Origin: Bacilli bacterium | Lineage (GTDB): Bacteria > Bacillota_I > Bacilli_A > ML615J-28 > CAG-313 | Assembly (NCBI GenBank): GCA_017463365.1 | Contig: JAFTPH010000038.1 | Span: forward strand, 329-64,328 | Reading direction: 5' to 3' | DNA: 64,000 nucleotides | In this document: piece after piece, positions 1 through 64,000 of the stretch | How the letters are laid out: each line of letters begins with the position of its first letter | Numbering within the stretch: the first letter of the stretch is position 1 | The notes under the pieces: generated by a model | Database searches by the model: none | Seen by the model: only the letters and a program-made list of their open reading frames with translations | Told to the model about the DNA's origin: nothing | Made by a program: the position numbers and the translations under genes

Positions 1-796
1 GTAAGAATGGTGTTACTTTTTTACCAGTTATATTTAATGCTTCTGCTTCAGCTAATGCTTCACTTATTGCTTTATTCATAACATTTTCATCTAATGAATA
101 TTCAGCTGGTACTGGGTTAGTAACAAGAACTCCACCGTTTAAATTCATTTCCCATTTATACTTTAAGATATCAGCAATTTCTTTTGGTGTATCAACTCTA
201 AAGTTTACATCATATTCACTAGTTCTTGTATAGAAAGCTGGTAATTTATCAGTACCATATCCTAAAACTAAAACCCCTTTAGTTTCTAGATATTCTAGTG
301 TTTTTTCTAAATCAAGGATTGCTTTAGCACCAGCACAAACAACACATACATTTGTTTGAGCAAGTTCTTCTAAGTCATTAGAGATATCCATTGTAACTTC
401 GGCTTTTTTGTGAACTCCACCGATTCCTCCGGTTGCAAAAACCTTTATTCCCGCAATAGATGCTAAAATCATTGTTGCACTTACAGTTGTTGCTCCATCT
501 AAAGATTTAGCCATAACATATGGTAAATCACGACGAGACACTTTAACTACTTCTAAACCACGACGTCCAATATAATCAATTTCTTCATGACTTAATCCAA
601 TTACGGCTTCCCCTTGGATTAAAGCAATGGTTGCTGGAACAGCACCATTTTTTAGCACTGTTTCTTCGCATTTAAGCGCTGTTTCAACATTTTCAGGGTA
701 AGGCATCCCATGAGAAATAATTGTTGATTCTAAAGCGACAATTGGTTGATTATTTTTTAAAGCTTCTTCTACATGTTTTCCAAGTCTAATTCGCAT
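1..796 (-). CDS. psuG: Pseudouridine-5'-phosphate glycosidase (3' end runs off the window)
   Basis: Not in the ORF track. Hand translation from the ATG at 796 gives MRIRLGKHVEEALKNNQPIVALESTIISHGMPYPEN...SRRDL...GATTV...FATGGIGGVH...DISNDL...CAGAKAILD, the hallmark PsuG/IndA motifs. The frame is open to the window edge. Confidence 0.95.
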   Translation of the reverse strand, partial: MRIRLGKHVEEALKNNQPIVALESTIISHGMPYPENVETALKCEETVLKNGAVPATIALIQGEAVIGLSHEEIDYIGRRGLEVVKVSRRDLPYVMAKSLDGATTVSATMILASIAGIKVFATGGIGGVHKKAEVTMDISNDLEELAQTNVCVVCAGAKAILDLEKTLEYLETKGVLVLGYGTDKLPAFYTRTSEYDVNFRVDTPKEIADILKYKWEMNLNGGVLVTNPVPAEYSLDENVMNKAISEALAEAEALNITGKKVTPFL

Positions 797-797
797 G

Positions 798-2627
798 CTA
801 TTTCTTTTCTCCTGATGGATATAATGTAAATGTTGAAGATTGTTCGAAAACATATGTACCTTTAACAACTTTTAATGTAACGGTAACATCAGTTGCTTTA
901 GAAACTGGTTTAGCATACATTAATCCATTGGCTACTGATTCAAATAACTCTGGATTAGACACAGTCCATGTAACCTCTGCATCTGCTAAATATTTCATTG
1001 CTACATATTCTTTCGCAACCATTTGTAAGAATTCATTATAACGATCAGTTCTAAGCATATAACTTGGACATTCTTTACCTGATGTATCATGGTGACGAAC
1101 TACGTTATCGAATGTTAAATTATATTTATGCATTAAGTAAGCAATAAGTTTTGCGTCTTGATGCATTGCACCATCATAGTTACCATCTTGGTTAATACAC
1201 ATTTCGATACCAATTGAGTTAGAGTTACGATATGGTAACCATTTACCATAATCTCCACCTGCGTGCCAACAATATACTTCATCATCAAATGATTGATAGA
1301 TACCTTCATGGTCTACTTGATAGTTCCAAGAAGCTGGTGAATATGGACGATTTCCATATGCTCTATCATATTGGATTTTAGCAAGTAATTCCGCATTATT
1401 TCCTTCTCCTGGCATACCAGATTCATGAACTACAATCCATAGAATATTTTCTTCATTAGGGATAACATATCCTTCATAGAAGTGTTCATAAACGGCTTTA
1501 AGGTTAGAGTTATTAGGATCAGTTGAAATTGCTGGATGAGTTGCACTTGTCCAGTGTTCAACAAGTCCTGGTTTTGTTACATCAATAAAGTAATCTTGTT
1601 TTAAGAATGGTGATTTACCATCAATTAAGTTAAGTACCGCACCATCGTATGTCGCATATTGTTCTTTTAAGAATAATTCACCTGTTCCATATTGATCATA
1701 AACAATATTTTTATGAGCAATAATCTTAGTAGGCATAATTGTTGATAACCATAAGTTTAAGAATTCTTCTTCACTTGCTCCACCAAAATCATCAATTGTG
1801 AAAGCATTTTGTAATGATGCATCTCCACTAATTACGTGATATGTAAAAGTGCAACTTACTTTATCAACTGGTCTAATTAATACACCTTCTGGACTAATTG
1901 TTCCTGGCACACTGCTACTCCAAGAAATAGTTGCACCTAGTGTTGGGTGAGTTGAAGGAAGTTGAGTAATTAATCCTTCTTGGAATAAAGCTGTTTGTTC
2001 TTCTGCCCAAGACATTACTTTTTTAACAAGTTGAGCATCAGTGTATTTAGCAAGAGTAATATCTTTTGTAAATACTTTTCTTTCGTTTCCTTTAATAATT
2101 GTAACCTCAAATGTTACCACTTGGTCTTCATTTGTTTGGTTTACAACCCCTTCACTAGTAATGATTTCTTCATTAAGTGATTTATACATAACACTAAATT
2201 CACCATAATTACTAGTTACAAGTTTTAAATCTTTAACTGTAGATGATTTTAGTTTAGGTCCATAGTATTCCCATGCGATATCAAATAAACCTTCAGTATC
2301 AGCTTTTACTAATACTTCAAATTCTTTACTATGTTTTTCACCTTCAACTTCAATTGTTGCCCTCATAGTTACAGTTTTATCTTCTGTTTGAATATAACTA
2401 TATCCTTCAGGAGCTAATACATCAGGATCACTACTTTCCCAAGTAATTGGCGTAGCTGACTCACCTACTGTTTCTGGTAATACAAAACTTGGTGAGAATT
2501 CAGCATCAACTGTAATAGCGTTTAATAATTCTTCCGCTAAATTTTTCTTTGTTGAAGGATTTCCTCCACATCCAGTAATTGTTAAAATTAATAATAGTAA
2601 AAAAATTAAAAAGCTAGTTTTTCTCAT
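798..2627 (-). CDS. Lipoprotein with Ig-like repeats and a C-terminal N-acetylmuramoyl-L-alanine amidase (Amidase_2-type)
   Basis: Lipobox ITGC after a hydrophobic signal. Repeated ITWESSDP/ISWSSSVP Ig-like units. Amidase_2 motifs IVVHES, WNYQVD, CWHAG, NSNSIGIEMC and VVRHHD..GKECP. Confidence 0.88.
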   Translation of the reverse strand: MRKTSFLIFLLLLILTITGCGGNPSTKKNLAEELLNAITVDAEFSPSFVLPETVGESATPITWESSDPDVLAPEGYSYIQTEDKTVTMRATIEVEGEKHSKEFEVLVKADTEGLFDIAWEYYGPKLKSSTVKDLKLVTSNYGEFSVMYKSLNEEIITSEGVVNQTNEDQVVTFEVTIIKGNERKVFTKDITLAKYTDAQLVKKVMSWAEEQTALFQEGLITQLPSTHPTLGATISWSSSVPGTISPEGVLIRPVDKVSCTFTYHVISGDASLQNAFTIDDFGGASEEEFLNLWLSTIMPTKIIAHKNIVYDQYGTGELFLKEQYATYDGAVLNLIDGKSPFLKQDYFIDVTKPGLVEHWTSATHPAISTDPNNSNLKAVYEHFYEGYVIPNEENILWIVVHESGMPGEGNNAELLAKIQYDRAYGNRPYSPASWNYQVDHEGIYQSFDDEVYCWHAGGDYGKWLPYRNSNSIGIEMCINQDGNYDGAMHQDAKLIAYLMHKYNLTFDNVVRHHDTSGKECPSYMLRTDRYNEFLQMVAKEYVAMKYLADAEVTWTVSNPELFESVANGLMYAKPVSKATDVTVTLKVVKGTYVFEQSSTFTLYPSGEKK

Positions 2628-2641
2628 ATTTTAAATCTCCT

Positions 2642-2663
2642 TGAAAACGCTTGTATTATACCA
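2642..2663 (-). promoter_or_regulatory. Extended -10 promoter (TGGTATAAT) abutting a cre/LacI-type box
   Basis: Minus-strand TGGTATAAT at 2663-2655. TGAAAACGCTTGTA at 2642-2655 resembles the cre consensus TGWAANCGNTNWCA. Confidence 0.55.
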
Positions 2664-2715
2664 CATTTTTATCTTTTTTTCAATTATAATACTATGGATA
2701 AATTTTGGAAAAAAG

Positions 2716-2739
2716 AAAAAGGGAATTAATTCCCTTTTT
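2716..2739 (-). terminator. Intrinsic terminator after pheT
   Basis: AAAAAGGGAATTAATTCCCTTTTT inverted repeat with A/T tails immediately after the pheT stop. Confidence 0.7.
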
Positions 2740-5138
2740 TAACTACGAAGTTTAGCTTGATATCTGAATTCAGCCATTTTAATAATTTTATTTACTTTAC
2801 CAGTAATAATTTCATCAGTTAAAACTTCATCAGATTCTAATGTTATACGGAAGGCAACACTCTTTAAGTCATCACCTAGTTTTTCTCCTGTATATATATC
2901 AAATACTGTAACGTTTTTAATCATTGTTTTGTCTGTTCTATAAATCGCTTCAATGATTTCTCCAACATTTTGATCTTTATTCATAACTAAAGCTAAGTCA
3001 CGTTCAACAGCTGGAAGACGAGATATTTGTTTAAACATTTCTTCTGGAAGAGCAATGCCAAATAATTTTTCAACATTTATTTCACATACATATGTTTCAT
3101 CTAAATCTTCTTTATTTGCATAAGCTGGGTGAATTTCTCCAACAAAACCAACTAGCTCATCATTTACATAGATACCAGCACTACGTTTTGGATGTAATTC
3201 TTTACATGGATTTTCTAAAACTTTATATGTTTCTTTAATACCTAAGCGGTTAAATAATGTTTCAATAATTCCTTTGATTGTGTAGAAATCAACAACTTCT
3301 TTTTTATTCATATGGTCATAGCTTGAGAAAACATTTGTCATAGCAAGACCTAAAATCATTTCAGCTTGAGGATTATTATCTTCATCAAAGTAATAACGAT
3401 TACTTAATTCAAAAATATGAATATCATTGTTTTTACGTGTTTTATTGTATTTAACAACTTCAAGTAAACTAGGAATTAGTCCAAGTCTAACGTTTGAACG
3501 TTCTTCACTAATTGGATTTAGTAATTTAACTTCATTATAAGTATTTGGATATAAGTTGTTGAATTTTTCATTAAATTTAGAACTTACAAGGGTATATGTT
3601 AATACTTCACGAAGTCCAAGTTCAGATAAAGTTGTACCAATCACACGACGCATTTTTTGAGAAGGTGTTAAAGCCCCTGATAAATCCATTTTTGGTAATG
3701 TTTCATTTAATTTATCGTATCCATGAAGTCTCGCAATTTCTTCAATAACATCTTGTTTAATTGTAATATCAAGTCTGCGGTTAGGAACTTCAATATTTAT
3801 TTCATCTTTATTTCCAGATGCATAGAAACCTAATTTTTTACAAATTTCAATAATTTCTTCAGTTTTAATATTTACCCCTAAATACTTTTCTACTTCATTT
3901 TCTGTTAAAGAGATTTTCTTACTAGGAACTGATACAATACCTTCATGAACAGAACCTTTTAATACTTTACCACCAGCATATTTTTCTAATAAGTAACATG
4001 CATAGTTGGCTGCTAAAATAGTTTGATTTAAATCTACTCCACGTTCATATCGAACACTTGATTCACTTCTTAAACCTAAACGAGCTGAAGTTTTACGAAC
4101 TGATAATGGTTTAAATACAGCTGATTCTAATACAATATTTTTTGTTGTATCTGATACTCCTGAATTAGCACATCCCATCACTCCCGCGATACAAGTAACT
4201 TTTTCACCATCAGTGATAACAATATCATTTTCGGTTAATGTTCTTTCTTGTTCATCAAGGGTAATTGCTTTTTCACCAGGTTTAGCACATCTTACAACAA
4301 TTTTATCTCCTAAAACATCTTGGTCAAAAGCATGTAATGGTTGACCAAATAATACTAAGATATAGTTAGTGATGTCGACAACATTGTTAATTGGACGAAT
4401 ACCTGAGGCAATAAGTCTTGCTTTAATGAAGTTAGGTGATTCTTTAATTTCTACATCTTTAATGACTTTTGCGTAGTATGATAAACAATCTTCTGTTTCA
4501 AGTTTAACACTTACTTCTTCACTTGCAGCTTTATCTAATTCATTTGCTTCTTCGTATTCATAGATTCTCTCTCTTGAATACATGGCTGAAACGTCATTTG
4601 CTACACCATTCATTGATAATAAGTCCATACGATTAGGTGTTAAACCAAGTTCGATAGCTTCATCATTTAATTCTAAATATTCTAAGGCTGAGGCACCAAG
4701 TGGTGCATCATCATCTAAAACATAAATACCATTTGCATATTTTTCAGGAACATATTTTGATTCAAGTCCAAGTTCAGCTAAAGAACAAATCATACCGTTT
4801 GATTCAACTCCTCTAACCTTTGCTTGTTTAATTGTTCCACCAGGTAAAACAGCACCAGGTAAAGCAAGCATAATTTTTTGCCCTTTGTCAACATTTGGTG
4901 CTCCACAAACAATTTGTAAAATTTCACTTCCTGTATTTACTTTACATACATGTAAGTGGTCAGAATCTGGATGATCTTCAATAGATTCTACATAAGCAAC
5001 GATAATGTTTGAAGCATCAGTTACTTTTTCTGTACCTTCAACTTCGATTGAATAAAGAGATAAATCACGAACTAGTTCATCAAAACTAATGCCTTCTAAA
5101 TCTACTAATTGTTTTAACCATTTATAAGAGACTTTCAT
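2739..5138 (-). CDS. pheT: Phenylalanyl-tRNA synthetase beta subunit
   Basis: 799 aa with QIVCGAPN, LTPNRMD, RPINNVVDITNY, GQPLHAFD and a C-terminal RDLA anticodon-binding domain; follows pheS. Confidence 0.98.
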   Translation of the reverse strand: MKVSYKWLKQLVDLEGISFDELVRDLSLYSIEVEGTEKVTDASNIIVAYVESIEDHPDSDHLHVCKVNTGSEILQIVCGAPNVDKGQKIMLALPGAVLPGGTIKQAKVRGVESNGMICSLAELGLESKYVPEKYANGIYVLDDDAPLGASALEYLELNDEAIELGLTPNRMDLLSMNGVANDVSAMYSRERIYEYEEANELDKAASEEVSVKLETEDCLSYYAKVIKDVEIKESPNFIKARLIASGIRPINNVVDITNYILVLFGQPLHAFDQDVLGDKIVVRCAKPGEKAITLDEQERTLTENDIVITDGEKVTCIAGVMGCANSGVSDTTKNIVLESAVFKPLSVRKTSARLGLRSESSVRYERGVDLNQTILAANYACYLLEKYAGGKVLKGSVHEGIVSVPSKKISLTENEVEKYLGVNIKTEEIIEICKKLGFYASGNKDEINIEVPNRRLDITIKQDVIEEIARLHGYDKLNETLPKMDLSGALTPSQKMRRVIGTTLSELGLREVLTYTLVSSKFNEKFNNLYPNTYNEVKLLNPISEERSNVRLGLIPSLLEVVKYNKTRKNNDIHIFELSNRYYFDEDNNPQAEMILGLAMTNVFSSYDHMNKKEVVDFYTIKGIIETLFNRLGIKETYKVLENPCKELHPKRSAGIYVNDELVGFVGEIHPAYANKEDLDETYVCEINVEKLFGIALPEEMFKQISRLPAVERDLALVMNKDQNVGEIIEAIYRTDKTMIKNVTVFDIYTGEKLGDDLKSVAFRITLESDEVLTDEIITGKVNKIIKMAEFRYQAKLRS

Positions 5139-5140
5139 AA

Positions 5141-6175
5141 TTATTCTCCCCTTTCAAATTGTTTTAAGAAACGTACATCATTAGTATATAAGTGACGAAT
5201 ATCATCAATACCATGACGTAACATTGTAACACGTTCAATACCAATACCAAACGCAAATCCACGCATCACTTCTGGATCATATCCTGCCGCTTTTAAAACG
5301 TTAGGATGAACCATACCAGCTCCTAGGATTTCAATCCAACCAGTTTTTTTACACATTGGACAACCCTTTCCTCCACATTTAAAACAAGATACGTCCACTT
5401 CAACACTTGGTTCAGTAAATGGGAAATATGATGGTTTAAATCTAATTTTACGATCTTCCCCAAACATCTTTTTAATAAATAAACTTAAAGTTCCTTTTAA
5501 ATCAGACATTGTGATGTCTTTATCAACAACTAACCCTTCAAATTGCATAAATTGATGTGAGTGTGTCGCATCATCATCATCACGGCGGTATACTTTACCA
5601 GGGCATAAAATTTTAATTGGTTGACCCTTTGCTTTAAGCATTGTTCTTGCTTGAACAGGTGAAGTTTGCGTACGCATTAATAAATTTTCCGTGATATAGA
5701 ATGAATCTTGCATATCACGAGCAGGATGTCCTTTTGGAACGTTTAACATTTCAAAGTTATATAAGTCAAGTTCTACTTCTGGACCTTCAGCAATATCATA
5801 ACCCATTCCAATAAAGATATCTTCTACTTCTCTAATTGTTTTTGTCATTACATGAAGGGAACCTCTTGAGAACTTTTTACCAGGTAAAGTTACATCAATC
5901 TTTTCACTTTCAAGTTTCGCATTAACCGCTTGTTCTTCTAAATAAGCTCTTTTTGCGTTAACTGTTTGTTCAATTAAATTTTTAAATTCATTAGCTTTTT
6001 GACCAAATGATTTTCTTTCTTCTGGTGATAAAGATCCCATTTGTTTCATTATTTCATTTAATGGACTCTTTTTTCCTAAATATTCACTACGACATTCATT
6101 TAGTTCAAGTTGAGTTTTAGCCGCATTAATTTTTTCAACTGCGACACTTTTCATTTCTTCTAATTTCTTTAACAT
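5141..6175 (-). CDS. pheS: Phenylalanyl-tRNA synthetase alpha subunit
   Basis: [41 protein letters not shown] and [10 protein letters not shown] motifs. Confidence 0.98.
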
Positions 6176-6189
6176 GATTTCCTCCTAAA

Positions 6190-6440
6190 ATAAAAAGCCC
6201 TTAACTAAAATTGTCTTAAGACAATTTGTTAAGGACGAAAGCTTTTTTTCGTGGTACCACCTTAGTTCAAAAATTAAACACTCTTAATTTTCCTCATTAT
6301 GCTTGTTAACACAGTTTCCCTGCGAGTGTTGTTAGCACCAGCTCCTAAGGCGAACTTTCAAAAACGTTTATTAGATGTTTTCCACCAATAACATCCTCTC
6401 TATCAATAAAGCTGTTTTTTACTCTTCCTTGATCATCGCA
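6190..6440 (-). ncRNA. T-box riboswitch (Phe) in the pheST leader
   Basis: On the minus strand: AGTA box, AGAGAG and GGTGGAAA distal-loop motifs, specifier GAAAG-TTC (TTC = Phe, 6354-6352), T-box AAGGTGGTACCACG (6263-6250), then terminator CCTTAAC...GTTAAGGGCTTTTT. Promoter TGGTATAAT at 6464-6456. Confidence 0.92.
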
Positions 6441-6682
6441 TTTATATACGTATATATTATACCAAAAAGTTCTTATTTTGTCTTCTTTTTTACAAATGAA
6501 AAACACAAAGCTTTTTGAAAAAGCAACAGCTCTTTAAAGTTTTTTAGGTTTTCTTTTTGTGGTACTAACTTCTCACCATTTCTTAATTAATATTAAAATA
6601 AAGTAAATACTTTTCATTTTTTAGTCCACATCTATATTATGCACAGAATATAATCAATAATTAAAAGTGGTTTTAAAAGTTT

Positions 6683-7534
6683 TTATAACAATAACTCTCG
6701 CCAATTAGTTGGAAACCCCATTCTATTTAAATCAATATCTTCACTATACTCTTCTATTAATGCTTCTAGTTCTATAACGAAATTTTTCCAATCAGTTTTC
6801 CAACATAATAATTCCTTCATAACTAGCAAATAACTAAATAAAGTCTTTGTAAATTTAAACGAATAATTTTTGGGAGTTTTAGGGATTGAAATCATATGGG
6901 TGTTATAAATTCTTGCATAATGCGCACAACAATTTCTTAAATGAGTCAAACAATATAACCATGATGATAATTTATCATGTTTAACATTTAAAGATTTTGA
7001 TATTTCTTTTTGAAGTTGTGTATCTAGTTGATAATACATTTTTGATATAAAACCAAAATCAAAAAATTCAATTATCACCCATAACGGGAAATGCCCTTGA
7101 TATTTCTCACAGTGATGAATTATAATTGGATTGCTCTTATTCCTTTCTAAACATTTAGATATTTTTTCTTGTAATGCACCTTCATCAAACATAGCATTAT
7201 AATTATTTCCATTTAAATAACCTAAAGGCCCATATTTCTTTGAATGAAAATATGCAATTTTTGTTTTAATCATTACCTCTATATATTCAATAATGTAACT
7301 TATCATATTTCTAAGTTTTCTATCAAATAAATAGTTTCTATAAACTTTATTAAATGTTGTTCCCTCTATATATTTATCTTCTGATTCCTTAAAAGGCAAA
7401 AAATAAGAGGCTAAACGATAGTAATTAACATCTCTTAAAACAGTATGCACTTCATTTTCGTCTTCTATTAAACAACCACGACTTCTTAATAATATAATTT
7501 GTTCATCAATACTTAAGTGTTCCTTAACATTCAT
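6683..7534 (-). CDS. Abi family (Abi_2/AbiD-AbiF-like) HEPN RNase
   Basis: EQIILLRSRG, NYYRL, YLFDRKLR, PLWVIIE and the HEPN R-X4-H motif LRNCCAH, ending MGFPTNW. The start was moved from 7678 to the ATG at 7534 (AGGATG upstream), because the longer ORF runs through the promoter and hairpin. Confidence 0.88.
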   Translation of the reverse strand: MNVKEHLSIDEQIILLRSRGCLIEDENEVHTVLRDVNYYRLASYFLPFKESEDKYIEGTTFNKVYRNYLFDRKLRNMISYIIEYIEVMIKTKIAYFHSKKYGPLGYLNGNNYNAMFDEGALQEKISKCLERNKSNPIIIHHCEKYQGHFPLWVIIEFFDFGFISKMYYQLDTQLQKEISKSLNVKHDKLSSWLYCLTHLRNCCAHYARIYNTHMISIPKTPKNYSFKFTKTLFSYLLVMKELLCWKTDWKNFVIELEALIEEYSEDIDLNRMGFPTNWRELLL

Positions 7535-7547
7535 ATTTATCATCCTA

Positions 7548-7600
7548 TAAAAAAAACATCTCCCCTGGGCCACATTTAAAAGAGGTGCGGGGAGTTTTAT
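7548..7600 (-). ncRNA. Putative abiF-type RNA hairpin (candidate RNA antitoxin or leader)
   Basis: GC-rich stem CTCCCC...GGGGAG (7560-7594) enclosing GCACCTCTTTTAAATGTGGCCCA, followed by a T-run. It lies between an extended -10 (TGATATAAT, 7616-7608) and the Abi start. Confidence 0.65.
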
Positions 7601-7845
7601 CAATATCATTATATCACAAAATTTACTTATGTTGCCTATAACAGTTATGAAAGCGTTTTCCATTGTGTTGCATTTCAAATGGGTTTCTTAATTTAATGTC
7701 ATACTAAATAAAGATACTTTTAGTGGTCTAAACTTTTACGTACGATACACGTATCGCAACCTTAAAGAATTAATAAAACCCATAAACATATTGATTTTAC
7801 GAGGTTTAAATTATTTAAACGTTAAATATTTAAAAATTACATTTC

Positions 7846-8026
7846 AGCTTTATTTCCAATAGCAATAATAATCTCAAGATTATAATATTTTATACTGCAT
7901 ATTTTCAATTATTGGCAGTTGTTCGGAAATTCCGAACAGTTAAATTTTCATCTAATTATTGTTCTTCTCTTGTGAAAGCCAAACAGAATCACCACAAAAT
8001 TTAACTTCTAATTTTGTATTGCTATT
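7846..8026 (-). pseudogene. Degraded RhuM-family (virulence RhuM/DNA-binding) gene fragment
   Basis: Minus-strand pieces NTKLEVKFCGDSVWLSQ, LDENLTVRNFRTTA and KYYNLEIIIAIG match successive RhuM N-terminal blocks, with stops, frameshifts and an apparent internal deletion. Confidence 0.7.
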
Positions 8027-8029
8027 AAG

Positions 8030-8057
8030 AAAACACAAAGCTAAAAGCTTTGTGTTT
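8030..8057 (-). terminator. Hairpin terminator downstream of the TetR gene
   Basis: AAACACAAAGCT-AAA-AGCTTTGTGTTT inverted repeat about 35 nt after the TetR stop. Confidence 0.6.
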
Positions 8058-8091
8058 CCCCACTTTATAATACATCTATTAAATCCCTTAA

Positions 8092-8760
8092 TTATTTTTC
8101 TTCGCTTATTCGTTTTTCAATATAAGCTGGCATTTTACTAACTGTATTCTTCGCCAAACCTTTTAAATCAAATAAATAAACAAACTCTTTAATTTCTTTT
8201 ATTTCTTTATCATTATAATCATACATTTTTAAGAAGTTCTCAATAAACTTGTCCACTTTTACTTTCATAGTAAAAAACATATCACATTTTCTAGCTAAAT
8301 AACTTCTCACAATTCCCGCAGAAGATAGTTCTAAACAATAAAAATCTATTGTATCATAATTTGGTAATTTCTCTTTAAATACTTTTTCTAACTTTTTCGT
8401 TAAAGTTATATGAATAATATTACTACTTCTTTCCATTGAATATGCGACATTATACATTTCTCGTAATTCTTCATTACATTCAGCCATATATAATTGTAAT
8501 ACTTTCTCTGTAATATATTTTTTTACAGGATCACTTGTTTTACTGTCTATTTCTTCTTCAATAACTTTAGCTTGTTTATCTAAGATATAAGTTACAATTT
8601 CACATACAAGGTTTTCTTTATATCCTAAAGCGTGCATTATTGATCCATAATTAATACCACTTTCTTTTTCAATTTTTCTAATTGAACTTTTTTCATATCC
8701 TAATGAAAAAAATAGTTTGGTTGCGGTTATAAGTATTTTCTTCTTTAAACCCTTATCCAT
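8092..8760 (-). CDS. TetR/AcrR family transcriptional regulator
   Basis: N-terminal HTH KILITATKLFFSLGYEKSSIRKIEKESGINYGSI; 222 aa. Confidence 0.85.
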   Translation of the reverse strand: MDKGLKKKILITATKLFFSLGYEKSSIRKIEKESGINYGSIMHALGYKENLVCEIVTYILDKQAKVIEEEIDSKTSDPVKKYITEKVLQLYMAECNEELREMYNVAYSMERSSNIIHITLTKKLEKVFKEKLPNYDTIDFYCLELSSAGIVRSYLARKCDMFFTMKVKVDKFIENFLKMYDYNDKEIKEIKEFVYLFDLKGLAKNTVSKMPAYIEKRISEEK

Positions 8761-8780
8761 TTTATACCTCCGGTATCGAA

Positions 8781-8802
8781 TGATATATTTAAAAATATAT
8801 CA
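8781..8802. promoter_or_regulatory. Palindromic operator upstream of the TetR gene
   Basis: TGATATATTT-AA-AAATATATCA perfect inverted repeat 20 nt upstream of the start; this position is typical of TetR autoregulation. Confidence 0.5.
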
Positions 8803-8873
8803 CGATATGATTATATTATATTTGATACTGTATGTCAACTAAAATAATAAAAACCCTTAAAAATTTTAAGGGC

Positions 8874-9158
8874 TTATCTTTGATTATTACATGGATCTTC
8901 ATTAATATGAACTTCACTACATGTATATTTAGGGATGAAACAATTTTCTGTAATATAGTGATGAACAACTTTAGTATGATAGTTGTGAATATATGGTTGT
9001 CTTGTAATATGGTATTGATCAATTACTTCTTCACTACATGTTACAATTGGGTTACATTCTTTATATGTTGTAGGGTAATTATTGTTTTTTTTGCAGCCGC
9101 ATCCACTATTTTGATTTTGTTGTGTTTGGTTTTGATCATTATTTAAGAAGTTAAACAT
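8874..9158 (-). CDS. Small His/Cys-rich protein resembling CotD-family spore coat protein
   Basis: RBS AAAGGAGG. The segment [32 protein letters not shown]...PKYTCSEV parallels the CotD pattern. A hairpin follows at about 8851-8872. Confidence 0.55.
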
Positions 9159-9280
9159 TATTGCACCTCCTTTGTACTATATTATATAAATTTAACTCTT
9201 TATTGGTATGTGTTAAAGCCAAAAATTTTCACTTTTCGACTCATCTATTATTTATAATATTAGGTATAGGAGGTATAAGT

Positions 9281-9883
9281 ATGTATTTAACACCCATTGT
9301 TATTGAACAAACCCCAAGAGGAGAGCGTAGTTTCGATATATATTCGCGTCTTTTAGAAGATCGGATTATTTTAGTTTTTGGAGAAATTAACACTTCTTTA
9401 TCCGCATCAGTTATTGCCCAAATGTTGTATTTAGAAAGTGTTGATAAAGAAAAAGACATTTATTTGTATATCAATTCCCCCGGTGGAGAGGTTACCGCAG
9501 GGTTTGCGGTATACGACGTTATGAATTATATTAAACCTAAAGTTGTAACCATTGGTATGGGTCTATGTGCTAGTATGGGAGCATTTTTATTATCTAGTGG
9601 AGCCAAAGGATCAAGGTTTGCTTTAGAAAATTCCAAAATCATGATTCATCAACCACTTGGATCATCTAATGGTCAGGCAACAGATATGATGATTGTAGCT
9701 GAAGAAATTATTAAAACTAAACAAAAACTAAATGAAATTTTAGCTTTTAATACTAGTCAACCACTTAAAAAAATAGCTAAAGATGTTGAGCGTGATTATT
9801 ATCTAACTGCTCGCGATGCTTTAGCTTATGGTTTAATTGATAAAATTTTAACTAATAATTTAAATACCAATCAGGATAACTAG
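9281..9883 (+). CDS. clpP: ATP-dependent Clp protease proteolytic subunit
   Basis: [26 protein letters not shown] (catalytic Ser) and MIHQP. The start was reset to the ATG at 9281 behind AGGAGG. Confidence 0.96.
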
Positions 9884-10700
9884 TAATAGTTATCTTTTTA
9901 TTTGTAATTGGATGAATAAACTCAAAATAATAACTATGTAATTTTAAATCAACACCTGTATCTTTACCATATAATTTATCACCAATAATTGGATATAAGA
10001 AACTACTAAAATGAAGTCTTAATTGATGCGTTTTACCTGTTACTAAAGTTGCTTCTATCAAAGTCGTAAAATCTTTTGATTTTAGCACTTTATAAATTGT
10101 TTTGCTGTTAGTCATATCATCTGTAATAATTCGTTTAATCGCGCTATTTGGGTCTTTTTTAATACCTGAAGAGATAACTCCATCTTTTTCTACAATACCA
10201 TCAACAATTAATAAATACTTTTTTAAAAGACGCGCATCTTTCATCAGAGTTGTTGTATATGTATCTTTACTTAAAACAATAATACCGCTAGTAGCATAAT
10301 CTAAACGATTTACAAAGTGAATGCCTGAGGCAATTCCTTTTTTCTTGTAATAGGCCATTACAAAGTTCGCAAGTGATGAATCAAAATGTTTTTTAGTTGG
10401 TATACATGCAAGATTACTAACTTTATCAATAATTAATAAATAACTGTCTTCATATAAAATTTTAAAATCTTGATTAATTGGCGTAATATTATCATTTTCT
10501 AAATCAATAGGAATAATTACCTCTAATATATCTTCATTTTTAAGCAAATAATAATTATATACTGCTTGATCATTAACAAAATAGCGAATTGATTGTTTAT
10601 TTATAAATGTTAATAATGCAGAAGGTAATTTATCACTTAAATATTCTTTGATCATTACTTGTTGATTATCCTCTAATTTAATATTATATCTTTTTATCAT
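9852..10700 (-). CDS. RluA-family RNA pseudouridine synthase
   Basis: [24 protein letters not shown] and PIIGDKLYG motifs. Confidence 0.93.
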
Positions 10701-10832
10701 TATATTACCTCCAATATATATTTTAACATATTATCCGAAAATATTATTTTTTATAAATAATTTTTCGCATTTTATTTGCTTTTTTTTGTTAATAGTGTAT
10801 AATACTACTAGTATAAAGAATAGGTGATTATT

Positions 10833-11396
10833 ATGGCAAATGATTTAGTTACGTTTAAAACTTTATTATCAAAAGGGGAATATTCTAGACTAGCAAAATT
10901 ATACTCTGACAAACCATCTAACTTACAAACAAATTATTATTTTGATACTAGTCGTTTTACTCTTAAAGCAGCTGAAGTTGTTTTACGTGTTAGAAAACGT
11001 GATGAATATGAACTTACTTTAAGACGTAAAAAAGGTTACAATAAAATTGAAATTACTAATATCATTACTGAAGAAGAATTTAATGAATTTGTCCAAACAG
11101 GTAAAATTCCTTCTTTAGAAATTGAATCAGAAATTGGCGAATTAATTAAAGGTCAAACTCTTGTAAATTATATGAGTTTATCAACACTAAGAATTTTCTT
11201 CCCATATGAAATTGGAAATGTTGCGATTGACAAATGTGAATATTTAGGTGTTACTGATTATGAACTCGAATATTCTTCACCAACATATGATTTAGGTAAA
11301 AAGAATTTTGTTGAACTTGTTAAATCCTTAGGTATTATTTACAAAAAGAGTGAAGCAAAAATTAAACGCGCATACAATCAATTAAAAAATATGTAG
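10833..11396 (+). CDS. CYTH domain protein (YjbK-like)
   Basis: QTNYYFDT, LRVR and DYELEY motifs. Start set to the ATG behind AGGTG. Confidence 0.85.
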   Translation: MANDLVTFKTLLSKGEYSRLAKLYSDKPSNLQTNYYFDTSRFTLKAAEVVLRVRKRDEYELTLRRKKGYNKIEITNIITEEEFNEFVQTGKIPSLEIESEIGELIKGQTLVNYMSLSTLRIFFPYEIGNVAIDKCEYLGVTDYELEYSSPTYDLGKKNFVELVKSLGIIYKKSEAKIKRAYNQLKNM

Positions 11397-11454
11397 TAGA
11401 ATTTCTACTACATTTTTTATATTAAAAAGTGGTCTAGAAGAAATCTTCTAGACC
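11391..11454. terminator. Two hairpins between the convergent CYTH and spx genes
   Basis: ATGTAGTAGAA-T-TTCTACTACAT plus T-run (11391-11418) and GGTCTAGAAG-AAAT-CTTCTAGACC (11431-11454). Confidence 0.7.
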
Positions 11455-11461
11455 TTTATTT

Positions 11462-11869
11462 TTAATTACTTGTGTCTCCATCCTTATCAAAACTACTGAA
11501 ACATTCTCGGTTTCTTAATTCCTTTGGTAGAAAAATCGTGATGTCTTCATTATTGTAACCAACTTGTAATTCATTTTCGTTTATAATGATAGGGCGTTTT
11601 AAAACGCTAGGATTTTCTATAATAAAATCTACTAATTCTTGAATTGTCATAGTATCTGGTTCTAAATGTTTTTCTTTAAAAACCTTAGAACGGGTAGAAA
11701 TAATATCGTCAAAACCATTTTCGCTATTGGCTAACATTTTAAATATATCCTCTTTACTTAGCTTAATGCTAAAGATATTCTTTTCAGAATAAGGAATTTT
11801 GTACTGGTCAAACCATTTTTTAGCCTTTCGGCAAGAAGCACAGCTTGGCGTTGTATAAATCTGAATCAT
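11462..11869 (-). CDS. spxA: Spx/ArsC-family redox transcriptional regulator
   Basis: MIQIYTTPSCASCRKAKKW (CXXC), IISTRS, LKRPII, LQVGYN and FLP motifs. Start at 11869 behind GGAGGTG. Confidence 0.9.
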   Translation of the reverse strand: MIQIYTTPSCASCRKAKKWFDQYKIPYSEKNIFSIKLSKEDIFKMLANSENGFDDIISTRSKVFKEKHLEPDTMTIQELVDFIIENPSVLKRPIIINENELQVGYNNEDITIFLPKELRNRECFSSFDKDGDTSN

Positions 11870-11984
11870 ATTTATCACCTCCAAGTACATCTACTGATAT
11901 AAACACAAATTTAATATTTCACTTTATTTTAACACATATTTTTGTATTTTTCAATACTAAATTCGAAAAATTATTATTTTTTTA

Positions 11985-12371
11985 CTATTTATAATACAGC
12001 ATTAACATTAACAATGACATTAACAAGAAGAATATTCCACTGATAAGGAATGATGAAAATCCTGTTTTTTTCTCAGATTTAGCAACAACATAATCGTAGT
12101 ATGTTTCATATTTTCTTTCGTTCTTACGTCTGAACCAATTTATGAACATTGTGGTACCATACACAATCATGTCGAATGCTCCTTCATTGGAACATATAAT
12201 TAACAGACCGATTCCGGTAATTACTACTCCTACGATGAAGAAGGCATCACATAAAACATGGAATACTTCTTGTTCGGTACTTTTATCAAATATACCTCTC
12301 ATCATTGAGATAAAAAGTGTACATAATAATCCAATACCTATTGTAATTAAAATTTCTTTTACCTTTTTCAT
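11985..12371 (-). CDS. DUF3899-like membrane protein at the end of the opp operon
   Basis: Three hydrophobic segments and a GAFD..YG motif. The likely ATG at 12371 is coupled to the oppF stop; the track start 12410 is a TTG. Confidence 0.6.
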   Translation of the reverse strand: MKKVKEILITIGIGLLCTLFISMMRGIFDKSTEQEVFHVLCDAFFIVGVVITGIGLLIICSNEGAFDMIVYGTTMFINWFRRKNERKYETYYDYVVAKSEKKTGFSSFLISGIFFLLMSLLMLMLYYK

Positions 12372-12372
12372 T

Positions 12373-13452
12373 TTATTTAGTTTCTTCGCATTCTTTTTGG
12401 TATCTTTCAAATTCTTCAGTATTACATAATACGAAGTGTCCAGGATATACTTCCCTCATTGTTGGAGCTTCACTAGAGTAATCATGATCTAACATTGGAT
12501 TATAAGTTACTCTCTTACGGTTCTTTTCTGTAATTGGATCTGGAACCGGAATAGCTGATAATAATGATCTAGTATATGGATGGAATGGGTGTTTAAATAA
12601 TTCATCACTTGTAGCAAGTTCTACAATCTTACCAAAATACATAACCGCAATACGATCTGAGAAGTATTTAACAACGGCTAAGTCATGGGCAATGAATAAA
12701 ATAGTTAATCCCATTTTTTCACTTAATTCATGTAATAAGTTGATAACTTGTGCTTGAATTGATACGTCTAACGCTGAAATAGGTTCATCGGCAATAATTA
12801 ATTCAGGATTCATAATGATTGCACGAGCGATACCGATACGTTGACGTTGTCCTCCTGAGAATTCATGAGGATAACGAGAAGCATGTTCTTGAACAAGTCC
12901 TACTGTATCTAAGATTTTGTACACTTGTTGATCAATGTAATCTTTATCTTTGATACCACGAATAATTAATCCTTCTGCGATAATATCACGAACTGTCATA
13001 CGTGGGTCAAGAGAGGCAATTGGATCTTGGAAGATCATTTGGATTTCATTAATTAAGTTATTACCTTTATTAGTACGTCTCCATTTTTTATGGTCAGCTT
13101 TGGCCATTTCAATTTCAACTTTATTTGCTTCATAAATTTCAACAAATTGTTCTTCAGTAATTAAACCTTCTTTTAAATCCTTTTTAGCTTTGGCAATAGC
13201 ATCTTTATAACTACGAGTACCAGCACAAATTCTTTCACCCTTGTAATATACAGATCCACCTGTGATATCATAAAGTCTAATAATTGAACGTCCTGTTGTA
13301 GTTTTTCCACAACCAGATTCACCAACTAAACCAAAAACTTCACCTTTGTAAACTTCAAAGCTTACTTTATCAACGGCTCTGTTTTCATATTTACCTGATT
13401 TAAAATATTGTTGAAGATTTTCGACTTTTAATAATACTTCTTTATTTTCCAT
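12373..13452 (-). CDS. oppF: Oligopeptide ABC transporter ATP-binding protein
   Basis: GESGCGKT, QMIFQDP, FSGGQRQR, DEPISALD and HPYT motifs. Confidence 0.93.
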   Translation of the reverse strand: MENKEVLLKVENLQQYFKSGKYENRAVDKVSFEVYKGEVFGLVGESGCGKTTTGRSIIRLYDITGGSVYYKGERICAGTRSYKDAIAKAKKDLKEGLITEEQFVEIYEANKVEIEMAKADHKKWRRTNKGNNLINEIQMIFQDPIASLDPRMTVRDIIAEGLIIRGIKDKDYIDQQVYKILDTVGLVQEHASRYPHEFSGGQRQRIGIARAIIMNPELIIADEPISALDVSIQAQVINLLHELSEKMGLTILFIAHDLAVVKYFSDRIAVMYFGKIVELATSDELFKHPFHPYTRSLLSAIPVPDPITEKNRKRVTYNPMLDHDYSSEAPTMREVYPGHFVLCNTEEFERYQKECEETK

Positions 13453-13453
13453 A

Positions 13454-15601
13454 TTATTCACGTCCTTTCTTCATACGATTAATACGTTCTTGAATAATTT
13501 TTGGCATTTCAACTTTTGGTGCATTAGGGTGTAATAACCAAGTTGCAGCAAAGTGAGTGTCAGTAATTTCAAACATCGGTGGTTCAAGTTCGAAGTCAAT
13601 ATCTAAGGCATATTTATTTCTCGCAGCAAATGCATCTCCTTTTGGAGGATAGATCATGTTTGGTGGAGTACCAGGAATTGATTCTAATCTTTCTGATGTT
13701 TCTAAGTCAGGCATACTACTTAATAACGCCCAAGTGTATGGATGAGCAGGTTCGTAGAATACATCTTCTGATGTTCCGTATTCAACAATCTTACCAGCAT
13801 ACATTACACCGATTCTATCAGCCATATTAGCAACTACCCCTAAGTTATGAGTAATGAAGATAACTGATAAATTACGATCTTTCTTAATTTGATTAATTAA
13901 TTCAAGGATTTGAGCTTGAATAGTAACGTCTAAGGCAGTAGTAGGTTCGTCACAGATTAAGATATCAGGGTTAGCTGATAACGCAATCGCAATAACAATT
14001 CTTTGTCTCATACCACCTGAGAATTCAAATGGATATTGATTGAAACGAATTTTTGGTTCTGGGATACCTACTTCTTCCATTAATTTAATTGCTTTTGCTT
14101 TAGCAATTTGTTTTGTCATTTTAACAACAAGTTTTGATGCTTGTTCTTTTAAGTAATCAATTACATCAATTACTTTTTCATTGATACTGAATACAGATTC
14201 TGTTTCAATATCTTTTAAATAACTATCTTTTAAGTGTTTTAACACTTTGCAGATGTTTTCTAATTTTAAATCTAAATCAACTACGATTTGTGGTTTTAAT
14301 ACCCAATCAGGAGATTTTCCACTATCAATTAATTTTTGATATTTAGCTTGGTTCTTTAAATAGATTTTTTCTTCAATAGGGTTTCTCTTAACACCATTGA
14401 AGTATTCACGAATTGAACCTTCAATTGCTGAATGGAATACATATTCAGTACTGTTTTTCTTAATAATTAAGCGGTCAATTGCAGAATCTACTTTTTGAAC
14501 TAATGGCTTAACGATTTCTTTTGATTTTTTCTCATTAATTTCACCATTTTCAAAATAAGCTAAAACTTCATCAATTAAAGGCAATGTTTCTTTCTTAATT
14601 CTCATTGATTCTTCATGTGAATACTTAACACCTTTTTCAGCCATTTTAATAAAATCTAACATAAAGTTTTCATCTAAGTAATCACGAGTCATCTTATTCA
14701 TTTCAGAAACATTAATAGAATCTAGATTTACTTCTGGATTTTTAAGTTTGTAATAACCTAATGTAAAGAAGTTAGGTTTTTCTTGTTTTAATGCTTCTTC
14801 AGCAAGTTTATCAACAGAAGAAACTAATTCAATAATTTCAGCACTATTTTCTAAATATTTAACACTTGTTAATTCAGTTAATTTTGTGATATAGTTTTGC
14901 ACATCAACTGAATCAGCAATTACATAAGGATGAATAGATTCAGTTAAAAGTTTTAAAATAGATTTTAATTCATTAACTAAATCAACTTTAACATTCTTTT
15001 TAAGTAATAATACTAAGTTTTCAGCATCTACTTCAAGTTGTGTTGCTTGTCCATATGCATCATTAAATAATTCTTCGATTTTTGTACTTTCAATACAGAA
15101 ACTATCAAATTCTTTTATATTAGCTTCAACTGTCGCTGCATTATTTTCTCCATATTGAGTATCATAAGCATTAATTTTTTCACCTAATAATTTTAATAAA
15201 CCATTAAAGGCGTTTTTCGCATTTTTCTTACCTGTTTTTGCTTTTAAGATCATTGCTTCAGTTAATTGTTGTCCAACTCTCATGATTGGATTTAAACTTG
15301 ACATTGGATCTTGGAAGATCATTGCGATTTTATCACCACGAATTTTGTGGTAATCTTCTTCTGAGATTTTTAATAAATCTTGTCCATCATATAGGATTTC
15401 TCCGCCTTCAACAATTGAGTTCCCAGCTAAGATACCCATGATAGCTTTACTTGTAACTGATTTCCCTGAACCAGACTCACCAACGATAGCTAATGTTTCA
15501 CCTTTGTATAAGTCAAATGAAATATTACGTACGGCTTTAACAATACCACCTTGAGTACGGAATGATATTTGTAGATTTTTAACTTCTAATTTTTTATCCA
15601 T
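13454..15601 (-). CDS. oppD: Oligopeptide ABC ATP-binding protein with a large helical insertion
   Basis: GESGSGKS and MIFQDP at the N-terminus; FSGGMRQR and DEPTTALD at the C-terminus; about 370 extra residues between them. Confidence 0.9.
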   Translation of the reverse strand: MDKKLEVKNLQISFRTQGGIVKAVRNISFDLYKGETLAIVGESGSGKSVTSKAIMGILAGNSIVEGGEILYDGQDLLKISEEDYHKIRGDKIAMIFQDPMSSLNPIMRVGQQLTEAMILKAKTGKKNAKNAFNGLLKLLGEKINAYDTQYGENNAATVEANIKEFDSFCIESTKIEELFNDAYGQATQLEVDAENLVLLLKKNVKVDLVNELKSILKLLTESIHPYVIADSVDVQNYITKLTELTSVKYLENSAEIIELVSSVDKLAEEALKQEKPNFFTLGYYKLKNPEVNLDSINVSEMNKMTRDYLDENFMLDFIKMAEKGVKYSHEESMRIKKETLPLIDEVLAYFENGEINEKKSKEIVKPLVQKVDSAIDRLIIKKNSTEYVFHSAIEGSIREYFNGVKRNPIEEKIYLKNQAKYQKLIDSGKSPDWVLKPQIVVDLDLKLENICKVLKHLKDSYLKDIETESVFSINEKVIDVIDYLKEQASKLVVKMTKQIAKAKAIKLMEEVGIPEPKIRFNQYPFEFSGGMRQRIVIAIALSANPDILICDEPTTALDVTIQAQILELINQIKKDRNLSVIFITHNLGVVANMADRIGVMYAGKIVEYGTSEDVFYEPAHPYTWALLSSMPDLETSERLESIPGTPPNMIYPPKGDAFAARNKYALDIDFELEPPMFEITDTHFAATWLLHPNAPKVEMPKIIQERINRMKKGRE

Positions 15602-15604
15602 AAA

Positions 15605-17155
15605 TTATTCCTCCGCTCCTCTTAATGATGGGTTAAATGCATCACGTAATCCGTTACCGAATAAGTTGAAACTTAACATTAATAAACTAATGAATACGGC
15701 TGGGAATACAATGATGTGTGGGAAAGTATATAGTGCTGCTTGTCCATTAGAAAGTAATGTACCAACACTTGTTACACCACCAGTTTCTAAACTAATAATT
15801 CCTAGGTAACTTAAACTTGTTTCAGAGAAAATTACACTTGGGATTACAAGTACTGAACCAGTAATTAATGTACCAATCGCATTAGGGAAAATATGTTTAA
15901 ACATAATTCTTCTATCTCTTGCACCTAATGTTCTAGCAACAAGAACGTACTCTTGATTCTTGAATCGGTAGAATTGCATTCTTGTACGGCTTGCCATACC
16001 TATCCATCCCGTTAAGAAGAATGAAATAAATAAGACAATAACGTGGTTTACATCTAAGTGATATTTTAATAATGTGATGACAATCATATTTGGAACTGCT
16101 GATAAAATATCAGATACACGTTCCATGAATAAGTCAATCTTACCACCATAATATCCTTCGATAGCCCCATAAATTGCCCCAACAATTAAGTTAACACTCG
16201 CAACAATAATTGCTAGAATGAATGAGAATCTTGCACCACTTGATAATTGTACGAAAATATCGCATCCTTTAGCATCGGCACCAAACATGAATGAAGGATA
16301 TTCAATACCATCTTTTAATACTTCAGTGTGATAATACTTGTAATATTCATCATATTTAACACGTACTTCCCATTGAGTACCATTTTGTTTTGGAATACCG
16401 TAATCGTATTTAGGAGTATCTCCTTCTTTACGAATACTGTTATACATATCATTTCCAGTATATTCTTTATATATTGGAATTAAATTACCATTTTCATCAT
16501 ATTCAATAACTAAACTATTTGATTTACCAGTTTTAAACCAGATATTAGCATTACTTTGTTCAGCAATTGCTGATGTTCTTAAAGTAGGGTCAGTAATTGG
16601 ATAAATTACTTGAATTCCTGTTTCATTTTGATATCTTTGAATATCTAAATATTCTTCAGGACTCATTGCTTCTAAAAGAACAATCCCAACCTTAGAGTAT
16701 GTGTCAATTCCAAATGTGTATTTTGTAACTTTTTTATTTTTTTCATACTCTTCAGTTTCAGAAATATCACCTACAACAACTTTATCTCCAGTTTCTTGTT
16801 CAATAGCAAGATACTTATCTAATGTAACTTTACTTACACGACTTTGAGTTCCTACTCCATCCCAGATGCCTAAACCAAGTTTAGCGAATAATTCACTTTT
16901 TGGCAATACGTTAGCATAGTATGCATCACCTTGGTTAACTTTATATGGTGTTAGCCAAGGTCCTACAATCGCAAATAACACTAAGAAACCAATGATAAAT
17001 GCGGCTAAAATAGAACCTTTATTTCTTGTAAAACGATATAAAGCATCTTTAAAATATCCAACAGGTTTTGTTTCTAATTTCTTATCATGGAGTGTATCAC
17101 CCATGGCGCGGAATTTGAATTTTTCACTTGAAATTTGATAATCTTGTGCTTTCAT
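15605..17155 (-). CDS. oppC: Oligopeptide ABC permease with a large extracellular loop
   Basis: FGADAKGCD, EYVLVARTLGA...KHIFPN and FNLFGNGLRDAFNP motifs. Confidence 0.92.
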   Translation of the reverse strand: MKAQDYQISSEKFKFRAMGDTLHDKKLETKPVGYFKDALYRFTRNKGSILAAFIIGFLVLFAIVGPWLTPYKVNQGDAYYANVLPKSELFAKLGLGIWDGVGTQSRVSKVTLDKYLAIEQETGDKVVVGDISETEEYEKNKKVTKYTFGIDTYSKVGIVLLEAMSPEEYLDIQRYQNETGIQVIYPITDPTLRTSAIAEQSNANIWFKTGKSNSLVIEYDENGNLIPIYKEYTGNDMYNSIRKEGDTPKYDYGIPKQNGTQWEVRVKYDEYYKYYHTEVLKDGIEYPSFMFGADAKGCDIFVQLSSGARFSFILAIIVASVNLIVGAIYGAIEGYYGGKIDLFMERVSDILSAVPNMIVITLLKYHLDVNHVIVLFISFFLTGWIGMASRTRMQFYRFKNQEYVLVARTLGARDRRIMFKHIFPNAIGTLITGSVLVIPSVIFSETSLSYLGIISLETGGVTSVGTLLSNGQAALYTFPHIIVFPAVFISLLMLSFNLFGNGLRDAFNPSLRGAEE

Positions 17156-18132
17156 TATCTCGCCCCCATTCTGATACGTGGATCGATAATACCATATGAT
17201 AAGTCAACTACAAGACCTGCAGCTAAACCTACTAAAATATAGAATGATGATAACATCATAAATAAGTCATAGTCCATTGTATTGATAGATTCTAAGTATA
17301 ATCCCCCAACCCCTGGAATACCAAAGATTTTTTCGATAACAAGTGAACCTGATAAAACCCCAACGAATTCCCCAATGATTGATGGGAAAATTGGAACCAT
17401 GGCATTTCTTAATGCATGTCTTACAGTCGCTTGTGATTTTGTTAAACCTTTTGTTCTAGCAAGTAACATAAATTCACTTGTTAAAACTTCTGTTAATTCG
17501 GCACGTGTACCACGTGCATATCCTGCAATTGATCCAAATGACATTGCAAGAACCGCTGGAATCATTGATACGAACATTCTCCAGCTCAAATATGTTCCTC
17601 CCGCTGCACTGAGCGACAGAATCGTTTTATAAGGAAAAATTGGAACTTTAAAGCAGAATAAGTATAAAACTAAGGATGCATATACAAAGCTTGGTACGGA
17701 AATAAATACCATAACTGTTGTACTGATAACATGGTCTTGCCATTTATTCTTCTTTAAAGCAGCAAAGATACCTAACGCAATTCCGATTGGAACTGAGAAT
17801 AATGAGGAGTAAATATTAATTAAAATAGTTGGTGGTAATTTTGTTACGAAAACATCCCATACTGGTTTATTATAGTTTTCTGGGCTATTATAACAAATAC
17901 CAAAGTCCCCATTTAAAACTATACGTTTAAGATATAAGAATAATTGTTTAGGAATTGGATCATAATATCCTCTTTCCTTAAATTGGTTAATAACAATATC
18001 CATATCTTTACCAAGTTGAGGTGTTGGTTCAAATGGTAACATTTTTATTAATACGAAAGACATAACAAAAATGATTGAAAATGTCATTAACATTAAACCA
18101 ATTCTCTTAAATATATATTTCAACATATACAT
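17155..18132 (-). CDS. oppB: Oligopeptide ABC permease
   Basis: ARTKGL...RHALRNA, IEKIFGIPGVG and DLSYGIIDPRIR motifs. Confidence 0.93.
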   Translation of the reverse strand: MYMLKYIFKRIGLMLMTFSIIFVMSFVLIKMLPFEPTPQLGKDMDIVINQFKERGYYDPIPKQLFLYLKRIVLNGDFGICYNSPENYNKPVWDVFVTKLPPTILINIYSSLFSVPIGIALGIFAALKKNKWQDHVISTTVMVFISVPSFVYASLVLYLFCFKVPIFPYKTILSLSAAGGTYLSWRMFVSMIPAVLAMSFGSIAGYARGTRAELTEVLTSEFMLLARTKGLTKSQATVRHALRNAMVPIFPSIIGEFVGVLSGSLVIEKIFGIPGVGGLYLESINTMDYDLFMMLSSFYILVGLAAGLVVDLSYGIIDPRIRMGAR

Positions 18133-18187
18133 CGATAAACACTCTCCTTTCTAATAAGTTGTTTATTGGTCTATTTTCATAAAGATA

Positions 18188-18213
18188 GTGGGATAGATGT
18201 ATACCTATCCCAC
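18188..18213 (-). terminator. Intergenic stem-loop after oppA (partial terminator or mRNA stabiliser)
   Basis: GTGGGATAG...CTATCCCAC inverted repeat between oppA and oppB. Confidence 0.55.
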
Positions 18214-18235
18214 AAAATCTCTTTATAATACAATA

Positions 18236-20662
18236 TTATTTATAGTTGAATTCTCCGCCAACTTTTGCAATTTCAGCTTCCCATTCAGCATCACTATAGT
18301 TGTAAGTCATATATCTGATACCACCATATGATAAGAATGTATTGTATTCATAAGTAATGTAATCAACTTTATAAGAAATTAAGCTTGCACCAAATTCATT
18401 ATATAGAGGAACAGTATAGTAAACTTTTAATACTTCTTTTTCTAAAGCAGCGATTAATTGTAATCTTTGGCTTTCTTCTAATGTGTTAGAGCTGAAGTCA
18501 TATTTAGCTCCAGATGCACCATTTAAGCAGTCATACCATTCTAATAATGACATAGTATCAGTGATGTCTCCACCATCTTCGGCAACACCTTTCATAGTGA
18601 ATTCTAATTGTTGAGATGAAGTATCCCAAGCCATAGAATACATATAGTCAGGTGATAAGTAAGCTAATAAGAAGTAACCTGGATCCCAAGCGGCACCAGT
18701 CCATCCACCCATACATACATCGTAGTTACCAGCACGGAAATCATTTGCCCATGCAGTAGAGAAGTCTTTTAATTCAACCTCTAATCTACCTTCAAGTGGT
18801 GTACCTTTAACTAATTCAACCCATGATTCTTTGATGAAGTTATATCTTCTTTCAACAGTTGCGTTGATAGCACCTGAACCCATTGTTAATACAACTTTGT
18901 CAGTTTCTTTGATATCACCAGCTGCTAATGCTTCATTATAAGCTTTAGTAACTAATTCTTTAGCTGCAGGTAAATCATAACCTGTAATAGCATTTACTGC
19001 TTCATCTAAGCTTGCATATTTAGAAGGATCTACGTTATAGATTTCACATAATACTTTCTTAGCTTCATCTGTATTTCTATAAACTCCACCATTTTCAACA
19101 TCATAGTAGTGCATTGAATTGAATAATCCAAATCCTTTTAATGAAGAAGTAGTAGTTTTGTTAGCAAATTCAGCTCTGTTGATAGCTAATGATAAAGCTT
19201 TACGGAAATCAACATAACTCAAGATTGATTTGTTAACACCTTCAGATTCGCGAGCTTTTAATCCTTCTTTACTTGATTGTAATTGTAATGAACCAACGAA
19301 ATCACTTGGAGTGAAATATGCTTGTGCAGAACCTTTATATTCATCAGCAACAGTAACGTCAATACCGATACCATCGATTTCACCAGCTAAGAATTTAACC
19401 CATGCAGAGTTCCATTCTTTGATAGTTTCACAAACAATTCTATCAGTTTGATATTGACCTTTATATTCTTCCATGTTGAATCCATACCAGTTTTCGTTTT
19501 TAACTAAAACATATTCTTTACCAGATTCAAAACTTTCTAATTTATATGGTCCCCAGCTCATTGTAGTTTCTTTACTACTGTTATAAGTAGAAGTCCATAA
19601 AGTATTTCCATCAGTAGGTTCAACTTTGTTAGCTTCATAAGTAGCTTTGTGAACTAATGGTAATGAAGACATGTTATAAGCAGCTTGGTATGATAAAGAA
19701 CCATCTTCTTTTAATAATGGTAATGCTTTTTCTAATACGATAACTAATTCAGTATCGCTTTCAGCATAGATACCAACTTCTGAGAAATCCATTTCAGGAT
19801 ATGTATATTCAGTAACTGTGAAGTATCCAATTTCAGCATCAGCCCAAATCCAATAAGCACCTAACATACCGTTTGCACCGAATAAACCAGCAAGTTTATC
19901 AGATAGTTCTTTAGTCATTGGAGTACGAGCGTCACCAGCGTAAGCAACTAATTCATCATAGATATTAGTATCACCAACTTGGAAGTATGCTTTGTAATCA
20001 GCTAATTGAGTCATGTCAGCAGTACCGAAGATTGATGCAAATGCAGAAACGTTAGTAGCATCAAAATATAATCCTTCTAAACTTGTAATGTTGTCACCAT
20101 AAACATCAACAGCAGCGAATAATCCAGATTCACCTTGTTTAGCGAATTCTTTAGCACCTTTAATAATTGTTCCACCAACATAGAATGAGTCAGCACGATA
20201 GTTTTTGAATGCTGGATCTAATTGTTGTTCCATAGTATAAACGAAGTCTTCAGCTTTGATAGGATCTCCGTTTTCCCATTTTAAATCATCACGTAAAGTA
20301 ATTCTGTATGCATATCCTTTACCATCAGCAGGAACTCCCCACTTAGCATCTACTGTAGAAGTAATATCTTCTAATTTAGTAGCAGCAGAATATTGCATTT
20401 CGAATTCACCAGGTACGATTTCTCCGTTTGCATCAAATTTGAAGTCATAAGTGAAGAATGCACTTCCGATATAACTCATAATTTGTGTATCATTTGCGTC
20501 TTGATATGTTAATTCGTTCCAGTTAGATGGAGATAAAGAAGTATAAGTATTATATGTATAAACTTTTTCAACTTCTGGTGTTTCTTCACCACATGAAACA
20601 AGTGTAACAGCAACTAAAATTGCCACAAGACATAAAAATAATTTTTTAGTCATCTTTTTCAT
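18236..20662 (-). CDS. oppA: Oligopeptide-binding lipoprotein (SBP family 5)
   Basis: Lipobox LVSC, LRDDLKWENGDPIKAEDFVY, GPYKL and FRKALSLAINR. Start set to the ATG at 20662 behind AAAGGGTG. Confidence 0.9.
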   Translation of the reverse strand: MKKMTKKLFLCLVAILVAVTLVSCGEETPEVEKVYTYNTYTSLSPSNWNELTYQDANDTQIMSYIGSAFFTYDFKFDANGEIVPGEFEMQYSAATKLEDITSTVDAKWGVPADGKGYAYRITLRDDLKWENGDPIKAEDFVYTMEQQLDPAFKNYRADSFYVGGTIIKGAKEFAKQGESGLFAAVDVYGDNITSLEGLYFDATNVSAFASIFGTADMTQLADYKAYFQVGDTNIYDELVAYAGDARTPMTKELSDKLAGLFGANGMLGAYWIWADAEIGYFTVTEYTYPEMDFSEVGIYAESDTELVIVLEKALPLLKEDGSLSYQAAYNMSSLPLVHKATYEANKVEPTDGNTLWTSTYNSSKETTMSWGPYKLESFESGKEYVLVKNENWYGFNMEEYKGQYQTDRIVCETIKEWNSAWVKFLAGEIDGIGIDVTVADEYKGSAQAYFTPSDFVGSLQLQSSKEGLKARESEGVNKSILSYVDFRKALSLAINRAEFANKTTTSSLKGFGLFNSMHYYDVENGGVYRNTDEAKKVLCEIYNVDPSKYASLDEAVNAITGYDLPAAKELVTKAYNEALAAGDIKETDKVVLTMGSGAINATVERRYNFIKESWVELVKGTPLEGRLEVELKDFSTAWANDFRAGNYDVCMGGWTGAAWDPGYFLLAYLSPDYMYSMAWDTSSQQLEFTMKGVAEDGGDITDTMSLLEWYDCLNGASGAKYDFSSNTLEESQRLQLIAALEKEVLKVYYTVPLYNEFGASLISYKVDYITYEYNTFLSYGGIRYMTYNYSDAEWEAEIAKVGGEFNYK

Positions 20663-20698
20663 AAAATTTTTCACCCTTTCGATAATTTTTATACGAAC

Positions 20699-20764
20699 AT
20701 TATATCACATTGTTTCAAATAAAACAAGTCTTTTTTTGAAAAAAACCAATGAAAGCGTTTCACA
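20699..20764 (-). promoter_or_regulatory. opp promoter with an upstream cre-like box
   Basis: TTGTTT-17 bp-TATAAT with TG extension. TGAAAGCGTTTCACA at 20750-20764. Confidence 0.55.
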
Positions 20765-20884
20765 TGTGTTTTTTTTCTGAACTTTTTCTGCATAATTTTC
20801 ACTATTTTTTGTTAAATTATTGTCTTATTGCCTTAATTTTTTAATATTTTCATCAAAATTTCACTTTTTAAAAAATTTATTAAC

Positions 20885-21140
20885 TTGACTAAAAATATAT
20901 TTTATGTTATACTATTTTTTGAAAACATTTGATTTGAAATAGTAGTATATATGACGATGTTTAGTGAGTAATGATAGTGAAAAATTACCTTCTTATTATA
21001 TATGAATGGGTTCAATGATGTGGAAAGAGGAAATGCTTTCTCGTATACTGGCGTTAACAGTCAATGAGAGTTAGAAATAACTAAATTAAGGTGGCACCAC
21101 GAAAATTATTTCGTCCTTTTATATAAGGGGGATTTTTTTA
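20885..21140 (+). ncRNA. Promoter and T-box riboswitch (Trp) in the trpS leader
   Basis: TTGACT-17 bp-TATACT promoter, AGTA box, specifier GAA-TGG (TGG = Trp, 21007-21009), T-box AAGGTGGCACCACG (21088-21101), then a terminator hairpin with a T-run. Confidence 0.9.
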
Positions 21141-21158
21141 TTTTATGGAGGTATTTAT

Positions 21159-22160
21159 ATGAAAACAATTGTTTCTGGTATTCAACCATCTGGAACACTT
21201 ACATTAGGAAACTACTTAGGAGCTATTAAAAACTTTGTTACTATGCAAAATGAAGCATCTGATGATGATAATATCTTTATTTTTATTGCGGACTTACACG
21301 CTTTAACAGTTCCCCAAGACCCTGCAGCATTAAGAAAAAACGTTAGAAGTCTTGCTGCTCTATATTTAGCATGTGGACTTGATCCAAATAAATCAACTTT
21401 ATTTATTCAATCAGAAGTTACAGAACATGCTGAAATTGGATACTTACTTCAAACTATTACTTATATTGGAGAGCTCGAAAGGATGACTCAATATAAAGAT
21501 AAGATGCAAAAACAAGTTGCCGGAGTATCAAGCGCTCTTCTTACTTATCCTGTACTTATGGCTGGCGATATCTTATTATATAATGCAGACTATGTTCCTG
21601 TTGGAGAAGACCAACGTCAACACTTAGAATTAACTAGAAATTTAGCAGAACGTTTCAATTCTCGTTTTAGCGATACTTTTACTGTACCAAAACCTTTAAT
21701 TGCTAAAGTTGGAGCCAAAATTATGTCGCTTCAAGATCCAACTAAGAAAATGTCTAAATCTGATGCTTTAGAAAAAGCTTCTATCTTTATTTTAGACCAA
21801 GAAAATGTTATCCGTAAAAAAATCGCAAGTGCAGTAACTGATTCTGATGGAAGTATTAAATTTGATCCCGTTAATAAACCTGGTATTTCAAATCTATTAT
21901 CTATCTATTCTTGTGCAAGCAACACTTCTATTGAAGAACTTGTGGAAAAATATAAAGATTCTGGATATGGTGAATTTAAAAAGGATGTAGCTGATGCAGT
22001 TGTAAACTTATTGAAACCAATTCAAGAAAAATACAATTATTACTTAAATAGTAAAGAACTTGATGAAATCTTAGATAATGGTCGCGATAAAGCAAGTTAT
22101 TTTGCTAGAAAAACTTTATCAAAGATGAAACGTAAAATGGGTATTATTAGAAAAAAATAA
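21159..22160 (+). CDS. trpS: Tryptophanyl-tRNA synthetase
   Basis: SGIQPSG-TLGNY, YPVLMAGDIL, VPVGEDQ and KMSKS motifs. Confidence 0.98.
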   Translation: MKTIVSGIQPSGTLTLGNYLGAIKNFVTMQNEASDDDNIFIFIADLHALTVPQDPAALRKNVRSLAALYLACGLDPNKSTLFIQSEVTEHAEIGYLLQTITYIGELERMTQYKDKMQKQVAGVSSALLTYPVLMAGDILLYNADYVPVGEDQRQHLELTRNLAERFNSRFSDTFTVPKPLIAKVGAKIMSLQDPTKKMSKSDALEKASIFILDQENVIRKKIASAVTDSDGSIKFDPVNKPGISNLLSIYSCASNTSIEELVEKYKDSGYGEFKKDVADAVVNLLKPIQEKYNYYLNSKELDEILDNGRDKASYFARKTLSKMKRKMGIIRKK

Positions 22161-22169
22161 TATATAATA

Positions 22170-22199
22170 AAGAAGGGATGCATATAAGCATCCCTTCTT
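22170..22199. terminator. Bidirectional terminator
   Basis: AAGAAGGGATGC-ATATAA-GCATCCCTTCTT between convergent genes. Confidence 0.8.
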
Positions 22200-22996
22200 T
22201 ATATTTGTTCTAACTCATTTTTTAAGAATAATTGACCTTTTAATGTTTTTTTAATTGGTACTATTTTCTTTCTTTTAACTAAATCATTTATATTTTGTCT
22301 ACTACAATTCATTATTTTAGTAGCTTCAGTTGTATTTACAACTCTTTCACAAATATATTTTTTTATATTTTCAAATACCACGCCAGTATCAATTGATGCT
22401 TTATACAAATCCAAACTATCTAAAAAAATATTATTTAAAAATTCTAAACCATATCCTCCTAAAGATACCTCATATTCAGAAATTAGATTTTGCTTATTAA
22501 CTATGTTTGCCATTAATTCATTTATCTTAATTAATTTCTTGTGGTCTATCTTTCTAATTTCACCATTTTTGAAAAATAACAAAAACTCCGATCCGATATT
22601 TAAACAATCACTTATTCTTTTATCAAATCGCTTTTTGATTTCTAATGGCAACGCCTCTTCTTTAATTTCTTCAACCATACAGTCGTCTTGGCTACATCTG
22701 CCTTTCCCCAATAACAATAACTTGTATTCATCATATGATTTTAAGTTATTATCTTTTATTATTGAAGATATATTCTGTCTATCTTTAGGGACTATTCTTT
22801 CACACACCCATTTTTTACTCCAGTATCCGTCAATTGTTCTTTTTCCTAAATCATAAAAATGTTTGAATATAATTGGCATTCCAAAAGTATCACTATTTTC
22901 TGTTAATTCTATATAGAAAGTATTATTTTGTTCATAATAAAATAAATACCCCAATATTTTATGATAATATTCATTCTTTATTACACAAACTTTCAT
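22199..22996 (-). CDS. Putative antitoxin/regulator: HipA-N/HipS-like N-terminus plus C-terminal HTH
   Basis: WVCERIVPKDRQNI...YDEYKLL...GRCSQDD resembles the N-terminal region of HipA/CtkA-type kinases. The C-terminal NTTEATKIMNCSRQNINDLVKR is an HTH. Overlaps the kinase stop by 26 nt. Confidence 0.6.
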   Translation of the reverse strand: MKVCVIKNEYYHKILGYLFYYEQNNTFYIELTENSDTFGMPIIFKHFYDLGKRTIDGYWSKKWVCERIVPKDRQNISSIIKDNNLKSYDEYKLLLLGKGRCSQDDCMVEEIKEEALPLEIKKRFDKRISDCLNIGSEFLLFFKNGEIRKIDHKKLIKINELMANIVNKQNLISEYEVSLGGYGLEFLNNIFLDSLDLYKASIDTGVVFENIKKYICERVVNTTEATKIMNCSRQNINDLVKRKKIVPIKKTLKGQLFLKNELEQI

Positions 22997-23783
22997 AATA
23001 ACACCATCTTTTCCAAATCATTTCCCAAGTTTTTTCAATTCTTTTTTTGGATATTATTCCTTCTAATTTATAAAAAAGTTTTTCTTTATCTTCAACTTTG
23101 AGGGAATTTAGTTTTGGCATTTTTTTTACTAATTTTAAATTATCTAACAGAGATCTAGAACCTATAAATGAATTTGTCTTTTTATCTTCCATTACATCAA
23201 AATTATCTAAATCTTGTTCTTCAGTTTTACATAATAAACTTAGCCCATGATCAAATATTGGCGCAATTCGATATTTATTTGCCCTTTCATCGTATAAAAC
23301 TTCAATATTTGCTCCATGTCTGTCTCTATTCAATATTATGTAATCAACTATTATCATATTATATATATAATCTGTAAAACCATATCTCTCACAAAATTCT
23401 AAAATGCCCTCATTTTTAAACTTTTTTAATTCATAAAATGTATCAAACGAATTTTTTACTTCCCCTTTTTCTTTAAAATCAAGCGATGCACATACATATG
23501 TATTTATCATTTTATCATCCAAATATATTTTTGAATTTATTAAATAGTATTTTAAATGTTCAACTCCTAATATATCTAGCAATCTATCTATTATTATTTC
23601 ATTAATACATTCATGACCAAAATTATTATCTATATTATTATAGTCAGATAATTTAAAATATATTTTTTTATTTTGATATTTAATATAAGATTTTAAAAAT
23701 GATCCAGCCGTTCCACTTGATTCTCTGATTTTACTCCAATTTAAAAATGTTAAATCTTTTATATCTTTTACAACTCTATCCAT
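22971..23783 (-). CDS. HipA/HipT-like Ser/Thr kinase (putative toxin)
   Basis: Gly loop SSGTAGSFLK, ECINEII, catalytic NRDRHGAN and Mg-binding APIFDHG. Confidence 0.8.
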   Translation of the reverse strand: MDRVVKDIKDLTFLNWSKIRESSGTAGSFLKSYIKYQNKKIYFKLSDYNNIDNNFGHECINEIIIDRLLDILGVEHLKYYLINSKIYLDDKMINTYVCASLDFKEKGEVKNSFDTFYELKKFKNEGILEFCERYGFTDYIYNMIIVDYIILNRDRHGANIEVLYDERANKYRIAPIFDHGLSLLCKTEEQDLDNFDVMEDKKTNSFIGSRSLLDNLKLVKKMPKLNSLKVEDKEKLFYKLEGIISKKRIEKTWEMIWKRWCYYESLCNKE

Positions 23784-23814
23784 ACTCCACCTCTACCCTA
23801 ATATAATATCATTT

Positions 23815-23834
23815 TACTTGACATATGTCAAGTA
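23815..23834. promoter_or_regulatory. Perfect 20-bp palindrome containing TTGACA, upstream of the kinase operon
   Basis: TACTTGACAT|ATGTCAAGTA. The minus-strand TTGACA is positioned as a -35 element for the kinase gene. Confidence 0.6.
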
Positions 23835-23882
23835 TTTTTTATTTTTTACAAAAAAATACCATGGATTACTCCATGGTATATG

Positions 23883-24623
23883 TTATTTTTCTAAAAATTC
23901 TAATATATGACTATTTACAAAAGCACGTCTATCCATTCTTTGGTAGCAATGTTCTGATTCAGGTACCATATAGAATTCACAATTCGGATAAAGGTTTGCA
24001 TATTTTCTTCCGTATTCAATAGGAACAGACATATCTTTTTCTCCATGAATAATGATTACTGGTACATTTAAATTAGTATTTTGATATAAATCTAAATCAT
24101 CAAAACTATCAACAAAGGCCTTACTCATTAAGTAACCACCCATATCAATGTTATTTTCATCATACCAGATAACATTTGGATTATTACGATATCTACCTAC
24201 AACTGTTTGCATCATACTAGCAGCTGGTGAAAGTAAAACCAATTTTTCTAAATCAGCCTCAAATTCTTTAGCAACCATACTAGCGGCTGCTCCACCCATT
24301 GAGAAACCTAAAATAATTACTTTTTCATTAATTTTTAAATTTAATGCATATTTAACCATCGCTCTAGCATCACTCAATACAGTTTCAAATGTCATTTCAT
24401 TAAAACGTCCATCACTAATACCATTACCACGGTAATCGAATCTTACACTTGAATAACCATGTTCTGCAAGTCTAAAAGATAATTCTTTGAACATATATCC
24501 ATTTTCATTTAAATGTCCTGTAAAACCATGAAGCATGACAACTATTCCTTTAGAGTTTTCCACTTCATTAAAAATACCTCTTAAAGTATATCCTTCATTT
24601 ATTGTTTCTGCAAATTTAATCAT
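23883..24623 (-). CDS. Alpha/beta hydrolase (esterase)
   Basis: HGFTG, nucleophile GFSMGG, HGEKD and a C-terminal His. Last gene of the mur operon, followed by a hairpin at about 23850-23880. Confidence 0.85.
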   Translation of the reverse strand: MIKFAETINEGYTLRGIFNEVENSKGIVVMLHGFTGHLNENGYMFKELSFRLAEHGYSSVRFDYRGNGISDGRFNEMTFETVLSDARAMVKYALNLKINEKVIILGFSMGGAAASMVAKEFEADLEKLVLLSPAASMMQTVVGRYRNNPNVIWYDENNIDMGGYLMSKAFVDSFDDLDLYQNTNLNVPVIIIHGEKDMSVPIEYGRKYANLYPNCEFYMVPESEHCYQRMDRRAFVNSHILEFLEK

Positions 24624-25530
24624 TAATTCCCACCTCTTGTAATGCTTTACGAATATTTCCTTTATGTTTATTTAAAATTAAATCAACTTCTGCAACCTCA
24701 TCAATACCTGCTAAAATTCCAAGCATGGCCTTTTTAACTGAACCATATTTGTCAAAGGCAATTTTGGCATTTAAATCATCTAAACCAGTAACCTCTTTTA
24801 TTATACTAATTGAGCGAGCAACAAGTTTTTCATTAGTTGCTTGAACATCAATCATTAAGTTTTGGTATACTTTTCCCATTTTAACCATTGATGCTGTTGA
24901 AATCATATTACAAATCATTTTTTGAGCAGTGCCTGATTTCATTCTAGTTGATCCAGTAATTGGTTCAGCACCTGTTACAGCTTCAATTGGACAATCTACC
25001 ATACTTGATATAATAGTATTTGCACTTGTTGAAATACTTGCAGTTTTCGCACCAACTTGTTTTGCATATTCAATACCACCAATAACATAAGGCGTTCTTC
25101 CACTAGCAGCAATACCAATAACAATATCATTTTCTGTTAAATTAATACGTTTTAAATCTTCAATGGCCATTTCTTTAGAATCTTCAGCTCCTTCAACAGC
25201 TTGGACCATCGCACCCATTCCACCAGCCATTAAACATTGAACCATTTCTGGTGATACCCCATATGTTGGTTTACATTCAACAGCGTCAATTAAACCAATT
25301 CTTCCACTAGTTCCGGCTCCCATATATATTAGGCGCCCATCATTCATAAACACTTCATATACCATATCAACACATTTAGCAATTTGATCAAGAGCTTTTT
25401 CTACCGCTAACGCTACTGTCTTGTCTTCATTATTTAATTTAACAAGAATTTCTTTAGTTGATACTCTATCAATATCTAGTGTATTTTGGTTTCTACCTTC
25501 TGTTGTTATTTTTTTTATATTTACATTCAT
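24616..25530 (-). CDS. murQ: N-acetylmuramic acid 6-phosphate etherase
   Basis: TTEGRN, GAGTSGRIG, ECKPTYG, GIAASGRTPY and TGSTRMKSGTAQK motifs. Confidence 0.96.
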   Translation of the reverse strand: MNVNIKKITTEGRNQNTLDIDRVSTKEILVKLNNEDKTVALAVEKALDQIAKCVDMVYEVFMNDGRLIYMGAGTSGRIGLIDAVECKPTYGVSPEMVQCLMAGGMGAMVQAVEGAEDSKEMAIEDLKRINLTENDIVIGIAASGRTPYVIGGIEYAKQVGAKTASISTSANTIISSMVDCPIEAVTGAEPITGSTRMKSGTAQKMICNMISTASMVKMGKVYQNLMIDVQATNEKLVARSISIIKEVTGLDDLNAKIAFDKYGSVKKAMLGILAGIDEVAEVDLILNKHKGNIRKALQEVGIND

Positions 25531-25531
25531 T

Positions 25532-26710
25532 TTAATTCTCCTGAGGCAAGACCATACTACCTAAACTTACAGCTTTTTTAGCTCCTGTAACTTTAATAAC
25601 ATTACTTGCTTTGTTCATTATTCTTAAGTAACCTAAGACTACAAAACCTACAGCTTCTTTCGCATCCGCATTAATTCCTAAATCAAAGCCGGTAATAACT
25701 TTGTAGTTTTTCGTTTTATATTTTTTTAATAAATCTAAGATATATGGATTATTCGCACCCCCACCTGATACGACAAGTTCTCCATCATTAAAGTCTTCAA
25801 CAAAAGTTTCAACTTGATTGATAATTGACTTGGCTGTAAATGCGGTAAGGGTTGAGACGATATCTTCATCCTTTAAATTATATTCTTTTGCTTTTTCAAT
25901 TACTTTATTTAAAAACTCTTTACTATATTTTTCTCTACCTGTACTTTTTGGCGGTTGCATCTTGAAATATTCATCATCCATTAACTCATCTAAAATTTCA
26001 TCACAAACTTTACCACTTCTTCCAATTAAGCCAGATGCATCATATGGTTTACTAAATAACTTCATGCAAGATGCATCAATAAGCATATTACCTGGTCCAG
26101 TGTCAAAAGCAAATACTTCATCGATTTTCGCATTTTTTGGCATATAAGTAATATTACCAATCCCTCCGATATTTAGAAGTACTCTAGATATATCTTTATT
26201 TCTAAAAATCATAAATTCACTCATGGGAATAAGTGGAGCTCCACTTCCGCCATAAGCCATATCTAGGGTTCTAAAATCATAAATTACAAGTTTATTAAAG
26301 GCTGCACTAATTGTTGAAGCGTCCCCTAACTGTAAAGTAGATGAAGCATGCCCCCCTAAATTATTTGAATTATGCCAAACAGTTTGTCCGTGATTAGCAA
26401 TAAAATCTAACTTTTCTAAATCAAAACAAGCTTTCTCTAATACTTTTTTAACAGCTTCAACATAAGCATTTGATAACTCTACATTTAAACTACAGATTTC
26501 TTGAATATTGGAAGAATCTGGACTAGAGTTTTTTAAGACTTTTTGTTTTAAAGATTCTGGATAACTAATTGATTCAAACTCAACCATTTCGAAGGTTGGG
26601 TTTTTCTTATTGTTAATTTTAACTAAGGCGGCATCAACACCATCAAGGGATGTTCCACTCATTAATCCAACCGCATATAACACTTTTTTCTTTTGTAATT
26701 TCTTAAGCAT
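25532..26710 (-). CDS. anmK: Anhydro-N-acetylmuramic acid kinase
   Basis: GLMSGTSLDGVD, HGQTV, GAPL, NIGGIGN, FDTGPGN, PPKSTGRE and AKEA motifs. Confidence 0.95.
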   Translation of the reverse strand: MLKKLQKKKVLYAVGLMSGTSLDGVDAALVKINNKKNPTFEMVEFESISYPESLKQKVLKNSSPDSSNIQEICSLNVELSNAYVEAVKKVLEKACFDLEKLDFIANHGQTVWHNSNNLGGHASSTLQLGDASTISAAFNKLVIYDFRTLDMAYGGSGAPLIPMSEFMIFRNKDISRVLLNIGGIGNITYMPKNAKIDEVFAFDTGPGNMLIDASCMKLFSKPYDASGLIGRSGKVCDEILDELMDDEYFKMQPPKSTGREKYSKEFLNKVIEKAKEYNLKDEDIVSTLTAFTAKSIINQVETFVEDFNDGELVVSGGGANNPYILDLLKKYKTKNYKVITGFDLGINADAKEAVGFVVLGYLRIMNKASNVIKVTGAKKAVSLGSMVLPQEN

Positions 26711-27667
26711 TTATCCCTCCATCAAAACCTTAGTTTTTGATAAATAGTAAGCTCCAATTATTGGATCTTGTTCATCAATTAATAAATTAAATGATAAATT
26801 CTTCTCTTTTAACATTTTATCAACATTTTCTGGAATTATCTTATTATTCTTAAATAATCCCCCTTTAAAGCCCAAAATTGAGCCATTTTCGATGTTTTGC
26901 TTATTAACTAGTCTAATTATTCCATCTACAATTAAAGATGCTTCATTTTTCATAATGGTTAAAGCTTCTTCATCGCCATTTAAAGCAGCGGTTGAAATAA
27001 TAGATGCGAAAGAGGCAATTTCTCCTTTTGTTCTTAAATAAAAGATTGATTTAAGTTTAAATGGATCATTTATTTCAAAAGCTGATAAAAGTTTCTTATC
27101 TAGTTCAAGTAAAGCCATACTATGTTCAAAACGCATTATTAGTCTTTGACATGCATGGTGAACAAGTGAATAGGCACTACCATATTCACCAATAATATGC
27201 CCCCATCCGCCAATTAACTGTGTTTTACTATTTTTCATCCCACAGATTGCACTACCAGTTCCACCAAGAACTAAAATGCCTTCTTTTTCCTTATGATTAA
27301 TAATATCACTATAACTTTGACAAGTAACCGCGTATAACGCGATAATGGCATCATTCACAATATATACGGGACAATTAAACTTTTCTTTAAATTTTCTTTC
27401 AAGTGGCACAACATCAGGATGAACTCCCAAGCCACTTATTCCCATTGTAATATTTTTAAACTCATAAAGTTCATCAAATTTCTTAAATATTTCTTTTAAA
27501 GCTTTATCAATTGATAAGAACTCTAAATCTTTAGTAATGGCAGGACTACCAACTCCAATTAAAGATGTATTTAGAATAACACCATCTAAATCATAAATAT
27601 TAATTCTTGTTTTTGTTCCTCCCGCATCAATACATACCAAAACTGGTATTTTATTATTACTCTTCAT
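26711..27667 (-). CDS. BadF/BadG/BcrA/BcrD-type sugar kinase (MurK/NagK-like GlcNAc/MurNAc kinase)
   Basis: IDAGGTKT, VNDA, GGTGS and GGWGHIIGEYGSA motifs; lies within the mur operon. Confidence 0.82.
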   Translation of the reverse strand: MKSNNKIPVLVCIDAGGTKTRINIYDLDGVILNTSLIGVGSPAITKDLEFLSIDKALKEIFKKFDELYEFKNITMGISGLGVHPDVVPLERKFKEKFNCPVYIVNDAIIALYAVTCQSYSDIINHKEKEGILVLGGTGSAICGMKNSKTQLIGGWGHIIGEYGSAYSLVHHACQRLIMRFEHSMALLELDKKLLSAFEINDPFKLKSIFYLRTKGEIASFASIISTAALNGDEEALTIMKNEASLIVDGIIRLVNKQNIENGSILGFKGGLFKNNKIIPENVDKMLKEKNLSFNLLIDEQDPIIGAYYLSKTKVLMEG

Positions 27668-28712
27668 CCTTTTTCCCTTCAATCATAAAACTAAATTTTG
27701 TACCTGGTTTTAAAAGATTTAATAAATCATAGCCATATTCTGGAACATATCCAATAACATTGGCTTCTTCACACTCAACATCTCTCATCCAGATACCAAC
27801 TTCACCCATATATCTTAAGTTTAATTTGTTATCAACTGTAACTTGATATTTTTTAATTTTACCATTATTTTTAGGTTCAATATCAACTTTACTTCTTGTA
27901 CTTGATCTAATTAAATATGGACTTTGATCTGGTCTTGAGTGATGTGGGCCATTTAAAATTTTTAAAACATTTAGTGGCACATCTTCAGTTAGAACAAGTG
28001 GTATTTGAATACAATCTGCTGTACAACTAATCATTTCTAAGATTTCTTCTTCTGTTGAATATGCATCACCAATACCAATTTCATCAATACCAGTCATTAT
28101 TAATTCTTGCGTACTAATATAAGTTGGTTTGTAACGATGAGCTTCAATACTTGGAACTCCTTTATATAAAGGAGGACGCTTATTAATTAAGGAAGGAATA
28201 AACGCCATTGTGGTAAAACCTAATTCATGGAATACCATATTTTTTTGAATTAACTCATAAATATCTAAACCAGTAAATGGTTTGGGATAAAAATTATAAC
28301 TCATTCTTGTTTTTTTAGGATTTAAGCCTTTTTCTAACAATTTAACAAGTTTTTCAATCGAAATTGTTGAAGCATTAAGTTCAATATTACAATCTAATGT
28401 ATTAGACAACTCAACAATATCATCATCATTAAATCCCCAGTCAAGTCTTAACGCATAAGTACATTTAGGAATAACAAAGTTTTCCATCATTGGTTTAGAG
28501 ACATCAATAATTAGCTGCATACCATTTTTTTCAATAACACTTGCTAATTTATCAATTTCTTCTTGAATGTTGCCAGCCTCCGGAATATGAGCGGAAGTAA
28601 ACACTAATTTTATTCCCAGGTTTGCACACTCATTTAAGTATTCAAAGTTTTTTTCAATTGGGTAATCTTTTAACCCTTCATATACGGAAACAGCAAATTT
28701 TGTTTTTTTCAT
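27657..28712 (-). CDS. mupG: MupG (DUF871) 6-phospho-N-acetylmuramidase
   Basis: SVY, FTSAHIPE, LRLDWG, ELNAST, NFYPKPFTGL and PSIEAHR motifs. Confidence 0.88.
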   Translation of the reverse strand: MKKTKFAVSVYEGLKDYPIEKNFEYLNECANLGIKLVFTSAHIPEAGNIQEEIDKLASVIEKNGMQLIIDVSKPMMENFVIPKCTYALRLDWGFNDDDIVELSNTLDCNIELNASTISIEKLVKLLEKGLNPKKTRMSYNFYPKPFTGLDIYELIQKNMVFHELGFTTMAFIPSLINKRPPLYKGVPSIEAHRYKPTYISTQELIMTGIDEIGIGDAYSTEEEILEMISCTADCIQIPLVLTEDVPLNVLKILNGPHHSRPDQSPYLIRSSTRSKVDIEPKNNGKIKKYQVTVDNKLNLRYMGEVGIWMRDVECEEANVIGYVPEYGYDLLNLLKPGTKFSFMIEGKKDEE

Positions 28713-28719
28713 AAAACCT

Positions 28720-29865
28720 CTAGTAAATTAAATATTCTTTTCTAATATTCTTAAATTCAGCTTCATCTTTATCAAGAAGAGCCCATTCTTCTTCAAGGGT
28801 ATAAGTCATATCACGAATATAATCACATCCTGTTTCAAATTCAAACATACATGGACGTCCTTCTACGTATGGCGCATTAATCTTGAAGTGTTCAGGGTAA
28901 TTTTCTCTAATAACTTTAAGAATTGCCCAACTTGTTTTAATAGAATGACAAGCATTGCGGTCAGTTATATGTAAATATACTCCACCACATAATTCTCCTG
29001 CGTATTTTGAGAAAGTAGGCGTAAAGTATTGTGGTCTAAAATATACTCCTGGTAAATTTAATTCATTTAATTGGCGAGATAAAACCTCACTCTTCATCCA
29101 TGGAGCACCAAATAATTCAAATGGAGTTGTTGTTCCGCGTCCTTCAGCGACATTTGTTCCTTCTAATACACAAGTAATATTATAAGCATAAGCCGTATTA
29201 ATTGTTGGGAAGTTTGGAGAAGGAATAACCCAAGGAAGTGAAGTATCTTCAAAACTCATTGAACGTTCATAATTAAGCATTGGTATAACTTCTAAATCAC
29301 AACCAATTTTATATTCTTTATTAAATAATAAAGCTAGTTCTCCAATTGTTAAACCATGACGTTGTGGCATTGGATAATATCCAACAAATGAGCGATATTT
29401 TAAATCTAAAATATTTCCCTCAACTTTTTCACAATTAACTGGATTTGGTCGATCAAATACCACAAATTTTTTTCCATATTCTTTACAAGCTTGCATACAA
29501 TAAGCCATTGTATAGATAAATGTGTAATAACGAGAACCAACATCTTGAATATCAATTGTCATCACATCTACCGCATCCATCATTTCTTTAGTTGGTCTGC
29601 GAGTTTTTCCATATAAACTATATACAGTAATTCCTGTTTCATCATCAATATATGTTTCTAAATGTTGCCCTGCTTGAATAGATGCACGAACACCATGTTC
29701 AGGTGAGAATAAACCCACTAAATTAGTTTGTTCACGTAAGATATCAATACTGCTTTTAAAGTTCCCATCGATACCTGTTGGATTAGTAATTAACCCAATT
29801 CGTTTATTTTCAAATATATTTTTAAATTCACTTACTCTTTCAATACCTAAAATAGTTCTACTCAT
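28720..29865 (-). CDS. namZ: Exo-beta-N-acetylmuramidase NamZ (DUF1343)
   Basis: GLITNPTG, FSPEHG, SLYG, DIQDVGSRYYT, DRPNP, PSPN and EGRGT motifs; no signal peptide. Confidence 0.92.
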   Translation of the reverse strand: MSRTILGIERVSEFKNIFENKRIGLITNPTGIDGNFKSSIDILREQTNLVGLFSPEHGVRASIQAGQHLETYIDDETGITVYSLYGKTRRPTKEMMDAVDVMTIDIQDVGSRYYTFIYTMAYCMQACKEYGKKFVVFDRPNPVNCEKVEGNILDLKYRSFVGYYPMPQRHGLTIGELALLFNKEYKIGCDLEVIPMLNYERSMSFEDTSLPWVIPSPNFPTINTAYAYNITCVLEGTNVAEGRGTTTPFELFGAPWMKSEVLSRQLNELNLPGVYFRPQYFTPTFSKYAGELCGGVYLHITDRNACHSIKTSWAILKVIRENYPEHFKINAPYVEGRPCMFEFETGCDYIRDMTYTLEEEWALLDKDEAEFKNIRKEYLIY

Positions 29866-30532
29866 TTTCTTCTTCCTCCTCGTCTACTTGACGCATAATT
29901 TTTTCAAAATCAATTTTATTTAAACGGTAATATAATGGTTCGCAAACCTTTATTACTAAAAATGCCGGTCCACTTAACCCTACTAAAAACCAAATTGGGG
30001 CCGCAACAATTCCCACAATTGAAATAACAAATAACACTAAAGCAATTAAAGTAATTCCAATATATCTAAAAGCAATAAACATTGAAGTTTTTAATAACTC
30101 TTTAGTTCTTAAAGTTTTAAAAGTCACTATTAGTAGTGGAATATGTAAAACCATGATAACTATGATAACAATAAAAATAAACATAATCCAAAAACCAATA
30201 TTTGATAATAACTCTCCCGGAGCAATCTTACCATAGTAATACCACATACTAATTCCGGCAATTACTAAGATTATCCCAATCACAAGTTCCATGATAAAAC
30301 TTTTTTCCGAGTATTTCATAAAATTACTGAAATACATTCTTATTGGTTTATTAGGTCCTTCTGTAATAGAATCTTTTATTGTTGCGTACATCGCAGTAAT
30401 GGCCGGTAAAATTGTTATAATTGGAATTAATAATAAAATTGTCATAATATTGACAAATACTAACATAAACAACCATTCAAAAAAACGATGGGCTTTACTA
30501 TTATATTTTCTTTCAATATCCAAGAAAATCAC
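29858..30532 (-). CDS. YesL/DUF624-family membrane protein
   Basis: Multi-pass membrane protein with ILPAITAMY and FSNFMK pattern. The true start may be the TTG at 30523. Confidence 0.7.
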   Translation of the reverse strand: MIFLDIERKYNSKAHRFFEWLFMLVFVNIMTILLLIPIITILPAITAMYATIKDSITEGPNKPIRMYFSNFMKYSEKSFIMELVIGIILVIAGISMWYYYGKIAPGELLSNIGFWIMFIFIVIIVIMVLHIPLLIVTFKTLRTKELLKTSMFIAFRYIGITLIALVLFVISIVGIVAAPIWFLVGLSGPAFLVIKVCEPLYYRLNKIDFEKIMRQVDEEEEENE

Positions 30533-30589
30533 TCCTTTTTATCATATATATTTTACCATATTTTAGATTTAAAATAAAGTTATAGCATA

Positions 30590-30633
30590 AAAAAAAAGAG
30601 ATTGAATAGAACATATGTTCTATATCAATCTCT
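30590..30633 (-). terminator. Terminator after the sugar-binding lipoprotein gene
   Basis: AGAGATTGA.ATAGAACAT|ATGTTCTAT.TCAATCTCT inverted repeat with a plus-strand A-run. Confidence 0.7.
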
Positions 30634-30645
30634 AAATTTCATAAA

Positions 30646-32286
30646 TTATCCTGCTAATAAAGCATCTAATTCTTTTTGATAAATATCTTGTAATGAACTT
30701 AATACTACAGATGGAGTCTTATCTCCTTTAGAGTTAACAATTAAGCTTGATGATTGAGGATAAATACCATATTCACCATAGTGAGATCCATCACCTAAAC
30801 TCATTGAAACTACACCGATCATTTCGAAATAAGTTAATCCTTCAGTAGTTTGAACATCCATGATTGCAGCTACAGATTCTGCAGAGTCAATTCTAGCTTC
30901 TAAGTAAGCTTGATATTTTTCATCTGGAGATAATGCTGTTGATTTAGATTCAGGTTTTAAACCATTTGTTAAATCATCAAAGATGTTGAATAAGATAGCA
31001 GAACTTAATCCGTTTTCTCCGTTTTCAACGCTACGAATAGCATACATACCTTCATATCCAATAGGAATTTGATATGTATCTAAGTTAACATCGTCATCGT
31101 TTCTTGGATAAGGAACAGCTGAAATTGAGAAGTCTAAAGTAGCTGGCCAACGTTCAGCATTTCCATAGAACCACATACCACCAGTTTGGAATAATACTAA
31201 TCCATCTTTGAAGTTAGTAGTTGAAACTGTTGATCCGTTTGGTTCCCAATATAAGTTTTCAATTTCTTGTAAATCAGAGAATACATCAATTACAGTTTGG
31301 CTTGTTAATAATACACGACCATTTTTAATGAATGCTCCACCACGTGCTGCAACTAAACCTTTAGCAACATCGAAGTAGTCTCCACCAAATGCCCATTTTT
31401 CACCTTTTTCTTTTTCAGCATCAAATAAAGCTTGAGCTTGAGCTAATAAATCTTTAAATGCGCTCCATGTCCATTCATTATTGTTCCATAATGTAGCTGG
31501 ATCTGGTAAGTTATATTGGTCAATTAAGTCTTGATTATAGTGTAACCAGTGGTCAGGACGAGCTTCACCACTTGCATAAGCATAAACTTTACTATTGTAT
31601 TGTCCCATTAAATTATAGTTATTAGATTGTTCATAGTTATAATCTGTGAAAATACCAGTTTCACGTTTAGTATTATATAATTCAGCGATAGCACTATTTC
31701 TAGCAAGAGTTGGAACCCAGCTAGAGTCAATTAAGAAGATATCACCAACATCAGTACCATTTAAAACACCTGTGAAGATCCATTTAACACGTTCAGGTCC
31801 CCAAGGAGCTTCAGCTGGATAATCTTTATAAACGATATCGATATTATATTCAGATTCAATTTTAGCGATTAATTGACGTTTTTCAGTTTTTCTTTCTCCA
31901 CTATAGTTTGCATCGTTAGGGTCATATTCACTTACTGGTAAAACCATAATTTCGATTTCCATACCTTTTCCGTCCCAATCGTCTTTGTTATATTCCCAGT
32001 TCCAAGTTTCTGGGTCTAAGCAAAGTTCATTTTCACGGTCTAATGCGCAGTTAACGTCAGTAGGATTTATACCTGAGTCTCCTCCTTGATAATTTGGATC
32101 TTTAGCATCACAAACAGTACATTTTCCATCTTTAAATGTATGTCCATCTTTACATTTATCAGTTACTTGTGTACCACTACCACCGTCAGGATTATCTGGA
32201 GTTTCTTCTCCACCACCACATGCTGTTAACGCAAAAATTCCAAATAACATTACAACTGCTAATAAGAAATATTTTTTAAGTTTCAT
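30646..32286 (-). CDS. Carbohydrate ABC substrate-binding lipoprotein
   Basis: Lipobox LTAC, YNQDLI..YNLPDP..LW...EWTW and VPYP (SBP family 1/8 pattern); has its own promoter and terminator. Confidence 0.85.
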   Translation of the reverse strand: MKLKKYFLLAVVMLFGIFALTACGGGEETPDNPDGGSGTQVTDKCKDGHTFKDGKCTVCDAKDPNYQGGDSGINPTDVNCALDRENELCLDPETWNWEYNKDDWDGKGMEIEIMVLPVSEYDPNDANYSGERKTEKRQLIAKIESEYNIDIVYKDYPAEAPWGPERVKWIFTGVLNGTDVGDIFLIDSSWVPTLARNSAIAELYNTKRETGIFTDYNYEQSNNYNLMGQYNSKVYAYASGEARPDHWLHYNQDLIDQYNLPDPATLWNNNEWTWSAFKDLLAQAQALFDAEKEKGEKWAFGGDYFDVAKGLVAARGGAFIKNGRVLLTSQTVIDVFSDLQEIENLYWEPNGSTVSTTNFKDGLVLFQTGGMWFYGNAERWPATLDFSISAVPYPRNDDDVNLDTYQIPIGYEGMYAIRSVENGENGLSSAILFNIFDDLTNGLKPESKSTALSPDEKYQAYLEARIDSAESVAAIMDVQTTEGLTYFEMIGVVSMSLGDGSHYGEYGIYPQSSSLIVNSKGDKTPSVVLSSLQDIYQKELDALLAG

Positions 32287-32350
32287 GTTTTCCTCCTTAA
32301 AATTTATATCAGTATAATAAATACCTTTTCTTTGGCCCTATTATAATGAA

Positions 32351-32417
32351 AGAAAACGCATTCATATTACTTCACTATTATTATAGCATAATCTTGTAAA
32401 AAAAGAAAGCGTTTTAA
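32351..32417 (-). promoter_or_regulatory. Promoter with two cre-like boxes
   Basis: TGCTATAAT at 32388-32380. AGAAAACGCATTCA at 32351-32364 and AGAAAGCGTTTTAA at 32404-32417. Confidence 0.5.
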
Positions 32418-32428
32418 CAACTTTTTAT

Positions 32429-33415
32429 TTACTTATTTTGGCAAATTATTTCTTTTTGTGTATAAGTATAAGATTTCCATATTTCAAAACCATAATTACG
32501 ATAAATATGCATAAGGTTTGTCCAATCAATAATGATATCAGCCACACCTTTATCAATTAATTCATTAATTATACTTTTCAATATGTTATTCGCAATATTT
32601 CTTCTTCGGTAATTTATATCTACCCCAAGCGGCCCAATTCCCCCGATTTTTTCGAAACGACCATGAAAATTCAAACTATAACTAGTAAGAATAGTTGGAG
32701 TATTATAATCACAAAATTTGCAAAAACCAACAACATTTTCTAATTCATCAATACAGATCATATATTCATAACCTGTTCCACCCTTTTCCACATAATCAAG
32801 GAATTCAATATGCCATCTACCAGGCCAATTGTTTTTAATAAGGACATCTATTTTTGATAAATCATTAATGTTAGCTCTTCTAATTTGATAATTTTTTCCA
32901 TCTTTAAATGGTTTAAGCATTTCTTTTTTAGTATCAACCGTTACATGTTTTACTAAATCGTTAGTATCATATCCTAAAGTATAACCTCTTTTACTAAACC
33001 AATCACGATAATACTTAAGATCTGTCGGAAGTCCAGGAAAAAAGTTAAAGTAATCACGACCTAGATTAATAACTTCTTTGTTTTGTTTTTCAAAAATTTC
33101 CTCAACTAAATTAAGTAGTTTACTACCGATTCCTTGATTTCTAAATCCAGGCATTACATAGATTAAACTAATCCAACCACTCTTTTCATATGTGGGCAAA
33201 TCATAATCTTTTTCCCATATTTTTCCAATTATAAAACCAACTGGTTGATTATTAATTAAACATACAAACGATGAATCTAATACTTTGTCACCATATGAAA
33301 AAACATTTTTTTCAAACAATTTTTTAGTTATGGGGAATATAAAACCTAGTTCTTTATTCCACATTTCGTATAACAAATTATACTCTTTAAAATCTCTTAA
33401 TTTAACAATATTCAT
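32429..33415 (-). CDS. Tandem-domain GNAT acetyltransferase (GlmA-like glucosaminide N-acetyltransferase candidate)
   Basis: Two acetyl-CoA motifs (FRNQGIGSKLL and GPLGV...RRRNIA), FFPGLP and IIDWT...YRNYGF. Confidence 0.75.
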   Translation of the reverse strand: MNIVKLRDFKEYNLLYEMWNKELGFIFPITKKLFEKNVFSYGDKVLDSSFVCLINNQPVGFIIGKIWEKDYDLPTYEKSGWISLIYVMPGFRNQGIGSKLLNLVEEIFEKQNKEVINLGRDYFNFFPGLPTDLKYYRDWFSKRGYTLGYDTNDLVKHVTVDTKKEMLKPFKDGKNYQIRRANINDLSKIDVLIKNNWPGRWHIEFLDYVEKGGTGYEYMICIDELENVVGFCKFCDYNTPTILTSYSLNFHGRFEKIGGIGPLGVDINYRRRNIANNILKSIINELIDKGVADIIIDWTNLMHIYRNYGFEIWKSYTYTQKEIICQNK

Positions 33416-33477
33416 ATCTATATACTCCTATATTAATATTTTACTATTAATATATTTTTTTTACAATAATATAGAAA

Positions 33478-33511
33478 ATAAAAATATGAGGAAGATTAAA
33501 TCTTCCTCATA
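33478..33511 (-). terminator. Terminator after the large surface protein gene
   Basis: TATGAGGAAGA-TTAAA-TCTTCCTCATA inverted repeat with a plus-strand A-run. Confidence 0.7.
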
Positions 33512-33552
33512 CCTTTTATATAGTTATAAGATATTTAATAATTATCTAATTA

Positions 33553-36500
33553 TTATTTTTTCTTTAAAACTACTAATACAACAGCACCAACGCTTGCTAA
33601 TGCAGCAACACCAGCTAATACTGTAGCAACAACTACTAATGTATTATCAGCTGCAGCATCTGTAGCACCTTGAACACCGTCTTTGATTTGATCTTGACCA
33701 GCGATAACTTCGTCTTTAGATCCGTCAACTTTATCGCTTACAGCTTCTTCACTATCTTTAACAGCAGTATTAACGTCTTCGATAGCATCTAAAACTTCAT
33801 CAAGAACAACTTCTTGTTCATTAACAGTTACTGTGTATTCAACTTCTCTTGAGTTACCACTCTTATCCATTGCAGAAACTTTTACAGTGTATTCACCTGG
33901 TTTGTAGCAGTTAACTGTATCTTGTTCAGCAGCGAATGCGAAGTAGTCAGCTTCGAATAAGTTACCTTCAACGTTATCATATGCGAAGTAGATACCATCT
34001 AAGTAATGGAAGTCTTCACCATAGTTGATAGTAACATCACGAGCTTGTAATACTGGAGCAACAGTGTCAACAAATTTAACAACTGCAGTTTCAGTAACAG
34101 CTTTTCTTCCGTTTCTGTTATAAACAGTCATTTCAACTGGGAATTCACCACTAACTACACCACTTGCTAATGCAGCGTCTAATTCAGGGCAAACGAAGTT
34201 GATTTGAGAAGAGATGTCATTACCTTTAATTCCGCAAGATTCACTATAAACTCTATCATATGCAGTAGCGATAGTTCTTACATTGAATGTAGAAGGATCA
34301 GTAACATATAATTGAGCAGCGTTAACTTCAATAATTGGAGTTACGTCATAAACGTCTTCAACAGCAACAAATTCTAAATCAATTGTAGAAGATAATCCTA
34401 AGATAGGGCTCTTAACGTTTACAGTTACATAAGTAACATCGTTAATAACTGTGCTTACAGGTAATACATAATCTTCATATTTAGTTGGAACTGGGTATCC
34501 AGCAGCTTCTTCTGGAGTTACAGGACCATAACTTGCATGAGTCTTACCTTGACAGTAATTTTTGAACATTACTGAGTAAGTTCCCCAAGGAGATGCCCAT
34601 AAATCGTTACCTTTTCTAATTCTTGTAAAGTAGTTAATAGCACTTTCCCATTTAACAGCAACATCTTTATCAGTTAAGAATGGTTGGAATGTAGATGCAC
34701 CAGCTAAACCAGTATAGTAACCAGCATAGTCTTTTGCAGTAGCAGATGAGTGCATGAATAATTGAACATTAGCACATTGTGCAGTAGTAACAGTTCCTTT
34801 TTCAATTAAGAAGTTATAGAAATCAGTAAAGAATGCAGTTAAGAATTCATCTTTATTCTTATATGGAGATTTAAATACTTCTAATTTACCATCAACAGTT
34901 ACGTTATATTCTAATGCGATTTCATCAGCATATTCATTTGCTTTCCATTCTTCAAATACTTTTTCAGCTCTTTCTTTAGCAACTGCAGTGATATTAGCTT
35001 CAACTTCATTTACAGTTTTTTCATATTCAGCATAGTATCCAGTAGCAGCTTTAGATTCATCTTCTTTAGTATTTTTGTCATCAACAATAGTAGGGTTACC
35101 TAATTCAGCAACTGCAGCATCATATTTAGCTTGAGCTTCTTCAACAGCTTTGCAAGCTTTAGCGTAGTCAGCATCACCAGCTAAGTATTTAGCGATATAA
35201 GCAACTCTATCAGCTTCAGCTTCTTCTAATGCTAAGTATAATCCAGTAGCAGCTTCTTTATCAGTTTTTGCAGCACCTAATTCAGCTTTTGCATCAACAA
35301 CAGCTTTCTCAGCAGCTAACATTTGTTCTTTTAATGAAACTGTATTTTCTAAGCATTCTTCAACATAGTCATGCATTGCGATGTTAGCGATATTTAAGTC
35401 AACTAATAAGTCGATGAATTCGTTAACAACTGCAGCATATTCAGGAGCGAATGTATCATTAGAATCAACTTTAAATGCAGCAACTAATGCAGCGCGTGCA
35501 GTTTCTTCATCAGCAGTTCCAATTGCAGCGATGAATGCAGCTTTAGCAGCTTGTAATTCAGCATTTGCAAAAGTGATCTTCCAATCTTCAAATACTTTAT
35601 CTTGTTCAGCTTTAACAGCAACATCAGCAATAGTAATACCTTCATTACCTAAACCTAATGCAACATATGAAGTTAAGATAGCTAATTGTGCATCATGAGC
35701 AGCTTTAGCATCACTTAATGAAGTATTATAACCTTGATATTGTAATGTATCTCTATGAGAAATAGTTGATGCTTCATAAGCAGTTTTAGCAATTTCATAT
35801 GCTTTTTCTAATTTAGCGATTTCTGCTTTCTTATCTTCGATTGCAGCTTCAGCTAATTCGATAGTCTTTAATAATTGTTTATATTCGTTAACAATAGTAT
35901 CTTTTTCAGATGCTAAGATAGCTTGTTCAGCAGCATCTTCTAAAGCAACTTTGTTAGCTTTAGCGTTATCTAATGCAGTTTTTGCATCAGCAACAGCTTG
36001 TTTTAATCCAGCTTCTTTTGCAGCTTGTTCATCTAACCATGATTGGTAAGTTTCATAAGCAACTTCTTCTCTTAATAAAGCTTTTTCAGCTTCAACAAAT
36101 GCAGCTTTTTTAGCAGCAAAATCATCTTCAGTCATAACTGAACTTGTGAATGAGAATGGGTCATTTTCATCAGTGAAGCAGTAAGAAACACCAGTTAAAT
36201 CAATTAATTTATCGAAATCGATTTGAGTTCCTGCAACAACTTCAATTGTATTAGTTCCTTCAATTAATGATAATCCCATACCATCTAATACTGTATCAGT
36301 ATATTCGATATCGCTTGCAGCATAGTTATGGCATTTTACAGTTTGAGCATATCCTTCTTCACGACCATATAAATAAGCTTGTGCTTGAACTTCTTTATAT
36401 AAAGGTAATAAAGTAGATGTTCTTTCTAAGTAACCGAATTTGTATAATAAACCACCAGCAGGGATAACAGTAGCGTTGAATGGAGCACGAACACCATCTG

Positions 36501-37521
36501 CATCTGATTCATCAGCTGCAAGTTCTGCACCAGACATTCCACCACCATAGTTGAATGCTGAACCTAAGATAGCAACTGCAACTTTAGTTTCTTCATTATA
36601 GAAGTCCCAGTTATCAGCTTTCCATCCTTCACCTAAATAGTTATTATTTAAGTTAGCAGGTTTTTCTTCCATGTGCATCCATACGAAACGATAAGTTACG
36701 TAGTTAGGATCTTCACCAGGAACTTGAACTTTTTCATATTCACCAGTAGGTTCTCCGTTTTCATCTAAAATTGGTTTGTCTAAATCATCTTCTTCACCGT
36801 CAACTAAAACTCTTGCACAGTTAGAAGCATCAGCGTTAGCAACAACACCAACTCCATTTTCATCCCAACAGAATTCTTGACCTAATCCATAAGCAGCTTC
36901 AACAGCATTTTTACTTGTGTCTGGTAACATAACACCAGCTACAGCTTTACCAGCACCATCAAAGATGATGTATGGGTTAGCAGCGTTAGCTTTGTTAATA
37001 TCAACCATTGACCAGTCTGCTTCTTGGTCATTAAATAAATAGAAACTTAATGATGGGTCACCAGGAGCAGTTCTTACATATGAACCACCTTTGTAGAATG
37101 ATCCTTTATCATAAGTTCCAGTAGTAGTGTAGATATATCCACCAATACCGATTTGTCCACCTTTAGATGCACCTTGAGGGTAAATACCATAGTATTGACC
37201 TGTAGCACCTTCAGCGTTATATTGAGGGATTACTACTTTAACACCATTCCAAGCATATTGACGTACACTTCCACCCCAGTTTTTATCTTCATATTCAGTA
37301 CCTTTAGCACCTTCATAATCGAAATGATCTGGGAAAGTAGTTGTAATACTATTCATGATATACATAGGAATTTCAACAACATTTCCTTCATCGTCAGTTA
37401 GTAAATATGGGTTTTCGAACCATTTACCTTCAGCTGGTTCAGCAGCTTTAACAGTAGTACCAAAACCGAACATTACTAGAGCGATTGCAAATAAGCTTAT
37501 AAAAGCAAATACTCTTTTCAT
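33553..37521 (-). CDS. Large membrane-anchored surface protein (coiled-coil stalk, Ig-like domains)
   Basis: Signal peptide from MKRVFAF (RBS AGGAGG), about 400 aa of Ala/Glu/Lys heptad-like sequence, DUF5011-like DTVAPVL...AYDNVEG...PGEYTV...D.SGN, and a C-terminal transmembrane helix followed by KKK. Confidence 0.8.
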   Translation of the reverse strand: MKRVFAFISLFAIALVMFGFGTTVKAAEPAEGKWFENPYLLTDDEGNVVEIPMYIMNSITTTFPDHFDYEGAKGTEYEDKNWGGSVRQYAWNGVKVVIPQYNAEGATGQYYGIYPQGASKGGQIGIGGYIYTTTGTYDKGSFYKGGSYVRTAPGDPSLSFYLFNDQEADWSMVDINKANAANPYIIFDGAGKAVAGVMLPDTSKNAVEAAYGLGQEFCWDENGVGVVANADASNCARVLVDGEEDDLDKPILDENGEPTGEYEKVQVPGEDPNYVTYRFVWMHMEEKPANLNNNYLGEGWKADNWDFYNEETKVAVAILGSAFNYGGGMSGAELAADESDADGVRAPFNATVIPAGGLLYKFGYLERTSTLLPLYKEVQAQAYLYGREEGYAQTVKCHNYAASDIEYTDTVLDGMGLSLIEGTNTIEVVAGTQIDFDKLIDLTGVSYCFTDENDPFSFTSSVMTEDDFAAKKAAFVEAEKALLREEVAYETYQSWLDEQAAKEAGLKQAVADAKTALDNAKANKVALEDAAEQAILASEKDTIVNEYKQLLKTIELAEAAIEDKKAEIAKLEKAYEIAKTAYEASTISHRDTLQYQGYNTSLSDAKAAHDAQLAILTSYVALGLGNEGITIADVAVKAEQDKVFEDWKITFANAELQAAKAAFIAAIGTADEETARAALVAAFKVDSNDTFAPEYAAVVNEFIDLLVDLNIANIAMHDYVEECLENTVSLKEQMLAAEKAVVDAKAELGAAKTDKEAATGLYLALEEAEADRVAYIAKYLAGDADYAKACKAVEEAQAKYDAAVAELGNPTIVDDKNTKEDESKAATGYYAEYEKTVNEVEANITAVAKERAEKVFEEWKANEYADEIALEYNVTVDGKLEVFKSPYKNKDEFLTAFFTDFYNFLIEKGTVTTAQCANVQLFMHSSATAKDYAGYYTGLAGASTFQPFLTDKDVAVKWESAINYFTRIRKGNDLWASPWGTYSVMFKNYCQGKTHASYGPVTPEEAAGYPVPTKYEDYVLPVSTVINDVTYVTVNVKSPILGLSSTIDLEFVAVEDVYDVTPIIEVNAAQLYVTDPSTFNVRTIATAYDRVYSESCGIKGNDISSQINFVCPELDAALASGVVSGEFPVEMTVYNRNGRKAVTETAVVKFVDTVAPVLQARDVTINYGEDFHYLDGIYFAYDNVEGNLFEADYFAFAAEQDTVNCYKPGEYTVKVSAMDKSGNSREVEYTVTVNEQEVVLDEVLDAIEDVNTAVKDSEEAVSDKVDGSKDEVIAGQDQIKDGVQGATDAAADNTLVVVATVLAGVAALASVGAVVLVVLKKK

Positions 37522-37569
37522 TTTCTTTTTTCCTCCTAATAGAATGTATTTGAAAGTGTTTGCGGTTAT

Positions 37570-37598
37570 ATTATAGCACAAACGTTTTGATTTGGCAA
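37570..37598 (-). promoter_or_regulatory. Promoter of the large surface protein gene
   Basis: TTGCCA-17 bp-TATAAT with TG extension; AAACGTTT palindromic core in the spacer. Confidence 0.55.
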
Positions 37599-37734
37599 GC
37601 ATTTTATTATAAATTAACTAAGAATATTTTCGTTTTTTCTAAGTTTACTCAAATTCATACTGATTTTTTTAACAAAAATGCCGCTTTTTCAAACAATATA
37701 ACACACAATTATTTCCACTTATTACCAAATTTAA

Positions 37735-38475
37735 TTAATTTTGTTCAGCATATTTAGAATATGCATCTTCATCTACAACAATAGTAACATCTTCATGTCT
37801 ATAAAGAACACTTGCAGGGAAATCTGTTGTAACTTCACCACTTAATAATTTTACAACAGTATCAGCTTTTCCTTTACCACTAATTAACATTAAAATTGAT
37901 TTAGCTTGCATAATGTTTTTAATACCCATCGTTACCGCATGAGTAGGAACTTCATCAATACTATTGAAGAAACGTTTATTATCTTCTCTAGTTCTTTCGG
38001 CAAGTGTAACTACAAATGTTTCTTGTTCAAATGATGTACCTGGTTCATTAAATCCAATATGACCATTTCCACCAATACCAAGTAATTGAATATCAATTGA
38101 TGCCTTTTTTAATGCTTCATTGTATGCATTACATTGAGCTTGAATTTCACTTTCAGTTCCTCTTGCACTTGGAATGTGAACATTTTCTTCTTTAATATCA
38201 ACGTGATTGAATAAATTATCATGCATAAAGCAATAGTAGCTTTGTGGATGATCAATGCTAATACCACAATATTCATCTAAATTGTAAGTTTTAACATCTT
38301 TGAAGCTCACTTCTTTATTATTGTATGCTTCAATAATTTTTTGGTACGTACCAATTGGGCTACTTCCTGTTGCAAGCCCTAAAGTAGAACGAGGATTTTT
38401 CTTAACTTGTTCAATTAAGATATCTGCTGCTACTTTACTCATTTCATCATAGTTTTTTGTAACGATTACTTTCAT
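37735..38475 (-). CDS. nagB: Glucosamine-6-phosphate deaminase
   Basis: LGLATGSSP, NLDEY, LGIGGNGHIGFNEPG and TMGI motifs. Confidence 0.97.
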   Translation of the reverse strand: MKVIVTKNYDEMSKVAADILIEQVKKNPRSTLGLATGSSPIGTYQKIIEAYNNKEVSFKDVKTYNLDEYCGISIDHPQSYYCFMHDNLFNHVDIKEENVHIPSARGTESEIQAQCNAYNEALKKASIDIQLLGIGGNGHIGFNEPGTSFEQETFVVTLAERTREDNKRFFNSIDEVPTHAVTMGIKNIMQAKSILMLISGKGKADTVVKLLSGEVTTDFPASVLYRHEDVTIVVDEDAYSKYAEQN

Positions 38476-38476
38476 T

Positions 38477-40042
38477 TTATACCTCCTTAATTGTCACTGG
38501 AATTTTTCCTTTAGCTTCTGCACTACCAGTTAGCACTTTTGATAGTGATTTAAAAGCTAGTGGTGTAGCTTCATAACTACATACATATGTTGAAATATTT
38601 TCTAATACGCCATAATCATATGGTGTTCTAATCGCAACTACAATTAATTTATTTTTATCTAATGAATTTATTAAATTTGCTTGTTCTGGATTAAAGCACG
38701 CATTATAGCTACAATATACTATTTTATCATATTCTGTTTGTTTTTTCAACAATAATTCTTTTTCTTCTTCACTTGGTGATAATGGCATATATATTTTATC
38801 ACAAGCAAAAGGCATAAATTCCGCTAGTGACATAAGTCCCATTTCATCATTTTCAACTAAAGTTACTACTTGTATTTGAGGGAAAACAATTAGTGTTTTC
38901 TCTTCTTTTTTAATAGGTAATAATTTCTTGTTATCTTCTATTAAGGTAATACTATCTAAACTTACCGCTTCACTAAATGCAACCGCTTCTTCATTGCATA
39001 ATTCTTTTTCAATATCTTCGAATGAATCAGCCATTGGTCTAATGAATTGTTCTTTATATTTTAAAATTCTTTCTACTGCTTCATCAATTTTTGTAAGAGG
39101 AATTCTCCCTTCTTTAGCAAGTCTTACAGCAGTATCATAAAAATCTTTTTGAAGATTAATATCGCGAGCTCCACATAGAAGCAAAATATCATCTCCAGAA
39201 TTAAAGCCATTTTCAACAATTTCTTCAATTGTAAAATTATTGAAAACCGCCTTCATTGTTAATGAATCAGTTACAACTAATCCATCATATCCAATTTCAT
39301 CTCTTAATAACCCTTGAACTACTTTTTTTGATAAAGTAGATGGATACTTATCATCATATTTTGTAAATAATACATGACTTACCATTATACCTGGCAAATT
39401 AAGTTCTTTAGCTTTAATAAATGGTTTTAATTCCATTTCATATAAACGTTTTTCATCAAAATCAACAACCGGTAAACCAACGTGAGAGTCAACCGCTGTA
39501 TCTCCATGTCCAGGGAAATGTTTAATTGAAGACATCATTAAGGCATCACTATAACCATTAACTGCTTCAACTACATATTCTGATACAATATCAGGGTTTT
39601 CTGAATAAGATCTTACATTAATAACTGGGTTTTTAGGGTTATTATTAATATCACCTACTGGTGCAAAATTAAAGTTAAACCCCAACATTTGAAGTTCTCG
39701 ACCCATATTGTATGCAAGTTTATATGCATTTTTAGGATTACCTGTTGCACTTATTGGCATTGCTCCAGGTGATTGAGTAACTCCTTCAGTAACACGCGCT
39801 ACCATTCCTCCTTCTTGGTCTAAACTCACAAATGGAGGGATTTTAGCATTCTTATAAATTTCTTTATTAAGGTTGAAGATTTGTGCAGGACTTGCACAAT
39901 TATCTTTAAAATAAATTACAAGTCCCACTTTCATATCTTCAATTTGCATTTTTAATTCTGAATTATAATCTGTACCTTTAAAAGCAAAACCAATCATTTG
40001 ACCAATTTTTTCTTCTAAAGTCATTTTTTTAATATCAAACAT
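38477..40042 (-). CDS. nagZ: GH3 beta-N-acetylglucosaminidase
   Basis: DQEGG, NagZ signature KHFPGHGDTAVDSH and TDSL.M; no signal peptide. Confidence 0.9.
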   Translation of the reverse strand: MFDIKKMTLEEKIGQMIGFAFKGTDYNSELKMQIEDMKVGLVIYFKDNCASPAQIFNLNKEIYKNAKIPPFVSLDQEGGMVARVTEGVTQSPGAMPISATGNPKNAYKLAYNMGRELQMLGFNFNFAPVGDINNNPKNPVINVRSYSENPDIVSEYVVEAVNGYSDALMMSSIKHFPGHGDTAVDSHVGLPVVDFDEKRLYEMELKPFIKAKELNLPGIMVSHVLFTKYDDKYPSTLSKKVVQGLLRDEIGYDGLVVTDSLTMKAVFNNFTIEEIVENGFNSGDDILLLCGARDINLQKDFYDTAVRLAKEGRIPLTKIDEAVERILKYKEQFIRPMADSFEDIEKELCNEEAVAFSEAVSLDSITLIEDNKKLLPIKKEEKTLIVFPQIQVVTLVENDEMGLMSLAEFMPFACDKIYMPLSPSEEEKELLLKKQTEYDKIVYCSYNACFNPEQANLINSLDKNKLIVVAIRTPYDYGVLENISTYVCSYEATPLAFKSLSKVLTGSAEAKGKIPVTIKEV

Positions 40043-40048
40043 ATATTA

Positions 40049-42031
40049 TTATCTCTTCTTTTTTAAAACAATTAATCCTAAAGAAGCCATTGTAATTAAA
40101 CCAGTAACTACTAAAGCTAAATCTTTCTTACATCCAGAATCATTTGTTCCTGGATCAGTTGGGTTATCTGAAGTTCCTGGATCAACTGGTGTATTTTCAG
40201 CTTTTGGAATAGATCCAGCCGCATAAACTAATTTTGCAAGTTCTACAACTTTTCCATTAGTAAGCTCTGCCATTAATACAAATTCATTTTCAACAGTTGT
40301 ATCAGCAACGTTTACTGAAACTTTTCCTGATAATCCTTCAACTAATGTTTCAACATCACCATTCTTAACATACATCTTGCTGACAACCGCATTATCATCT
40401 TTGACACGATATTTGAATGTAACTACACCTTCTTCTAATTTTGATTCTTCAAAATCTTTTAATTCAGGGAAGGCATAATCTTCAGTTTTTAATGTATATG
40501 TATGGCTTGTTCCTTTATCAATTGTTCCATCTTTATTTAAAATTTCATATGAATAACTTACACTATATTCCATATTTGGAATTAAACCAGTAACTGTTAC
40601 TTCATTACCTGTCATTTCATATTCTTTACCATCTACATTTAAAGTAACATTTTGTAATGTTCCATCAACAACTTCGCCAGTTTTCTTTAGAGTAATAGAA
40701 TTTCCAACTGGTTCTTGAACTTGTAATTTAGGGTCTTTCATAACAAGTAATACCGCATTACCTGTACTTCTTAATACACCCCAAGGTTGACCTGTTTGAC
40801 GTGCATCAGATGGGTCATTAATTAAAGTCATTTCTCCGTTAATTCTTGCCATTAATGTTGATGATCCACCACCATCAAGGTTATATCCTTCAACACATCC
40901 AGCAAGTCTTAATAATTCACCACATTGGAATAATGATGCACCTTCTAGGTTATCTCCCACACTTCCACGTCCATCAATAACCATTAAAACGATACTTCCA
41001 TCTTCTTTAAATCCAACTAAAGTACGTGGATGAGTTGTATTAATAAATAATGCATTGTCGTTATTAGCTGATGTTGTATTTGCATATTGTGGTTGTCCGT
41101 CTTTTAATACTTGATAGATAAATCCAACCGCATTTTCAATGCCAGCAAGTTCACCTGCTAAGTTATATTCAACTTTAACATTTGCACCTGCAGTTAAAAC
41201 TTCTGATTTAGCTGCAACATAGAATTTACCAGCTTCAACACTTGATAAACTTGTAACATCTGCTTTACCAGTAATAGTTCCTTTTAAGAAGTACCCACCA
41301 CTATAATCACGATATTTTGTGTATGTCCCTTCATATACAACATATCCAGATAAATTAACATTTTCACCTAATTTTTTAGTATAAACGTTTACTCCGGATT
41401 CACTTGGAGTTTTATTTGTTCCAGCAACTGTTAATGTTTCAACAGTTTTTCCATTTTGTAGCACTTCTAAAGACATGTTTGATTCTCTTTGTTGACCAAA
41501 TACAGCAACGTGATCTTTATTAGTTTCTCCAAATCCTAATACACCACGGTAACTTCCACCTGGTGCTTTAGCACGTAATACGTCACCTTCTTGAACATGG
41601 AAGTTTGTAGGTTCTCCAGTTCCTCCAGCAGAGTTATCAAAGAAGTCTCCATTTACCGCACCAACAACGATATATCCTGGGTGAGTAGTTTCATAATCTT
41701 GAATTGTACGATCTAAGTTTGTGGCTTTCCAGTTTTCAGCTCCCCCAACACTCCATACAACTGGTTTTACAGCACTTTCTTCACCTACCGTTAACCATTG
41801 AACAGTATGGTTATTCCATAATGGAGTACCTTCCATAGCTCCATTATATACCGTTGAAATTTGTTGTTTTGTAAGTTCTACTTGTCCTTCTAATTTCCAA
41901 TTTTGCGCTTCGTTTATTTCTTTAGCATATCTTGATAAATCTTTTGGAGTATATGCAGAAACATTTAGAAGTGGCAATATAAAAGCAAATAACAGTAATA
42001 ATATTATTTTTTTAGTTTGTATTTTTTTCAT
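40049..42031 (-). CDS. Surface phosphodiester glycosidase (NAGPA/DUF2233 family), paralog 1
   Basis: Signal peptide, AVNGDFF, HPRTLVG, VIDGR and NLDGGGSS motifs; C-terminal SGCKKD-TM-KKKR. Confidence 0.85.
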   Translation of the reverse strand: MKKIQTKKIILLLLFAFILPLLNVSAYTPKDLSRYAKEINEAQNWKLEGQVELTKQQISTVYNGAMEGTPLWNNHTVQWLTVGEESAVKPVVWSVGGAENWKATNLDRTIQDYETTHPGYIVVGAVNGDFFDNSAGGTGEPTNFHVQEGDVLRAKAPGGSYRGVLGFGETNKDHVAVFGQQRESNMSLEVLQNGKTVETLTVAGTNKTPSESGVNVYTKKLGENVNLSGYVVYEGTYTKYRDYSGGYFLKGTITGKADVTSLSSVEAGKFYVAAKSEVLTAGANVKVEYNLAGELAGIENAVGFIYQVLKDGQPQYANTTSANNDNALFINTTHPRTLVGFKEDGSIVLMVIDGRGSVGDNLEGASLFQCGELLRLAGCVEGYNLDGGGSSTLMARINGEMTLINDPSDARQTGQPWGVLRSTGNAVLLVMKDPKLQVQEPVGNSITLKKTGEVVDGTLQNVTLNVDGKEYEMTGNEVTVTGLIPNMEYSVSYSYEILNKDGTIDKGTSHTYTLKTEDYAFPELKDFEESKLEEGVVTFKYRVKDDNAVVSKMYVKNGDVETLVEGLSGKVSVNVADTTVENEFVLMAELTNGKVVELAKLVYAAGSIPKAENTPVDPGTSDNPTDPGTNDSGCKKDLALVVTGLITMASLGLIVLKKKR

Positions 42032-42056
42032 GCGATTTTTTCCTCCCATTTAGGAA

Positions 42057-44012
42057 CTATTTTTTCTTTCTAAATAATGCAAGCAAACTTGCTAGTGATA
42101 TTAGACTAACCACAAGTAACGCAGCTTCTTTTTTACATCCTGATGTACTATCATCAGTAGGATTTTCAACTTTTCCTTCTTCATCACTTGGAGTTTTATC
42201 TAAAGCTGGAATTGTGTTGGCTTCATATTTAATTACTCCAAGTTCAACGACATCACCATTTGAAAGTTCTGCCATTAATTTAAATTCATTTTCAATTTCA
42301 GTATCTATTTCTTCAATTTTAATTCTACCAGATAATCCTTCTAATGCAATTTCTTTTGAACCATGTTTAATAAATACACGTTTTACATCTTCTTCTTCAG
42401 CATCAACTTTATATTTTAAAGTTACTGTTCCTTTATCTAATTTATGCTCTACAAATTCTTTTAATTCAGGGAAGGCATAATCTTCAGTAGTTCGATAGAA
42501 TGTCTCACTTATACCATGATCAACACTACCATCATCATTAACAATATCATATTCATAAGTAATTTCATATTCAGTAGCTTTATCTAAACCAGTAATTGTT
42601 AATTCATCACCAGTTAAATCGTAAGTTTTATTATCGATATTAACTTTAATATTTTCTAATCTACCATCTACAACTTCACCAGTTCTCTTAACTGTAATAG
42701 TATTACCTACCGCTTCTTCAACTTCAATCTTAGGGTCTTTCATAACTAAAAGAATCGCATTACCAATACCTCTTAATGTTCCCCAAGGTTGCCCTGTTTG
42801 ACGTGCATCAGATGGGTCATTAATTAATGTTAATTCGCCATTAATTCTTGCCATCATAGTTGATGATCCACCACCATCAAGGTTATATCCTTCAACACAT
42901 CCAGCAAGTCTTAATAATTCACCACATTGGAATAATGTTGCACCTTCTAGATTTTCAGATACCGAACCACGTCCATCGATAACCATTAATACAACACTAC
43001 CATCGGCTTTAAATCCAACTAATGTACGTGGATTTAATGTTGTGAAATATCCATCCATAACTTTTGGACTAATATTTTGGAACATTGGAAGAGAGTTATT
43101 CAAACATGGATAGCAATATCCAACAACATTTTCCGCTCCCACAACACTTCCTGTTAAGTTATATTCAACTTTAACTTCTTCATCTACATTTAATGTAACT
43201 GATTTAGTTGCGATATAGAATGTTCCACTTGGAACATTTGATAAACTTGTAATATTTTCAACTCCCAAAACTTTACCTTTCGCGAAGTATCCACCACGAT
43301 AATCACGATATAAAGTTGTTGAAACTTTATAAACTGTATAACCAGTTAAATCAACTGTTTTACTTAAATGTTTAGTATATACATAAACTCCATCAGCACC
43401 AGGTGCTACATTAGTAGCTGACACTTCAGCAAGTTCAGTTGTTGCTTCATCGGTAATCTTTTTTAAGTACATTGATGCGCTTTTTGATGGTAGACCAACT
43501 AAATGACTCTTACTACTTACAAAACCAATAACACCCCAGTTTGGATCACCATCCCAAGCTGCTCTCAAAACATCTCCTTCTTGAACGTGATAATTTAATG
43601 GTTCTTGAGTAGTATTAATATAGAAGAAATCTCCATTTACTGCCCCAATTACAATATAACCCGGATGAGTTTCTTCATAATTCTTAGCTGTTTTTAATAC
43701 ATTTGATGCTTTCCATTCCTCAACACTACCATCACTCCAAACTACCGTTTGAACAGCTGTGTTTTCTTTTGGAACACTTAGCCATTGAACTGTATGATTA
43801 TTCCATACTGCATCTTTTGTCACACCATTATAAATAGTGGTAATTTGTTGTTTAGTAAGTTCAACGCTACCATTTAAAACCCATTCTTGTTTTTCGGTTA
43901 ATTCTTTCGCATATTGAGATAATTGTCTACCTTCATATGCTTTTATTGTTAGGAAAGGAATAATTCCTACAATCATCAAAATAAATACGAATTTTTTAAA
44001 TCCACTTAACAT
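42057..44012 (-). CDS. Surface phosphodiester glycosidase, paralog 2
   Basis: AVNGDFF, NPRTLVG, VIDGR and NLDGGGSS motifs; C-terminal SGCKKE-TM-RKKK. Confidence 0.85.
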   Translation of the reverse strand: MLSGFKKFVFILMIVGIIPFLTIKAYEGRQLSQYAKELTEKQEWVLNGSVELTKQQITTIYNGVTKDAVWNNHTVQWLSVPKENTAVQTVVWSDGSVEEWKASNVLKTAKNYEETHPGYIVIGAVNGDFFYINTTQEPLNYHVQEGDVLRAAWDGDPNWGVIGFVSSKSHLVGLPSKSASMYLKKITDEATTELAEVSATNVAPGADGVYVYTKHLSKTVDLTGYTVYKVSTTLYRDYRGGYFAKGKVLGVENITSLSNVPSGTFYIATKSVTLNVDEEVKVEYNLTGSVVGAENVVGYCYPCLNNSLPMFQNISPKVMDGYFTTLNPRTLVGFKADGSVVLMVIDGRGSVSENLEGATLFQCGELLRLAGCVEGYNLDGGGSSTMMARINGELTLINDPSDARQTGQPWGTLRGIGNAILLVMKDPKIEVEEAVGNTITVKRTGEVVDGRLENIKVNIDNKTYDLTGDELTITGLDKATEYEITYEYDIVNDDGSVDHGISETFYRTTEDYAFPELKEFVEHKLDKGTVTLKYKVDAEEEDVKRVFIKHGSKEIALEGLSGRIKIEEIDTEIENEFKLMAELSNGDVVELGVIKYEANTIPALDKTPSDEEGKVENPTDDSTSGCKKEAALLVVSLISLASLLALFRKKK

Positions 44013-44028
44013 ATTTATTCTCCTTATA

Positions 44029-45975
44029 TTATTTTCTCTTTTTTGCTAAAACCAATAACCCTGTAAGTCCAATTAAGCTAATTACTATGTGACTTACTTC
44101 TTTTTTACAACCTGTTTTGTTTTCTTCAGGGTTAATATCAACAACTGAATCATCAACTTCCTCATTATCAAGTGATGGAATAGTTGATGCTTCATATGTA
44201 ATACTTCCCATTTCAAATTCTAATCCATTATTTAATTCAACTACTAGAGTAAAAATATTTTTCACTAAAGTATCAATATTTTCTATTTTAACTTTTCCTG
44301 ATGTTCTTTCAAGTTCAATTTTATTGCTGCCATATTTTATATATATTTTCGCCAAATCTTCTTTGTCAACATCAACTTTATATTTTAAAGTAACTTCAGC
44401 AATATCCACTGATGCTTCCACAAATTCTTCTAAAACTGGCATTACATAATCTTCTGTTGTTCGATAGTATTTTTCTGTAATTCCATGAACAATACTTCCA
44501 TCAGGATTTTTAATATCATATTCAATTGTAAATCCGTATTCCGAATTTTTATCTAAACCAGTAATTTCAAGTTTATCACTTGTCATATCATATGTTTTAT
44601 TATCAAAAATTACTTTAATATTTTCCATTGTTCCATCAACAACTGGTGCTTTTTGTTCAATTGTAATTGAATTACCAATAGCTGCTGGAATATTAAAATT
44701 AGGGTTTCTCATTACTAATAATATTGCGTTACCAACTTTTCTAGTACTTCCATCGGTTGGATTATTAACTAACGTTAGGCGGCCATTTATTCTTGCAGCA
44801 AGAGTTGCTGAACCACCACCATCAAGATTGAACCCATCAACACATCCCATTATTTTTAATAATTCTCCCGTTTGGAAAAGAGTTGTTCCTTCTTTATTAT
44901 TAGCAGGACCTCCTGATCCATCAACGGTCATTAATACAATGCTGCCATCTTCTTTAAAACCAATAGCGGCTCTTGTATAAGTTTTAGTTAAGTATCCCCC
45001 TAAAACACTTGTTGGTAAGTTTTGACCTAAAGTATTACCATCTTTTAAACATTGATATATATATCCAATAACATTTTTAGCACCTGCTGTGCCACCCGTT
45101 AAGTTATATTCTACTTTTATTTCTTCATCTACATTTAAAGTTACTGATTTAGTTGCAATATAGAATGTTCCACTTGGAACACTGCTTAAATTAGTAACAT
45201 TTTCAACACCAGCAACTTTACCTTTTACAAAATAACCATCATTATATTTACGATATAAAGAGGTAATCCCTTTATATACTGTATAACCAGTTAAATCAAT
45301 TGTTCCACTTAATTCTTTTGTAAACACAAATACTCCATCGCCTGTTGGTTGAGTATTAGTACTTGTAACTGCTGATAAATCGACTGTCTCATTATCAGTA
45401 ATCTTTTTTAAATACATTGAGTCACTTTTAGTTGGATTACCTGTTACATATTCACCATTATCTTTAAATCCTAGTAATCCAAAATTTAAATCATCTGTAT
45501 AATATGATGCTCTTAAAACATCACCTTCTTGAACATGGTAATTACATGGTTCATATGTCTTACCATTTAATTCTGTTTCTTTATTATAATAGAAATCTCC
45601 ATTAATGGCAGCCACCACAATATAACCTGGGTTTTGTTTTTCGTAGTCAGCAGCCATTTCTAAAACTGTTTTAGGAGCCCAATTTTCTAATGAACCAGTA
45701 CTCCATACTACTGGGAAAATATCGGTATTTTCACTTGGTGTAGTTACCCATTGAACTGTGTGATTATTCCAAGCGGTTTTATCCGAGATTACCCCGTTAA
45801 ATACAGTTGATATTTGTTGTTCTCTTACCTCAACGCCTCCTTCAACAATTTGCTTTTCAGCTTCGTTTATTTCCTTCGCATATTGAGATAAATATTTCGG
45901 GGTATAAGCTGAAACACTGAGGATTGGGAAGAGGAAGAAAACAATAAGCAAAAATACTATTTTTTTTACTTTCAC
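44029..45975 (-). CDS. Surface phosphodiester glycosidase, paralog 3
   Basis: AINGDFY, TRAAIG, TVDGS and NLDGGGSA motifs; C-terminal TGCKKE-TM-KKRK. Confidence 0.85.
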   Translation of the reverse strand: MKVKKIVFLLIVFFLFPILSVSAYTPKYLSQYAKEINEAEKQIVEGGVEVREQQISTVFNGVISDKTAWNNHTVQWVTTPSENTDIFPVVWSTGSLENWAPKTVLEMAADYEKQNPGYIVVAAINGDFYYNKETELNGKTYEPCNYHVQEGDVLRASYYTDDLNFGLLGFKDNGEYVTGNPTKSDSMYLKKITDNETVDLSAVTSTNTQPTGDGVFVFTKELSGTIDLTGYTVYKGITSLYRKYNDGYFVKGKVAGVENVTNLSSVPSGTFYIATKSVTLNVDEEIKVEYNLTGGTAGAKNVIGYIYQCLKDGNTLGQNLPTSVLGGYLTKTYTRAAIGFKEDGSIVLMTVDGSGGPANNKEGTTLFQTGELLKIMGCVDGFNLDGGGSATLAARINGRLTLVNNPTDGSTRKVGNAILLVMRNPNFNIPAAIGNSITIEQKAPVVDGTMENIKVIFDNKTYDMTSDKLEITGLDKNSEYGFTIEYDIKNPDGSIVHGITEKYYRTTEDYVMPVLEEFVEASVDIAEVTLKYKVDVDKEDLAKIYIKYGSNKIELERTSGKVKIENIDTLVKNIFTLVVELNNGLEFEMGSITYEASTIPSLDNEEVDDSVVDINPEENKTGCKKEVSHIVISLIGLTGLLVLAKKRK

Positions 45976-45995
45976 GCTATTCTCCTCTTATATTT

Positions 45996-46673
45996 TTACT
46001 CTTCTTCTAACGCATGTTTATCAGATAATAAACTATAACGTTTATATGTCATTTTTGTTATAAGATATACTGGTAAGCTTATTCCAATAACACCAGCTAC
46101 AATTGGATATACCAGTGCTGTAATTAGGAAAGCTCCCACAATGACAATTGTTAAAAAACTTAAAACAATATCTTTAAATCCCATTACCGCTGATAATTTT
46201 AAATATTGAATTATACTTAAACCTTCAAAGTTTACAATTACAAGAGGTAATTGAATAAGAACAAATACTGCGACAATTATTACCGATATTGTTAAGTAAT
46301 AACCAATTATATTAGCAACACTTTCGTTATAGTTTGAAGCAAATACCGTTAAACTGTTAACTAGTAGAAAAGCTGAAGCTAAAATAATTACAGTTAAAAT
46401 AATTGATTTTACATAATATTTTCCAAAATTCACAAAGAATGGTTTAAAAATACTTGGATTTTTACCATCCTCATAATCTTTAATCACTTTAAACATACTT
46501 ACAATTGAGGGGAAGAATGTAAGACCTGTAATAATTAAAGGCCACCATTGATCACTAAACACAATAAGTAAAGAAAAGGAAATGATAAGAACAAGAACGT
46601 TCAGTATCACTAATCTGGCAACATAATCTAAGATTCGATAGATACCAGATTTCATAAAACTGTCTTTTCTCAT
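45996..46673 (-). CDS. YesL/DUF624-family membrane protein
   Basis: IYRILDY..RLVILN, FFPSIVSMF and FFVNF pattern; multi-pass membrane protein. Confidence 0.7.
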   Translation of the reverse strand: MRKDSFMKSGIYRILDYVARLVILNVLVLIISFSLLIVFSDQWWPLIITGLTFFPSIVSMFKVIKDYEDGKNPSIFKPFFVNFGKYYVKSIILTVIILASAFLLVNSLTVFASNYNESVANIIGYYLTISVIIVAVFVLIQLPLVIVNFEGLSIIQYLKLSAVMGFKDIVLSFLTIVIVGAFLITALVYPIVAGVIGISLPVYLITKMTYKRYSLLSDKHALEEE

Positions 46674-46697
46674 TTTATCACTTCCTTATTTAATGTT

Positions 46698-47768
46698 TTA
46701 TCCAACAATACCAGTTCTTTCAATACCTTCAACGAATAATTTTTGAACAAACATATAAGCGATCAATAATGGTAACATCATTAAGAATGCTTCAGTATTT
46801 GCAATTAATGATGTAAACATACTACTACCACGAACGTCGGCACTTACTAAGTATTTAAGATCAGATCTTAATAGTAAGTTTCCAAGCCATTCGGCAGTGT
46901 TGATAATTTGCATTGTTAATAGTGGGAATTCAGATGAGCTTACTGCAAACATTGATGTGTAGTAAACGTCATTCCATTGCCAAACGAATGCGAATAATGC
47001 AACTGTAGTAATAACCCCTCGAGCATTCGGAAGCATTACACTCCAGAATGTTCTTAAAATACCTGCTCCGTCAATTTGAGCTGATTCTTCTAGTTCTACC
47101 GGAACTCCACGGAAGAATTGGCGGAATAAGAAGATAAATAGTGAGGCTCTAATACCTTGACCAGTAGCGGCCATGATATAGAAGATATAATCTTTTCCAG
47201 GGCCTCTAAGAGCAATGGCTTCGCCATTGTTAAATAAACTAATTAATCCGAAGATATCAAAGTTACTGAAATATAACGCACGAGATGCGGCAGTAACTTG
47301 TGGAGGAATGATTAATGTTAACATTACCATCCAGAATAAGATATTGCTACCCTTGAATTTTAATCTCGCAAATGCATATCCTGCTAAAGCAGTAGATGCA
47401 AGTTGGAAGACTGTTGTAATTAATGATACACGGAAAGTATTAAGTAATGACTTCCAATATTGTGTTAACTGAATCGCAATTGTAAAGTTTACTAGTGACC
47501 AGTGTTCAGGAATCCACACAATTAATGGATTATTAATATCATTAGGGTGACGGAAAGCTAACATTAATTGTTGGAAAATTGGAAATAAGATTACAAATGA
47601 TAACCCAATAAACACAATTGTTCTAAGTAATGATGAAGCTTTTCCAGCAATCTTACGACCACGTACGGCTTTCTTAACAGGATTTCTTAAATCCGCCATA
47701 ATCGCATCGTAGCGTTCTTTTCTTAATGCTTTCTTTTGTTCTTTAGTTAACGTATTATTTCTTGTCAT
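46698..47768 (-). CDS. Carbohydrate ABC permease (MalG-type)
   Basis: GYAFAR, EAA loop ELEESAQIDGAG, WQWND and FVEGIERTG motifs. Confidence 0.92.
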   Translation of the reverse strand: MTRNNTLTKEQKKALRKERYDAIMADLRNPVKKAVRGRKIAGKASSLLRTIVFIGLSFVILFPIFQQLMLAFRHPNDINNPLIVWIPEHWSLVNFTIAIQLTQYWKSLLNTFRVSLITTVFQLASTALAGYAFARLKFKGSNILFWMVMLTLIIPPQVTAASRALYFSNFDIFGLISLFNNGEAIALRGPGKDYIFYIMAATGQGIRASLFIFLFRQFFRGVPVELEESAQIDGAGILRTFWSVMLPNARGVITTVALFAFVWQWNDVYYTSMFAVSSSEFPLLTMQIINTAEWLGNLLLRSDLKYLVSADVRGSSMFTSLIANTEAFLMMLPLLIAYMFVQKLFVEGIERTGIVG

Positions 47769-48864
47769 CTTGATAGAACACCACCTTATTTAAGATTCCA
47801 ACCGCAACAGCAAGGATAATCACTGAAACAATTACGTATAACCATGACATTGCCGCATGGTAACCAATTTCATTTTGAACGAATTGGTAATCAATAATAG
47901 TATTGATTTCAGATCTTAAGAATGAGTCAACGATTGTATAAACTACAACTGTAACGATTTGTGGAGATACCATTGGTAATGTAATCTTCCAGAATGATTC
48001 ATACGCTGTAGCCCCTTCAATCTTAGCTGCTTCATATAAGTGACCAGGCACTGATTGGATAGCTGCTAAGAATACTAAAATTTGTACCCCTGAATAAGTG
48101 ATTGTACGATAAATTGCACCTGTAATATCACTTAAGAAAGTTACTAGCCATACCGGAACCCCAATTGATTCCATAAATAATGTTAAGTCGAATAATTTTG
48201 CAAGTTCTCCACTTCCAGTACCAGCATTTGTTAATACTTGGTCAATAGCTTCAGTTGCTTCTAAAGCTGTATCTAAGGCTTCTGAGTTAAATACAACTGG
48301 TAAGAAGAATACCGCTCTAACGAATCCACGTCCTTTATATTCACCATTTAACATAACCGCAATTAATAAACTGAAAATTGTGATTACGACAGTATCAATA
48401 ACTGTTGTTTGAACTGTATTCCAAAGTTCAATGATGAATGTTCCGTGACCTTGTAATGCAAATTTATAATTGTGGAATAAATCTTTAATTGCAACTTCTT
48501 CTCCTTTAGGTCCTTCTAAATATTGTCCAAATAAAATTTGTGTTTTACCATCAAAGATTGTAACTTCACTAAATGAATAAATGAACGACATTATAATTGG
48601 ATATGCAAAGAATAAGAAGAAACCAAGTAATACCGGTGTTAAGAATAAGATTGAAGCAAAAACTTTTTGATTGTCATAACGCATACGGTCATATGTTCTT
48701 TTCTTAATCCATGTAATAGGATAGAAAACATATCGTAAACCAACACTAATATAACGAACAATTTTTTCTATGAATGCCCAGAATTTTGTAAGTAAAAACC
48801 AATTTTTTAATTGAGTTAATTTACCACCGAGGGCACTAAACCATGAACTAATTTTTTCTTTCAT
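47755..48864 (-). CDS. Carbohydrate ABC permease (MalF-type)
   Basis: RAVFFLP and LYEAAKIEGA..ESFWKITLP motifs. Start set to 48864 behind GGAGGG. Confidence 0.92.
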   Translation of the reverse strand: MKEKISSWFSALGGKLTQLKNWFLLTKFWAFIEKIVRYISVGLRYVFYPITWIKKRTYDRMRYDNQKVFASILFLTPVLLGFFLFFAYPIIMSFIYSFSEVTIFDGKTQILFGQYLEGPKGEEVAIKDLFHNYKFALQGHGTFIIELWNTVQTTVIDTVVITIFSLLIAVMLNGEYKGRGFVRAVFFLPVVFNSEALDTALEATEAIDQVLTNAGTGSGELAKLFDLTLFMESIGVPVWLVTFLSDITGAIYRTITYSGVQILVFLAAIQSVPGHLYEAAKIEGATAYESFWKITLPMVSPQIVTVVVYTIVDSFLRSEINTIIDYQFVQNEIGYHAAMSWLYVIVSVIILAVAVGILNKVVFYQDDKK

Positions 48865-48866
48865 TT

Positions 48867-51800
48867 TTATTCCCTCCATCCTGAATTATTCTTGTTATAA
48901 ATATAGTTCTTAGCTGGAATAATATTTCCATCTACTTCTACTGCTGCATCAGAGTAGTTAAGAATAATTTCAATATTTGTTGCCCCATTTGTATAAGTTA
49001 CTTTATAAGTGTTATTAGCAACTCTTTCATGTGACATTAATTGACATTCATGAATTCCGATTTCATCAACCACGTCAACAATTTCAAATACATCTTCAGT
49101 CCATTTACTATATTGTGTATAGTAATAATACTTGTAATCTGTTTGAATTAACTTAGATGAATCTTCATATGAGAATGTGAAGGCTGCATTTGATCCTGTT
49201 TCAAGGATATGCATAATATGCCACTTGCTACCCTTTTCATCATTAGCGTTAATCACTTCACCAGAATAGTCAAATAATCCACTAACTACTAATTGATAGA
49301 ATGGAATAGAGTAATCAAGTACTTCATATTGAGTTGAAGCATAAGGAACTTCTAAAGCATTATTTGTATATTTGAATGCGAAATCATATGGATTGTATAA
49401 TGTAATACTATTAATTCCATTTTCTTTTGCGTATTCTAATGCTTTAACTGTTTCTTGTAAAGCAGTTTCTTTAAATACTTCGTTACGACGTTTATAGTCA
49501 CTAGCTAAAGCAGAACCTAAATTCTTAATTGATAAGCTAGCTAATCCCATATCGTCAACATAATTTTGAACTAAGTTTTCCATGAATACACCATAGAAAC
49601 GTGGAGATAATGTATATACTGCGTTTTGGTTTTTATCATATACACCTGATGATAAATCATAAGGGTATTTTTCAATATATTCACCAGCTACGTCTCTTGA
49701 TGTGTAACGGCTTTGTCCGAATGATTCTTGATATTTATTTAATTCACTGAAGTTTACATCCATGTATAAATTAATATCATTATTTTCAGAATAATTAACA
49801 AGTGAATCAAGATCAGCTTTGTTTCCAAGTTCACTACTATATTTCATGTTTTGGAATGAATAATCAACTAATCCTTTTTTACGCCAACCTAGATAGTAAG
49901 CATTAATATGATTAGCACCATGAGCTTTTAAGTCACTTAAAATTTCTTCAGCTTGTTCGAATGTTGTCATAGCATCATAATCTGTATAACCAACACCTAA
50001 GAAATTGTTACGGAAATCATATGCTCCGATTAATGATACATTTAATACTGTATCTTCTGTTGTATCTTTTTCTTCTAAACCATATCGATCGATAATAAGT
50101 TCACGATATTTTTTAGCAATTGAAGAATAATCTAATTCATCTTGATCTAAGAAGTTGTAATTAACTGTTATATCATTATGAATTCTATCTTCTGTCCATT
50201 TAGTATAAGTAGTTGCGTAATATCCAACCCCAATAGTTGTCTTTTGACTTTCACGATAGAAAGCGCTAAAGAAAACTTTATTGTGTGAATCAGTGATTTT
50301 ACTTACGTTAGCACTAATTCTTAATTGGCTTGTTCCAGAGATAGCATCTACTAATACACCTGATTGAATTCCATCATTACCAGGAATATATGTATTTACC
50401 ATTGCGTACATCGGTAACATAATATCTTCTGTTTCTGTTGTTTCAATTTCTGACATTTTTGATAAATCTGTTGTGTAAACTGTTTTAGAATATTGAACAT
50501 ATGTTGTTTTACCATTATTGAAGTTCATAACTGCACCACTTCCATCTGGGATTACTACGTAACCTTCTTTGTTGTAGTGAGCAGATGTTAGATAAGGTAA
50601 AATTTCAACTGTTGTAAGTGGGAACTCTTCAAGTTCTGAAATCGATTCATCAAGAATTGTTGCTGAGAATCCATTTTCATTTAATGAATATTCAATAGCA
50701 ATTCCAAATTCCCCTTTATTAGATACTGTTTCAACACCGAATTCGCTGTTATCAGCAAGTAAATCTTCTTCAGTATATAAACATTTTTGATAGTAGTAAG
50801 AATATAAGTTCTTACGAACGATTAATCTTAAACCTTCATAACTACCTTGTAATATATAGTGATCATAACCAAATGTGTTCCATTCGTATTCTTCAGATTC
50901 TAAAATATAATATTGAGTAGTCCATAATGTAATTTCTTTACCAGAAAGTACGTGTGTATAAGGAATTGTTCCTCCAGCTTTCTTATAAAGATCGCCAGTT
51001 GTTGTATCATAATAATAGAAATTATTGATACCTTCTTCCGCTAAAGGTGCACCTTCACCAAAGTAACCATATGCATATACTGGTAAGTTATCAGGTAAAT
51101 TGTTGTAAGAAACATTTGATTCTAAATATTTAAGCCATGTTAAATTATCAGTATTGATAGCTTCCCAAACTTCTTTAACTTGACCTGCACGGTTTGTTTC
51201 TGTACCTTTAACGTACATTACTTGTTCTTCACTATCGATATAGTAGTTACCAACATTTCCAAAATCATCACTTGGAGCACCAGTACCTACATACCACATT
51301 GTGTTATCATCAGCTTGTTCAGCATCACTACTTGTAGCACCTGATAAATTAGCAACAACTTCCCAAGCACCATCAGTAGTATATTGTTTGTTACGAACTA
51401 AGAATTCAGGTAAATTTTCATCAACACTTAAATCTAATCCTGAGATATCTTTAATTTTTGTTGCGTTAATTTTTTGTGGAATATATGTATAGTCAATACC
51501 ACGTTGTTTGAAATAGTAATAAACTTGAACTGAAGTTACTTTACCATTTTCATCTTTAATTTCCTTAATTTGGAAATTAGGAGTTAATGCTTCTTCACCT
51601 GTACGGTCTGTATCAGAAATAGCATATGTATAGCTATCCCATAGAGTTGTTCCTCCAAGTGAACTAGCATAATAAACGTTAACTAATGATTTTTGTTGAT
51701 TTAATACTGTTTTGTTAGGACTGAATTCTTCAGTTTCTTGTGGATTTGAATACCAAACATTACCAGTTTGTTTTTCCACAACTTTGAATGTAGTCCATTT

Positions 51801-52301
51801 TTTACTGAAATAGAACTCATATTTACCATTTTCCATTAATGGTTCAGTTCCAAAACCTAAAGATTCTTCAATATATATTTTAATATATTCAGCTTCAGTA
51901 GGAATTTCTTTATAAGTAATTTTTCTGCTTGCGGCTTTAGATAAAGTTTCTAAATCAGCGATTTCCGCTTCACTTCCACCATTTGCTTTTAAGTTTGTAA
52001 TTTCTTTTTTAATTTCTGCAATTACATTTTGTAATTGAGTAGTATAGTTGCATTTTTCAACCTTTTCAGCGAACGAATCATTTGCATCGTAAGGGATTTT
52101 TAACGCTTCTTCTTTAGCTTTAGCTTCATATTCAGCGTAAGTTGTAAATCCATCTAATGTGAAATCTCTTGTATCATATTCAGCAGTGATACCTTCATAT
52201 CCACCTAGGAAATATGAAGCAAGTACGATTCCAGCAATTAATACGATTGCAATGAACACAGTTCTTTTTAAGGTTAAAAATTTAGGCCATTTTCTTTTCA
52301 C
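48867..52301 (-). CDS. DUF5696-like large membrane-anchored extracellular protein
   Basis: N-terminal transmembrane anchor, WYSNP, GYVVIPDGSGA, MTTFEQA..I...L, GW..G and IPFYQLV motifs; located between YIP1 and the permeases. Confidence 0.75.
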   Translation of the reverse strand: MKRKWPKFLTLKRTVFIAIVLIAGIVLASYFLGGYEGITAEYDTRDFTLDGFTTYAEYEAKAKEEALKIPYDANDSFAEKVEKCNYTTQLQNVIAEIKKEITNLKANGGSEAEIADLETLSKAASRKITYKEIPTEAEYIKIYIEESLGFGTEPLMENGKYEFYFSKKWTTFKVVEKQTGNVWYSNPQETEEFSPNKTVLNQQKSLVNVYYASSLGGTTLWDSYTYAISDTDRTGEEALTPNFQIKEIKDENGKVTSVQVYYYFKQRGIDYTYIPQKINATKIKDISGLDLSVDENLPEFLVRNKQYTTDGAWEVVANLSGATSSDAEQADDNTMWYVGTGAPSDDFGNVGNYYIDSEEQVMYVKGTETNRAGQVKEVWEAINTDNLTWLKYLESNVSYNNLPDNLPVYAYGYFGEGAPLAEEGINNFYYYDTTTGDLYKKAGGTIPYTHVLSGKEITLWTTQYYILESEEYEWNTFGYDHYILQGSYEGLRLIVRKNLYSYYYQKCLYTEEDLLADNSEFGVETVSNKGEFGIAIEYSLNENGFSATILDESISELEEFPLTTVEILPYLTSAHYNKEGYVVIPDGSGAVMNFNNGKTTYVQYSKTVYTTDLSKMSEIETTETEDIMLPMYAMVNTYIPGNDGIQSGVLVDAISGTSQLRISANVSKITDSHNKVFFSAFYRESQKTTIGVGYYATTYTKWTEDRIHNDITVNYNFLDQDELDYSSIAKKYRELIIDRYGLEEKDTTEDTVLNVSLIGAYDFRNNFLGVGYTDYDAMTTFEQAEEILSDLKAHGANHINAYYLGWRKKGLVDYSFQNMKYSSELGNKADLDSLVNYSENNDINLYMDVNFSELNKYQESFGQSRYTSRDVAGEYIEKYPYDLSSGVYDKNQNAVYTLSPRFYGVFMENLVQNYVDDMGLASLSIKNLGSALASDYKRRNEVFKETALQETVKALEYAKENGINSITLYNPYDFAFKYTNNALEVPYASTQYEVLDYSIPFYQLVVSGLFDYSGEVINANDEKGSKWHIMHILETGSNAAFTFSYEDSSKLIQTDYKYYYYTQYSKWTEDVFEIVDVVDEIGIHECQLMSHERVANNTYKVTYTNGATNIEIILNYSDAAVEVDGNIIPAKNYIYNKNNSGWRE

Positions 52302-52313
52302 AAGTACACCTCC

Positions 52314-52958
52314 TTAGAAGAACCGTGTCACAATTTCTTTGTACAATGAGTACACGAAACCATAAATTTGTTGTGACAAGTCGAAAATTAATAATGCTAC
52401 GAATGCGATAACGCATGTTGCAAGAGCAGTTAAAATAATTGTTGCAAAAGTTTTAATAATACCATATTCATGTAAGCAGATAAGACCCATAAAGATCATA
52501 TATGCCATTAATGCATAACCGATAATATAAACTAATGTTACAAGCATTGCTTCATCTTCAGTAACAAAGTTACTAGCAATTACCCCAATAATACCACAAA
52601 CGATAACTGGGAAGTATGAGTAGCAACCCATCATGAAGATTTCTCCCATTTTTCCTTTACCATTCATTAGAGTAGTGATACTCCAGTTGGCAACTGAAAG
52701 AATGATTACTGGGCACATTGTATAAATGACTGTTGTTAAACTGTTAAATTTAGTAGGATCATTAGTATTTAGTACTGGTCCAGTGTAAACATATTGAATC
52801 ATTGATACGACTGATGCAATAATAAGCATCATAATCGCAACTGACATTTTTGCTTTTTTGTCTTCCTTAAATTCTGTATAAGCTTGAACTGGGTGAGACA
52901 TAATACGAAGAGGGAATTTAACATAATCGGCAAGAATTTGTTTAAAGAATTTTTTCAT
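52314..52958 (-). CDS. YIP1-domain membrane protein
   Basis: HP motif, ANWSITTLMNGKG and five hydrophobic segments. Confidence 0.75.
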   Translation of the reverse strand: MKKFFKQILADYVKFPLRIMSHPVQAYTEFKEDKKAKMSVAIMMLIIASVVSMIQYVYTGPVLNTNDPTKFNSLTTVIYTMCPVIILSVANWSITTLMNGKGKMGEIFMMGCYSYFPVIVCGIIGVIASNFVTEDEAMLVTLVYIIGYALMAYMIFMGLICLHEYGIIKTFATIILTALATCVIAFVALLIFDLSQQIYGFVYSLYKEIVTRFF

Positions 52959-52960
52959 AC

Positions 52961-54820
52961 CTAGTCATCCTCCCTTACTAAACCTTGTTTTTTCTTATTT
53001 TGATGTTTTACAAACATCAATCCACATAATCCTACAGCTGTAATAACAAGTCCCGTCATGATAAGCGCGAAATTTTCTTTTAAGATATTATCACGATATT
53101 GTTGATATGCTTTAGAATAGTATGCAGCATTATGTCCTAATTCGAAATAATACATTGCTTCTTCAAATTGTTCTAAACGAAGTAAGCTCTTACCAATTCC
53201 AACATATCCAAGCTCATAGTTAGAGTTCATCTTAACTACTTCTCTCCAGTACTTTTCAGCACCGATGATATCATTTTCTAAATATAATTTTGTTGCTTGG
53301 TTTACTAAACTACCAAATGTTGATGTACTATAAGAAATAATACTCTTAGATGTTCTATCAACGATTAATACTAATTCTTGTTTTTCAGTATTTTCCTTAG
53401 CTTCGATTGTTAAATAACTAATCGCAACTGGTTCATTAATACTGTTAGATAATTCACCTTTTTCACCAGAGATGTATAGTAAGTTACCTTCAGTATCATA
53501 TGTGAAAATTCTTCCACGTTTTGCATCTGTAACAGAATAGAATCCATCAGGGTTAACGGCGATTGCTGTTAAAGTTGATGCCCCAATTGTTACTTCTTTA
53601 TTTGTATGAGCTGATAAGAATACCGCATCTCCATTAGGGGCAACGTATCCATTTCTTCTTAATACGTCTTTACCAGATGTATTAATTGCTTTGATCATAT
53701 TTGATCCAGCTACGTTTTCTGAATCCGGATAAGATGTTGCATATAAGAATCCATCTTCATCCATTGTGATATTAATGAATTCTGGTGGTAAAGTTAATGC
53801 TTGTTGTTCTTTTTGAATTTCAGACATAATCTTATACCAGAATTGTTTTAATGGGTTAGCTGTAACAACGTTCTTACCTAAGAAACGGTTAAACTTACCA
53901 TTTGCTGAACTATATTCAAATTTAACTTCTTTAGTTTCTTCATCAAGTTCTAAAGTATTTTCATAAGTAGCTTTACTAAATTCAATAATACCTTCATATG
54001 TGTTTTTAGCTACACAGTAAACACGTTTTGTTTTATCAACCGCAATCTTAGTAGGTTTAAATAAACGTTTAGTTGATGTTGATAAATCTGTTTCAGTATC
54101 CCATTGATAGAATACTTCATCAGTTGGAGTTAAGTATACTTCTGTAACAACATAATCTGAAGTCATCTTTAAAATTCTTGAGTTATCAGTATCTGCAATA
54201 TAGATGGAATAACTGTCACCTTCTTCAACAACCGCAAGACCTTGCGCATTATTTAAGAAGACACTAGCACCACTATATTCATCAGTTCCTTCTAAAACTG
54301 ACTCTTTAATAATTGGCATATATGGAGCTTTCTTAGAAAGATCACTTCCTTCAAAATCTGAAGATGTAATTGCTGATAATTCTTTATTAAAATTATAATA
54401 AGCTCTTAATGTGTCATAAACATGTTTTGTAATTTCAAATTCTGTAACTGGTTGTTCAATACATTTCATTTCTTCATTTAAAATTACAATTGAACTAACA
54501 CCTTTTGTTTTTAAAATCGTTTTGTTAATTTCAATTTGTACTTCAGATGAAGTATCATTTTCTGAGTCTAAGATGAAGATTTCGTTATTATAAATAACCA
54601 TATCTTCTAAAGTATTGAATGTTAATGTTTTTGAATCATCATTAATATCTAAGATATCTTTACCGTAATAAGTATCTTTGTAAGTTAGCCCTTCAGCAGA
54701 AGGTAGAGCGTTTTTCCAGAAATCGTAGTTGTAACTTGCACCATTACTGATAAACATAGTAGCAGTTAGCATTACTGAAAAACTTAAAACTAATATTAAA
54801 GCTTTTACATATTTCTTCAT
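52961..54820 (-). CDS. NHL/beta-propeller repeat protein with a TPR-like segment and C-terminal anchor
   Basis: IYIADTDNSRI, FKPTKIAVD, GRIFTYDTEGNLL and NSNYELGYVGIGK motifs; signal peptide and C-terminal transmembrane helix. Confidence 0.75.
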   Translation of the reverse strand: MKKYVKALILVLSFSVMLTATMFISNGASYNYDFWKNALPSAEGLTYKDTYYGKDILDINDDSKTLTFNTLEDMVIYNNEIFILDSENDTSSEVQIEINKTILKTKGVSSIVILNEEMKCIEQPVTEFEITKHVYDTLRAYYNFNKELSAITSSDFEGSDLSKKAPYMPIIKESVLEGTDEYSGASVFLNNAQGLAVVEEGDSYSIYIADTDNSRILKMTSDYVVTEVYLTPTDEVFYQWDTETDLSTSTKRLFKPTKIAVDKTKRVYCVAKNTYEGIIEFSKATYENTLELDEETKEVKFEYSSANGKFNRFLGKNVVTANPLKQFWYKIMSEIQKEQQALTLPPEFINITMDEDGFLYATSYPDSENVAGSNMIKAINTSGKDVLRRNGYVAPNGDAVFLSAHTNKEVTIGASTLTAIAVNPDGFYSVTDAKRGRIFTYDTEGNLLYISGEKGELSNSINEPVAISYLTIEAKENTEKQELVLIVDRTSKSIISYSTSTFGSLVNQATKLYLENDIIGAEKYWREVVKMNSNYELGYVGIGKSLLRLEQFEEAMYYFELGHNAAYYSKAYQQYRDNILKENFALIMTGLVITAVGLCGLMFVKHQNKKKQGLVREDD

Positions 54821-54832
54821 ATTCGCCACCTC

Positions 54833-55855
54833 CTATTTCATACCTGAGTGAGCCATTGTTTCGATGATTTGGCTTTGTGATAATACGAAAACCGATACCG
54901 GAACAATCATCATAATCAACATTACGGCTGCTGATGTACCTGTTCTTGCTACCCCTGTATTTACGATTTGGTGTAAAGAGTAACTTAATGGTTTTAATTG
55001 CTCACTATAAATATATGTACCACCATCGTTATTCCATAATTGTTGGAATAATAAGATGATTAATGTTAACCAAGCTGGTTTAACAAGTGGCATAACGATT
55101 TTCCAATAAATTTGGAATTCGCTTGCGCCATCTAGTTTTGCTGATTCAATGAAGTCATTTGGAATATCTTGCATGAACTGTTTCATTAAGTATAAACCTA
55201 GTGAATAAGCAAATGCAGGAACGATGATTGCCCATTGAGTATCTACAAGTCCGATTAAACTGAAGATAATATATCTTGGAGTATCTGTAACTTGTGCAGC
55301 AAACATTAATGAATAAACTACCATACCGAAGATAATTTTACTTCCAGGGAATTTGTGTTTTGCAAGTGGATAAGCAGCCATTGAAGCAATAACTACATGT
55401 CCAATTGTTCCCATTAAAGTAATGAAGATTGTATTGAAGAAGTATCTTGAGAATGGTACCCAAGAGTCACTCATTACAATACTTAAATCGATAAAGTTAT
55501 CAAATGTAGGGTTCATTACGAATAATTTTGGAGGATAAATGAATAACTCATTTAATGGTTTAAACGCTGCGAAGATTGTATATAGTAGCGGATAAGCACT
55601 AAATGCTCCAAATAAACATAACATTAAGAATAAGGCAATGTCTCCACCAACGCTTCTTGACATTCTCTTTTTCTTTTTAATACGACGACGTTTTTCCATT
55701 TGGTAGAAGAATAACTCTAATTTACCCATTTTAGATTCATCACGAATACCAAACTTCTTTAACTTCTTCTCTTGTCTTTTACGGCGCTTAATCTCAGCTT
55801 TACTTTCGCCAACACCTTTTACTGCGTCGTTATCAATATTCATCTTACGAGCCAT
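54833..55855 (-). CDS. Carbohydrate ABC permease (MalG-type)
   Basis: AAYPLAK and ESAKLDGASE..IYWKIVMP motifs. Confidence 0.92.
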   Translation of the reverse strand: MARKMNIDNDAVKGVGESKAEIKRRKRQEKKLKKFGIRDESKMGKLELFFYQMEKRRRIKKKKRMSRSVGGDIALFLMLCLFGAFSAYPLLYTIFAAFKPLNELFIYPPKLFVMNPTFDNFIDLSIVMSDSWVPFSRYFFNTIFITLMGTIGHVVIASMAAYPLAKHKFPGSKIIFGMVVYSLMFAAQVTDTPRYIIFSLIGLVDTQWAIIVPAFAYSLGLYLMKQFMQDIPNDFIESAKLDGASEFQIYWKIVMPLVKPAWLTLIILLFQQLWNNDGGTYIYSEQLKPLSYSLHQIVNTGVARTGTSAAVMLIMMIVPVSVFVLSQSQIIETMAHSGMK

Positions 55856-55857
55856 GA

Positions 55858-57219
55858 CTAATTGCCTACCCTTCTTAAAATTTTCTTAATTAATCCGTTT
55901 GCTAAAATCATTACTAAGAATAAGATTGTAGCGATTGCAGAAGCATAACCCATTTCCATACGTAAGCTACCATAGTCCATCAAGTGGGTAATGATTGTAT
56001 GCCCGGCATACTCAATTGATGGGAATCCCGCAATTTGGATTGATACAGCTGCGACTGATAAACTTGATGTAATTTGCATTACCGCCCCGAACATTAATTG
56101 TGATTTCATTTGTGGTAAAGTAATAAACCATAGTTCTTGCCAACGGCTCTTAATACCGTCAATCGCACCAGCTTCATATAATTCTTTATTAACTGATTGT
56201 AACCCGGCGATGAAGGCTAGGAACGAAACCCCTAAACTCATCCATAATTGTACAATCATAACAATCCAGATAATGTAATCGGCATTTTGTAACCATAAGA
56301 CAGGTTCTTGAATAATACCAAGTTGCATTAGGATTGAGTTAGCATAACCATAAATATCACTACTGAAAATTAATTTCCATACTAAGTATACGTTACCTGA
56401 AATAGATGGAGCGTAGAATATTAAGGTCATAAATGCTCTTAATTTTGGTTTTAATTCATTGATTAACCATGCGAAGATAAATGCCATTAAGTAACTTAAT
56501 GGACCAGTTACTACCGCAAGTAATAATGTATTTCTGATCGCAATAATAAATACTTTATCATCTACGAAAAGTCTCATGTAGTTTTCCCAACCTACAAATG
56601 AAGGAAACTCTAAAAGGTTGAAGTATGTAAATGATAATACAAGTGACATTACAACCGGTAATACTGTAAAGATAAAGAATAAGATTGTGTAAGGAGCAAC
56701 TAAATAGTAGTATTGACGTTTGATGTACATTTCTCTACGTAAGCGTCCACCACGTTTACTCCAACGTTCAAGTTTGTATCCTAAAGATGCACGTTCTTTT
56801 TCAATTCTTAATTTTTGAACTAATCTTTCATGATCTTTTGAATAAGCAAAGTATGCATCTTCTGCTTCTTGATTTGTTTTATCAGCGTAGTATGCTTTCT
56901 TTAATTCGTCATATTTAACTTGACTTTCAGCAACACGTTTCTTTAATTCAACAATATTTTCTTTAACTTGAGCATCGAAAGCTTCATCTTCTGCTTTCCA
57001 TTCGGCTTTTTTGTTTTTAATAGCTTCACGAAGTTCAGCTTTACGATTCAATTTTTCTGCTCTTTCAAGAGCAGCTTTTTCACGTCTTTCAGCTCTTGTT
57101 GCAGGTGCGCCATTAGCTCTATCAAGCTTTTTATTTTTCATGACATATCTTACAATTCCAAAAGCAATTAACGCGAATATTACTGAGAATACTATATATA
57201 AAATTACGTTAAATTCCAT
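55858..57219 (-). CDS. Carbohydrate ABC permease (MalF-type) with an N-terminal TM and coiled-coil extension
   Basis: FYAPSI, LYEAGAIDG..SRWQELW.ITLP and MGYASA motifs; about 150 extra N-terminal residues. Confidence 0.9.
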   Translation of the reverse strand: MEFNVILYIVFSVIFALIAFGIVRYVMKNKKLDRANGAPATRAERREKAALERAEKLNRKAELREAIKNKKAEWKAEDEAFDAQVKENIVELKKRVAESQVKYDELKKAYYADKTNQEAEDAYFAYSKDHERLVQKLRIEKERASLGYKLERWSKRGGRLRREMYIKRQYYYLVAPYTILFFIFTVLPVVMSLVLSFTYFNLLEFPSFVGWENYMRLFVDDKVFIIAIRNTLLLAVVTGPLSYLMAFIFAWLINELKPKLRAFMTLIFYAPSISGNVYLVWKLIFSSDIYGYANSILMQLGIIQEPVLWLQNADYIIWIVMIVQLWMSLGVSFLAFIAGLQSVNKELYEAGAIDGIKSRWQELWFITLPQMKSQLMFGAVMQITSSLSVAAVSIQIAGFPSIEYAGHTIITHLMDYGSLRMEMGYASAIATILFLVMILANGLIKKILRRVGN

Positions 57220-57222
57220 ATT

Positions 57223-60200
57223 CTACTCCTCTTCATCAGATGCAAGCGGTAAGCCGAATTCTCCACGCTTACGATCGATTTCGTTGTTAATGTTGTTTGC
57301 ATATTCATACAATGTTTCTTTTGCGTTAACTAAGTTATTGATTACTTCACGGAAGGCATTTTCAACTTCACGACCTGTAATATAACTTCCGGCAATATTT
57401 GGCATATGGTGAACACCATATACGTTTTTATAAACTTTTCCATCACTGTTAGCGGCTGTAAATGCGGCAACTTCATTTCCGTTAACAACAACAGATGAGT
57501 CTGTTTCTTCAGAGAATCCCCATTGTTTTAATAATTGATTTAAGTCATCTTTAGGCCATGCAAGTCCTTTTAATGCGTCAATGTTTGCTGTTGCTTGACG
57601 AGCTGCAGATCCTAAGATACCTTCCATTTCTTGACCGAATAATGTTTGTGTTTCTGTGCTAGTCCACCATTTTAAGAATTCCCAAGATGCGTCACGAATG
57701 CTTTCGTCTGCTTCAGCTGGTCCTCTTAAGATTACCGCTCCAGTACCACTTACCACTGATGTATGGTCGATATATACTTCACCATTATCATCTACACGGT
57801 AGCTACCTGGAATTGGATAGTATGACCAAGTACCACGAAGTTCAGGGGCAAATACTGATAATGTATTATATGTTTCATAATAAGCAATACCAATTGGCAT
57901 TTCTCCTGAACGGAAACGGTTAATGAATGATGCATATGATGGGAATGAATATAATGTGTAGAATTCAGTCCATGTTTCAAATGCTTCCATTCCAACATTG
58001 TTTAATAAACCTGTTTCTTTATTGTCATTGATGTATAATTCTCCACCCATTTGGTAAAGTAATGATACAAAGATTGGGTTAAGTGCAGTAGCTCCAGAAT
58101 CATTTACTGGTAAATAGAATTGTAATTGTTCTGCTTGTAAATTAGCAACTAAGTCAATTACTTCATCCCAAGTATTAGGAACTTTATCTGCCCAACCATA
58201 TTTTTCCATGATGTCATCGCGGACGAACATCATTAAGAATAATTCTTTTTCTGGTAAAGCGTAAACTTCAACATTTCTTCCTTCAGCTCCACCCCAGTCA
58301 AATGTGAATAAGGCGTTACCACTATTAGAGAATTGTTTTGCTACTTCTTCATAGTCTTCAAATTGACTAATATCGTATACCGCATTACGTAAACCATAGT
58401 TAACTGGTAATGAGCTATCAACGTTAATCGCAACGTCTGGTCCAATTCCAGCAAGTGTAGATTTTAATAATACGTCTGTACCAGTAATCTTTAAGTCAAT
58501 TTGAACTCCAGTTTTAGGTGTGAAGTTTTCATCGGCTAAACGTCTAATTACGTTAGCTTGGTCACGTCCTAAAGTCATCCAAACTTCGATTGTTTCAGTT
58601 ACTTCTGCATCTGTATCCATTGCTCCAATTGTTGAGTAATCGATAAAGAATGAATAGAAGAAATTAACGATTCCATCCCATAATCCTTTAAAGAATCCTT
58701 CGTTAGCTTTTGGTAATTCATAATCAGGTGTGTGAACCATGATATAGTCAACCATAAGTGGCGCTTCACGTAAGTCAGCAAGGATTGTACCAAGTGATGA
58801 AATGTTGTTACTAAATGTTCCAAGTCTTGATGGAAGGCTTCGAGCCTCATCTTCTAAGAAGTCTTCAAGTTGTACTACGAATGTATCAATAACCCCTGTT
58901 TTATCTGATTGTGTTCCAGATATATCAGAGATAGATTTTGAAACTGTTTCAAGTCTTGTTTTGGCAGTTTCTAAACGTTTCATTAAGTTAAGTTCAGTAC
59001 GATTAGCAAGTTCATAGTCACGTCCAGCATCCGGAGATGTTGTAGTGAACTTGATAATTTCTAAGTATAAGTCATTTAAGTAGGCAACAATGTCTTCAAT
59101 TTCTTCAACTAAGGCTGCATAATCTCCAAGTGTTACTTCCATTGTGATTGTGTGAGTACCTTTTGTTAAGTAGAATTCAAATTTTTCTTGTTCATTACCT
59201 AGTGTTAATAATTGCCAATCTGATGAATAAGAGAAAATAGTTTGTTTTAATTCATCGAATGCAACCTCACCATCGATATAAACAATACGGTTAGAGTACA
59301 TACCTCTTACTGTAGATTGCTTAGCTCTTAAAGAGATGTTATAGTAACCATCTGCAGGAACTTCTACTTCCCATGTAATCCAGTCTCCTAAAACTCTCCA
59401 GCTATCTCCACCGATAGAGTTTAATCTAGTTGCTGAATATTCATATGGATATGTCATTGAGCTTGTACGGTCTGTTTGAGGATATAATGTTGGAGATGAT
59501 TTAGAAATTGCAGCTTCTGCTTCAACTCTTGATGAATATGTTCCAGCTTCTACGTTTTTACCCTCATTTGAAGCTTTATATTCTTCATAACTCATACCTT
59601 CTTGAATACTTTCAACAGTAAGTTTGTCAATAAGTATATTTTCTTTAACCGCATCAAGTTCGATTGTGTTCATTCCTTTTTCAAAATAGAACATATAAGG
59701 TTCAGTTGTATAACCCATATCATCTTTGAAATAAGCAGTTCTTAATTCAGGATTTTCTTGTTGTTTAGGTTTAACATCATTACCTTTAGTATCAACTTCT
59801 GGTTTAATAGTTGTTAAATAGTTATTAGTATCACTAGTGTCAAGTTCAATAATATCTAATCCGTTACCCCAAACACGTGAGAATACGAATGTTGTAGTTT
59901 TATCAAACATTTCTTCTCCGTTAATAGATAATCTTCTTTCAATTGCTGAAGAAGTACCTTTGATTGGATAATAAGTAAGTTTTAAATTATAGAAACCTGC
60001 CTCAGGAACATTAATTTCCCAAGTTACACTACCTTTATCAGGAGTATAAAGTAACTTATCATTAACATCATCTGTATCCTTGATATTTAAAGATTCGTCA
60101 TCTTTATCGTAAACAACAAGTGTTCCTTCTTCTGTTAATTCACTTAAGCTTTTACTGTAATCAACACCAGCAACGCTTACACTTACTCCTTTTGGAGTAC

Positions 60201-60393
60201 CAGCATTACTATGTTCTTTTTTCATTTTTTCCAAATACGAATTATAATCATTCGAATTGGCAGTAGTTGTCGTTTCTTGTGGATTGTATGTATAAGTGAT
60301 CGGTTTAGAACCAGTATTGTTAAAAATAACAATTACCGCTACAACAAGCACTAATACAACAAGTGTGACAAGAACAAATCGCTTTTTCTTCAT
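57223..60393 (-). CDS. Large extracellular solute-binding protein with N-terminal CBM-like beta domains
   Basis: N-terminal membrane anchor, two WE.(N/E)VP.(A/D)G.YN modules, then an SBP region (GPDV, P.TWD, FRSGEMP, WEFLKWW). Confidence 0.82.
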   Translation of the reverse strand: MKKKRFVLVTLVVLVLVVAVIVIFNNTGSKPITYTYNPQETTTTANSNDYNSYLEKMKKEHSNAGTPKGVSVSVAGVDYSKSLSELTEEGTLVVYDKDDESLNIKDTDDVNDKLLYTPDKGSVTWEINVPEAGFYNLKLTYYPIKGTSSAIERRLSINGEEMFDKTTTFVFSRVWGNGLDIIELDTSDTNNYLTTIKPEVDTKGNDVKPKQQENPELRTAYFKDDMGYTTEPYMFYFEKGMNTIELDAVKENILIDKLTVESIQEGMSYEEYKASNEGKNVEAGTYSSRVEAEAAISKSSPTLYPQTDRTSSMTYPYEYSATRLNSIGGDSWRVLGDWITWEVEVPADGYYNISLRAKQSTVRGMYSNRIVYIDGEVAFDELKQTIFSYSSDWQLLTLGNEQEKFEFYLTKGTHTITMEVTLGDYAALVEEIEDIVAYLNDLYLEIIKFTTTSPDAGRDYELANRTELNLMKRLETAKTRLETVSKSISDISGTQSDKTGVIDTFVVQLEDFLEDEARSLPSRLGTFSNNISSLGTILADLREAPLMVDYIMVHTPDYELPKANEGFFKGLWDGIVNFFYSFFIDYSTIGAMDTDAEVTETIEVWMTLGRDQANVIRRLADENFTPKTGVQIDLKITGTDVLLKSTLAGIGPDVAINVDSSLPVNYGLRNAVYDISQFEDYEEVAKQFSNSGNALFTFDWGGAEGRNVEVYALPEKELFLMMFVRDDIMEKYGWADKVPNTWDEVIDLVANLQAEQLQFYLPVNDSGATALNPIFVSLLYQMGGELYINDNKETGLLNNVGMEAFETWTEFYTLYSFPSYASFINRFRSGEMPIGIAYYETYNTLSVFAPELRGTWSYYPIPGSYRVDDNGEVYIDHTSVVSGTGAVILRGPAEADESIRDASWEFLKWWTSTETQTLFGQEMEGILGSAARQATANIDALKGLAWPKDDLNQLLKQWGFSEETDSSVVVNGNEVAAFTAANSDGKVYKNVYGVHHMPNIAGSYITGREVENAFREVINNLVNAKETLYEYANNINNEIDRKRGEFGLPLASDEEE

Positions 60394-60394
60394 T

Positions 60395-62218
60395 TTAGTT
60401 GCCTCTTTCTTTCAATTTTTTTAAGATTTCAATTAATTGGTGAAGGCGTAAAGCACTAAACTTATAACCTTCCATTTTATTTCTCGCTTCCCACAGCGTT
60501 TTGTGAACATCTAGATAATTAGTTAAACTGAAAATGCAATTATCTAATGATTCAAGGTATCCATGACCATCAAAATATGCCTTAAGCATCATATTGACGT
60601 CTAAAAGAGTAGTTAATAACTCAATACTTCCAAGAATTTCATTTGTCACTAAAGAATCATCTTTAACAACCCTTTTCTTTAAAGCATCAAATTCTAACGT
60701 TAACGCATAAGCTTCTTCGTTTGATAAAAGATTATACGTCATTTTATTTAAAAAGAAACCTAGTTTATCAGATTCATTTTTAGCACCTTCACTATGAAGT
60801 ATTACACTAAATAGCTTGCTGCCATATGATCTGTAAGCTCCTTCTAAGCGTGTGTAGGTCGATAAATCTAGTATTAGGGTAGCATTAATAACACCTACTA
60901 GTTCTTCTAATACTACTTTTATCAAATACTCTGGACTATTATCAACATTCCAACTACACATAGCTCCATAGATAATTCCCGGATAGCTATATGGTAAATA
61001 TTGTAAATGTCCTAAATCTCCCCAATCTGTTAGTAACATTCCTTCCCCTCCATACGCCCTTGTATAAAAACAAGCATTGCGGATGGTTGTCACCATTTCT
61101 AAATACCTTGAGGTAATTACTCCCCAAGTCGAAGTTGCTGGCGCTGTCGTAAATTTAACATCTAATTCTTTCAGCAATTTCGAATTTTTGTGATACGGAT
61201 AATCTACATTGTATCCCCAATCAACAAAAATAACATCTTTTGGTAGTCGCTTAATTGACTCAGGATGTTTGAGTAAAACGTCTCCCCAAATTAAGGGTGT
61301 TTTACCATGTTTTTTAACATGTTCGTAAAGAGTTAAGAAATAATCAACAAAGACTTCACCTTCACCCTTTTCTAAAACAATGTCTTTACTTTTGCCATGA
61401 CCTAGTTCAAATGGTTCATCAAAATTCATATTGAAGAATTTTGATTTTGTATGTGGTAAGAAATCATCGTATAAACTTTTTACAAACTCAATACTTTTTG
61501 GATTACTAGGATCCAAGGTCGAAGGAGTTCTTTTACTTCCCCACATTTCAAATAAACCATCAACTTCTGAAAGTTCTTTAAATTTATCTTGTAATAACCA
61601 ATCTTGCATATGACCAAAACCATTTTCATTTGGCACTAAATCAATAAAGTGATCATTTGCGTAATCCTCAAGAAGAGCATATTGTTCAAATGTTAAATAG
61701 TTTTTATCAATTAAAACTTCTGGATAAATTGTTGACTCTAAACTAAAACCTTCAACATATAGTTCTAAGTGATTGTACTTTAAACTAGATAGTAAATCAA
61801 TAACTTCTTTAATTGTCTCGATTTTAGGAACTTTTGACCTTGAGATATCCATCATAAATCCTCTAATCTTTAAATCAGGATAATCATATATCTCACAACA
61901 TCTTATTTTAGATTCTTTTAAAGCCAACCATTTCAGGCTCATAACAGCATAAAAAGCTCCCGTATCGGTCGATGAACTAATCACAATTTCTTGTTCATTA
62001 ACCACAATTTGGTAAGCTTCTTCCTTCAAACAATCTATTTTTTTTATTTTTAGAGTTATTTGTTTTTCTGAAGACGGCCATTTGCTTGTTAGTTCACTAA
62101 TTCGCTCTTGCAATCTGGTACTTGTATCAAAGTCATTTTGGATAATTTTTACATCACGCGTGATTTCTAAAAACCCTGGCAAGACTTTATACTGTTTAAG
62201 TATTGGAACCGCTTGCAT
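60395..62218 (-). CDS. GH20-family beta-N-acetylhexosaminidase
   Basis: IYDYPDLKIRGFMMDISR, FGHM, catalytic NFDE, WGD and TDWGD.GH motifs; no signal peptide. Confidence 0.85.
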   Translation of the reverse strand: MQAVPILKQYKVLPGFLEITRDVKIIQNDFDTSTRLQERISELTSKWPSSEKQITLKIKKIDCLKEEAYQIVVNEQEIVISSSTDTGAFYAVMSLKWLALKESKIRCCEIYDYPDLKIRGFMMDISRSKVPKIETIKEVIDLLSSLKYNHLELYVEGFSLESTIYPEVLIDKNYLTFEQYALLEDYANDHFIDLVPNENGFGHMQDWLLQDKFKELSEVDGLFEMWGSKRTPSTLDPSNPKSIEFVKSLYDDFLPHTKSKFFNMNFDEPFELGHGKSKDIVLEKGEGEVFVDYFLTLYEHVKKHGKTPLIWGDVLLKHPESIKRLPKDVIFVDWGYNVDYPYHKNSKLLKELDVKFTTAPATSTWGVITSRYLEMVTTIRNACFYTRAYGGEGMLLTDWGDLGHLQYLPYSYPGIIYGAMCSWNVDNSPEYLIKVVLEELVGVINATLILDLSTYTRLEGAYRSYGSKLFSVILHSEGAKNESDKLGFFLNKMTYNLLSNEEAYALTLEFDALKKRVVKDDSLVTNEILGSIELLTTLLDVNMMLKAYFDGHGYLESLDNCIFSLTNYLDVHKTLWEARNKMEGYKFSALRLHQLIEILKKLKERGN

Positions 62219-62263
62219 TTGTTACCATCTCCTTATGAAAAAATAATACTCTAGTCTTTACTT

Positions 62264-62292
62264 ATTATACCAAAGAAAACGTTTTTCTGCAA
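62264..62292 (-). promoter_or_regulatory. Promoter of the GH20-ABC operon with a cre-like box in the spacer
   Basis: TTGCAG-17 bp-TATAAT with TG extension; AGAAAACGTTTTTCT at 62274-62288. Confidence 0.6.
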
Positions 62293-62353
62293 GTAATATA
62301 TCAATTTTTGTGCAAAATGAAAATAGCATTTTTTTGTTTTCATAAAATTCAGA

Positions 62354-62390
62354 AAAAAATAAGGTGTTAATCACAATAATTAACACCTTT
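62354..62390 (-). terminator. Terminator after the GHL10 gene
   Basis: AAGGTGTTAAT...ATTAACACCTT inverted repeat with a plus-strand A-run. Confidence 0.7.
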
Positions 62391-62401
62391 GTTTTTAGCT
62401 A

Positions 62402-63658
62402 TTATTTTACCCAACGAGCCTTTAATTTAGCAAGTCCAGCATCTTTAACTTCATTTTTACCAGGCACTAAATCATGGTAAGTAAAGAAGATTGTTCCAGC
62501 AATATTATCATGTAAACAATTGAAACATAATTGATTATCAATTTCATCTGGGTTTGCCCAAACTTCATTTGAACCCATTTGATAAATTGCTTGCCCAATA
62601 TATAATGTTGTATTAGTCTTAGCGGCCATTTTAGCCCACCATGCGGCTAAATCATGATAGTTAACATCTTTTCTTTCGAATGGGAAATAAAGTTGTGGAA
62701 CTACATAATCGATCCAACCTTTTTCCATCCAGTAGTAAACATCACTGTAAAGACTTGAATAGCATTCACATACTCCAGTCGCATGGAATGACCCCTCACT
62801 CCATCCATTAGGATCTAAGGCACTATTAGTACGATAGATTCCAAATGGGCTAATTCCAAACATAACTTTCTTTCCAGTTTTGTCAAACGATTTTTTCAAC
62901 CCTTCATGAACACTTTTAATCATCTTATTTACATTGTCGCGACGCCAATCATCAAATGTTCCAACAAAACCATTTTTTACCGCTTCATTAAAATCATCTT
63001 CTTCTAATTCAGAAGGTACTTTCGCATATGGATAGAAGTAATCATCAATGTGAACACCTGTTACATCATAGTTATCAACAACTTCCATAATTGTATCAGT
63101 TACAAACTGAATAACTTTTTTGCTAGCTGGTTTTAAGATAACTTTATTTGTTCCATCTAAAATTGTACAATCAGGATTTAAACGAGCAAAGTTATTTTCT
63201 GATAAAGTATTTAAATACTCTTCTTTTGTCATTTCAAGTTTATCTAAAGCTTCAGTTGAAACACGATATGGATTCATCCAAGCATGAACTTGAATATTGT
63301 ATTTTTTAGCTTCATCAATTACAAATTGTAATACATCAAAACCTGGGTCACGTCCTTCAACCCCAGTAATATATTTACTCCAAGGGTTTAATTTAGAAGG
63401 GTAGTATGCATCATTTGTTGGACGCACTTGGAAGATGATTAAGTTCATATTGTATGAAGCAATATTTTTAATCATATCTACTAAATATTGTTTATAACTT
63501 TCAACATCAACCATTTTAGGAGTATCAATATTAACAACGTTTGATACCCATACCCCACGAACATCACTATCACGATAAGTGTATTCAGGTAGTTCAACTA
63601 CTTCTTGATTACCATAATAATAAACGTATTCTTCACTTGCATATTTTTTTAGTTTCAT
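62402..63658 (-). CDS. Glycosyl hydrolase-like 10 (DUF187/DigH-like)
   Basis: RGVWV, FQVRP..DAYYPS, HAWMNPYR, GVHIDDYFYPY, WRRDNV, FGISPFG and IDYVVPQLY motifs; no signal peptide. Confidence 0.9.
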   Translation of the reverse strand: MKLKKYASEEYVYYYGNQEVVELPEYTYRDSDVRGVWVSNVVNIDTPKMVDVESYKQYLVDMIKNIASYNMNLIIFQVRPTNDAYYPSKLNPWSKYITGVEGRDPGFDVLQFVIDEAKKYNIQVHAWMNPYRVSTEALDKLEMTKEEYLNTLSENNFARLNPDCTILDGTNKVILKPASKKVIQFVTDTIMEVVDNYDVTGVHIDDYFYPYAKVPSELEEDDFNEAVKNGFVGTFDDWRRDNVNKMIKSVHEGLKKSFDKTGKKVMFGISPFGIYRTNSALDPNGWSEGSFHATGVCECYSSLYSDVYYWMEKGWIDYVVPQLYFPFERKDVNYHDLAAWWAKMAAKTNTTLYIGQAIYQMGSNEVWANPDEIDNQLCFNCLHDNIAGTIFFTYHDLVPGKNEVKDAGLAKLKARWVK

Positions 63659-63659
63659 A

Positions 63660-63998
63660 TTATCTTTCCTTCTTTAAAGTTATTATTCCTAACGTTACAA
63701 TACTAATTAAACCAATAATAACCATTGATAATTCTTTTTTACATCCTTTTTCATTTGGAGTAGGTGGAGTTGGATCAGATGGTTCTACTGGTGGAGTTGG
63801 ATTATCAACTTCCACTTTTTCAAAAATCGGATTAACTACTAAATTTTCTGTTACATTATCAAATTCTTGATCCCAACCTACAAACTTATATCCTTCTTTT
63901 GTTGGATCTTCTGGAGCTTTTACGGATGCACCTTCTTCTACTTCAACTATTAATAATACATGTCCATCACCATCAGTAAATGTTACTGTATAAGTAGG
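63660..63998 (-). CDS. C-terminal part of a surface protein with an InlB B-type repeat and GCKK-TM tail (5' end outside the window)
   Basis: Not in the ORF track. Hand translation: PTYTVTFTDGDG...APEDPTKEGYKFVGWD...NPTPPVEPSDPTPPTPNEKGCKKELSMVIIGLISIVTLGIITLKKER*. Confidence 0.85.
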   Translation of the reverse strand, partial: PTYTVTFTDGDGHVLLIVEVEEGASVKAPEDPTKEGYKFVGWDQEFDNVTENLVVNPIFEKVEVDNPTPPVEPSDPTPPTPNEKGCKKELSMVIIGLISIVTLGIITLKKER

Positions 63999-64000
63999 AG

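Follow-up and report, generated by a model that had tools for sequence, protein, structure and literature searches.

A gene cluster that appears, from its content, to be built for cutting, importing and degrading bacterial cell wall raises the question of whose wall it consumes. The cluster lies in a 64-kb window (the whole stretch of DNA analysed here, 64,000 nucleotides of a Bacilli genome), in which the original prediction had placed a locus of about 40 kb with some 25 co-oriented genes. The ORF listing gives 27 frames of at least 100 aa within 23883–64000, all on the minus strand, and two further minus-strand ORFs (22199–23783) behind the terminator-like hairpin that closes the locus. Pfam and NCBIfam searches recovered every enzyme family that had been named, with MurNAc-specific families at or above their curated cut-offs. 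We consider it likely that the locus is a Gram-positive-type PUL for peptidoglycan, which an order of small-genome gut Bacilli has conserved and which serves mainly non-self wall material. In order of transcription, as given by the profile matches, it reads as follows.

63660..64000, minus: C-terminal tail of a surface-tethered GHL10 protein (Flg_new, E 1.4e-10; C-terminal TM helix)
62402..63658, minus: cytoplasmic GHL10 enzyme, 418 aa (Pfam GHL10, 3.7e-63)
62361..62389, minus: terminator-like hairpin 3′ of the GHL10 gene (13-pair stem, then T-run)
60395..62218, minus: GH20 beta-N-acetylhexosaminidase-like protein, cytoplasmic, 607 aa (Glyco_hydro_20, 1.2e-18; 20b, 7.9e-13)
57223..60393, minus: giant membrane-tethered solute-binding protein, 1056 aa (SBP_bac_8, 1.4e-13)
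54833..57219, minus: first ABC permease pair, 453 and 340 aa (BPD_transp_1)
52961..54829, minus: NHL-repeat surface protein (NHL, 2.5e-06)
52314..52958, minus: Yip1-family polytopic membrane protein (Yip1, 3.2e-15; six hydrophobic segments)
48867..52301, minus: DUF5696 ectoprotein, 1144 aa, N-terminal anchor (DUF5696, 3.9e-142; TM at residue 7)
46698..48879, minus: second ABC permease pair, 374 and 356 aa (BPD_transp_1)
45996..46673, minus: DUF624/MusI-family membrane protein (DUF624; MusI_fam)
40049..45975, minus: three surface-tethered NAGPA (phosphodiester glycosidase) paralogs, 648, 651 and 666 aa (PF09992, E 3e-25 to 2e-27)
38477..40042, minus: GH3 NagZ-like beta-N-acetylglucosaminidase, cytoplasmic, 521 aa (Glyco_hydro_3, 3e-77)
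37735..38475, minus: NagB glucosamine-6-phosphate deaminase (TIGR00502, 291 bits; cut-off 237)
33553..37602, minus: large Ig-like surface protein, 1349 aa (Bact_surface_Ig-like)
33480..33516, minus: terminator-like hairpin 3′ of the surface protein gene (17-pair stem, then T-run)
32429..33415, minus: double-GNAT acetyltransferase, GlmA-like (Acetyltransf_1, two stretches)
30646..32286, minus: lipoprotein, 546 aa (lipobox-like LTAC motif at the N-terminus)
29858..30532, minus: second DUF624/MusI membrane protein (profile matches)
28720..29865, minus: NamZ (GH171) exo-beta-N-acetylmuramidase homolog, cytoplasmic (NamZ_N, 1.8e-86; NamZ_C, 1.1e-46)
27657..28712, minus: MupG-family (GH170) protein (MupG_N, 2.8e-51; MupG_C, 7.3e-21)
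26711..27682, minus: BadF-type sugar kinase, MurK-like (BcrAD_BadFG, 2.1e-19)
25532..26710, minus: AnmK anhydro-MurNAc kinase (NF007148, 442 bits; cut-off 387)
24616..25530, minus: MurQ MurNAc-6-phosphate etherase (TIGR00274, 365 bits; cut-off 302)
23883..24623, minus: alpha/beta-fold carboxylesterase, cytoplasmic, last gene (Hydrolase_4, Abhydrolase_1)
23856..23879, minus: terminator-like hairpin closing the locus (10-pair stem, then T-run)

Because terminator-like hairpins stand at these three places, the locus is probably at least three transcription units rather than one operon. The cluster is real, but a size of 40 kb (2.3% of the 1.74-Mb genome) falls short of its true extent, which is cut by the contig end: the window stops some 700 bp short of where contig C16 ends, within the surface GHL10 gene whose tail fragment (hydrophobic segment at fragment residue 88) opens the list. 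That gene runs past both window and contig, and a GHL10 profile match lies just beyond the window (C16:64822-65013). Additional locus-type genes turn up in relatives and on two further contigs of the same assembly, and encode surface GHL10 enzymes, a PIG-L deacetylase, an M19 dipeptidase and a hydrolase of AmiE/PBP4B-like type; that the AmiE-like, PIG-L and M19 genes are on other contigs in the present assembly counts against our preferred reading, as does the division into at least three transcription units. In agreement with the claim that no biosynthetic genes are nearby, profile searches found no mur or PBP genes in the 64-kb window; a 609-aa Amidase_2 protein lies inside it, at 798–2627.

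Outside the cell, membrane-tethered GHL10 enzymes related to Cwp19 would cut glycan strands, and the large Ig-like protein would bind the substrate. The whole genome holds nine GHL10 matches in about seven genes, among them surface genes of 760 and 778 aa on contigs C62 and C18, with signal peptide and TM anchor. Such membrane-tethered hydrolases adjoin the cell's own wall. The Ig-like protein has TM segments at residues 27 and 1316, corresponding to a signal peptide and a C-terminal TM anchor, as are also present on the three NAGPA proteins and the NHL protein (in the latter, TM segments at residues 7 and 586). It probably starts at the Met at 37521, there is a promoter-like site near the gene (37598–37570), and its position is kept in nine relatives. 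The 418-aa GHL10 enzyme, which has no N-terminal hydrophobic segment, is a homolog of the catalytic domain of Clostridioides difficile Cwp19 over that domain's full length (PDB 5oq2, E 1.3e-75, residues 19–406). As described in PMC6016235, Cwp19 is an autolysin with a signal peptide and CWB2 repeats, whereas one GHL10 copy of the locus is cytoplasmic and the other copies here, unlike Cwp19, have Flg_new repeats and a C-terminal TM anchor. The same source describes the GHL10 domain as a lytic transglycosylase yielding 1,6-anhydroMurNAc products. AnmK had been taken as a sign of E. coli-type walls, an argument that falls away: AnmK requires no such walls, because the roughly seven GHL10 proteins resemble this lytic transglycosylase, itself a maker of 1,6-anhydroMurNAc.

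The three NAGPA genes were absent from the gene list of the original prediction. Their tethered products would hydrolyse GlcNAc-1-phosphodiesters outside the cell. In an AF2 model (pLDDT 85.5), the middle paralog combines the NAGPA fold with a pair of FN3-like domains and a TM helix, and shares its fold with the vertebrate uncovering enzyme NAGPA (PMC13474241; PDB 6pki, 6pku) at a Foldseek probability of 1.00; it differs in an inserted beta domain, the two FN3-like domains and the TM anchor, with less than 20% identity. The DGGGS motif, described for the vertebrate enzyme as a loop recognising GlcNAc-1-P (PMC13474241), is invariant in 20 of 20 aligned NAGPA sequences. With about seven GHL10 and six NAGPA genes in the genome, most of them encoding a signal peptide and membrane anchor, and with lysis in C. 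difficile caused by Cwp19 (PMC6016235), one could suppose that these enzymes mainly lyse living neighbours, in bacteriolysis or an epibiotic lifestyle, uptake being the clean-up. We regard this as extremely improbable, since profile searches of the locus showed no endopeptidase or lysozyme-type killing domain, no secretion system and no immunity gene, and an anchored enzyme acts only on material in contact with the cell; the evidence for lysis would fit the consumption of dead cells and released fragments just as well. An RNA-SIP study describes Acholeplasma as having assimilated 13C from dead E. coli cells, the relevance of which depends on kinship.

Fragments would enter through an elaborate importer. 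Family membership and the conserved cassette suggest that the giant tethered binding protein (weak CBM_35 match, N-terminal TM segment) and the 546-aa lipoprotein would feed the two ABC permease pairs, working with the NHL/Yip1/DUF5696 trio and the two MusI-like proteins, and that the ATPase would be encoded outside the locus. The first permease pair gives UgpA/UgpE-like and MalF/MalG-like matches; the DUF5696 ectoprotein had no sequence match in the PDB. The lipoprotein, which matched no Pfam family and keeps its position in relatives, would be the second binding protein of the dual-ABC cassette, 14 kb downstream of it, and peptidoglycan enzymes surround the cassette. Inside, the second GHL10 enzyme, GH20, NagZ, NamZ and MupG, none of which has a signal peptide, would by family assignment dismantle the oligosaccharides, while the GlmA-like GNAT would re-acetylate GlcN residues and the esterase would strip O-acetyl groups. 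The MurK-like kinase and AnmK would give GlcNAc-6-P and MurNAc-6-P, and MurQ would convert the latter to GlcNAc-6-P and D-lactate. Some of these assignments are closer than others. NagZ scores 181 bits against PRK05337, under the cut-off of 207; the kinase matches a PDB N-acetylmuramic acid/N-acetylglucosamine kinase over its full length (8zo3, 2.9e-16), as the double GNAT does the 328-aa "predicted acetyltransferase" 5kf1 (E 3.6e-34). The MupG-family protein matches 2p0o (9e-27), and the order's MupG forms a distinct clade, 27–36% identical to other Bacilli MupG-like proteins; PMC6262408 cautions that distant members of the family may not share one function. Among PDB entries the carboxylesterase is closest to S33-type and feruloyl/cinnamoyl esterases, and its gene closes the loci of 17 relatives.

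The hairpins that divide the locus also allow for two unrelated neighbours, an upstream half (GH20, cassette, NAGPA, NagZ and NagB) for a different glycan rich in GlcNAc, for example chitin, host mucin or a polymer of GlcNAc-1-P, and a downstream unit, from GNAT to esterase, that alone deals with MurNAc. GH20, NagZ and NagB are generic amino-sugar enzymes, lacto-N-biosidases are among the nearest GH20 structures (59 PDB GH20 sequences matched at E up to 0.001), and the NAGPA proteins may have some other substrate. This division is nevertheless quite improbable: Cwp19-like GHL10 genes head the upstream part, profile searches of the locus found no further glycoside-hydrolase family, such as one typical of chitin or mucin breakdown, and the downstream unit has a binding lipoprotein and a MusI-like protein without a permease, so that it needs the upstream channels. 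The original prediction had proposed a comparison of gene order; all 12 long-contig relatives that were mapped, members of two families, keep it in full, the halves always together, although these relatives are kin and such counts overstate independence. In family f1 the flank TrpRS–ArsC–CYTH–pseudouridine synthase–ClpP is conserved beside the locus, wholly or partly, and the sister family encodes MupG as a fusion with a second NagZ. G154, from another family of the class, has a compact version with GHL10, surface GHL10, a beta-lactamase-fold protein and a cassette that directly abuts NamZ–NagZ–MupG–kinase–AnmK–MurQ–NAGPA.

A single peptidoglycan locus could still serve the cell's own wall. 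The mur and PBP biosynthesis genes that the original prediction suggested looking for are present in the genome (two PBP matches, MraY, eight Mur-ligase-family matches, MurB, and MurA at 389 bits, just below the 393 cut-off); a cell that builds a wall in this way could certainly also recover the products of that wall's turnover. Self-recycling alone, as in the B. subtilis, S. aureus and C. acetobutylicum pathways, with the size of the locus owed to a thick Gram-positive wall and poor biosynthetic capacity, would also accord with hydrolases tethered to the cell's own membrane, with a fixed chromosomal place and vertical inheritance, and with the nearest studied operons being recycling operons (PMC8054146, PMC6262408). 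We think it unlikely, for three reasons. First, GlmS was not found in this genome by a search whose control was positive in 14 of 14 genomes, and without GlmS recycling of the own wall cannot yield net growth. Second, six NAGPA genes, and MupG, are present although searches of the genome found no PTS EIIC, LCP or TagO-type gene (PTS EIIC occurs in six of the order's 61 genomes). Third, relatives without a wall-building apparatus keep these genes. MupG occurs in 54 and MurQ in 53 of the 61 genomes in the order sample, this one included, again counts that overstate independence among kin. PF00905 and PF00953 are both missing in 14 of the 61, and among the 12 of these that are at least 92% complete, which thus have neither PBP transpeptidase nor MraY, MupG is kept in 11, MurQ in 10, both together in 10 and NAGPA in all 12. 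One of them, G039 (1.0 Mb, 97% complete), has the whole locus as intact ORFs.

The amino-sugar supply bears on the same point. GlmS is above cut-off in 1 of the 61 genomes, G004, where searches for MupG, MurQ and NAGPA found none of them; when the GlmS, GlmM and GlmU-like proteins from G004 were run by tblastn against the present genome, they gave zero matches, while pgk and tpiA, neighbours of the G004 glm genes, matched at 74–79%. The GlmM match reaches 100 bits against a cut-off of 448, so there is no canonical GlmM, and the GlmU match covers only profile positions 2–234 in a 244-aa frame, the uridylyltransferase half. Since GlmS is missing here and nearly throughout the order, net amino-sugar supply must be external, unless NagB, run in reverse from Fru-6-P and ammonia, replaces GlmS, which it could in principle do and which would remove the auxotrophy argument. 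These gaps also speak against a purely catabolic pathway, as had been claimed: GlcNAc-6-P from the locus would be burnt via NagA (encoded on contig C28) and NagB, but is also a likely precursor of the cell's own UDP-GlcNAc, and the locus pathway probably feeds wall synthesis as well. Thus scavenging remains favoured over self-recycling by the order-wide locus, its retention without PBP and MraY, and the lack of GlmS, while the arguments from AnmK and pure catabolism fail. The combination of all entry routes may point to chemically diverse walls, as had been proposed. Because wall-less relatives retain the cluster and amino-sugar synthesis is missing from this genome, the wall material is probably taken largely from other bacteria.

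Among known systems, Clostridium acetobutylicum uses a kinase route with MurK and GlmA, and Tannerella forsythia scavenges MurNAc, dependent on external wall sugar. Our locus resembles the former in its BadF-type kinase, with its MurNAc/GlcNAc kinase match in the PDB, and its double GNAT (5kf1), and the latter in dependence on external wall sugar; in contrast to both, the dependence here would span all amino sugars, there being no GlmS, while MurA and MurB are kept, and surface enzymes and a large importer are encoded in addition. As in the mupG–murQ–murP–murR system of S. aureus (PMC6262408), MupG is close to MurQ, with the kinase and AnmK between them here; the MurP PTS, which in S. aureus makes MurNAc-6P-GlcNAc, has no counterpart here, a search of this genome having found no PTS EIIC. 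MurQ, NagZ and NamZ homologs are shared with the B. subtilis murQ–murR–murP–amiE–nagZ–namZ operon (PMC8054146), and relatives have a beta-lactamase-fold protein of AmiE/PBP4B type linked to their locus; MurP was not found in this genome. NagZ and NamZ, secreted in B. subtilis, have no signal peptide here and hence would act inside the cell. NamZ adjoins MupG, contrary to the statement in PMC8054146 that NamZ is missing whenever MupG is present. The locus is about 10 times larger than the B. subtilis operon, with the ABC cassette, GHL10, NAGPA, AnmK, MupG, the kinase and the GNAT as additions.

The reading of the minus-strand block at 23883-64000 as a locus for consuming cell walls, probably largely foreign ones, is well supported by comparative genomics, although two of the arguments first made for it, that AnmK points to E. 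coli-type walls and that the pathway is purely catabolic, had to be replaced. The window spans C16:329-64328 of the source genome (G000), a 1.74-Mb draft of 65 contigs, 97.4% complete and with about 30% G+C, and the block contains 27 open reading frames of at least 100 aa, every one on the minus strand. Pfam and NCBIfam searches bore out the families named in the original prediction (GHL10, GH20, the GH3 NagZ, NamZ, MupG, a BadF-type kinase, AnmK, MurQ, NagB, a double GNAT and an alpha/beta hydrolase), and curated NCBIfam equivalog cut-offs were exceeded by AnmK (NF007148, 442.3 bits against 387), MurQ (TIGR00274, 364.8 bits against 302) and NagB. Both domains were recovered for MupG, of GH170 (MupG_N, 2.8e-51; MupG_C, 7.3e-21), and for NamZ, of GH171 (NamZ_N, 1.8e-86; NamZ_C, 1.1e-46). 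Beyond these families the block encodes three paralogous NAGPA proteins (phosphodiester glycosidase, PF09992) at 40049-45975 and a transport block. Three terminator-like hairpins indicate at least three transcription units and place the end of the block at 23883:

62389-62361, coding (minus) strand, terminator-like hairpin after the GHL10 gene
33516-33480, coding (minus) strand, terminator-like hairpin after the gene for the 1349-aa surface protein
23879-23856, coding (minus) strand, terminator-like hairpin after the last gene

The window flanks carry housekeeping genes (TrpRS, PheST, ClpP) and an Opp-type importer. Family searches of the window found no mur or PBP gene there, and no MurR-type regulator was among the family matches in the window. 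Several other genes lie in the flanks. The locus terminator and TrpRS are separated by a two-gene unit at 22199-23783 (minus strand) with a promoter-like site of its own at 23831-23803. It encodes a 265-aa protein without a family and a 270-aa protein whose matches to HipA_C and PI3/PI4-kinase are weak; the length and content of this slot differ among relatives. An Abi_2 (abortive-infection-like) protein is encoded at 6683-7678 (minus strand), between PheS and a gene without a family. The gene at 798-2627 (minus strand), 20 kb from the locus, encodes a 609-aa protein with aBig_2 and Amidase_2 (MurNAc-L-alanine amidase) domains that could be either an autolysin or a member of the wall-eating kit. 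In the Opp-type peptide ABC importer at 12373-20674 (minus strand), both the binding protein (812 aa) and the ATPase (715 aa) are oversized, the ATPase carrying an inserted region; we rejected this cluster as part of the locus because it is not retained beside it in relatives.

The cytoplasmic 418-aa GHL10 protein matches the sequence of the C. difficile Cwp19 crystal structure (5oq2) with an E-value of 1.3e-75 over residues 19-406, the full catalytic domain. According to the accessible part of its description, the GHL10 domain of Cwp19 degrades peptidoglycan to 1,6-anhydroMurNAc muropeptides (PMC6016235). By analogy with Cwp19, for which that product was seen, the GHL10 proteins of the locus would be expected to form 1,6-anhydroMurNAc ends, and the genome has nine GHL10 matches in about seven genes. 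A Cwp19-like GHL10 would thus be a source of anhydro-MurNAc for AnmK within the system itself, and with such a supply AnmK no longer serves as a pointer to E. coli-type walls. The best solved relative of the GNAT protein is 5kf1 (328 aa; E-value 3.6e-34, residues 6-323), which we take to be C. acetobutylicum GlmA, and the double-GNAT likeness runs the full length. For the esterase, the best solved relatives are S33-type and feruloyl/cinnamoyl carboxylesterases.

Protein locations were assigned by inspecting N- and C-terminal hydrophobic segments rather than with a trained predictor. A signal peptide combined with a C-terminal TM helix was seen in the three NAGPA proteins, the NHL protein and the 1349-aa protein; the 1056-aa binding protein and DUF5696 have an N-terminal anchor, and the 546-aa protein is a lipoprotein. 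The 418-aa GHL10 protein, GH20, NagZ, NagB, GNAT, NamZ, MupG, both kinases, MurQ and the esterase have no export signal. B. subtilis secretes its NagZ, NamZ and AmiE, as stated in the available text of PMC8054146, whereas NamZ here lacks an N-terminal hydrophobic segment, its Pfam match beginning at residue 23. The lack of export signals on these glycosidases implies that oligosaccharides have to be imported and dismantled inside the cell. Uptake would fall to the transport block, which comprises the following proteins:

a 1056-aa binding protein
two permease pairs
NHL, Yip1 and DUF5696 proteins
two DUF624/MusI proteins
a 546-aa lipoprotein

Mapped relatives keep the fixed gene order of the NHL/Yip1/DUF5696 cassette, and the ABC_tran domain is absent from the locus. 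A PDB sequence search with DUF5696 returned no match. The 1349-aa surface protein likewise had no match in a PDB sequence search; an Atlas search gave a best score of 0.77, a lead, and only Ig-like families, and an AF2 model of its N-terminal 533 residues was unusable (pLDDT 47.5).

The locus is truncated at its upstream end by the end of the contig (C16). The open reading frame at 63660-64000 encodes just the tail, Flg_new plus a TM segment, of a surface GHL10 protein whose gene extends into the final 700 bp of C16. Further upstream, the loci of relatives also encode surface GHL10 proteins (822-979 aa), an M19 dipeptidase, a PIG-L deacetylase and a beta-lactamase-fold protein; the counterparts of these genes in the source genome sit on two other contigs:

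C62, an M19 protein, a 760-aa GHL10 protein and the start of another GHL10 protein that leaves the contig
C18, a 383-aa beta-lactamase-fold protein (best NCBIfam match PBP4B), PIG-L, a 778-aa GHL10 protein, a GxDLY-SGNH esterase and a SIS protein

The ends of contigs C62 and C41 share a GHL10 protein sequence that continues at the start of both C16 and C25. That one GHL10 sequence is common to both pairs of contig ends suggests that two near-identical paralogous surface GHL10 genes break the assembly. The locus of about 40 kb originally described is confirmed and enlarged. On C18, the segment 22596-24443 (L069) behind the 778-aa surface GHL10 gene encodes a cytoplasmic GxDLY-SGNH esterase of 367 aa and a 241-aa protein with a SIS_2 sugar-isomerase domain, and the gene for a 4024-aa surface protein lies further upstream at 703-12777, several genes before the beta-lactamase-fold gene.

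A direct search for related loci among genome contigs returned only two, and synteny was then taken from genome searches, using up to 60 kb around MupG in 12 long-contig relatives. This comparison, which the original prediction had put forward as a check, found the locus genes linked in all 12, with the order from GHL10 to the esterase unchanged. Copy numbers vary among the 12 loci, with one to three GHL10 and zero to three NAGPA genes, the latter being absent from all four loci of the sister family f2. In family f1 the housekeeping flank TrpRS-ArsC-CYTH-pseudouridine synthase-ClpP adjoins the locus, whole or in part, which argues for vertical descent. Across an order sample of 61 genomes (the source genome with 36 from f1 and 24 from f2), MupG was found in 54 and MurQ in 53. 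Among 250 scored genomes sampled across the class, MupG relatives of at least 35% identity occurred in 24 of the 27 that belong to f1 or f2; outside these two families, G154 alone had one. The G154 version of the locus is compact, with the transport cassette directly adjoining NamZ-NagZ-MupG-kinase-AnmK-MurQ-NAGPA, and so links the cassette as well as NAGPA with MurNAc catabolism in a second gene order.

Whose walls are consumed can be addressed from the wall genes of the carriers. We looked for mur and PBP genes in the source genome, another check that had been proposed, and found wall synthesis present: two PBP transpeptidase matches, MraY, eight Mur-ligase-family matches, MurB, and MurA at 389 bits against a cut-off of 393. 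With these genes found, the possibility that this organism is itself wall-less was rejected. Elsewhere in the order sample, PF00905 and PF00953 are both missing from 14 of 61 genomes. Twelve of these genomes, 11 of f2 and one of f1, reach a completeness of at least 92%; among the 12, MupG is found in 11, MurQ in 10 and NAGPA in all. One of the 12, G039 (1.0 Mb, 97% complete), carries the whole locus as intact open reading frames. In a cell that makes no peptidoglycan, this machinery would be usable only on the walls of others. A search of sequencing runs for this DNA found no RNA run and three DNA runs, all from one study that may itself have yielded this DNA. An RNA-SIP study, in its accessible part, reports that 13C from dead E. 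coli cells was assimilated mainly by Acholeplasma; its relevance here hinges on kinship.

The supply of amino sugars in walled members points the same way. In the source genome GlmS was not found, the sole match being the SIS domain of MurQ at 17 bits, and the control search detected GlmS in 14 of 14 genomes. GlmS was above the cut-off in just one of the 61 genomes of the order, G004, in which the order-sample searches did not find MupG, MurQ or NAGPA. A tblastn search of the source genome with the GlmS, GlmM and GlmU-like proteins of G004 gave no match, and the neighbours pgk and tpiA matched at 74-79%; in G004 itself, the glmS-glmM-glmU-like trio adjoins pgk-tpiA. The only GlmM-like match in the source genome is a 570-aa phosphohexomutase on C63 (100 bits against a cut-off of 448), and the GlmU match, in a frame of 244 aa, is confined to the uridylyltransferase half. 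With GlmS not found, GlmM non-canonical and GlmU halved, we infer that UDP-GlcNAc is probably made from salvaged GlcNAc-6-P, a fate that the purely catabolic view of the pathway did not include. Recycling of the cell's own wall would by itself be unable to supply a growing population. A caveat to amino-sugar dependence is that NagB might run in reverse.

The presence of MupG raises the question of where its substrate comes from. In S. aureus this substrate is made by the MurP PTS, as set out in the available text of PMC6262408. We rejected a PTS as the source here, since PTS EIIC (PF02378) was not found in a search of the source genome and occurs in 6 of 61 genomes of the order. In addition, the accessible text of PMC8054146 describes NamZ as missing whenever MupG is present, whereas the two genes are adjacent here. 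In the f1 genomes G007 and G010, as in many genomes of f2, MupG and a second GH3 NagZ also lie within one open frame of about 850-1185 aa. This in-frame NagZ-MupG fusion is about 850-895 aa in the loci L030, L039, L040, L041, L044 and L045 (from f2 and G010), and 849 aa in the wall-less G039. Alternatively, the kinase may phosphorylate MurNAc at the end of an oligosaccharide. The best solved relative of the BadF-type kinase is a MurNAc/GlcNAc kinase (8zo3; E-value 2.9e-16, full length); its score against NagK_SO3507 of NCBIfam is 80 bits, for a cut-off of 370, and the gene was undetected in 5 of the 12 fully mapped loci of relatives. Another alternative is that this MupG has a different specificity: the MupG of the order forms a separate clade, and remote members may differ in function, according to the part of PMC6262408 available.

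A further explanation involves NAGPA, which 58 of the 61 genomes of the order encode; a single genome can have as many as 10 matches, and the source genome has six. Three of these six lie outside the locus (C58:2033-6242 and C38:3180-5210), encode proteins of 676-687 aa and share their signal peptide and C-terminal TM-anchor ending with the locus copies. The middle paralog of the locus was modelled with AlphaFold from a 20-sequence alignment (pLDDT 85.5), giving a NAGPA catalytic fold together with two FN3-like domains and one TM helix. Foldseek matched the model to the bacterial DUF2233 structure 3ohg and to vertebrate NAGPA (6pki), each with probability 1.00. The DGGGS loop (D379-S383) is invariant in 20 of 20 aligned sequences. 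A 2026 structural paper, in the part available, reports that this loop does not vary between man and bacteria and recognizes GlcNAc-1-P (PMC13474241). In the searchable literature we found no bacterial NAGPA member with a known substrate, and a paper that mentions both phosphodiester glycosidase and teichoic acid refers to NAGPA solely as a domain within a fusion.

In Gram-positive bacteria, teichoic acids and other polymers are attached to the wall through a GlcNAc-1-P-6-MurNAc linkage. We speculate, while regarding the idea as doubtful, that surface NAGPA strips such polymers from foreign walls at this linkage unit, that MupG frees MurNAc-6-P and that the order consists of obligate wall eaters. 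Hydrolysis of the GlcNAc-alpha-1-P-6-MurNAc unit would free teichoic acids or other polymers from foreign peptidoglycan and leave the glycan strands carrying MurNAc-6-phosphate residues, which would be released after import by MupG or by the NagZ-MupG fusion of f2. Together with loss of GlmS, this would make the whole order obligate eaters of the walls of other bacteria, from which walled members would build their own. Cutting of the linkage unit by NAGPA would account for all observations of the MupG puzzle, both the NamZ neighbor and the independence from a PTS. Consistent with it are the invariant DGGGS motif for GlcNAc-1-P and the adjacency of NAGPA and MurQ in G154. LCP ligases were not found in the source genome and occur in 3 of 61 genomes of the order, and PF00953 never exceeds one gene per genome, so the TagO type is present in none of the 61; yet NAGPA and MupG are widespread, a pattern that fits this proposal. 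All three genomes without NAGPA also have no MupG, a co-absence that is weak because the three represent only two genera. If correct, the proposal would give GH170 a PTS-independent role and NAGPA would be the first enzyme known to cut the linkage unit.

Peptidoglycan is among the most abundant polymers of the gut and its fragments are strong immune signals, and to our knowledge little is known about who removes it there. The locus is a concrete and widespread candidate for this task, a dedicated machine of about 45 kb carried by an order of uncultured, small-genome Bacilli, some of them without a wall of their own. It also offers testable enzymology in a cytoplasmic NamZ encoded next to a MupG without a PTS, a possible answer to what bacterial NAGPA acts on, and a natural substrate for the NHL/Yip1/DUF5696 uptake cassette, hitherto unstudied. 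Apparent loss of GlmS in walled bacteria would widen the Tannerella-type dependence on wall sugars to all amino sugars and would also explain resistance to cultivation. Our literature search found no paper describing such a locus. Its parts belong to known families, and their roles are predicted from homology. The B. subtilis-type MurNAc recycling operon has the MurP PTS, MurR and secreted exo-enzymes, whereas here PTS EIIC was not found in the genome, the window holds no regulator and the exo-enzymes are cytoplasmic. New relative to known systems are the overall assembly, these cytoplasmic exo-enzymes, a PTS-free MupG, the expansion of NAGPA and the link to GlmS loss.

Follow-up and report, generated by a model that had tools for sequence, protein, structure and literature searches.

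On the minus strand of the window (the whole 64,000-nt stretch of DNA analysed, from an uncultured gut bacterium lacking any sugar-phosphotransferase system, PTS, yet retaining MupG) lie all of the genes cited in the original prediction, together with their neighbours. In the direction of transcription these are:

60395..62218, minus strand: GH20 beta-N-acetylhexosaminidase-like protein (Pfam Glyco_hydro_20 and 20b)
57223..60393, minus strand: membrane-anchored solute-binding protein SBP_bac_8 of ABC system 1, 1056 aa (Pfam; N-terminal hydrophobic segment)
54833..57219, minus strand: two ABC permeases of system 1 (Pfam BPD_transp_1)
52961..54829, minus strand: NHL-repeat surface protein, 622 aa, with signal peptide and C-terminal anchor (Pfam NHL; topology)
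52314..52958, minus strand: Yip1-family membrane protein (Pfam)
48867..52301, minus strand: DUF5696 protein, 1144 aa, membrane-anchored, candidate surface glycosidase (Pfam DUF5696, 475 bits)
46698..48879, minus strand: two ABC permeases of system 2 (Pfam BPD_transp_1)
45996..46673, minus strand: DUF624 membrane protein, ABC accessory (Pfam)
44029..45975, minus strand: NAGPA paralog 1 (PF09992, 89.8 bits; cut-off 25)
42057..44012, minus strand: NAGPA paralog 2 (PF09992, 89.5 bits; cut-off 25)
40049..42049, minus strand: NAGPA paralog 3 (PF09992, 97.2 bits; cut-off 25)
38477..40042, minus strand: GH3 NagZ, paralog GH3a, cytoplasmic (Pfam; NCBIfam NF003740, 181 bits, below the cut-off of 207)
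37735..38475, minus strand: nagB, glucosamine-6-phosphate deaminase (TIGR00502, 291 bits; cut-off 237)
33553..37602, minus strand: Ig-like surface protein, 1349 aa, C-terminal anchor, no assigned function
32429..33415, minus strand: double-GNAT acetyltransferase, cytoplasmic (Pfam; position conserved in relatives)
30646..32286, minus strand: lipoprotein, 546 aa, no family match (lipobox-like N-terminus)
29858..30532, minus strand: DUF624/MusI-like membrane protein, first gene of the MurNAc operon
28720..29865, minus strand: NamZ (GH171) exo-muramidase (Pfam NamZ_N 289 bits, NamZ_C 160 bits)
27657..28712, minus strand: MupG-like GH170 of a long-branch ABC-type clade (MupG_N 174.8 bits, MupG_C 75 bits)
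26711..27682, minus strand: BadF-type sugar kinase K1, MurK/NagK-like (PF01869, 70.5 bits)
25532..26710, minus strand: AnmK, anhydro-MurNAc kinase (NF007148, 442.3 bits; cut-off 387)
24616..25530, minus strand: MurQ, MurNAc-6-phosphate etherase (TIGR00274, 364.8 bits; cut-off 302)
23883..24623, minus strand: alpha/beta hydrolase, candidate esterase, conserved last gene of the operon

These genes form two packed units. The first runs from the GH20 gene to nagB (62218 down to 37735) with intergenic gaps of at most 24 nt, the second runs from the DUF624/MusI-like gene to the alpha/beta hydrolase gene (30532 down to 23883) and holds both mupG and murQ, and the two are separated by three more loosely spaced genes (gaps of 113-142 nt). 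As originally proposed, three tandem surface NAGPA genes (40049-45975) sit directly upstream of nagZ-nagB, and mupG is present; the operon carrying namZ, mupG, the kinase gene, anmK and murQ (23883-30532) is found ~9 kb downstream of the NAGPA trio. Thus, NAGPA and mupG share a window but not a single transcription unit. (Note that namZ, which the original prediction did not mention, is directly upstream of mupG.)

None of NamZ, NagZ, MupG, K1, AnmK and MurQ has a signal peptide, and NamZ also has no hydrophobic segment. The GH20 protein, whose gene is the first of its operon and lies 1 nt from the next, likewise has no signal peptide. GH3a is the paralog that adjoins nagB in relatives, the other paralog, GH3b, being encoded on contig C38, and relatives also encode a large protein at the position equivalent to that of the 1349-aa Ig-like protein. 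Each of the three NAGPAs, by comparison, consists of an N-terminal signal peptide, a catalytic core, a stalk, and a GCKK sequence with a C-terminal membrane anchor. All three contain the motif NLDGGGS, of which D392-S396 are invariant across 45 homologs, as is R427 downstream of this loop; the human DGGGS loop is D286-S290 (PMC13474241), and R427 is a candidate counterpart of the human phosphate-binding R316. Matches of these proteins to the structures 3ohg, 6pku and 6pky span only residues ~315-433.

The claim that no PTS gene lies in the window held when 45 ORFs were scanned with Pfam, and it could be extended to the genome as a whole, 1.74 Mb in size and 97.4% complete, in which searches returned no PTS_EIIC (PF02378), and hence no MurP-like EIIBC, no enzyme I N-domain (PF05524) and no HPr (PF00381). 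The sole EIIC-like protein is a fusion of PTS_EIIC_2 (PF13303) to a GNAT domain, whose gene neighbours two NAGPA paralogs on a different contig; because enzyme I and HPr are absent, this protein cannot phosphorylate. Even so, the organism retains an enzyme that elsewhere acts only on PTS-phosphorylated sugars. What is new is that PTS-less MupG is a trait of the whole order, with MupG in 84 of 106 genomes and enzyme I in only 2 of 106. Outside the order enzyme I accompanied MupG in 53/53 MupG-bearing genomes sampled. Among 80 public loci, 33 had an EIIC gene beside mupG. These findings uphold the part of the original interpretation that concerned a PTS-independent MupG; as a whole, that interpretation is partly supported.

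Also new is that MupG is an optional extra on an ABC-fed NamZ/NagZ/kinase/AnmK/MurQ operon that is itself complete without it. The operon kept across the order is DUF624-NamZ-(NagZ-)MupG-K1-AnmK-MurQ-hydrolase, where NagZ is bracketed, and it appears without a PTS gene in 36/80 public loci; the same pathway, complete but for MupG, occurs in genome G084 of the order and in three of the four fully seen outgroup operons (G198, G183 and G150), all three of which retain K1. Conversely, 24 of the 84 MupG-bearing genomes of the order yielded no K1 ortholog, and in 21 of those 24 mupG directly abuts anmK. Thus, MupG without the kinase and the kinase without MupG both occur, and the MurK-like kinase K1 has no specific tie to MupG. 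K1 itself resembles the solved MurNAc/GlcNAc kinase 8zo3 (E 2.9e-16) and scores 80 bits against NCBIfam NagK_SO3507, far under the cut-off of 370. In PTS-bearing Bacilli a BadF kinase follows mupG in 5 of 20 MupG loci, and four of these five loci also encode a cellobiose-type PTS, which argues that adjacency of mupG and the kinase is ancestral and is simply explained by phosphorylation of released GlcNAc.

The neighbours that NAGPA genes keep across two orders are those of an uptake module (ABC, DUF5696, NHL and Yip1) rather than MupG or MurQ. In particular, in outgroup loci L139, L142 and L143 NAGPA genes adjoin homologs of the 1056-aa solute-binding protein, the permeases, the NHL and Yip1 proteins (both kept as module members), the DUF5696 protein and the 546-aa lipoprotein. 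(In Atlas clusters of DUF5696 proteins, GH101 is also found on 16-24% of members, which is a lead only.) The genome encodes six NAGPA paralogs, twice the number that the original prediction had counted in the window, and genomes of the order, 1-2 Mb in size, carry 1-10 copies each. A test of co-occurrence with mupG gave a divided answer: NAGPA is present in 83/84 MupG-bearing genomes of the order and also in 16 of the 22 that lack MupG, including G084, which has seven copies on three contigs.

Taken together, the region very probably comprises two modules that scavenge amino-sugar glycans without any PTS. What the analysis shows directly is the gene content, the predicted localisations, how tightly the operons are packed, that there is no PTS, and that both modules are conserved in two orders. 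In module 1, encoded by a single operon (62218 down to 37735), surface NAGPAs, the DUF5696 protein and the NHL protein would serve two ABC importers, and GH20, NagZ and NagB would make up the cytoplasmic part. In module 2 (30532 down to 23883), cytoplasmic NamZ, the MupG-like GH170, the MurK-like kinase, AnmK, MurQ and the esterase-like hydrolase would convert imported muro-oligosaccharides into GlcNAc-6-P and D-lactate. We suggest that the NAGPAs remove alpha-GlcNAc from GlcNAc-1-phosphodiesters of foreign glycopolymers as a functional part of the uptake module rather than as partners of MupG, and that MupG may be an optional extra for MurNAc residues that NamZ does not release, most likely 6-phosphorylated ones. 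This explanation as a whole, with its kinase-derived phosphate, is tentative, and we hold it with somewhat less than even confidence.

As to the source of that phosphate, our slight preference is that a BadF-type kinase adds it inside the cell to the imported disaccharide, which is a possibility and not a probability. The genome offers a similar case, in which a second BadF kinase gene, K2, is translationally coupled to a GH4 gene whose product matches solved 6-phospho-beta-glucosidases (E 1e-114), and the pair is kept in 4/4 relatives where both genes were found. The GH4 enzyme must presumably likewise get its phosphate from a kinase, and the persistence of such a pair in a PTS-less genome argues that a phospho-glycosidase without a PTS does not, per se, need NAGPA to explain it. 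NagZ-MupG-kinase triple fusions, seen in one genus, also speak for the kinase. Counting against it are the operons with K1 but no MupG, the MupG-bearing genomes without a K1 ortholog and the ancestral adjacency of mupG and a kinase gene noted above; the route would also repeat the work of NamZ plus a kinase. MurNAc-6-P left behind by NAGPA would be the other possible source, and the two are about as likely.

The original prediction relied on the latter source. On this reading, surface NAGPAs would cut the GlcNAc-1-P-6-MurNAc anchor of foreign teichoic acids or other wall polymers and leave MurNAc-6-P on fragments that, after ABC import, NagZ and MupG would release for MurQ. The chemistry is apt, as NAGPA cuts the C-O glycosidic bond so that the phosphate stays on the acceptor (PMC13474241), and the invariance of the DGGGS motif and R427 is in keeping with it. 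GH170 enzymes are tied elsewhere to the PTS that is missing here, and since MupG is added to a pathway already complete for unphosphorylated fragments, it calls for a distinct class of substrate; that K1 and MupG can each be found alone, and that nearly every MupG-bearing genome of the order has NAGPA, also fit. Moreover, no LytR-CpsA-Psr (LCP) ligase was found in the genome, so that any wall-polymer substrate would be foreign. Among the four fully seen outgroup operons, that of G191 is the only one with MupG and the only one with NAGPA, which lies between murQ and murR; its three MupG-less sister operons have neither, the two genes are inserted at different sites, and this is one lineage only. 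(Two observations count against a NAGPA role unconnected with MurNAc catabolism: the position of the G191 NAGPA gene and, in at least 15 genomes, family f1 NAGPA genes that share a contig with mupG at a distance of 12-47 kb.) Against the proposal, NAGPA persists in most MupG-less genomes of the order and in six genomes that lack MurQ (G062, G103, G089, G124, G162 and G371), is found in none of 80 public loci within 10 kb of MupG, and in family f2 is encoded between pfk, cls and trmA genes. NAGPA-purple-acid-phosphatase fusions, and surface phosphatases in 97/106 genomes of the order, suggest that phosphate removal may take place extracellularly. In addition, the GlcNAc on which the uncovering enzyme works is a terminal one, whereas that of the linkage unit bears the polymer. 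A link by which surface polymer stripping supplies MupG is plausible, if unproven, while the full chain as proposed is unlikely, with perhaps a one-in-four sort of standing.

Rather less likely still is that the ABC-type MupG clade has changed its specificity and acts independently of a 6-phosphate. It would then be a further exo-muramidase of the cytoplasm alongside NamZ, handling a form of MurNAc that NamZ does not accept, such as an O-acetylated or peptide-bearing one. The order's GH170 proteins do form a long-branch clade (support 1.0, ~1.0 substitutions per site), the best match of the window MupG to solved DUF871 structures reaches only E 9e-27, and many of the positions with 90-100% conservation among 20 GH170 proteins of PTS-bearing genomes, ~25 in all, are altered or deleted in 8/8 sequences of the order, with two otherwise invariant arginines retained in only 3 of the 8. 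However, four other invariant arginines remain, as do the core motifs RLD, ExNxS, NFYP, ExHR, RxD, RS and YxGE, and every GH170 characterised or genetically assigned is a 6-phospho-glycosidase (PMC6262408, PMC12791066). A search found no ligand-bound GH170 structure on which the phosphate site could be mapped. That the NAGPAs instead remodel the producer's own envelope, through an endogenous cycle of covering and uncovering akin to the mannose-6-phosphate pathway, or through turnover of its own wall polymers, is very improbable. The six membrane-anchored paralogs on the surface of a walled organism (its genome encodes two PBPs), and the housekeeping surroundings of family f2, would suit such a role, but the genome has no LCP ligase, a search for a Stealth-type GlcNAc-1-P transferase was negative (as it was in the control genomes), and the f1 and outgroup genes sit in catabolic uptake operons.

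Several described systems resemble parts of the proposed two-module locus. As in the Staphylococcus aureus MurP-MupG-MurQ system, a GH170 MupG-family protein is encoded with MurQ, and the expected chemistry is MurNAc-6-P-GlcNAc to MurNAc-6-P plus GlcNAc (Kluj et al. 2018, PMC6262408); unlike in S. aureus, import is by ABC systems without MurP or a PTS, the operon also encodes NamZ, AnmK and a kinase, and the GH170 is strongly diverged. In the Bacillus subtilis murQ-murR-murP-amiE-nagZ-namZ system exo-lysis of peptidoglycan glycans by NagZ and NamZ feeds MurQ, but both enzymes are secreted and MurNAc enters through a PTS, whereas those of the window lack signal peptides and are accompanied by MupG; the same paper states that NamZ is absent wherever a MupG-like protein is present, and the window holds both (Mueller et al. 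2021, PMC8054146). Tannerella forsythia, also host-associated and without a MurNAc PTS, scavenges foreign peptidoglycan with the GH171 enzymes NamZ1 and NamZ2; it belongs to another phylum, its enzymes are periplasmic, and the available part of the preprint describes no GH170 or NAGPA component (bioRxiv 10.1101/2021.12.02.470905). With vertebrate NAGPA (Khan et al. 2026, PMC13474241) and the Bacteroides ovatus DUF2233 structure 3OHG the window proteins share the NAGPA domain and the DGGGS loop, with the conserved downstream Arg a candidate third feature, at <30% identity over ~100 aligned residues; with the vertebrate enzyme, as there described, they share a type I topology of signal peptide, catalytic core, stalk, membrane helix and short basic tail, although the stalk is Ig-like rather than EGF-like. 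Finally, ChbE, a GH170 of the Lacticaseibacillus paracasei chitobiose operon, shows that GH170 includes specificities beyond MurNAc-6-P, but its coupled partners are a DUF3284 protein and a PTS of the cellobiose type (PMC12791066), whereas mupG of the window is found with MurQ, AnmK and NamZ. ChbE-type loci made up 3 of the 20 MupG loci sampled.

Pfam and NCBIfam scans confirmed the arrangement from which the original prediction started, namely three genes of the NAGPA family (PF09992/DUF2233, the 'uncovering enzyme' family) upstream of nagZ-nagB, a mupG gene, and no gene of a phosphotransferase system (PTS) in the window. Every gene between 22 kb and 64 kb of the window is carried by the minus strand.

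Gene order in the window from the upstream end, by Pfam and NCBIfam scans
Upstream end, minus strand: GHL10, then the GH20-to-nagB block
Block, minus strand: GH20, 1056-aa solute-binding protein, two permeases, NHL-repeat protein, Yip1, DUF5696 (1144 aa), two permeases, DUF624, three NAGPA, GH3 nagZ, nagB
44029-45975, minus strand: NAGPA gene
42057-44012, minus strand: NAGPA gene
40049-42049, minus strand: NAGPA gene
Between the two operons, minus strand: 1349-aa Ig-like surface protein, double GNAT, 546-aa lipoprotein
MurNAc operon, minus strand: DUF624/MusI-like, NamZ, MupG (27657-28712), BadF-type kinase K1, AnmK, MurQ, alpha/beta hydrolase

The genes from GH20 through nagB form one unit and those from DUF624 to the hydrolase another, with gaps of at most 24 nt in each, and 113-142 nt separate the three genes between the two units. 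No signal peptide or membrane segment was found in NamZ, NagZ, MupG, K1, AnmK, MurQ or NagB; an NLDGGGS motif occurs in each of the three NAGPA proteins, together with a signal peptide and a C-terminal anchor. That the region is an ABC-fed, PTS-independent locus for scavenging peptidoglycan and amino sugars, made up of two conserved modules, is well supported.

(An Atlas search with the 1349-aa protein returned Ig-like matches only, all below 0.8.) Elsewhere in the window, a 715-aa Opp-type ABC ATPase (13454-15601) and an 812-aa binding protein (18236-20674) both have large insertions, of a sort common in Mollicutes-like lineages. A surface protein (798-2627) that joins aBig_2, an atrophied Ig domain, to an N-acetylmuramoyl-L-alanine amidase domain is a candidate extracellular stripper of peptides from foreign peptidoglycan. 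Note that between 16 and 24% of the members of Atlas DUF5696 clusters also match GH101 (endo-alpha-N-acetylgalactosaminidase); the DUF5696 protein (48867-52301), for which a literature search found no paper on the domain, may be an unrecognised glycoside hydrolase.

The original prediction also depended on there being no MurP-type PTS elsewhere in the genome, and this was borne out: searches for PTS_EIIC, the enzyme I N-domain and HPr were negative throughout the window genome (1.74 Mb, 65 contigs, 97.4% complete). Its sole EIIC-like domain is a PTS_EIIC_2 fused to GNAT on another contig (C58:277-1953, L010:277-1953, minus strand, 558 aa, 306 bits), beside and divergent to two further NAGPA paralogs; one possible role of this fusion is transport coupled to acetylation of the cargo. 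Within the order, MupG is encoded by 84 of 106 genomes (58 of the 67 high-quality ones) and enzyme I by only two, both of which lack MupG. When 300 high-quality genomes were sampled across the class, MupG was found in 86, and all 53 of these that fall outside the order have enzyme I. Thus, the PTS-less GH170 (MupG-family) enzyme is a clean exception that extends throughout the lineage. To our knowledge, the GH170 enzymes studied so far all use a PTS product as substrate. A complete order of gut Bacilli with small genomes keeps MupG in the absence of a PTS, in an ABC-fed operon that also encodes NamZ, which MupG was reported to exclude, and this combination defines a second, undescribed route of MurNAc catabolism and peptidoglycan scavenging.

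The exclusion in question comes from Müller et al. (PMC8054146), who describe B. subtilis NamZ as secreted and state that, wherever a MupG-like protein occurs, NamZ is absent. In the window, by contrast, namZ adjoins mupG and both products are predicted to be cytoplasmic. Among the 53 MupG-bearing genomes of the class sample outside the order, two have NamZ. The core DUF624-NamZ-[NagZ-]MupG-K1-AnmK-MurQ-hydrolase is common to both families of the order, f1 and f2. GH3b, a NagZ paralog that in the window genome lies on contig C38 (the window's own nagZ being GH3a), is fused to MupG in most of f2 and in two genera of f1, and in one genus the kinase is joined as well, giving triple fusions of 1178-1185 aa. 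When gene coordinates were collated over the 84 MupG-bearing genomes (one left undetermined), K1 adjoined mupG in 56 and a K1-like gene lay elsewhere in three; none was found in 24, in 21 of which 16-141 nt lie between mupG and the adjoining anmK. In G084, an assembly of three contigs, NamZ-NagZ-AnmK-MurQ occurs without MupG or K1, yet with seven NAGPA genes. An AnmK match inside a 677-aa open frame (G072:C33:1531-2640) suggests a K1-AnmK fusion. Genes for ETF-beta, ETF-alpha and an FAD-linked oxidase often follow the MurNAc operon in the order (e.g. L012:934-4336 and L015:12784-16236), which fits with oxidation of the D-lactate freed by MurQ. (Downstream of the operon in the window no such genes were found; two ORFs of no known family, at 22199-23783, and then trpS come next.)

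How, then, does a PTS-less MupG obtain a phosphorylated substrate? It is possible, though somewhat doubtful, that a kinase supplies it. K2, the second BadF-type kinase of the window genome, is translationally coupled to a GH4 gene whose product matches solved 6-phospho-beta-glucosidases (E = 1e-114), and the two genes (contig C29, L028:1402-3704, minus strand) are adjacent in all four relatives where both were found. A cell devoid of a PTS offers a GH4 phospho-glucosidase no plausible external source of substrate, so that at least one kinase of the lineage must phosphorylate a glycoside, unless the GH4 enzyme has changed. The adjacency of MupG and the kinase, together with the triple fusion, was dropped as support, because a BadF kinase directly follows mupG in 5 of 20 sampled loci of PTS-bearing Bacilli, four of these five loci also encoding a cellobiose-type EIIC/IIB/IIA, and because K1 also occurs in three outgroup-order operons without MupG. 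The pairing is thus older than the loss of the PTS and is explained by phosphorylation of released GlcNAc, so that adjacency and fusion say little about the origin of the phosphate either way. The original prediction had named a MurK-like kinase as a threat to its own scheme; given those MupG-less operons and the 24 genomes without a detected K1, no specific coupling of this kinase to MupG emerged. Were the kinase route true, the MurK family would gain a new activity, that of a disaccharide kinase. That MupG has instead changed its specificity we judge improbable. The GH170 sequences of the order form a long-branch clade. Compared with 20 GH170 proteins from PTS-bearing genomes, all eight sequences of the order show changes or deletions at some 25 positions where conservation among those 20 is 90-100%, two arginines among these positions being kept in only three of the eight; the family core is nevertheless retained. 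(A search for a ligand-bound GH170 structure found none.)

The original prediction placed the phosphate source outside the cell, with NAGPA de-anchoring foreign wall polymers to leave MurNAc-6-phosphate, which would be imported by an ABC transporter and passed through MupG to MurQ. We consider it rather unlikely that NAGPA supplies the MupG substrate in this way. The link to mupG held in that NAGPA is found in 83 of the 84 MupG-bearing genomes, and in that an outgroup genome with a PTS, G191, has a PTS-gene-free operon carrying both: permease, NHL-like protein, Yip1, DUF5696, two permeases, DUF624, NamZ, NagZ, MupG, K1, AnmK, MurQ, NAGPA and an RpiR regulator. Its MupG matches that of the window at E 1e-74, as compared to 1e-18 to 2e-32 for 20 GH170 proteins from PTS-bearing genomes, and its NAGPA (486 aa) has a signal peptide, a DGGGS motif and a membrane anchor. 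(A related-locus search with this NAGPA as query found no match.) Moreover, the sister operons of G198, G183 and G150 have the same backbone with neither MupG nor NAGPA, which implies that one lineage underwent two separate events, each an insertion or a deletion. The link failed, however, in that NAGPA is kept in 16 of the 22 MupG-less genomes of the order; the other six lack AnmK (present in 87 of 106) too, so that NAGPA correlates with the whole lifestyle rather than with MupG. In f2, the NAGPA genes are flanked by pfk, cls and trmA, and NAGPA occurs within 10 kb of MupG in none of 80 public loci with ABC-type-like MupG, although in f1-type loci the 10-kb flank stops where NAGPA would start. 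(These 80 loci have EIIC in 33, NamZ without a PTS in 36, both in 3 and neither in 11.) Other outgroup NAGPA genes sit inside a second copy of the uptake module (L139, L142, L143: RpiR, a lipoprotein like the window's 546-aa one, a large protein, NAGPA, DUF624, a large binding protein, permeases, NHL, Yip1, DUF5696), and MurQ is absent from NAGPA-bearing genomes both of the outgroup (G124, G162, G371) and of the order (G062, G103, G089). The constant partner of NAGPA is therefore the ABC/DUF5696 module and not MurNAc catabolism, and the idea that NAGPA and MupG form one unit was abandoned. The window genome encodes two penicillin-binding proteins and no detected LytR-CpsA-Psr (LCP) ligase, so that a wall is present but LCP-anchored polymers of its own are probably absent. 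The broader proposal, which we also doubt, is that bacterial NAGPA proteins are 'de-anchoring' enzymes that cut the GlcNAc-1-phosphate link of wall glycopolymers (teichoic acids, rhamnopolysaccharides) to foreign MurNAc, and that the ABC-type MupG clade clears the resulting MurNAc-6-phosphate scars, allowing a PTS-less gut lineage to digest decorated Gram-positive walls fully. The locus bears on the natural substrate of bacterial NAGPA, of which 99 of the 106 genomes have 1-10 copies each, and on whether any enzyme detaches LCP-anchored polymers from peptidoglycan; literature searches found no paper giving such a substrate and no enzyme described as freeing wall polymers at the MurNAc-phosphate link. 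Either outcome, NAGPA or kinase, would be informative on the ways in which gut bacteria use one another's walls as food.

In a preprint (10.1101/2025.01.14.632903), NAGPA is described as fused to the wall-attacking domains TelC and NlpC/P60 in Bacillota, in line with a wall-related substrate. Surface purple-acid-phosphatase-like enzymes, some of them fused to NAGPA, are encoded by 97 of the 106 genomes, which fits with uncovering followed by dephosphorylation outside the cell. Surface fusions of about 1600 aa that join NAGPA to a purple-acid-phosphatase/metallophosphatase (L022:12378-17192 in G084; similar ORFs in G083, G103, G104, G049 and G052) suggest that both steps take place on one polypeptide. 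(An anticorrelation of these fusions with MupG, which four of the six genomes lack (G084, G083, G103, G052) and two have (G104, G049), was set aside, the cases being too few and not independent.) A Stealth_CR2 search of the window genome gave no match, and the control genomes were silent too.

In two genera (L049 and L050, from G172 and G325), the GH170 gene nearest the clade of the order in the tree is divergent to a 567-573-aa Glycos_transf_4 (MraY/TagO-like) gene, which may either connect GH170 with GlcNAc-1-P chemistry in a second way or reflect chance synteny. Ten ORFs of the window genome, six of them NAGPA paralogs, end in a GCKK tail consisting of G-C-K-K-[D/E], a hydrophobic helix and a K/R cluster (window 40049-40231, 42057-42239, 44029-44211 and, in an ORF running off the window end, 63660-63998; contigs C12, C38, C57, C58 and C62). 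No NCBIfam sorting-signal model matches this tail. The motif also appears in the consensus of 45 NAGPA homologs, and the tail may serve as a C-terminal signal for sorting or lipidation, of a Cys-containing type not yet described.
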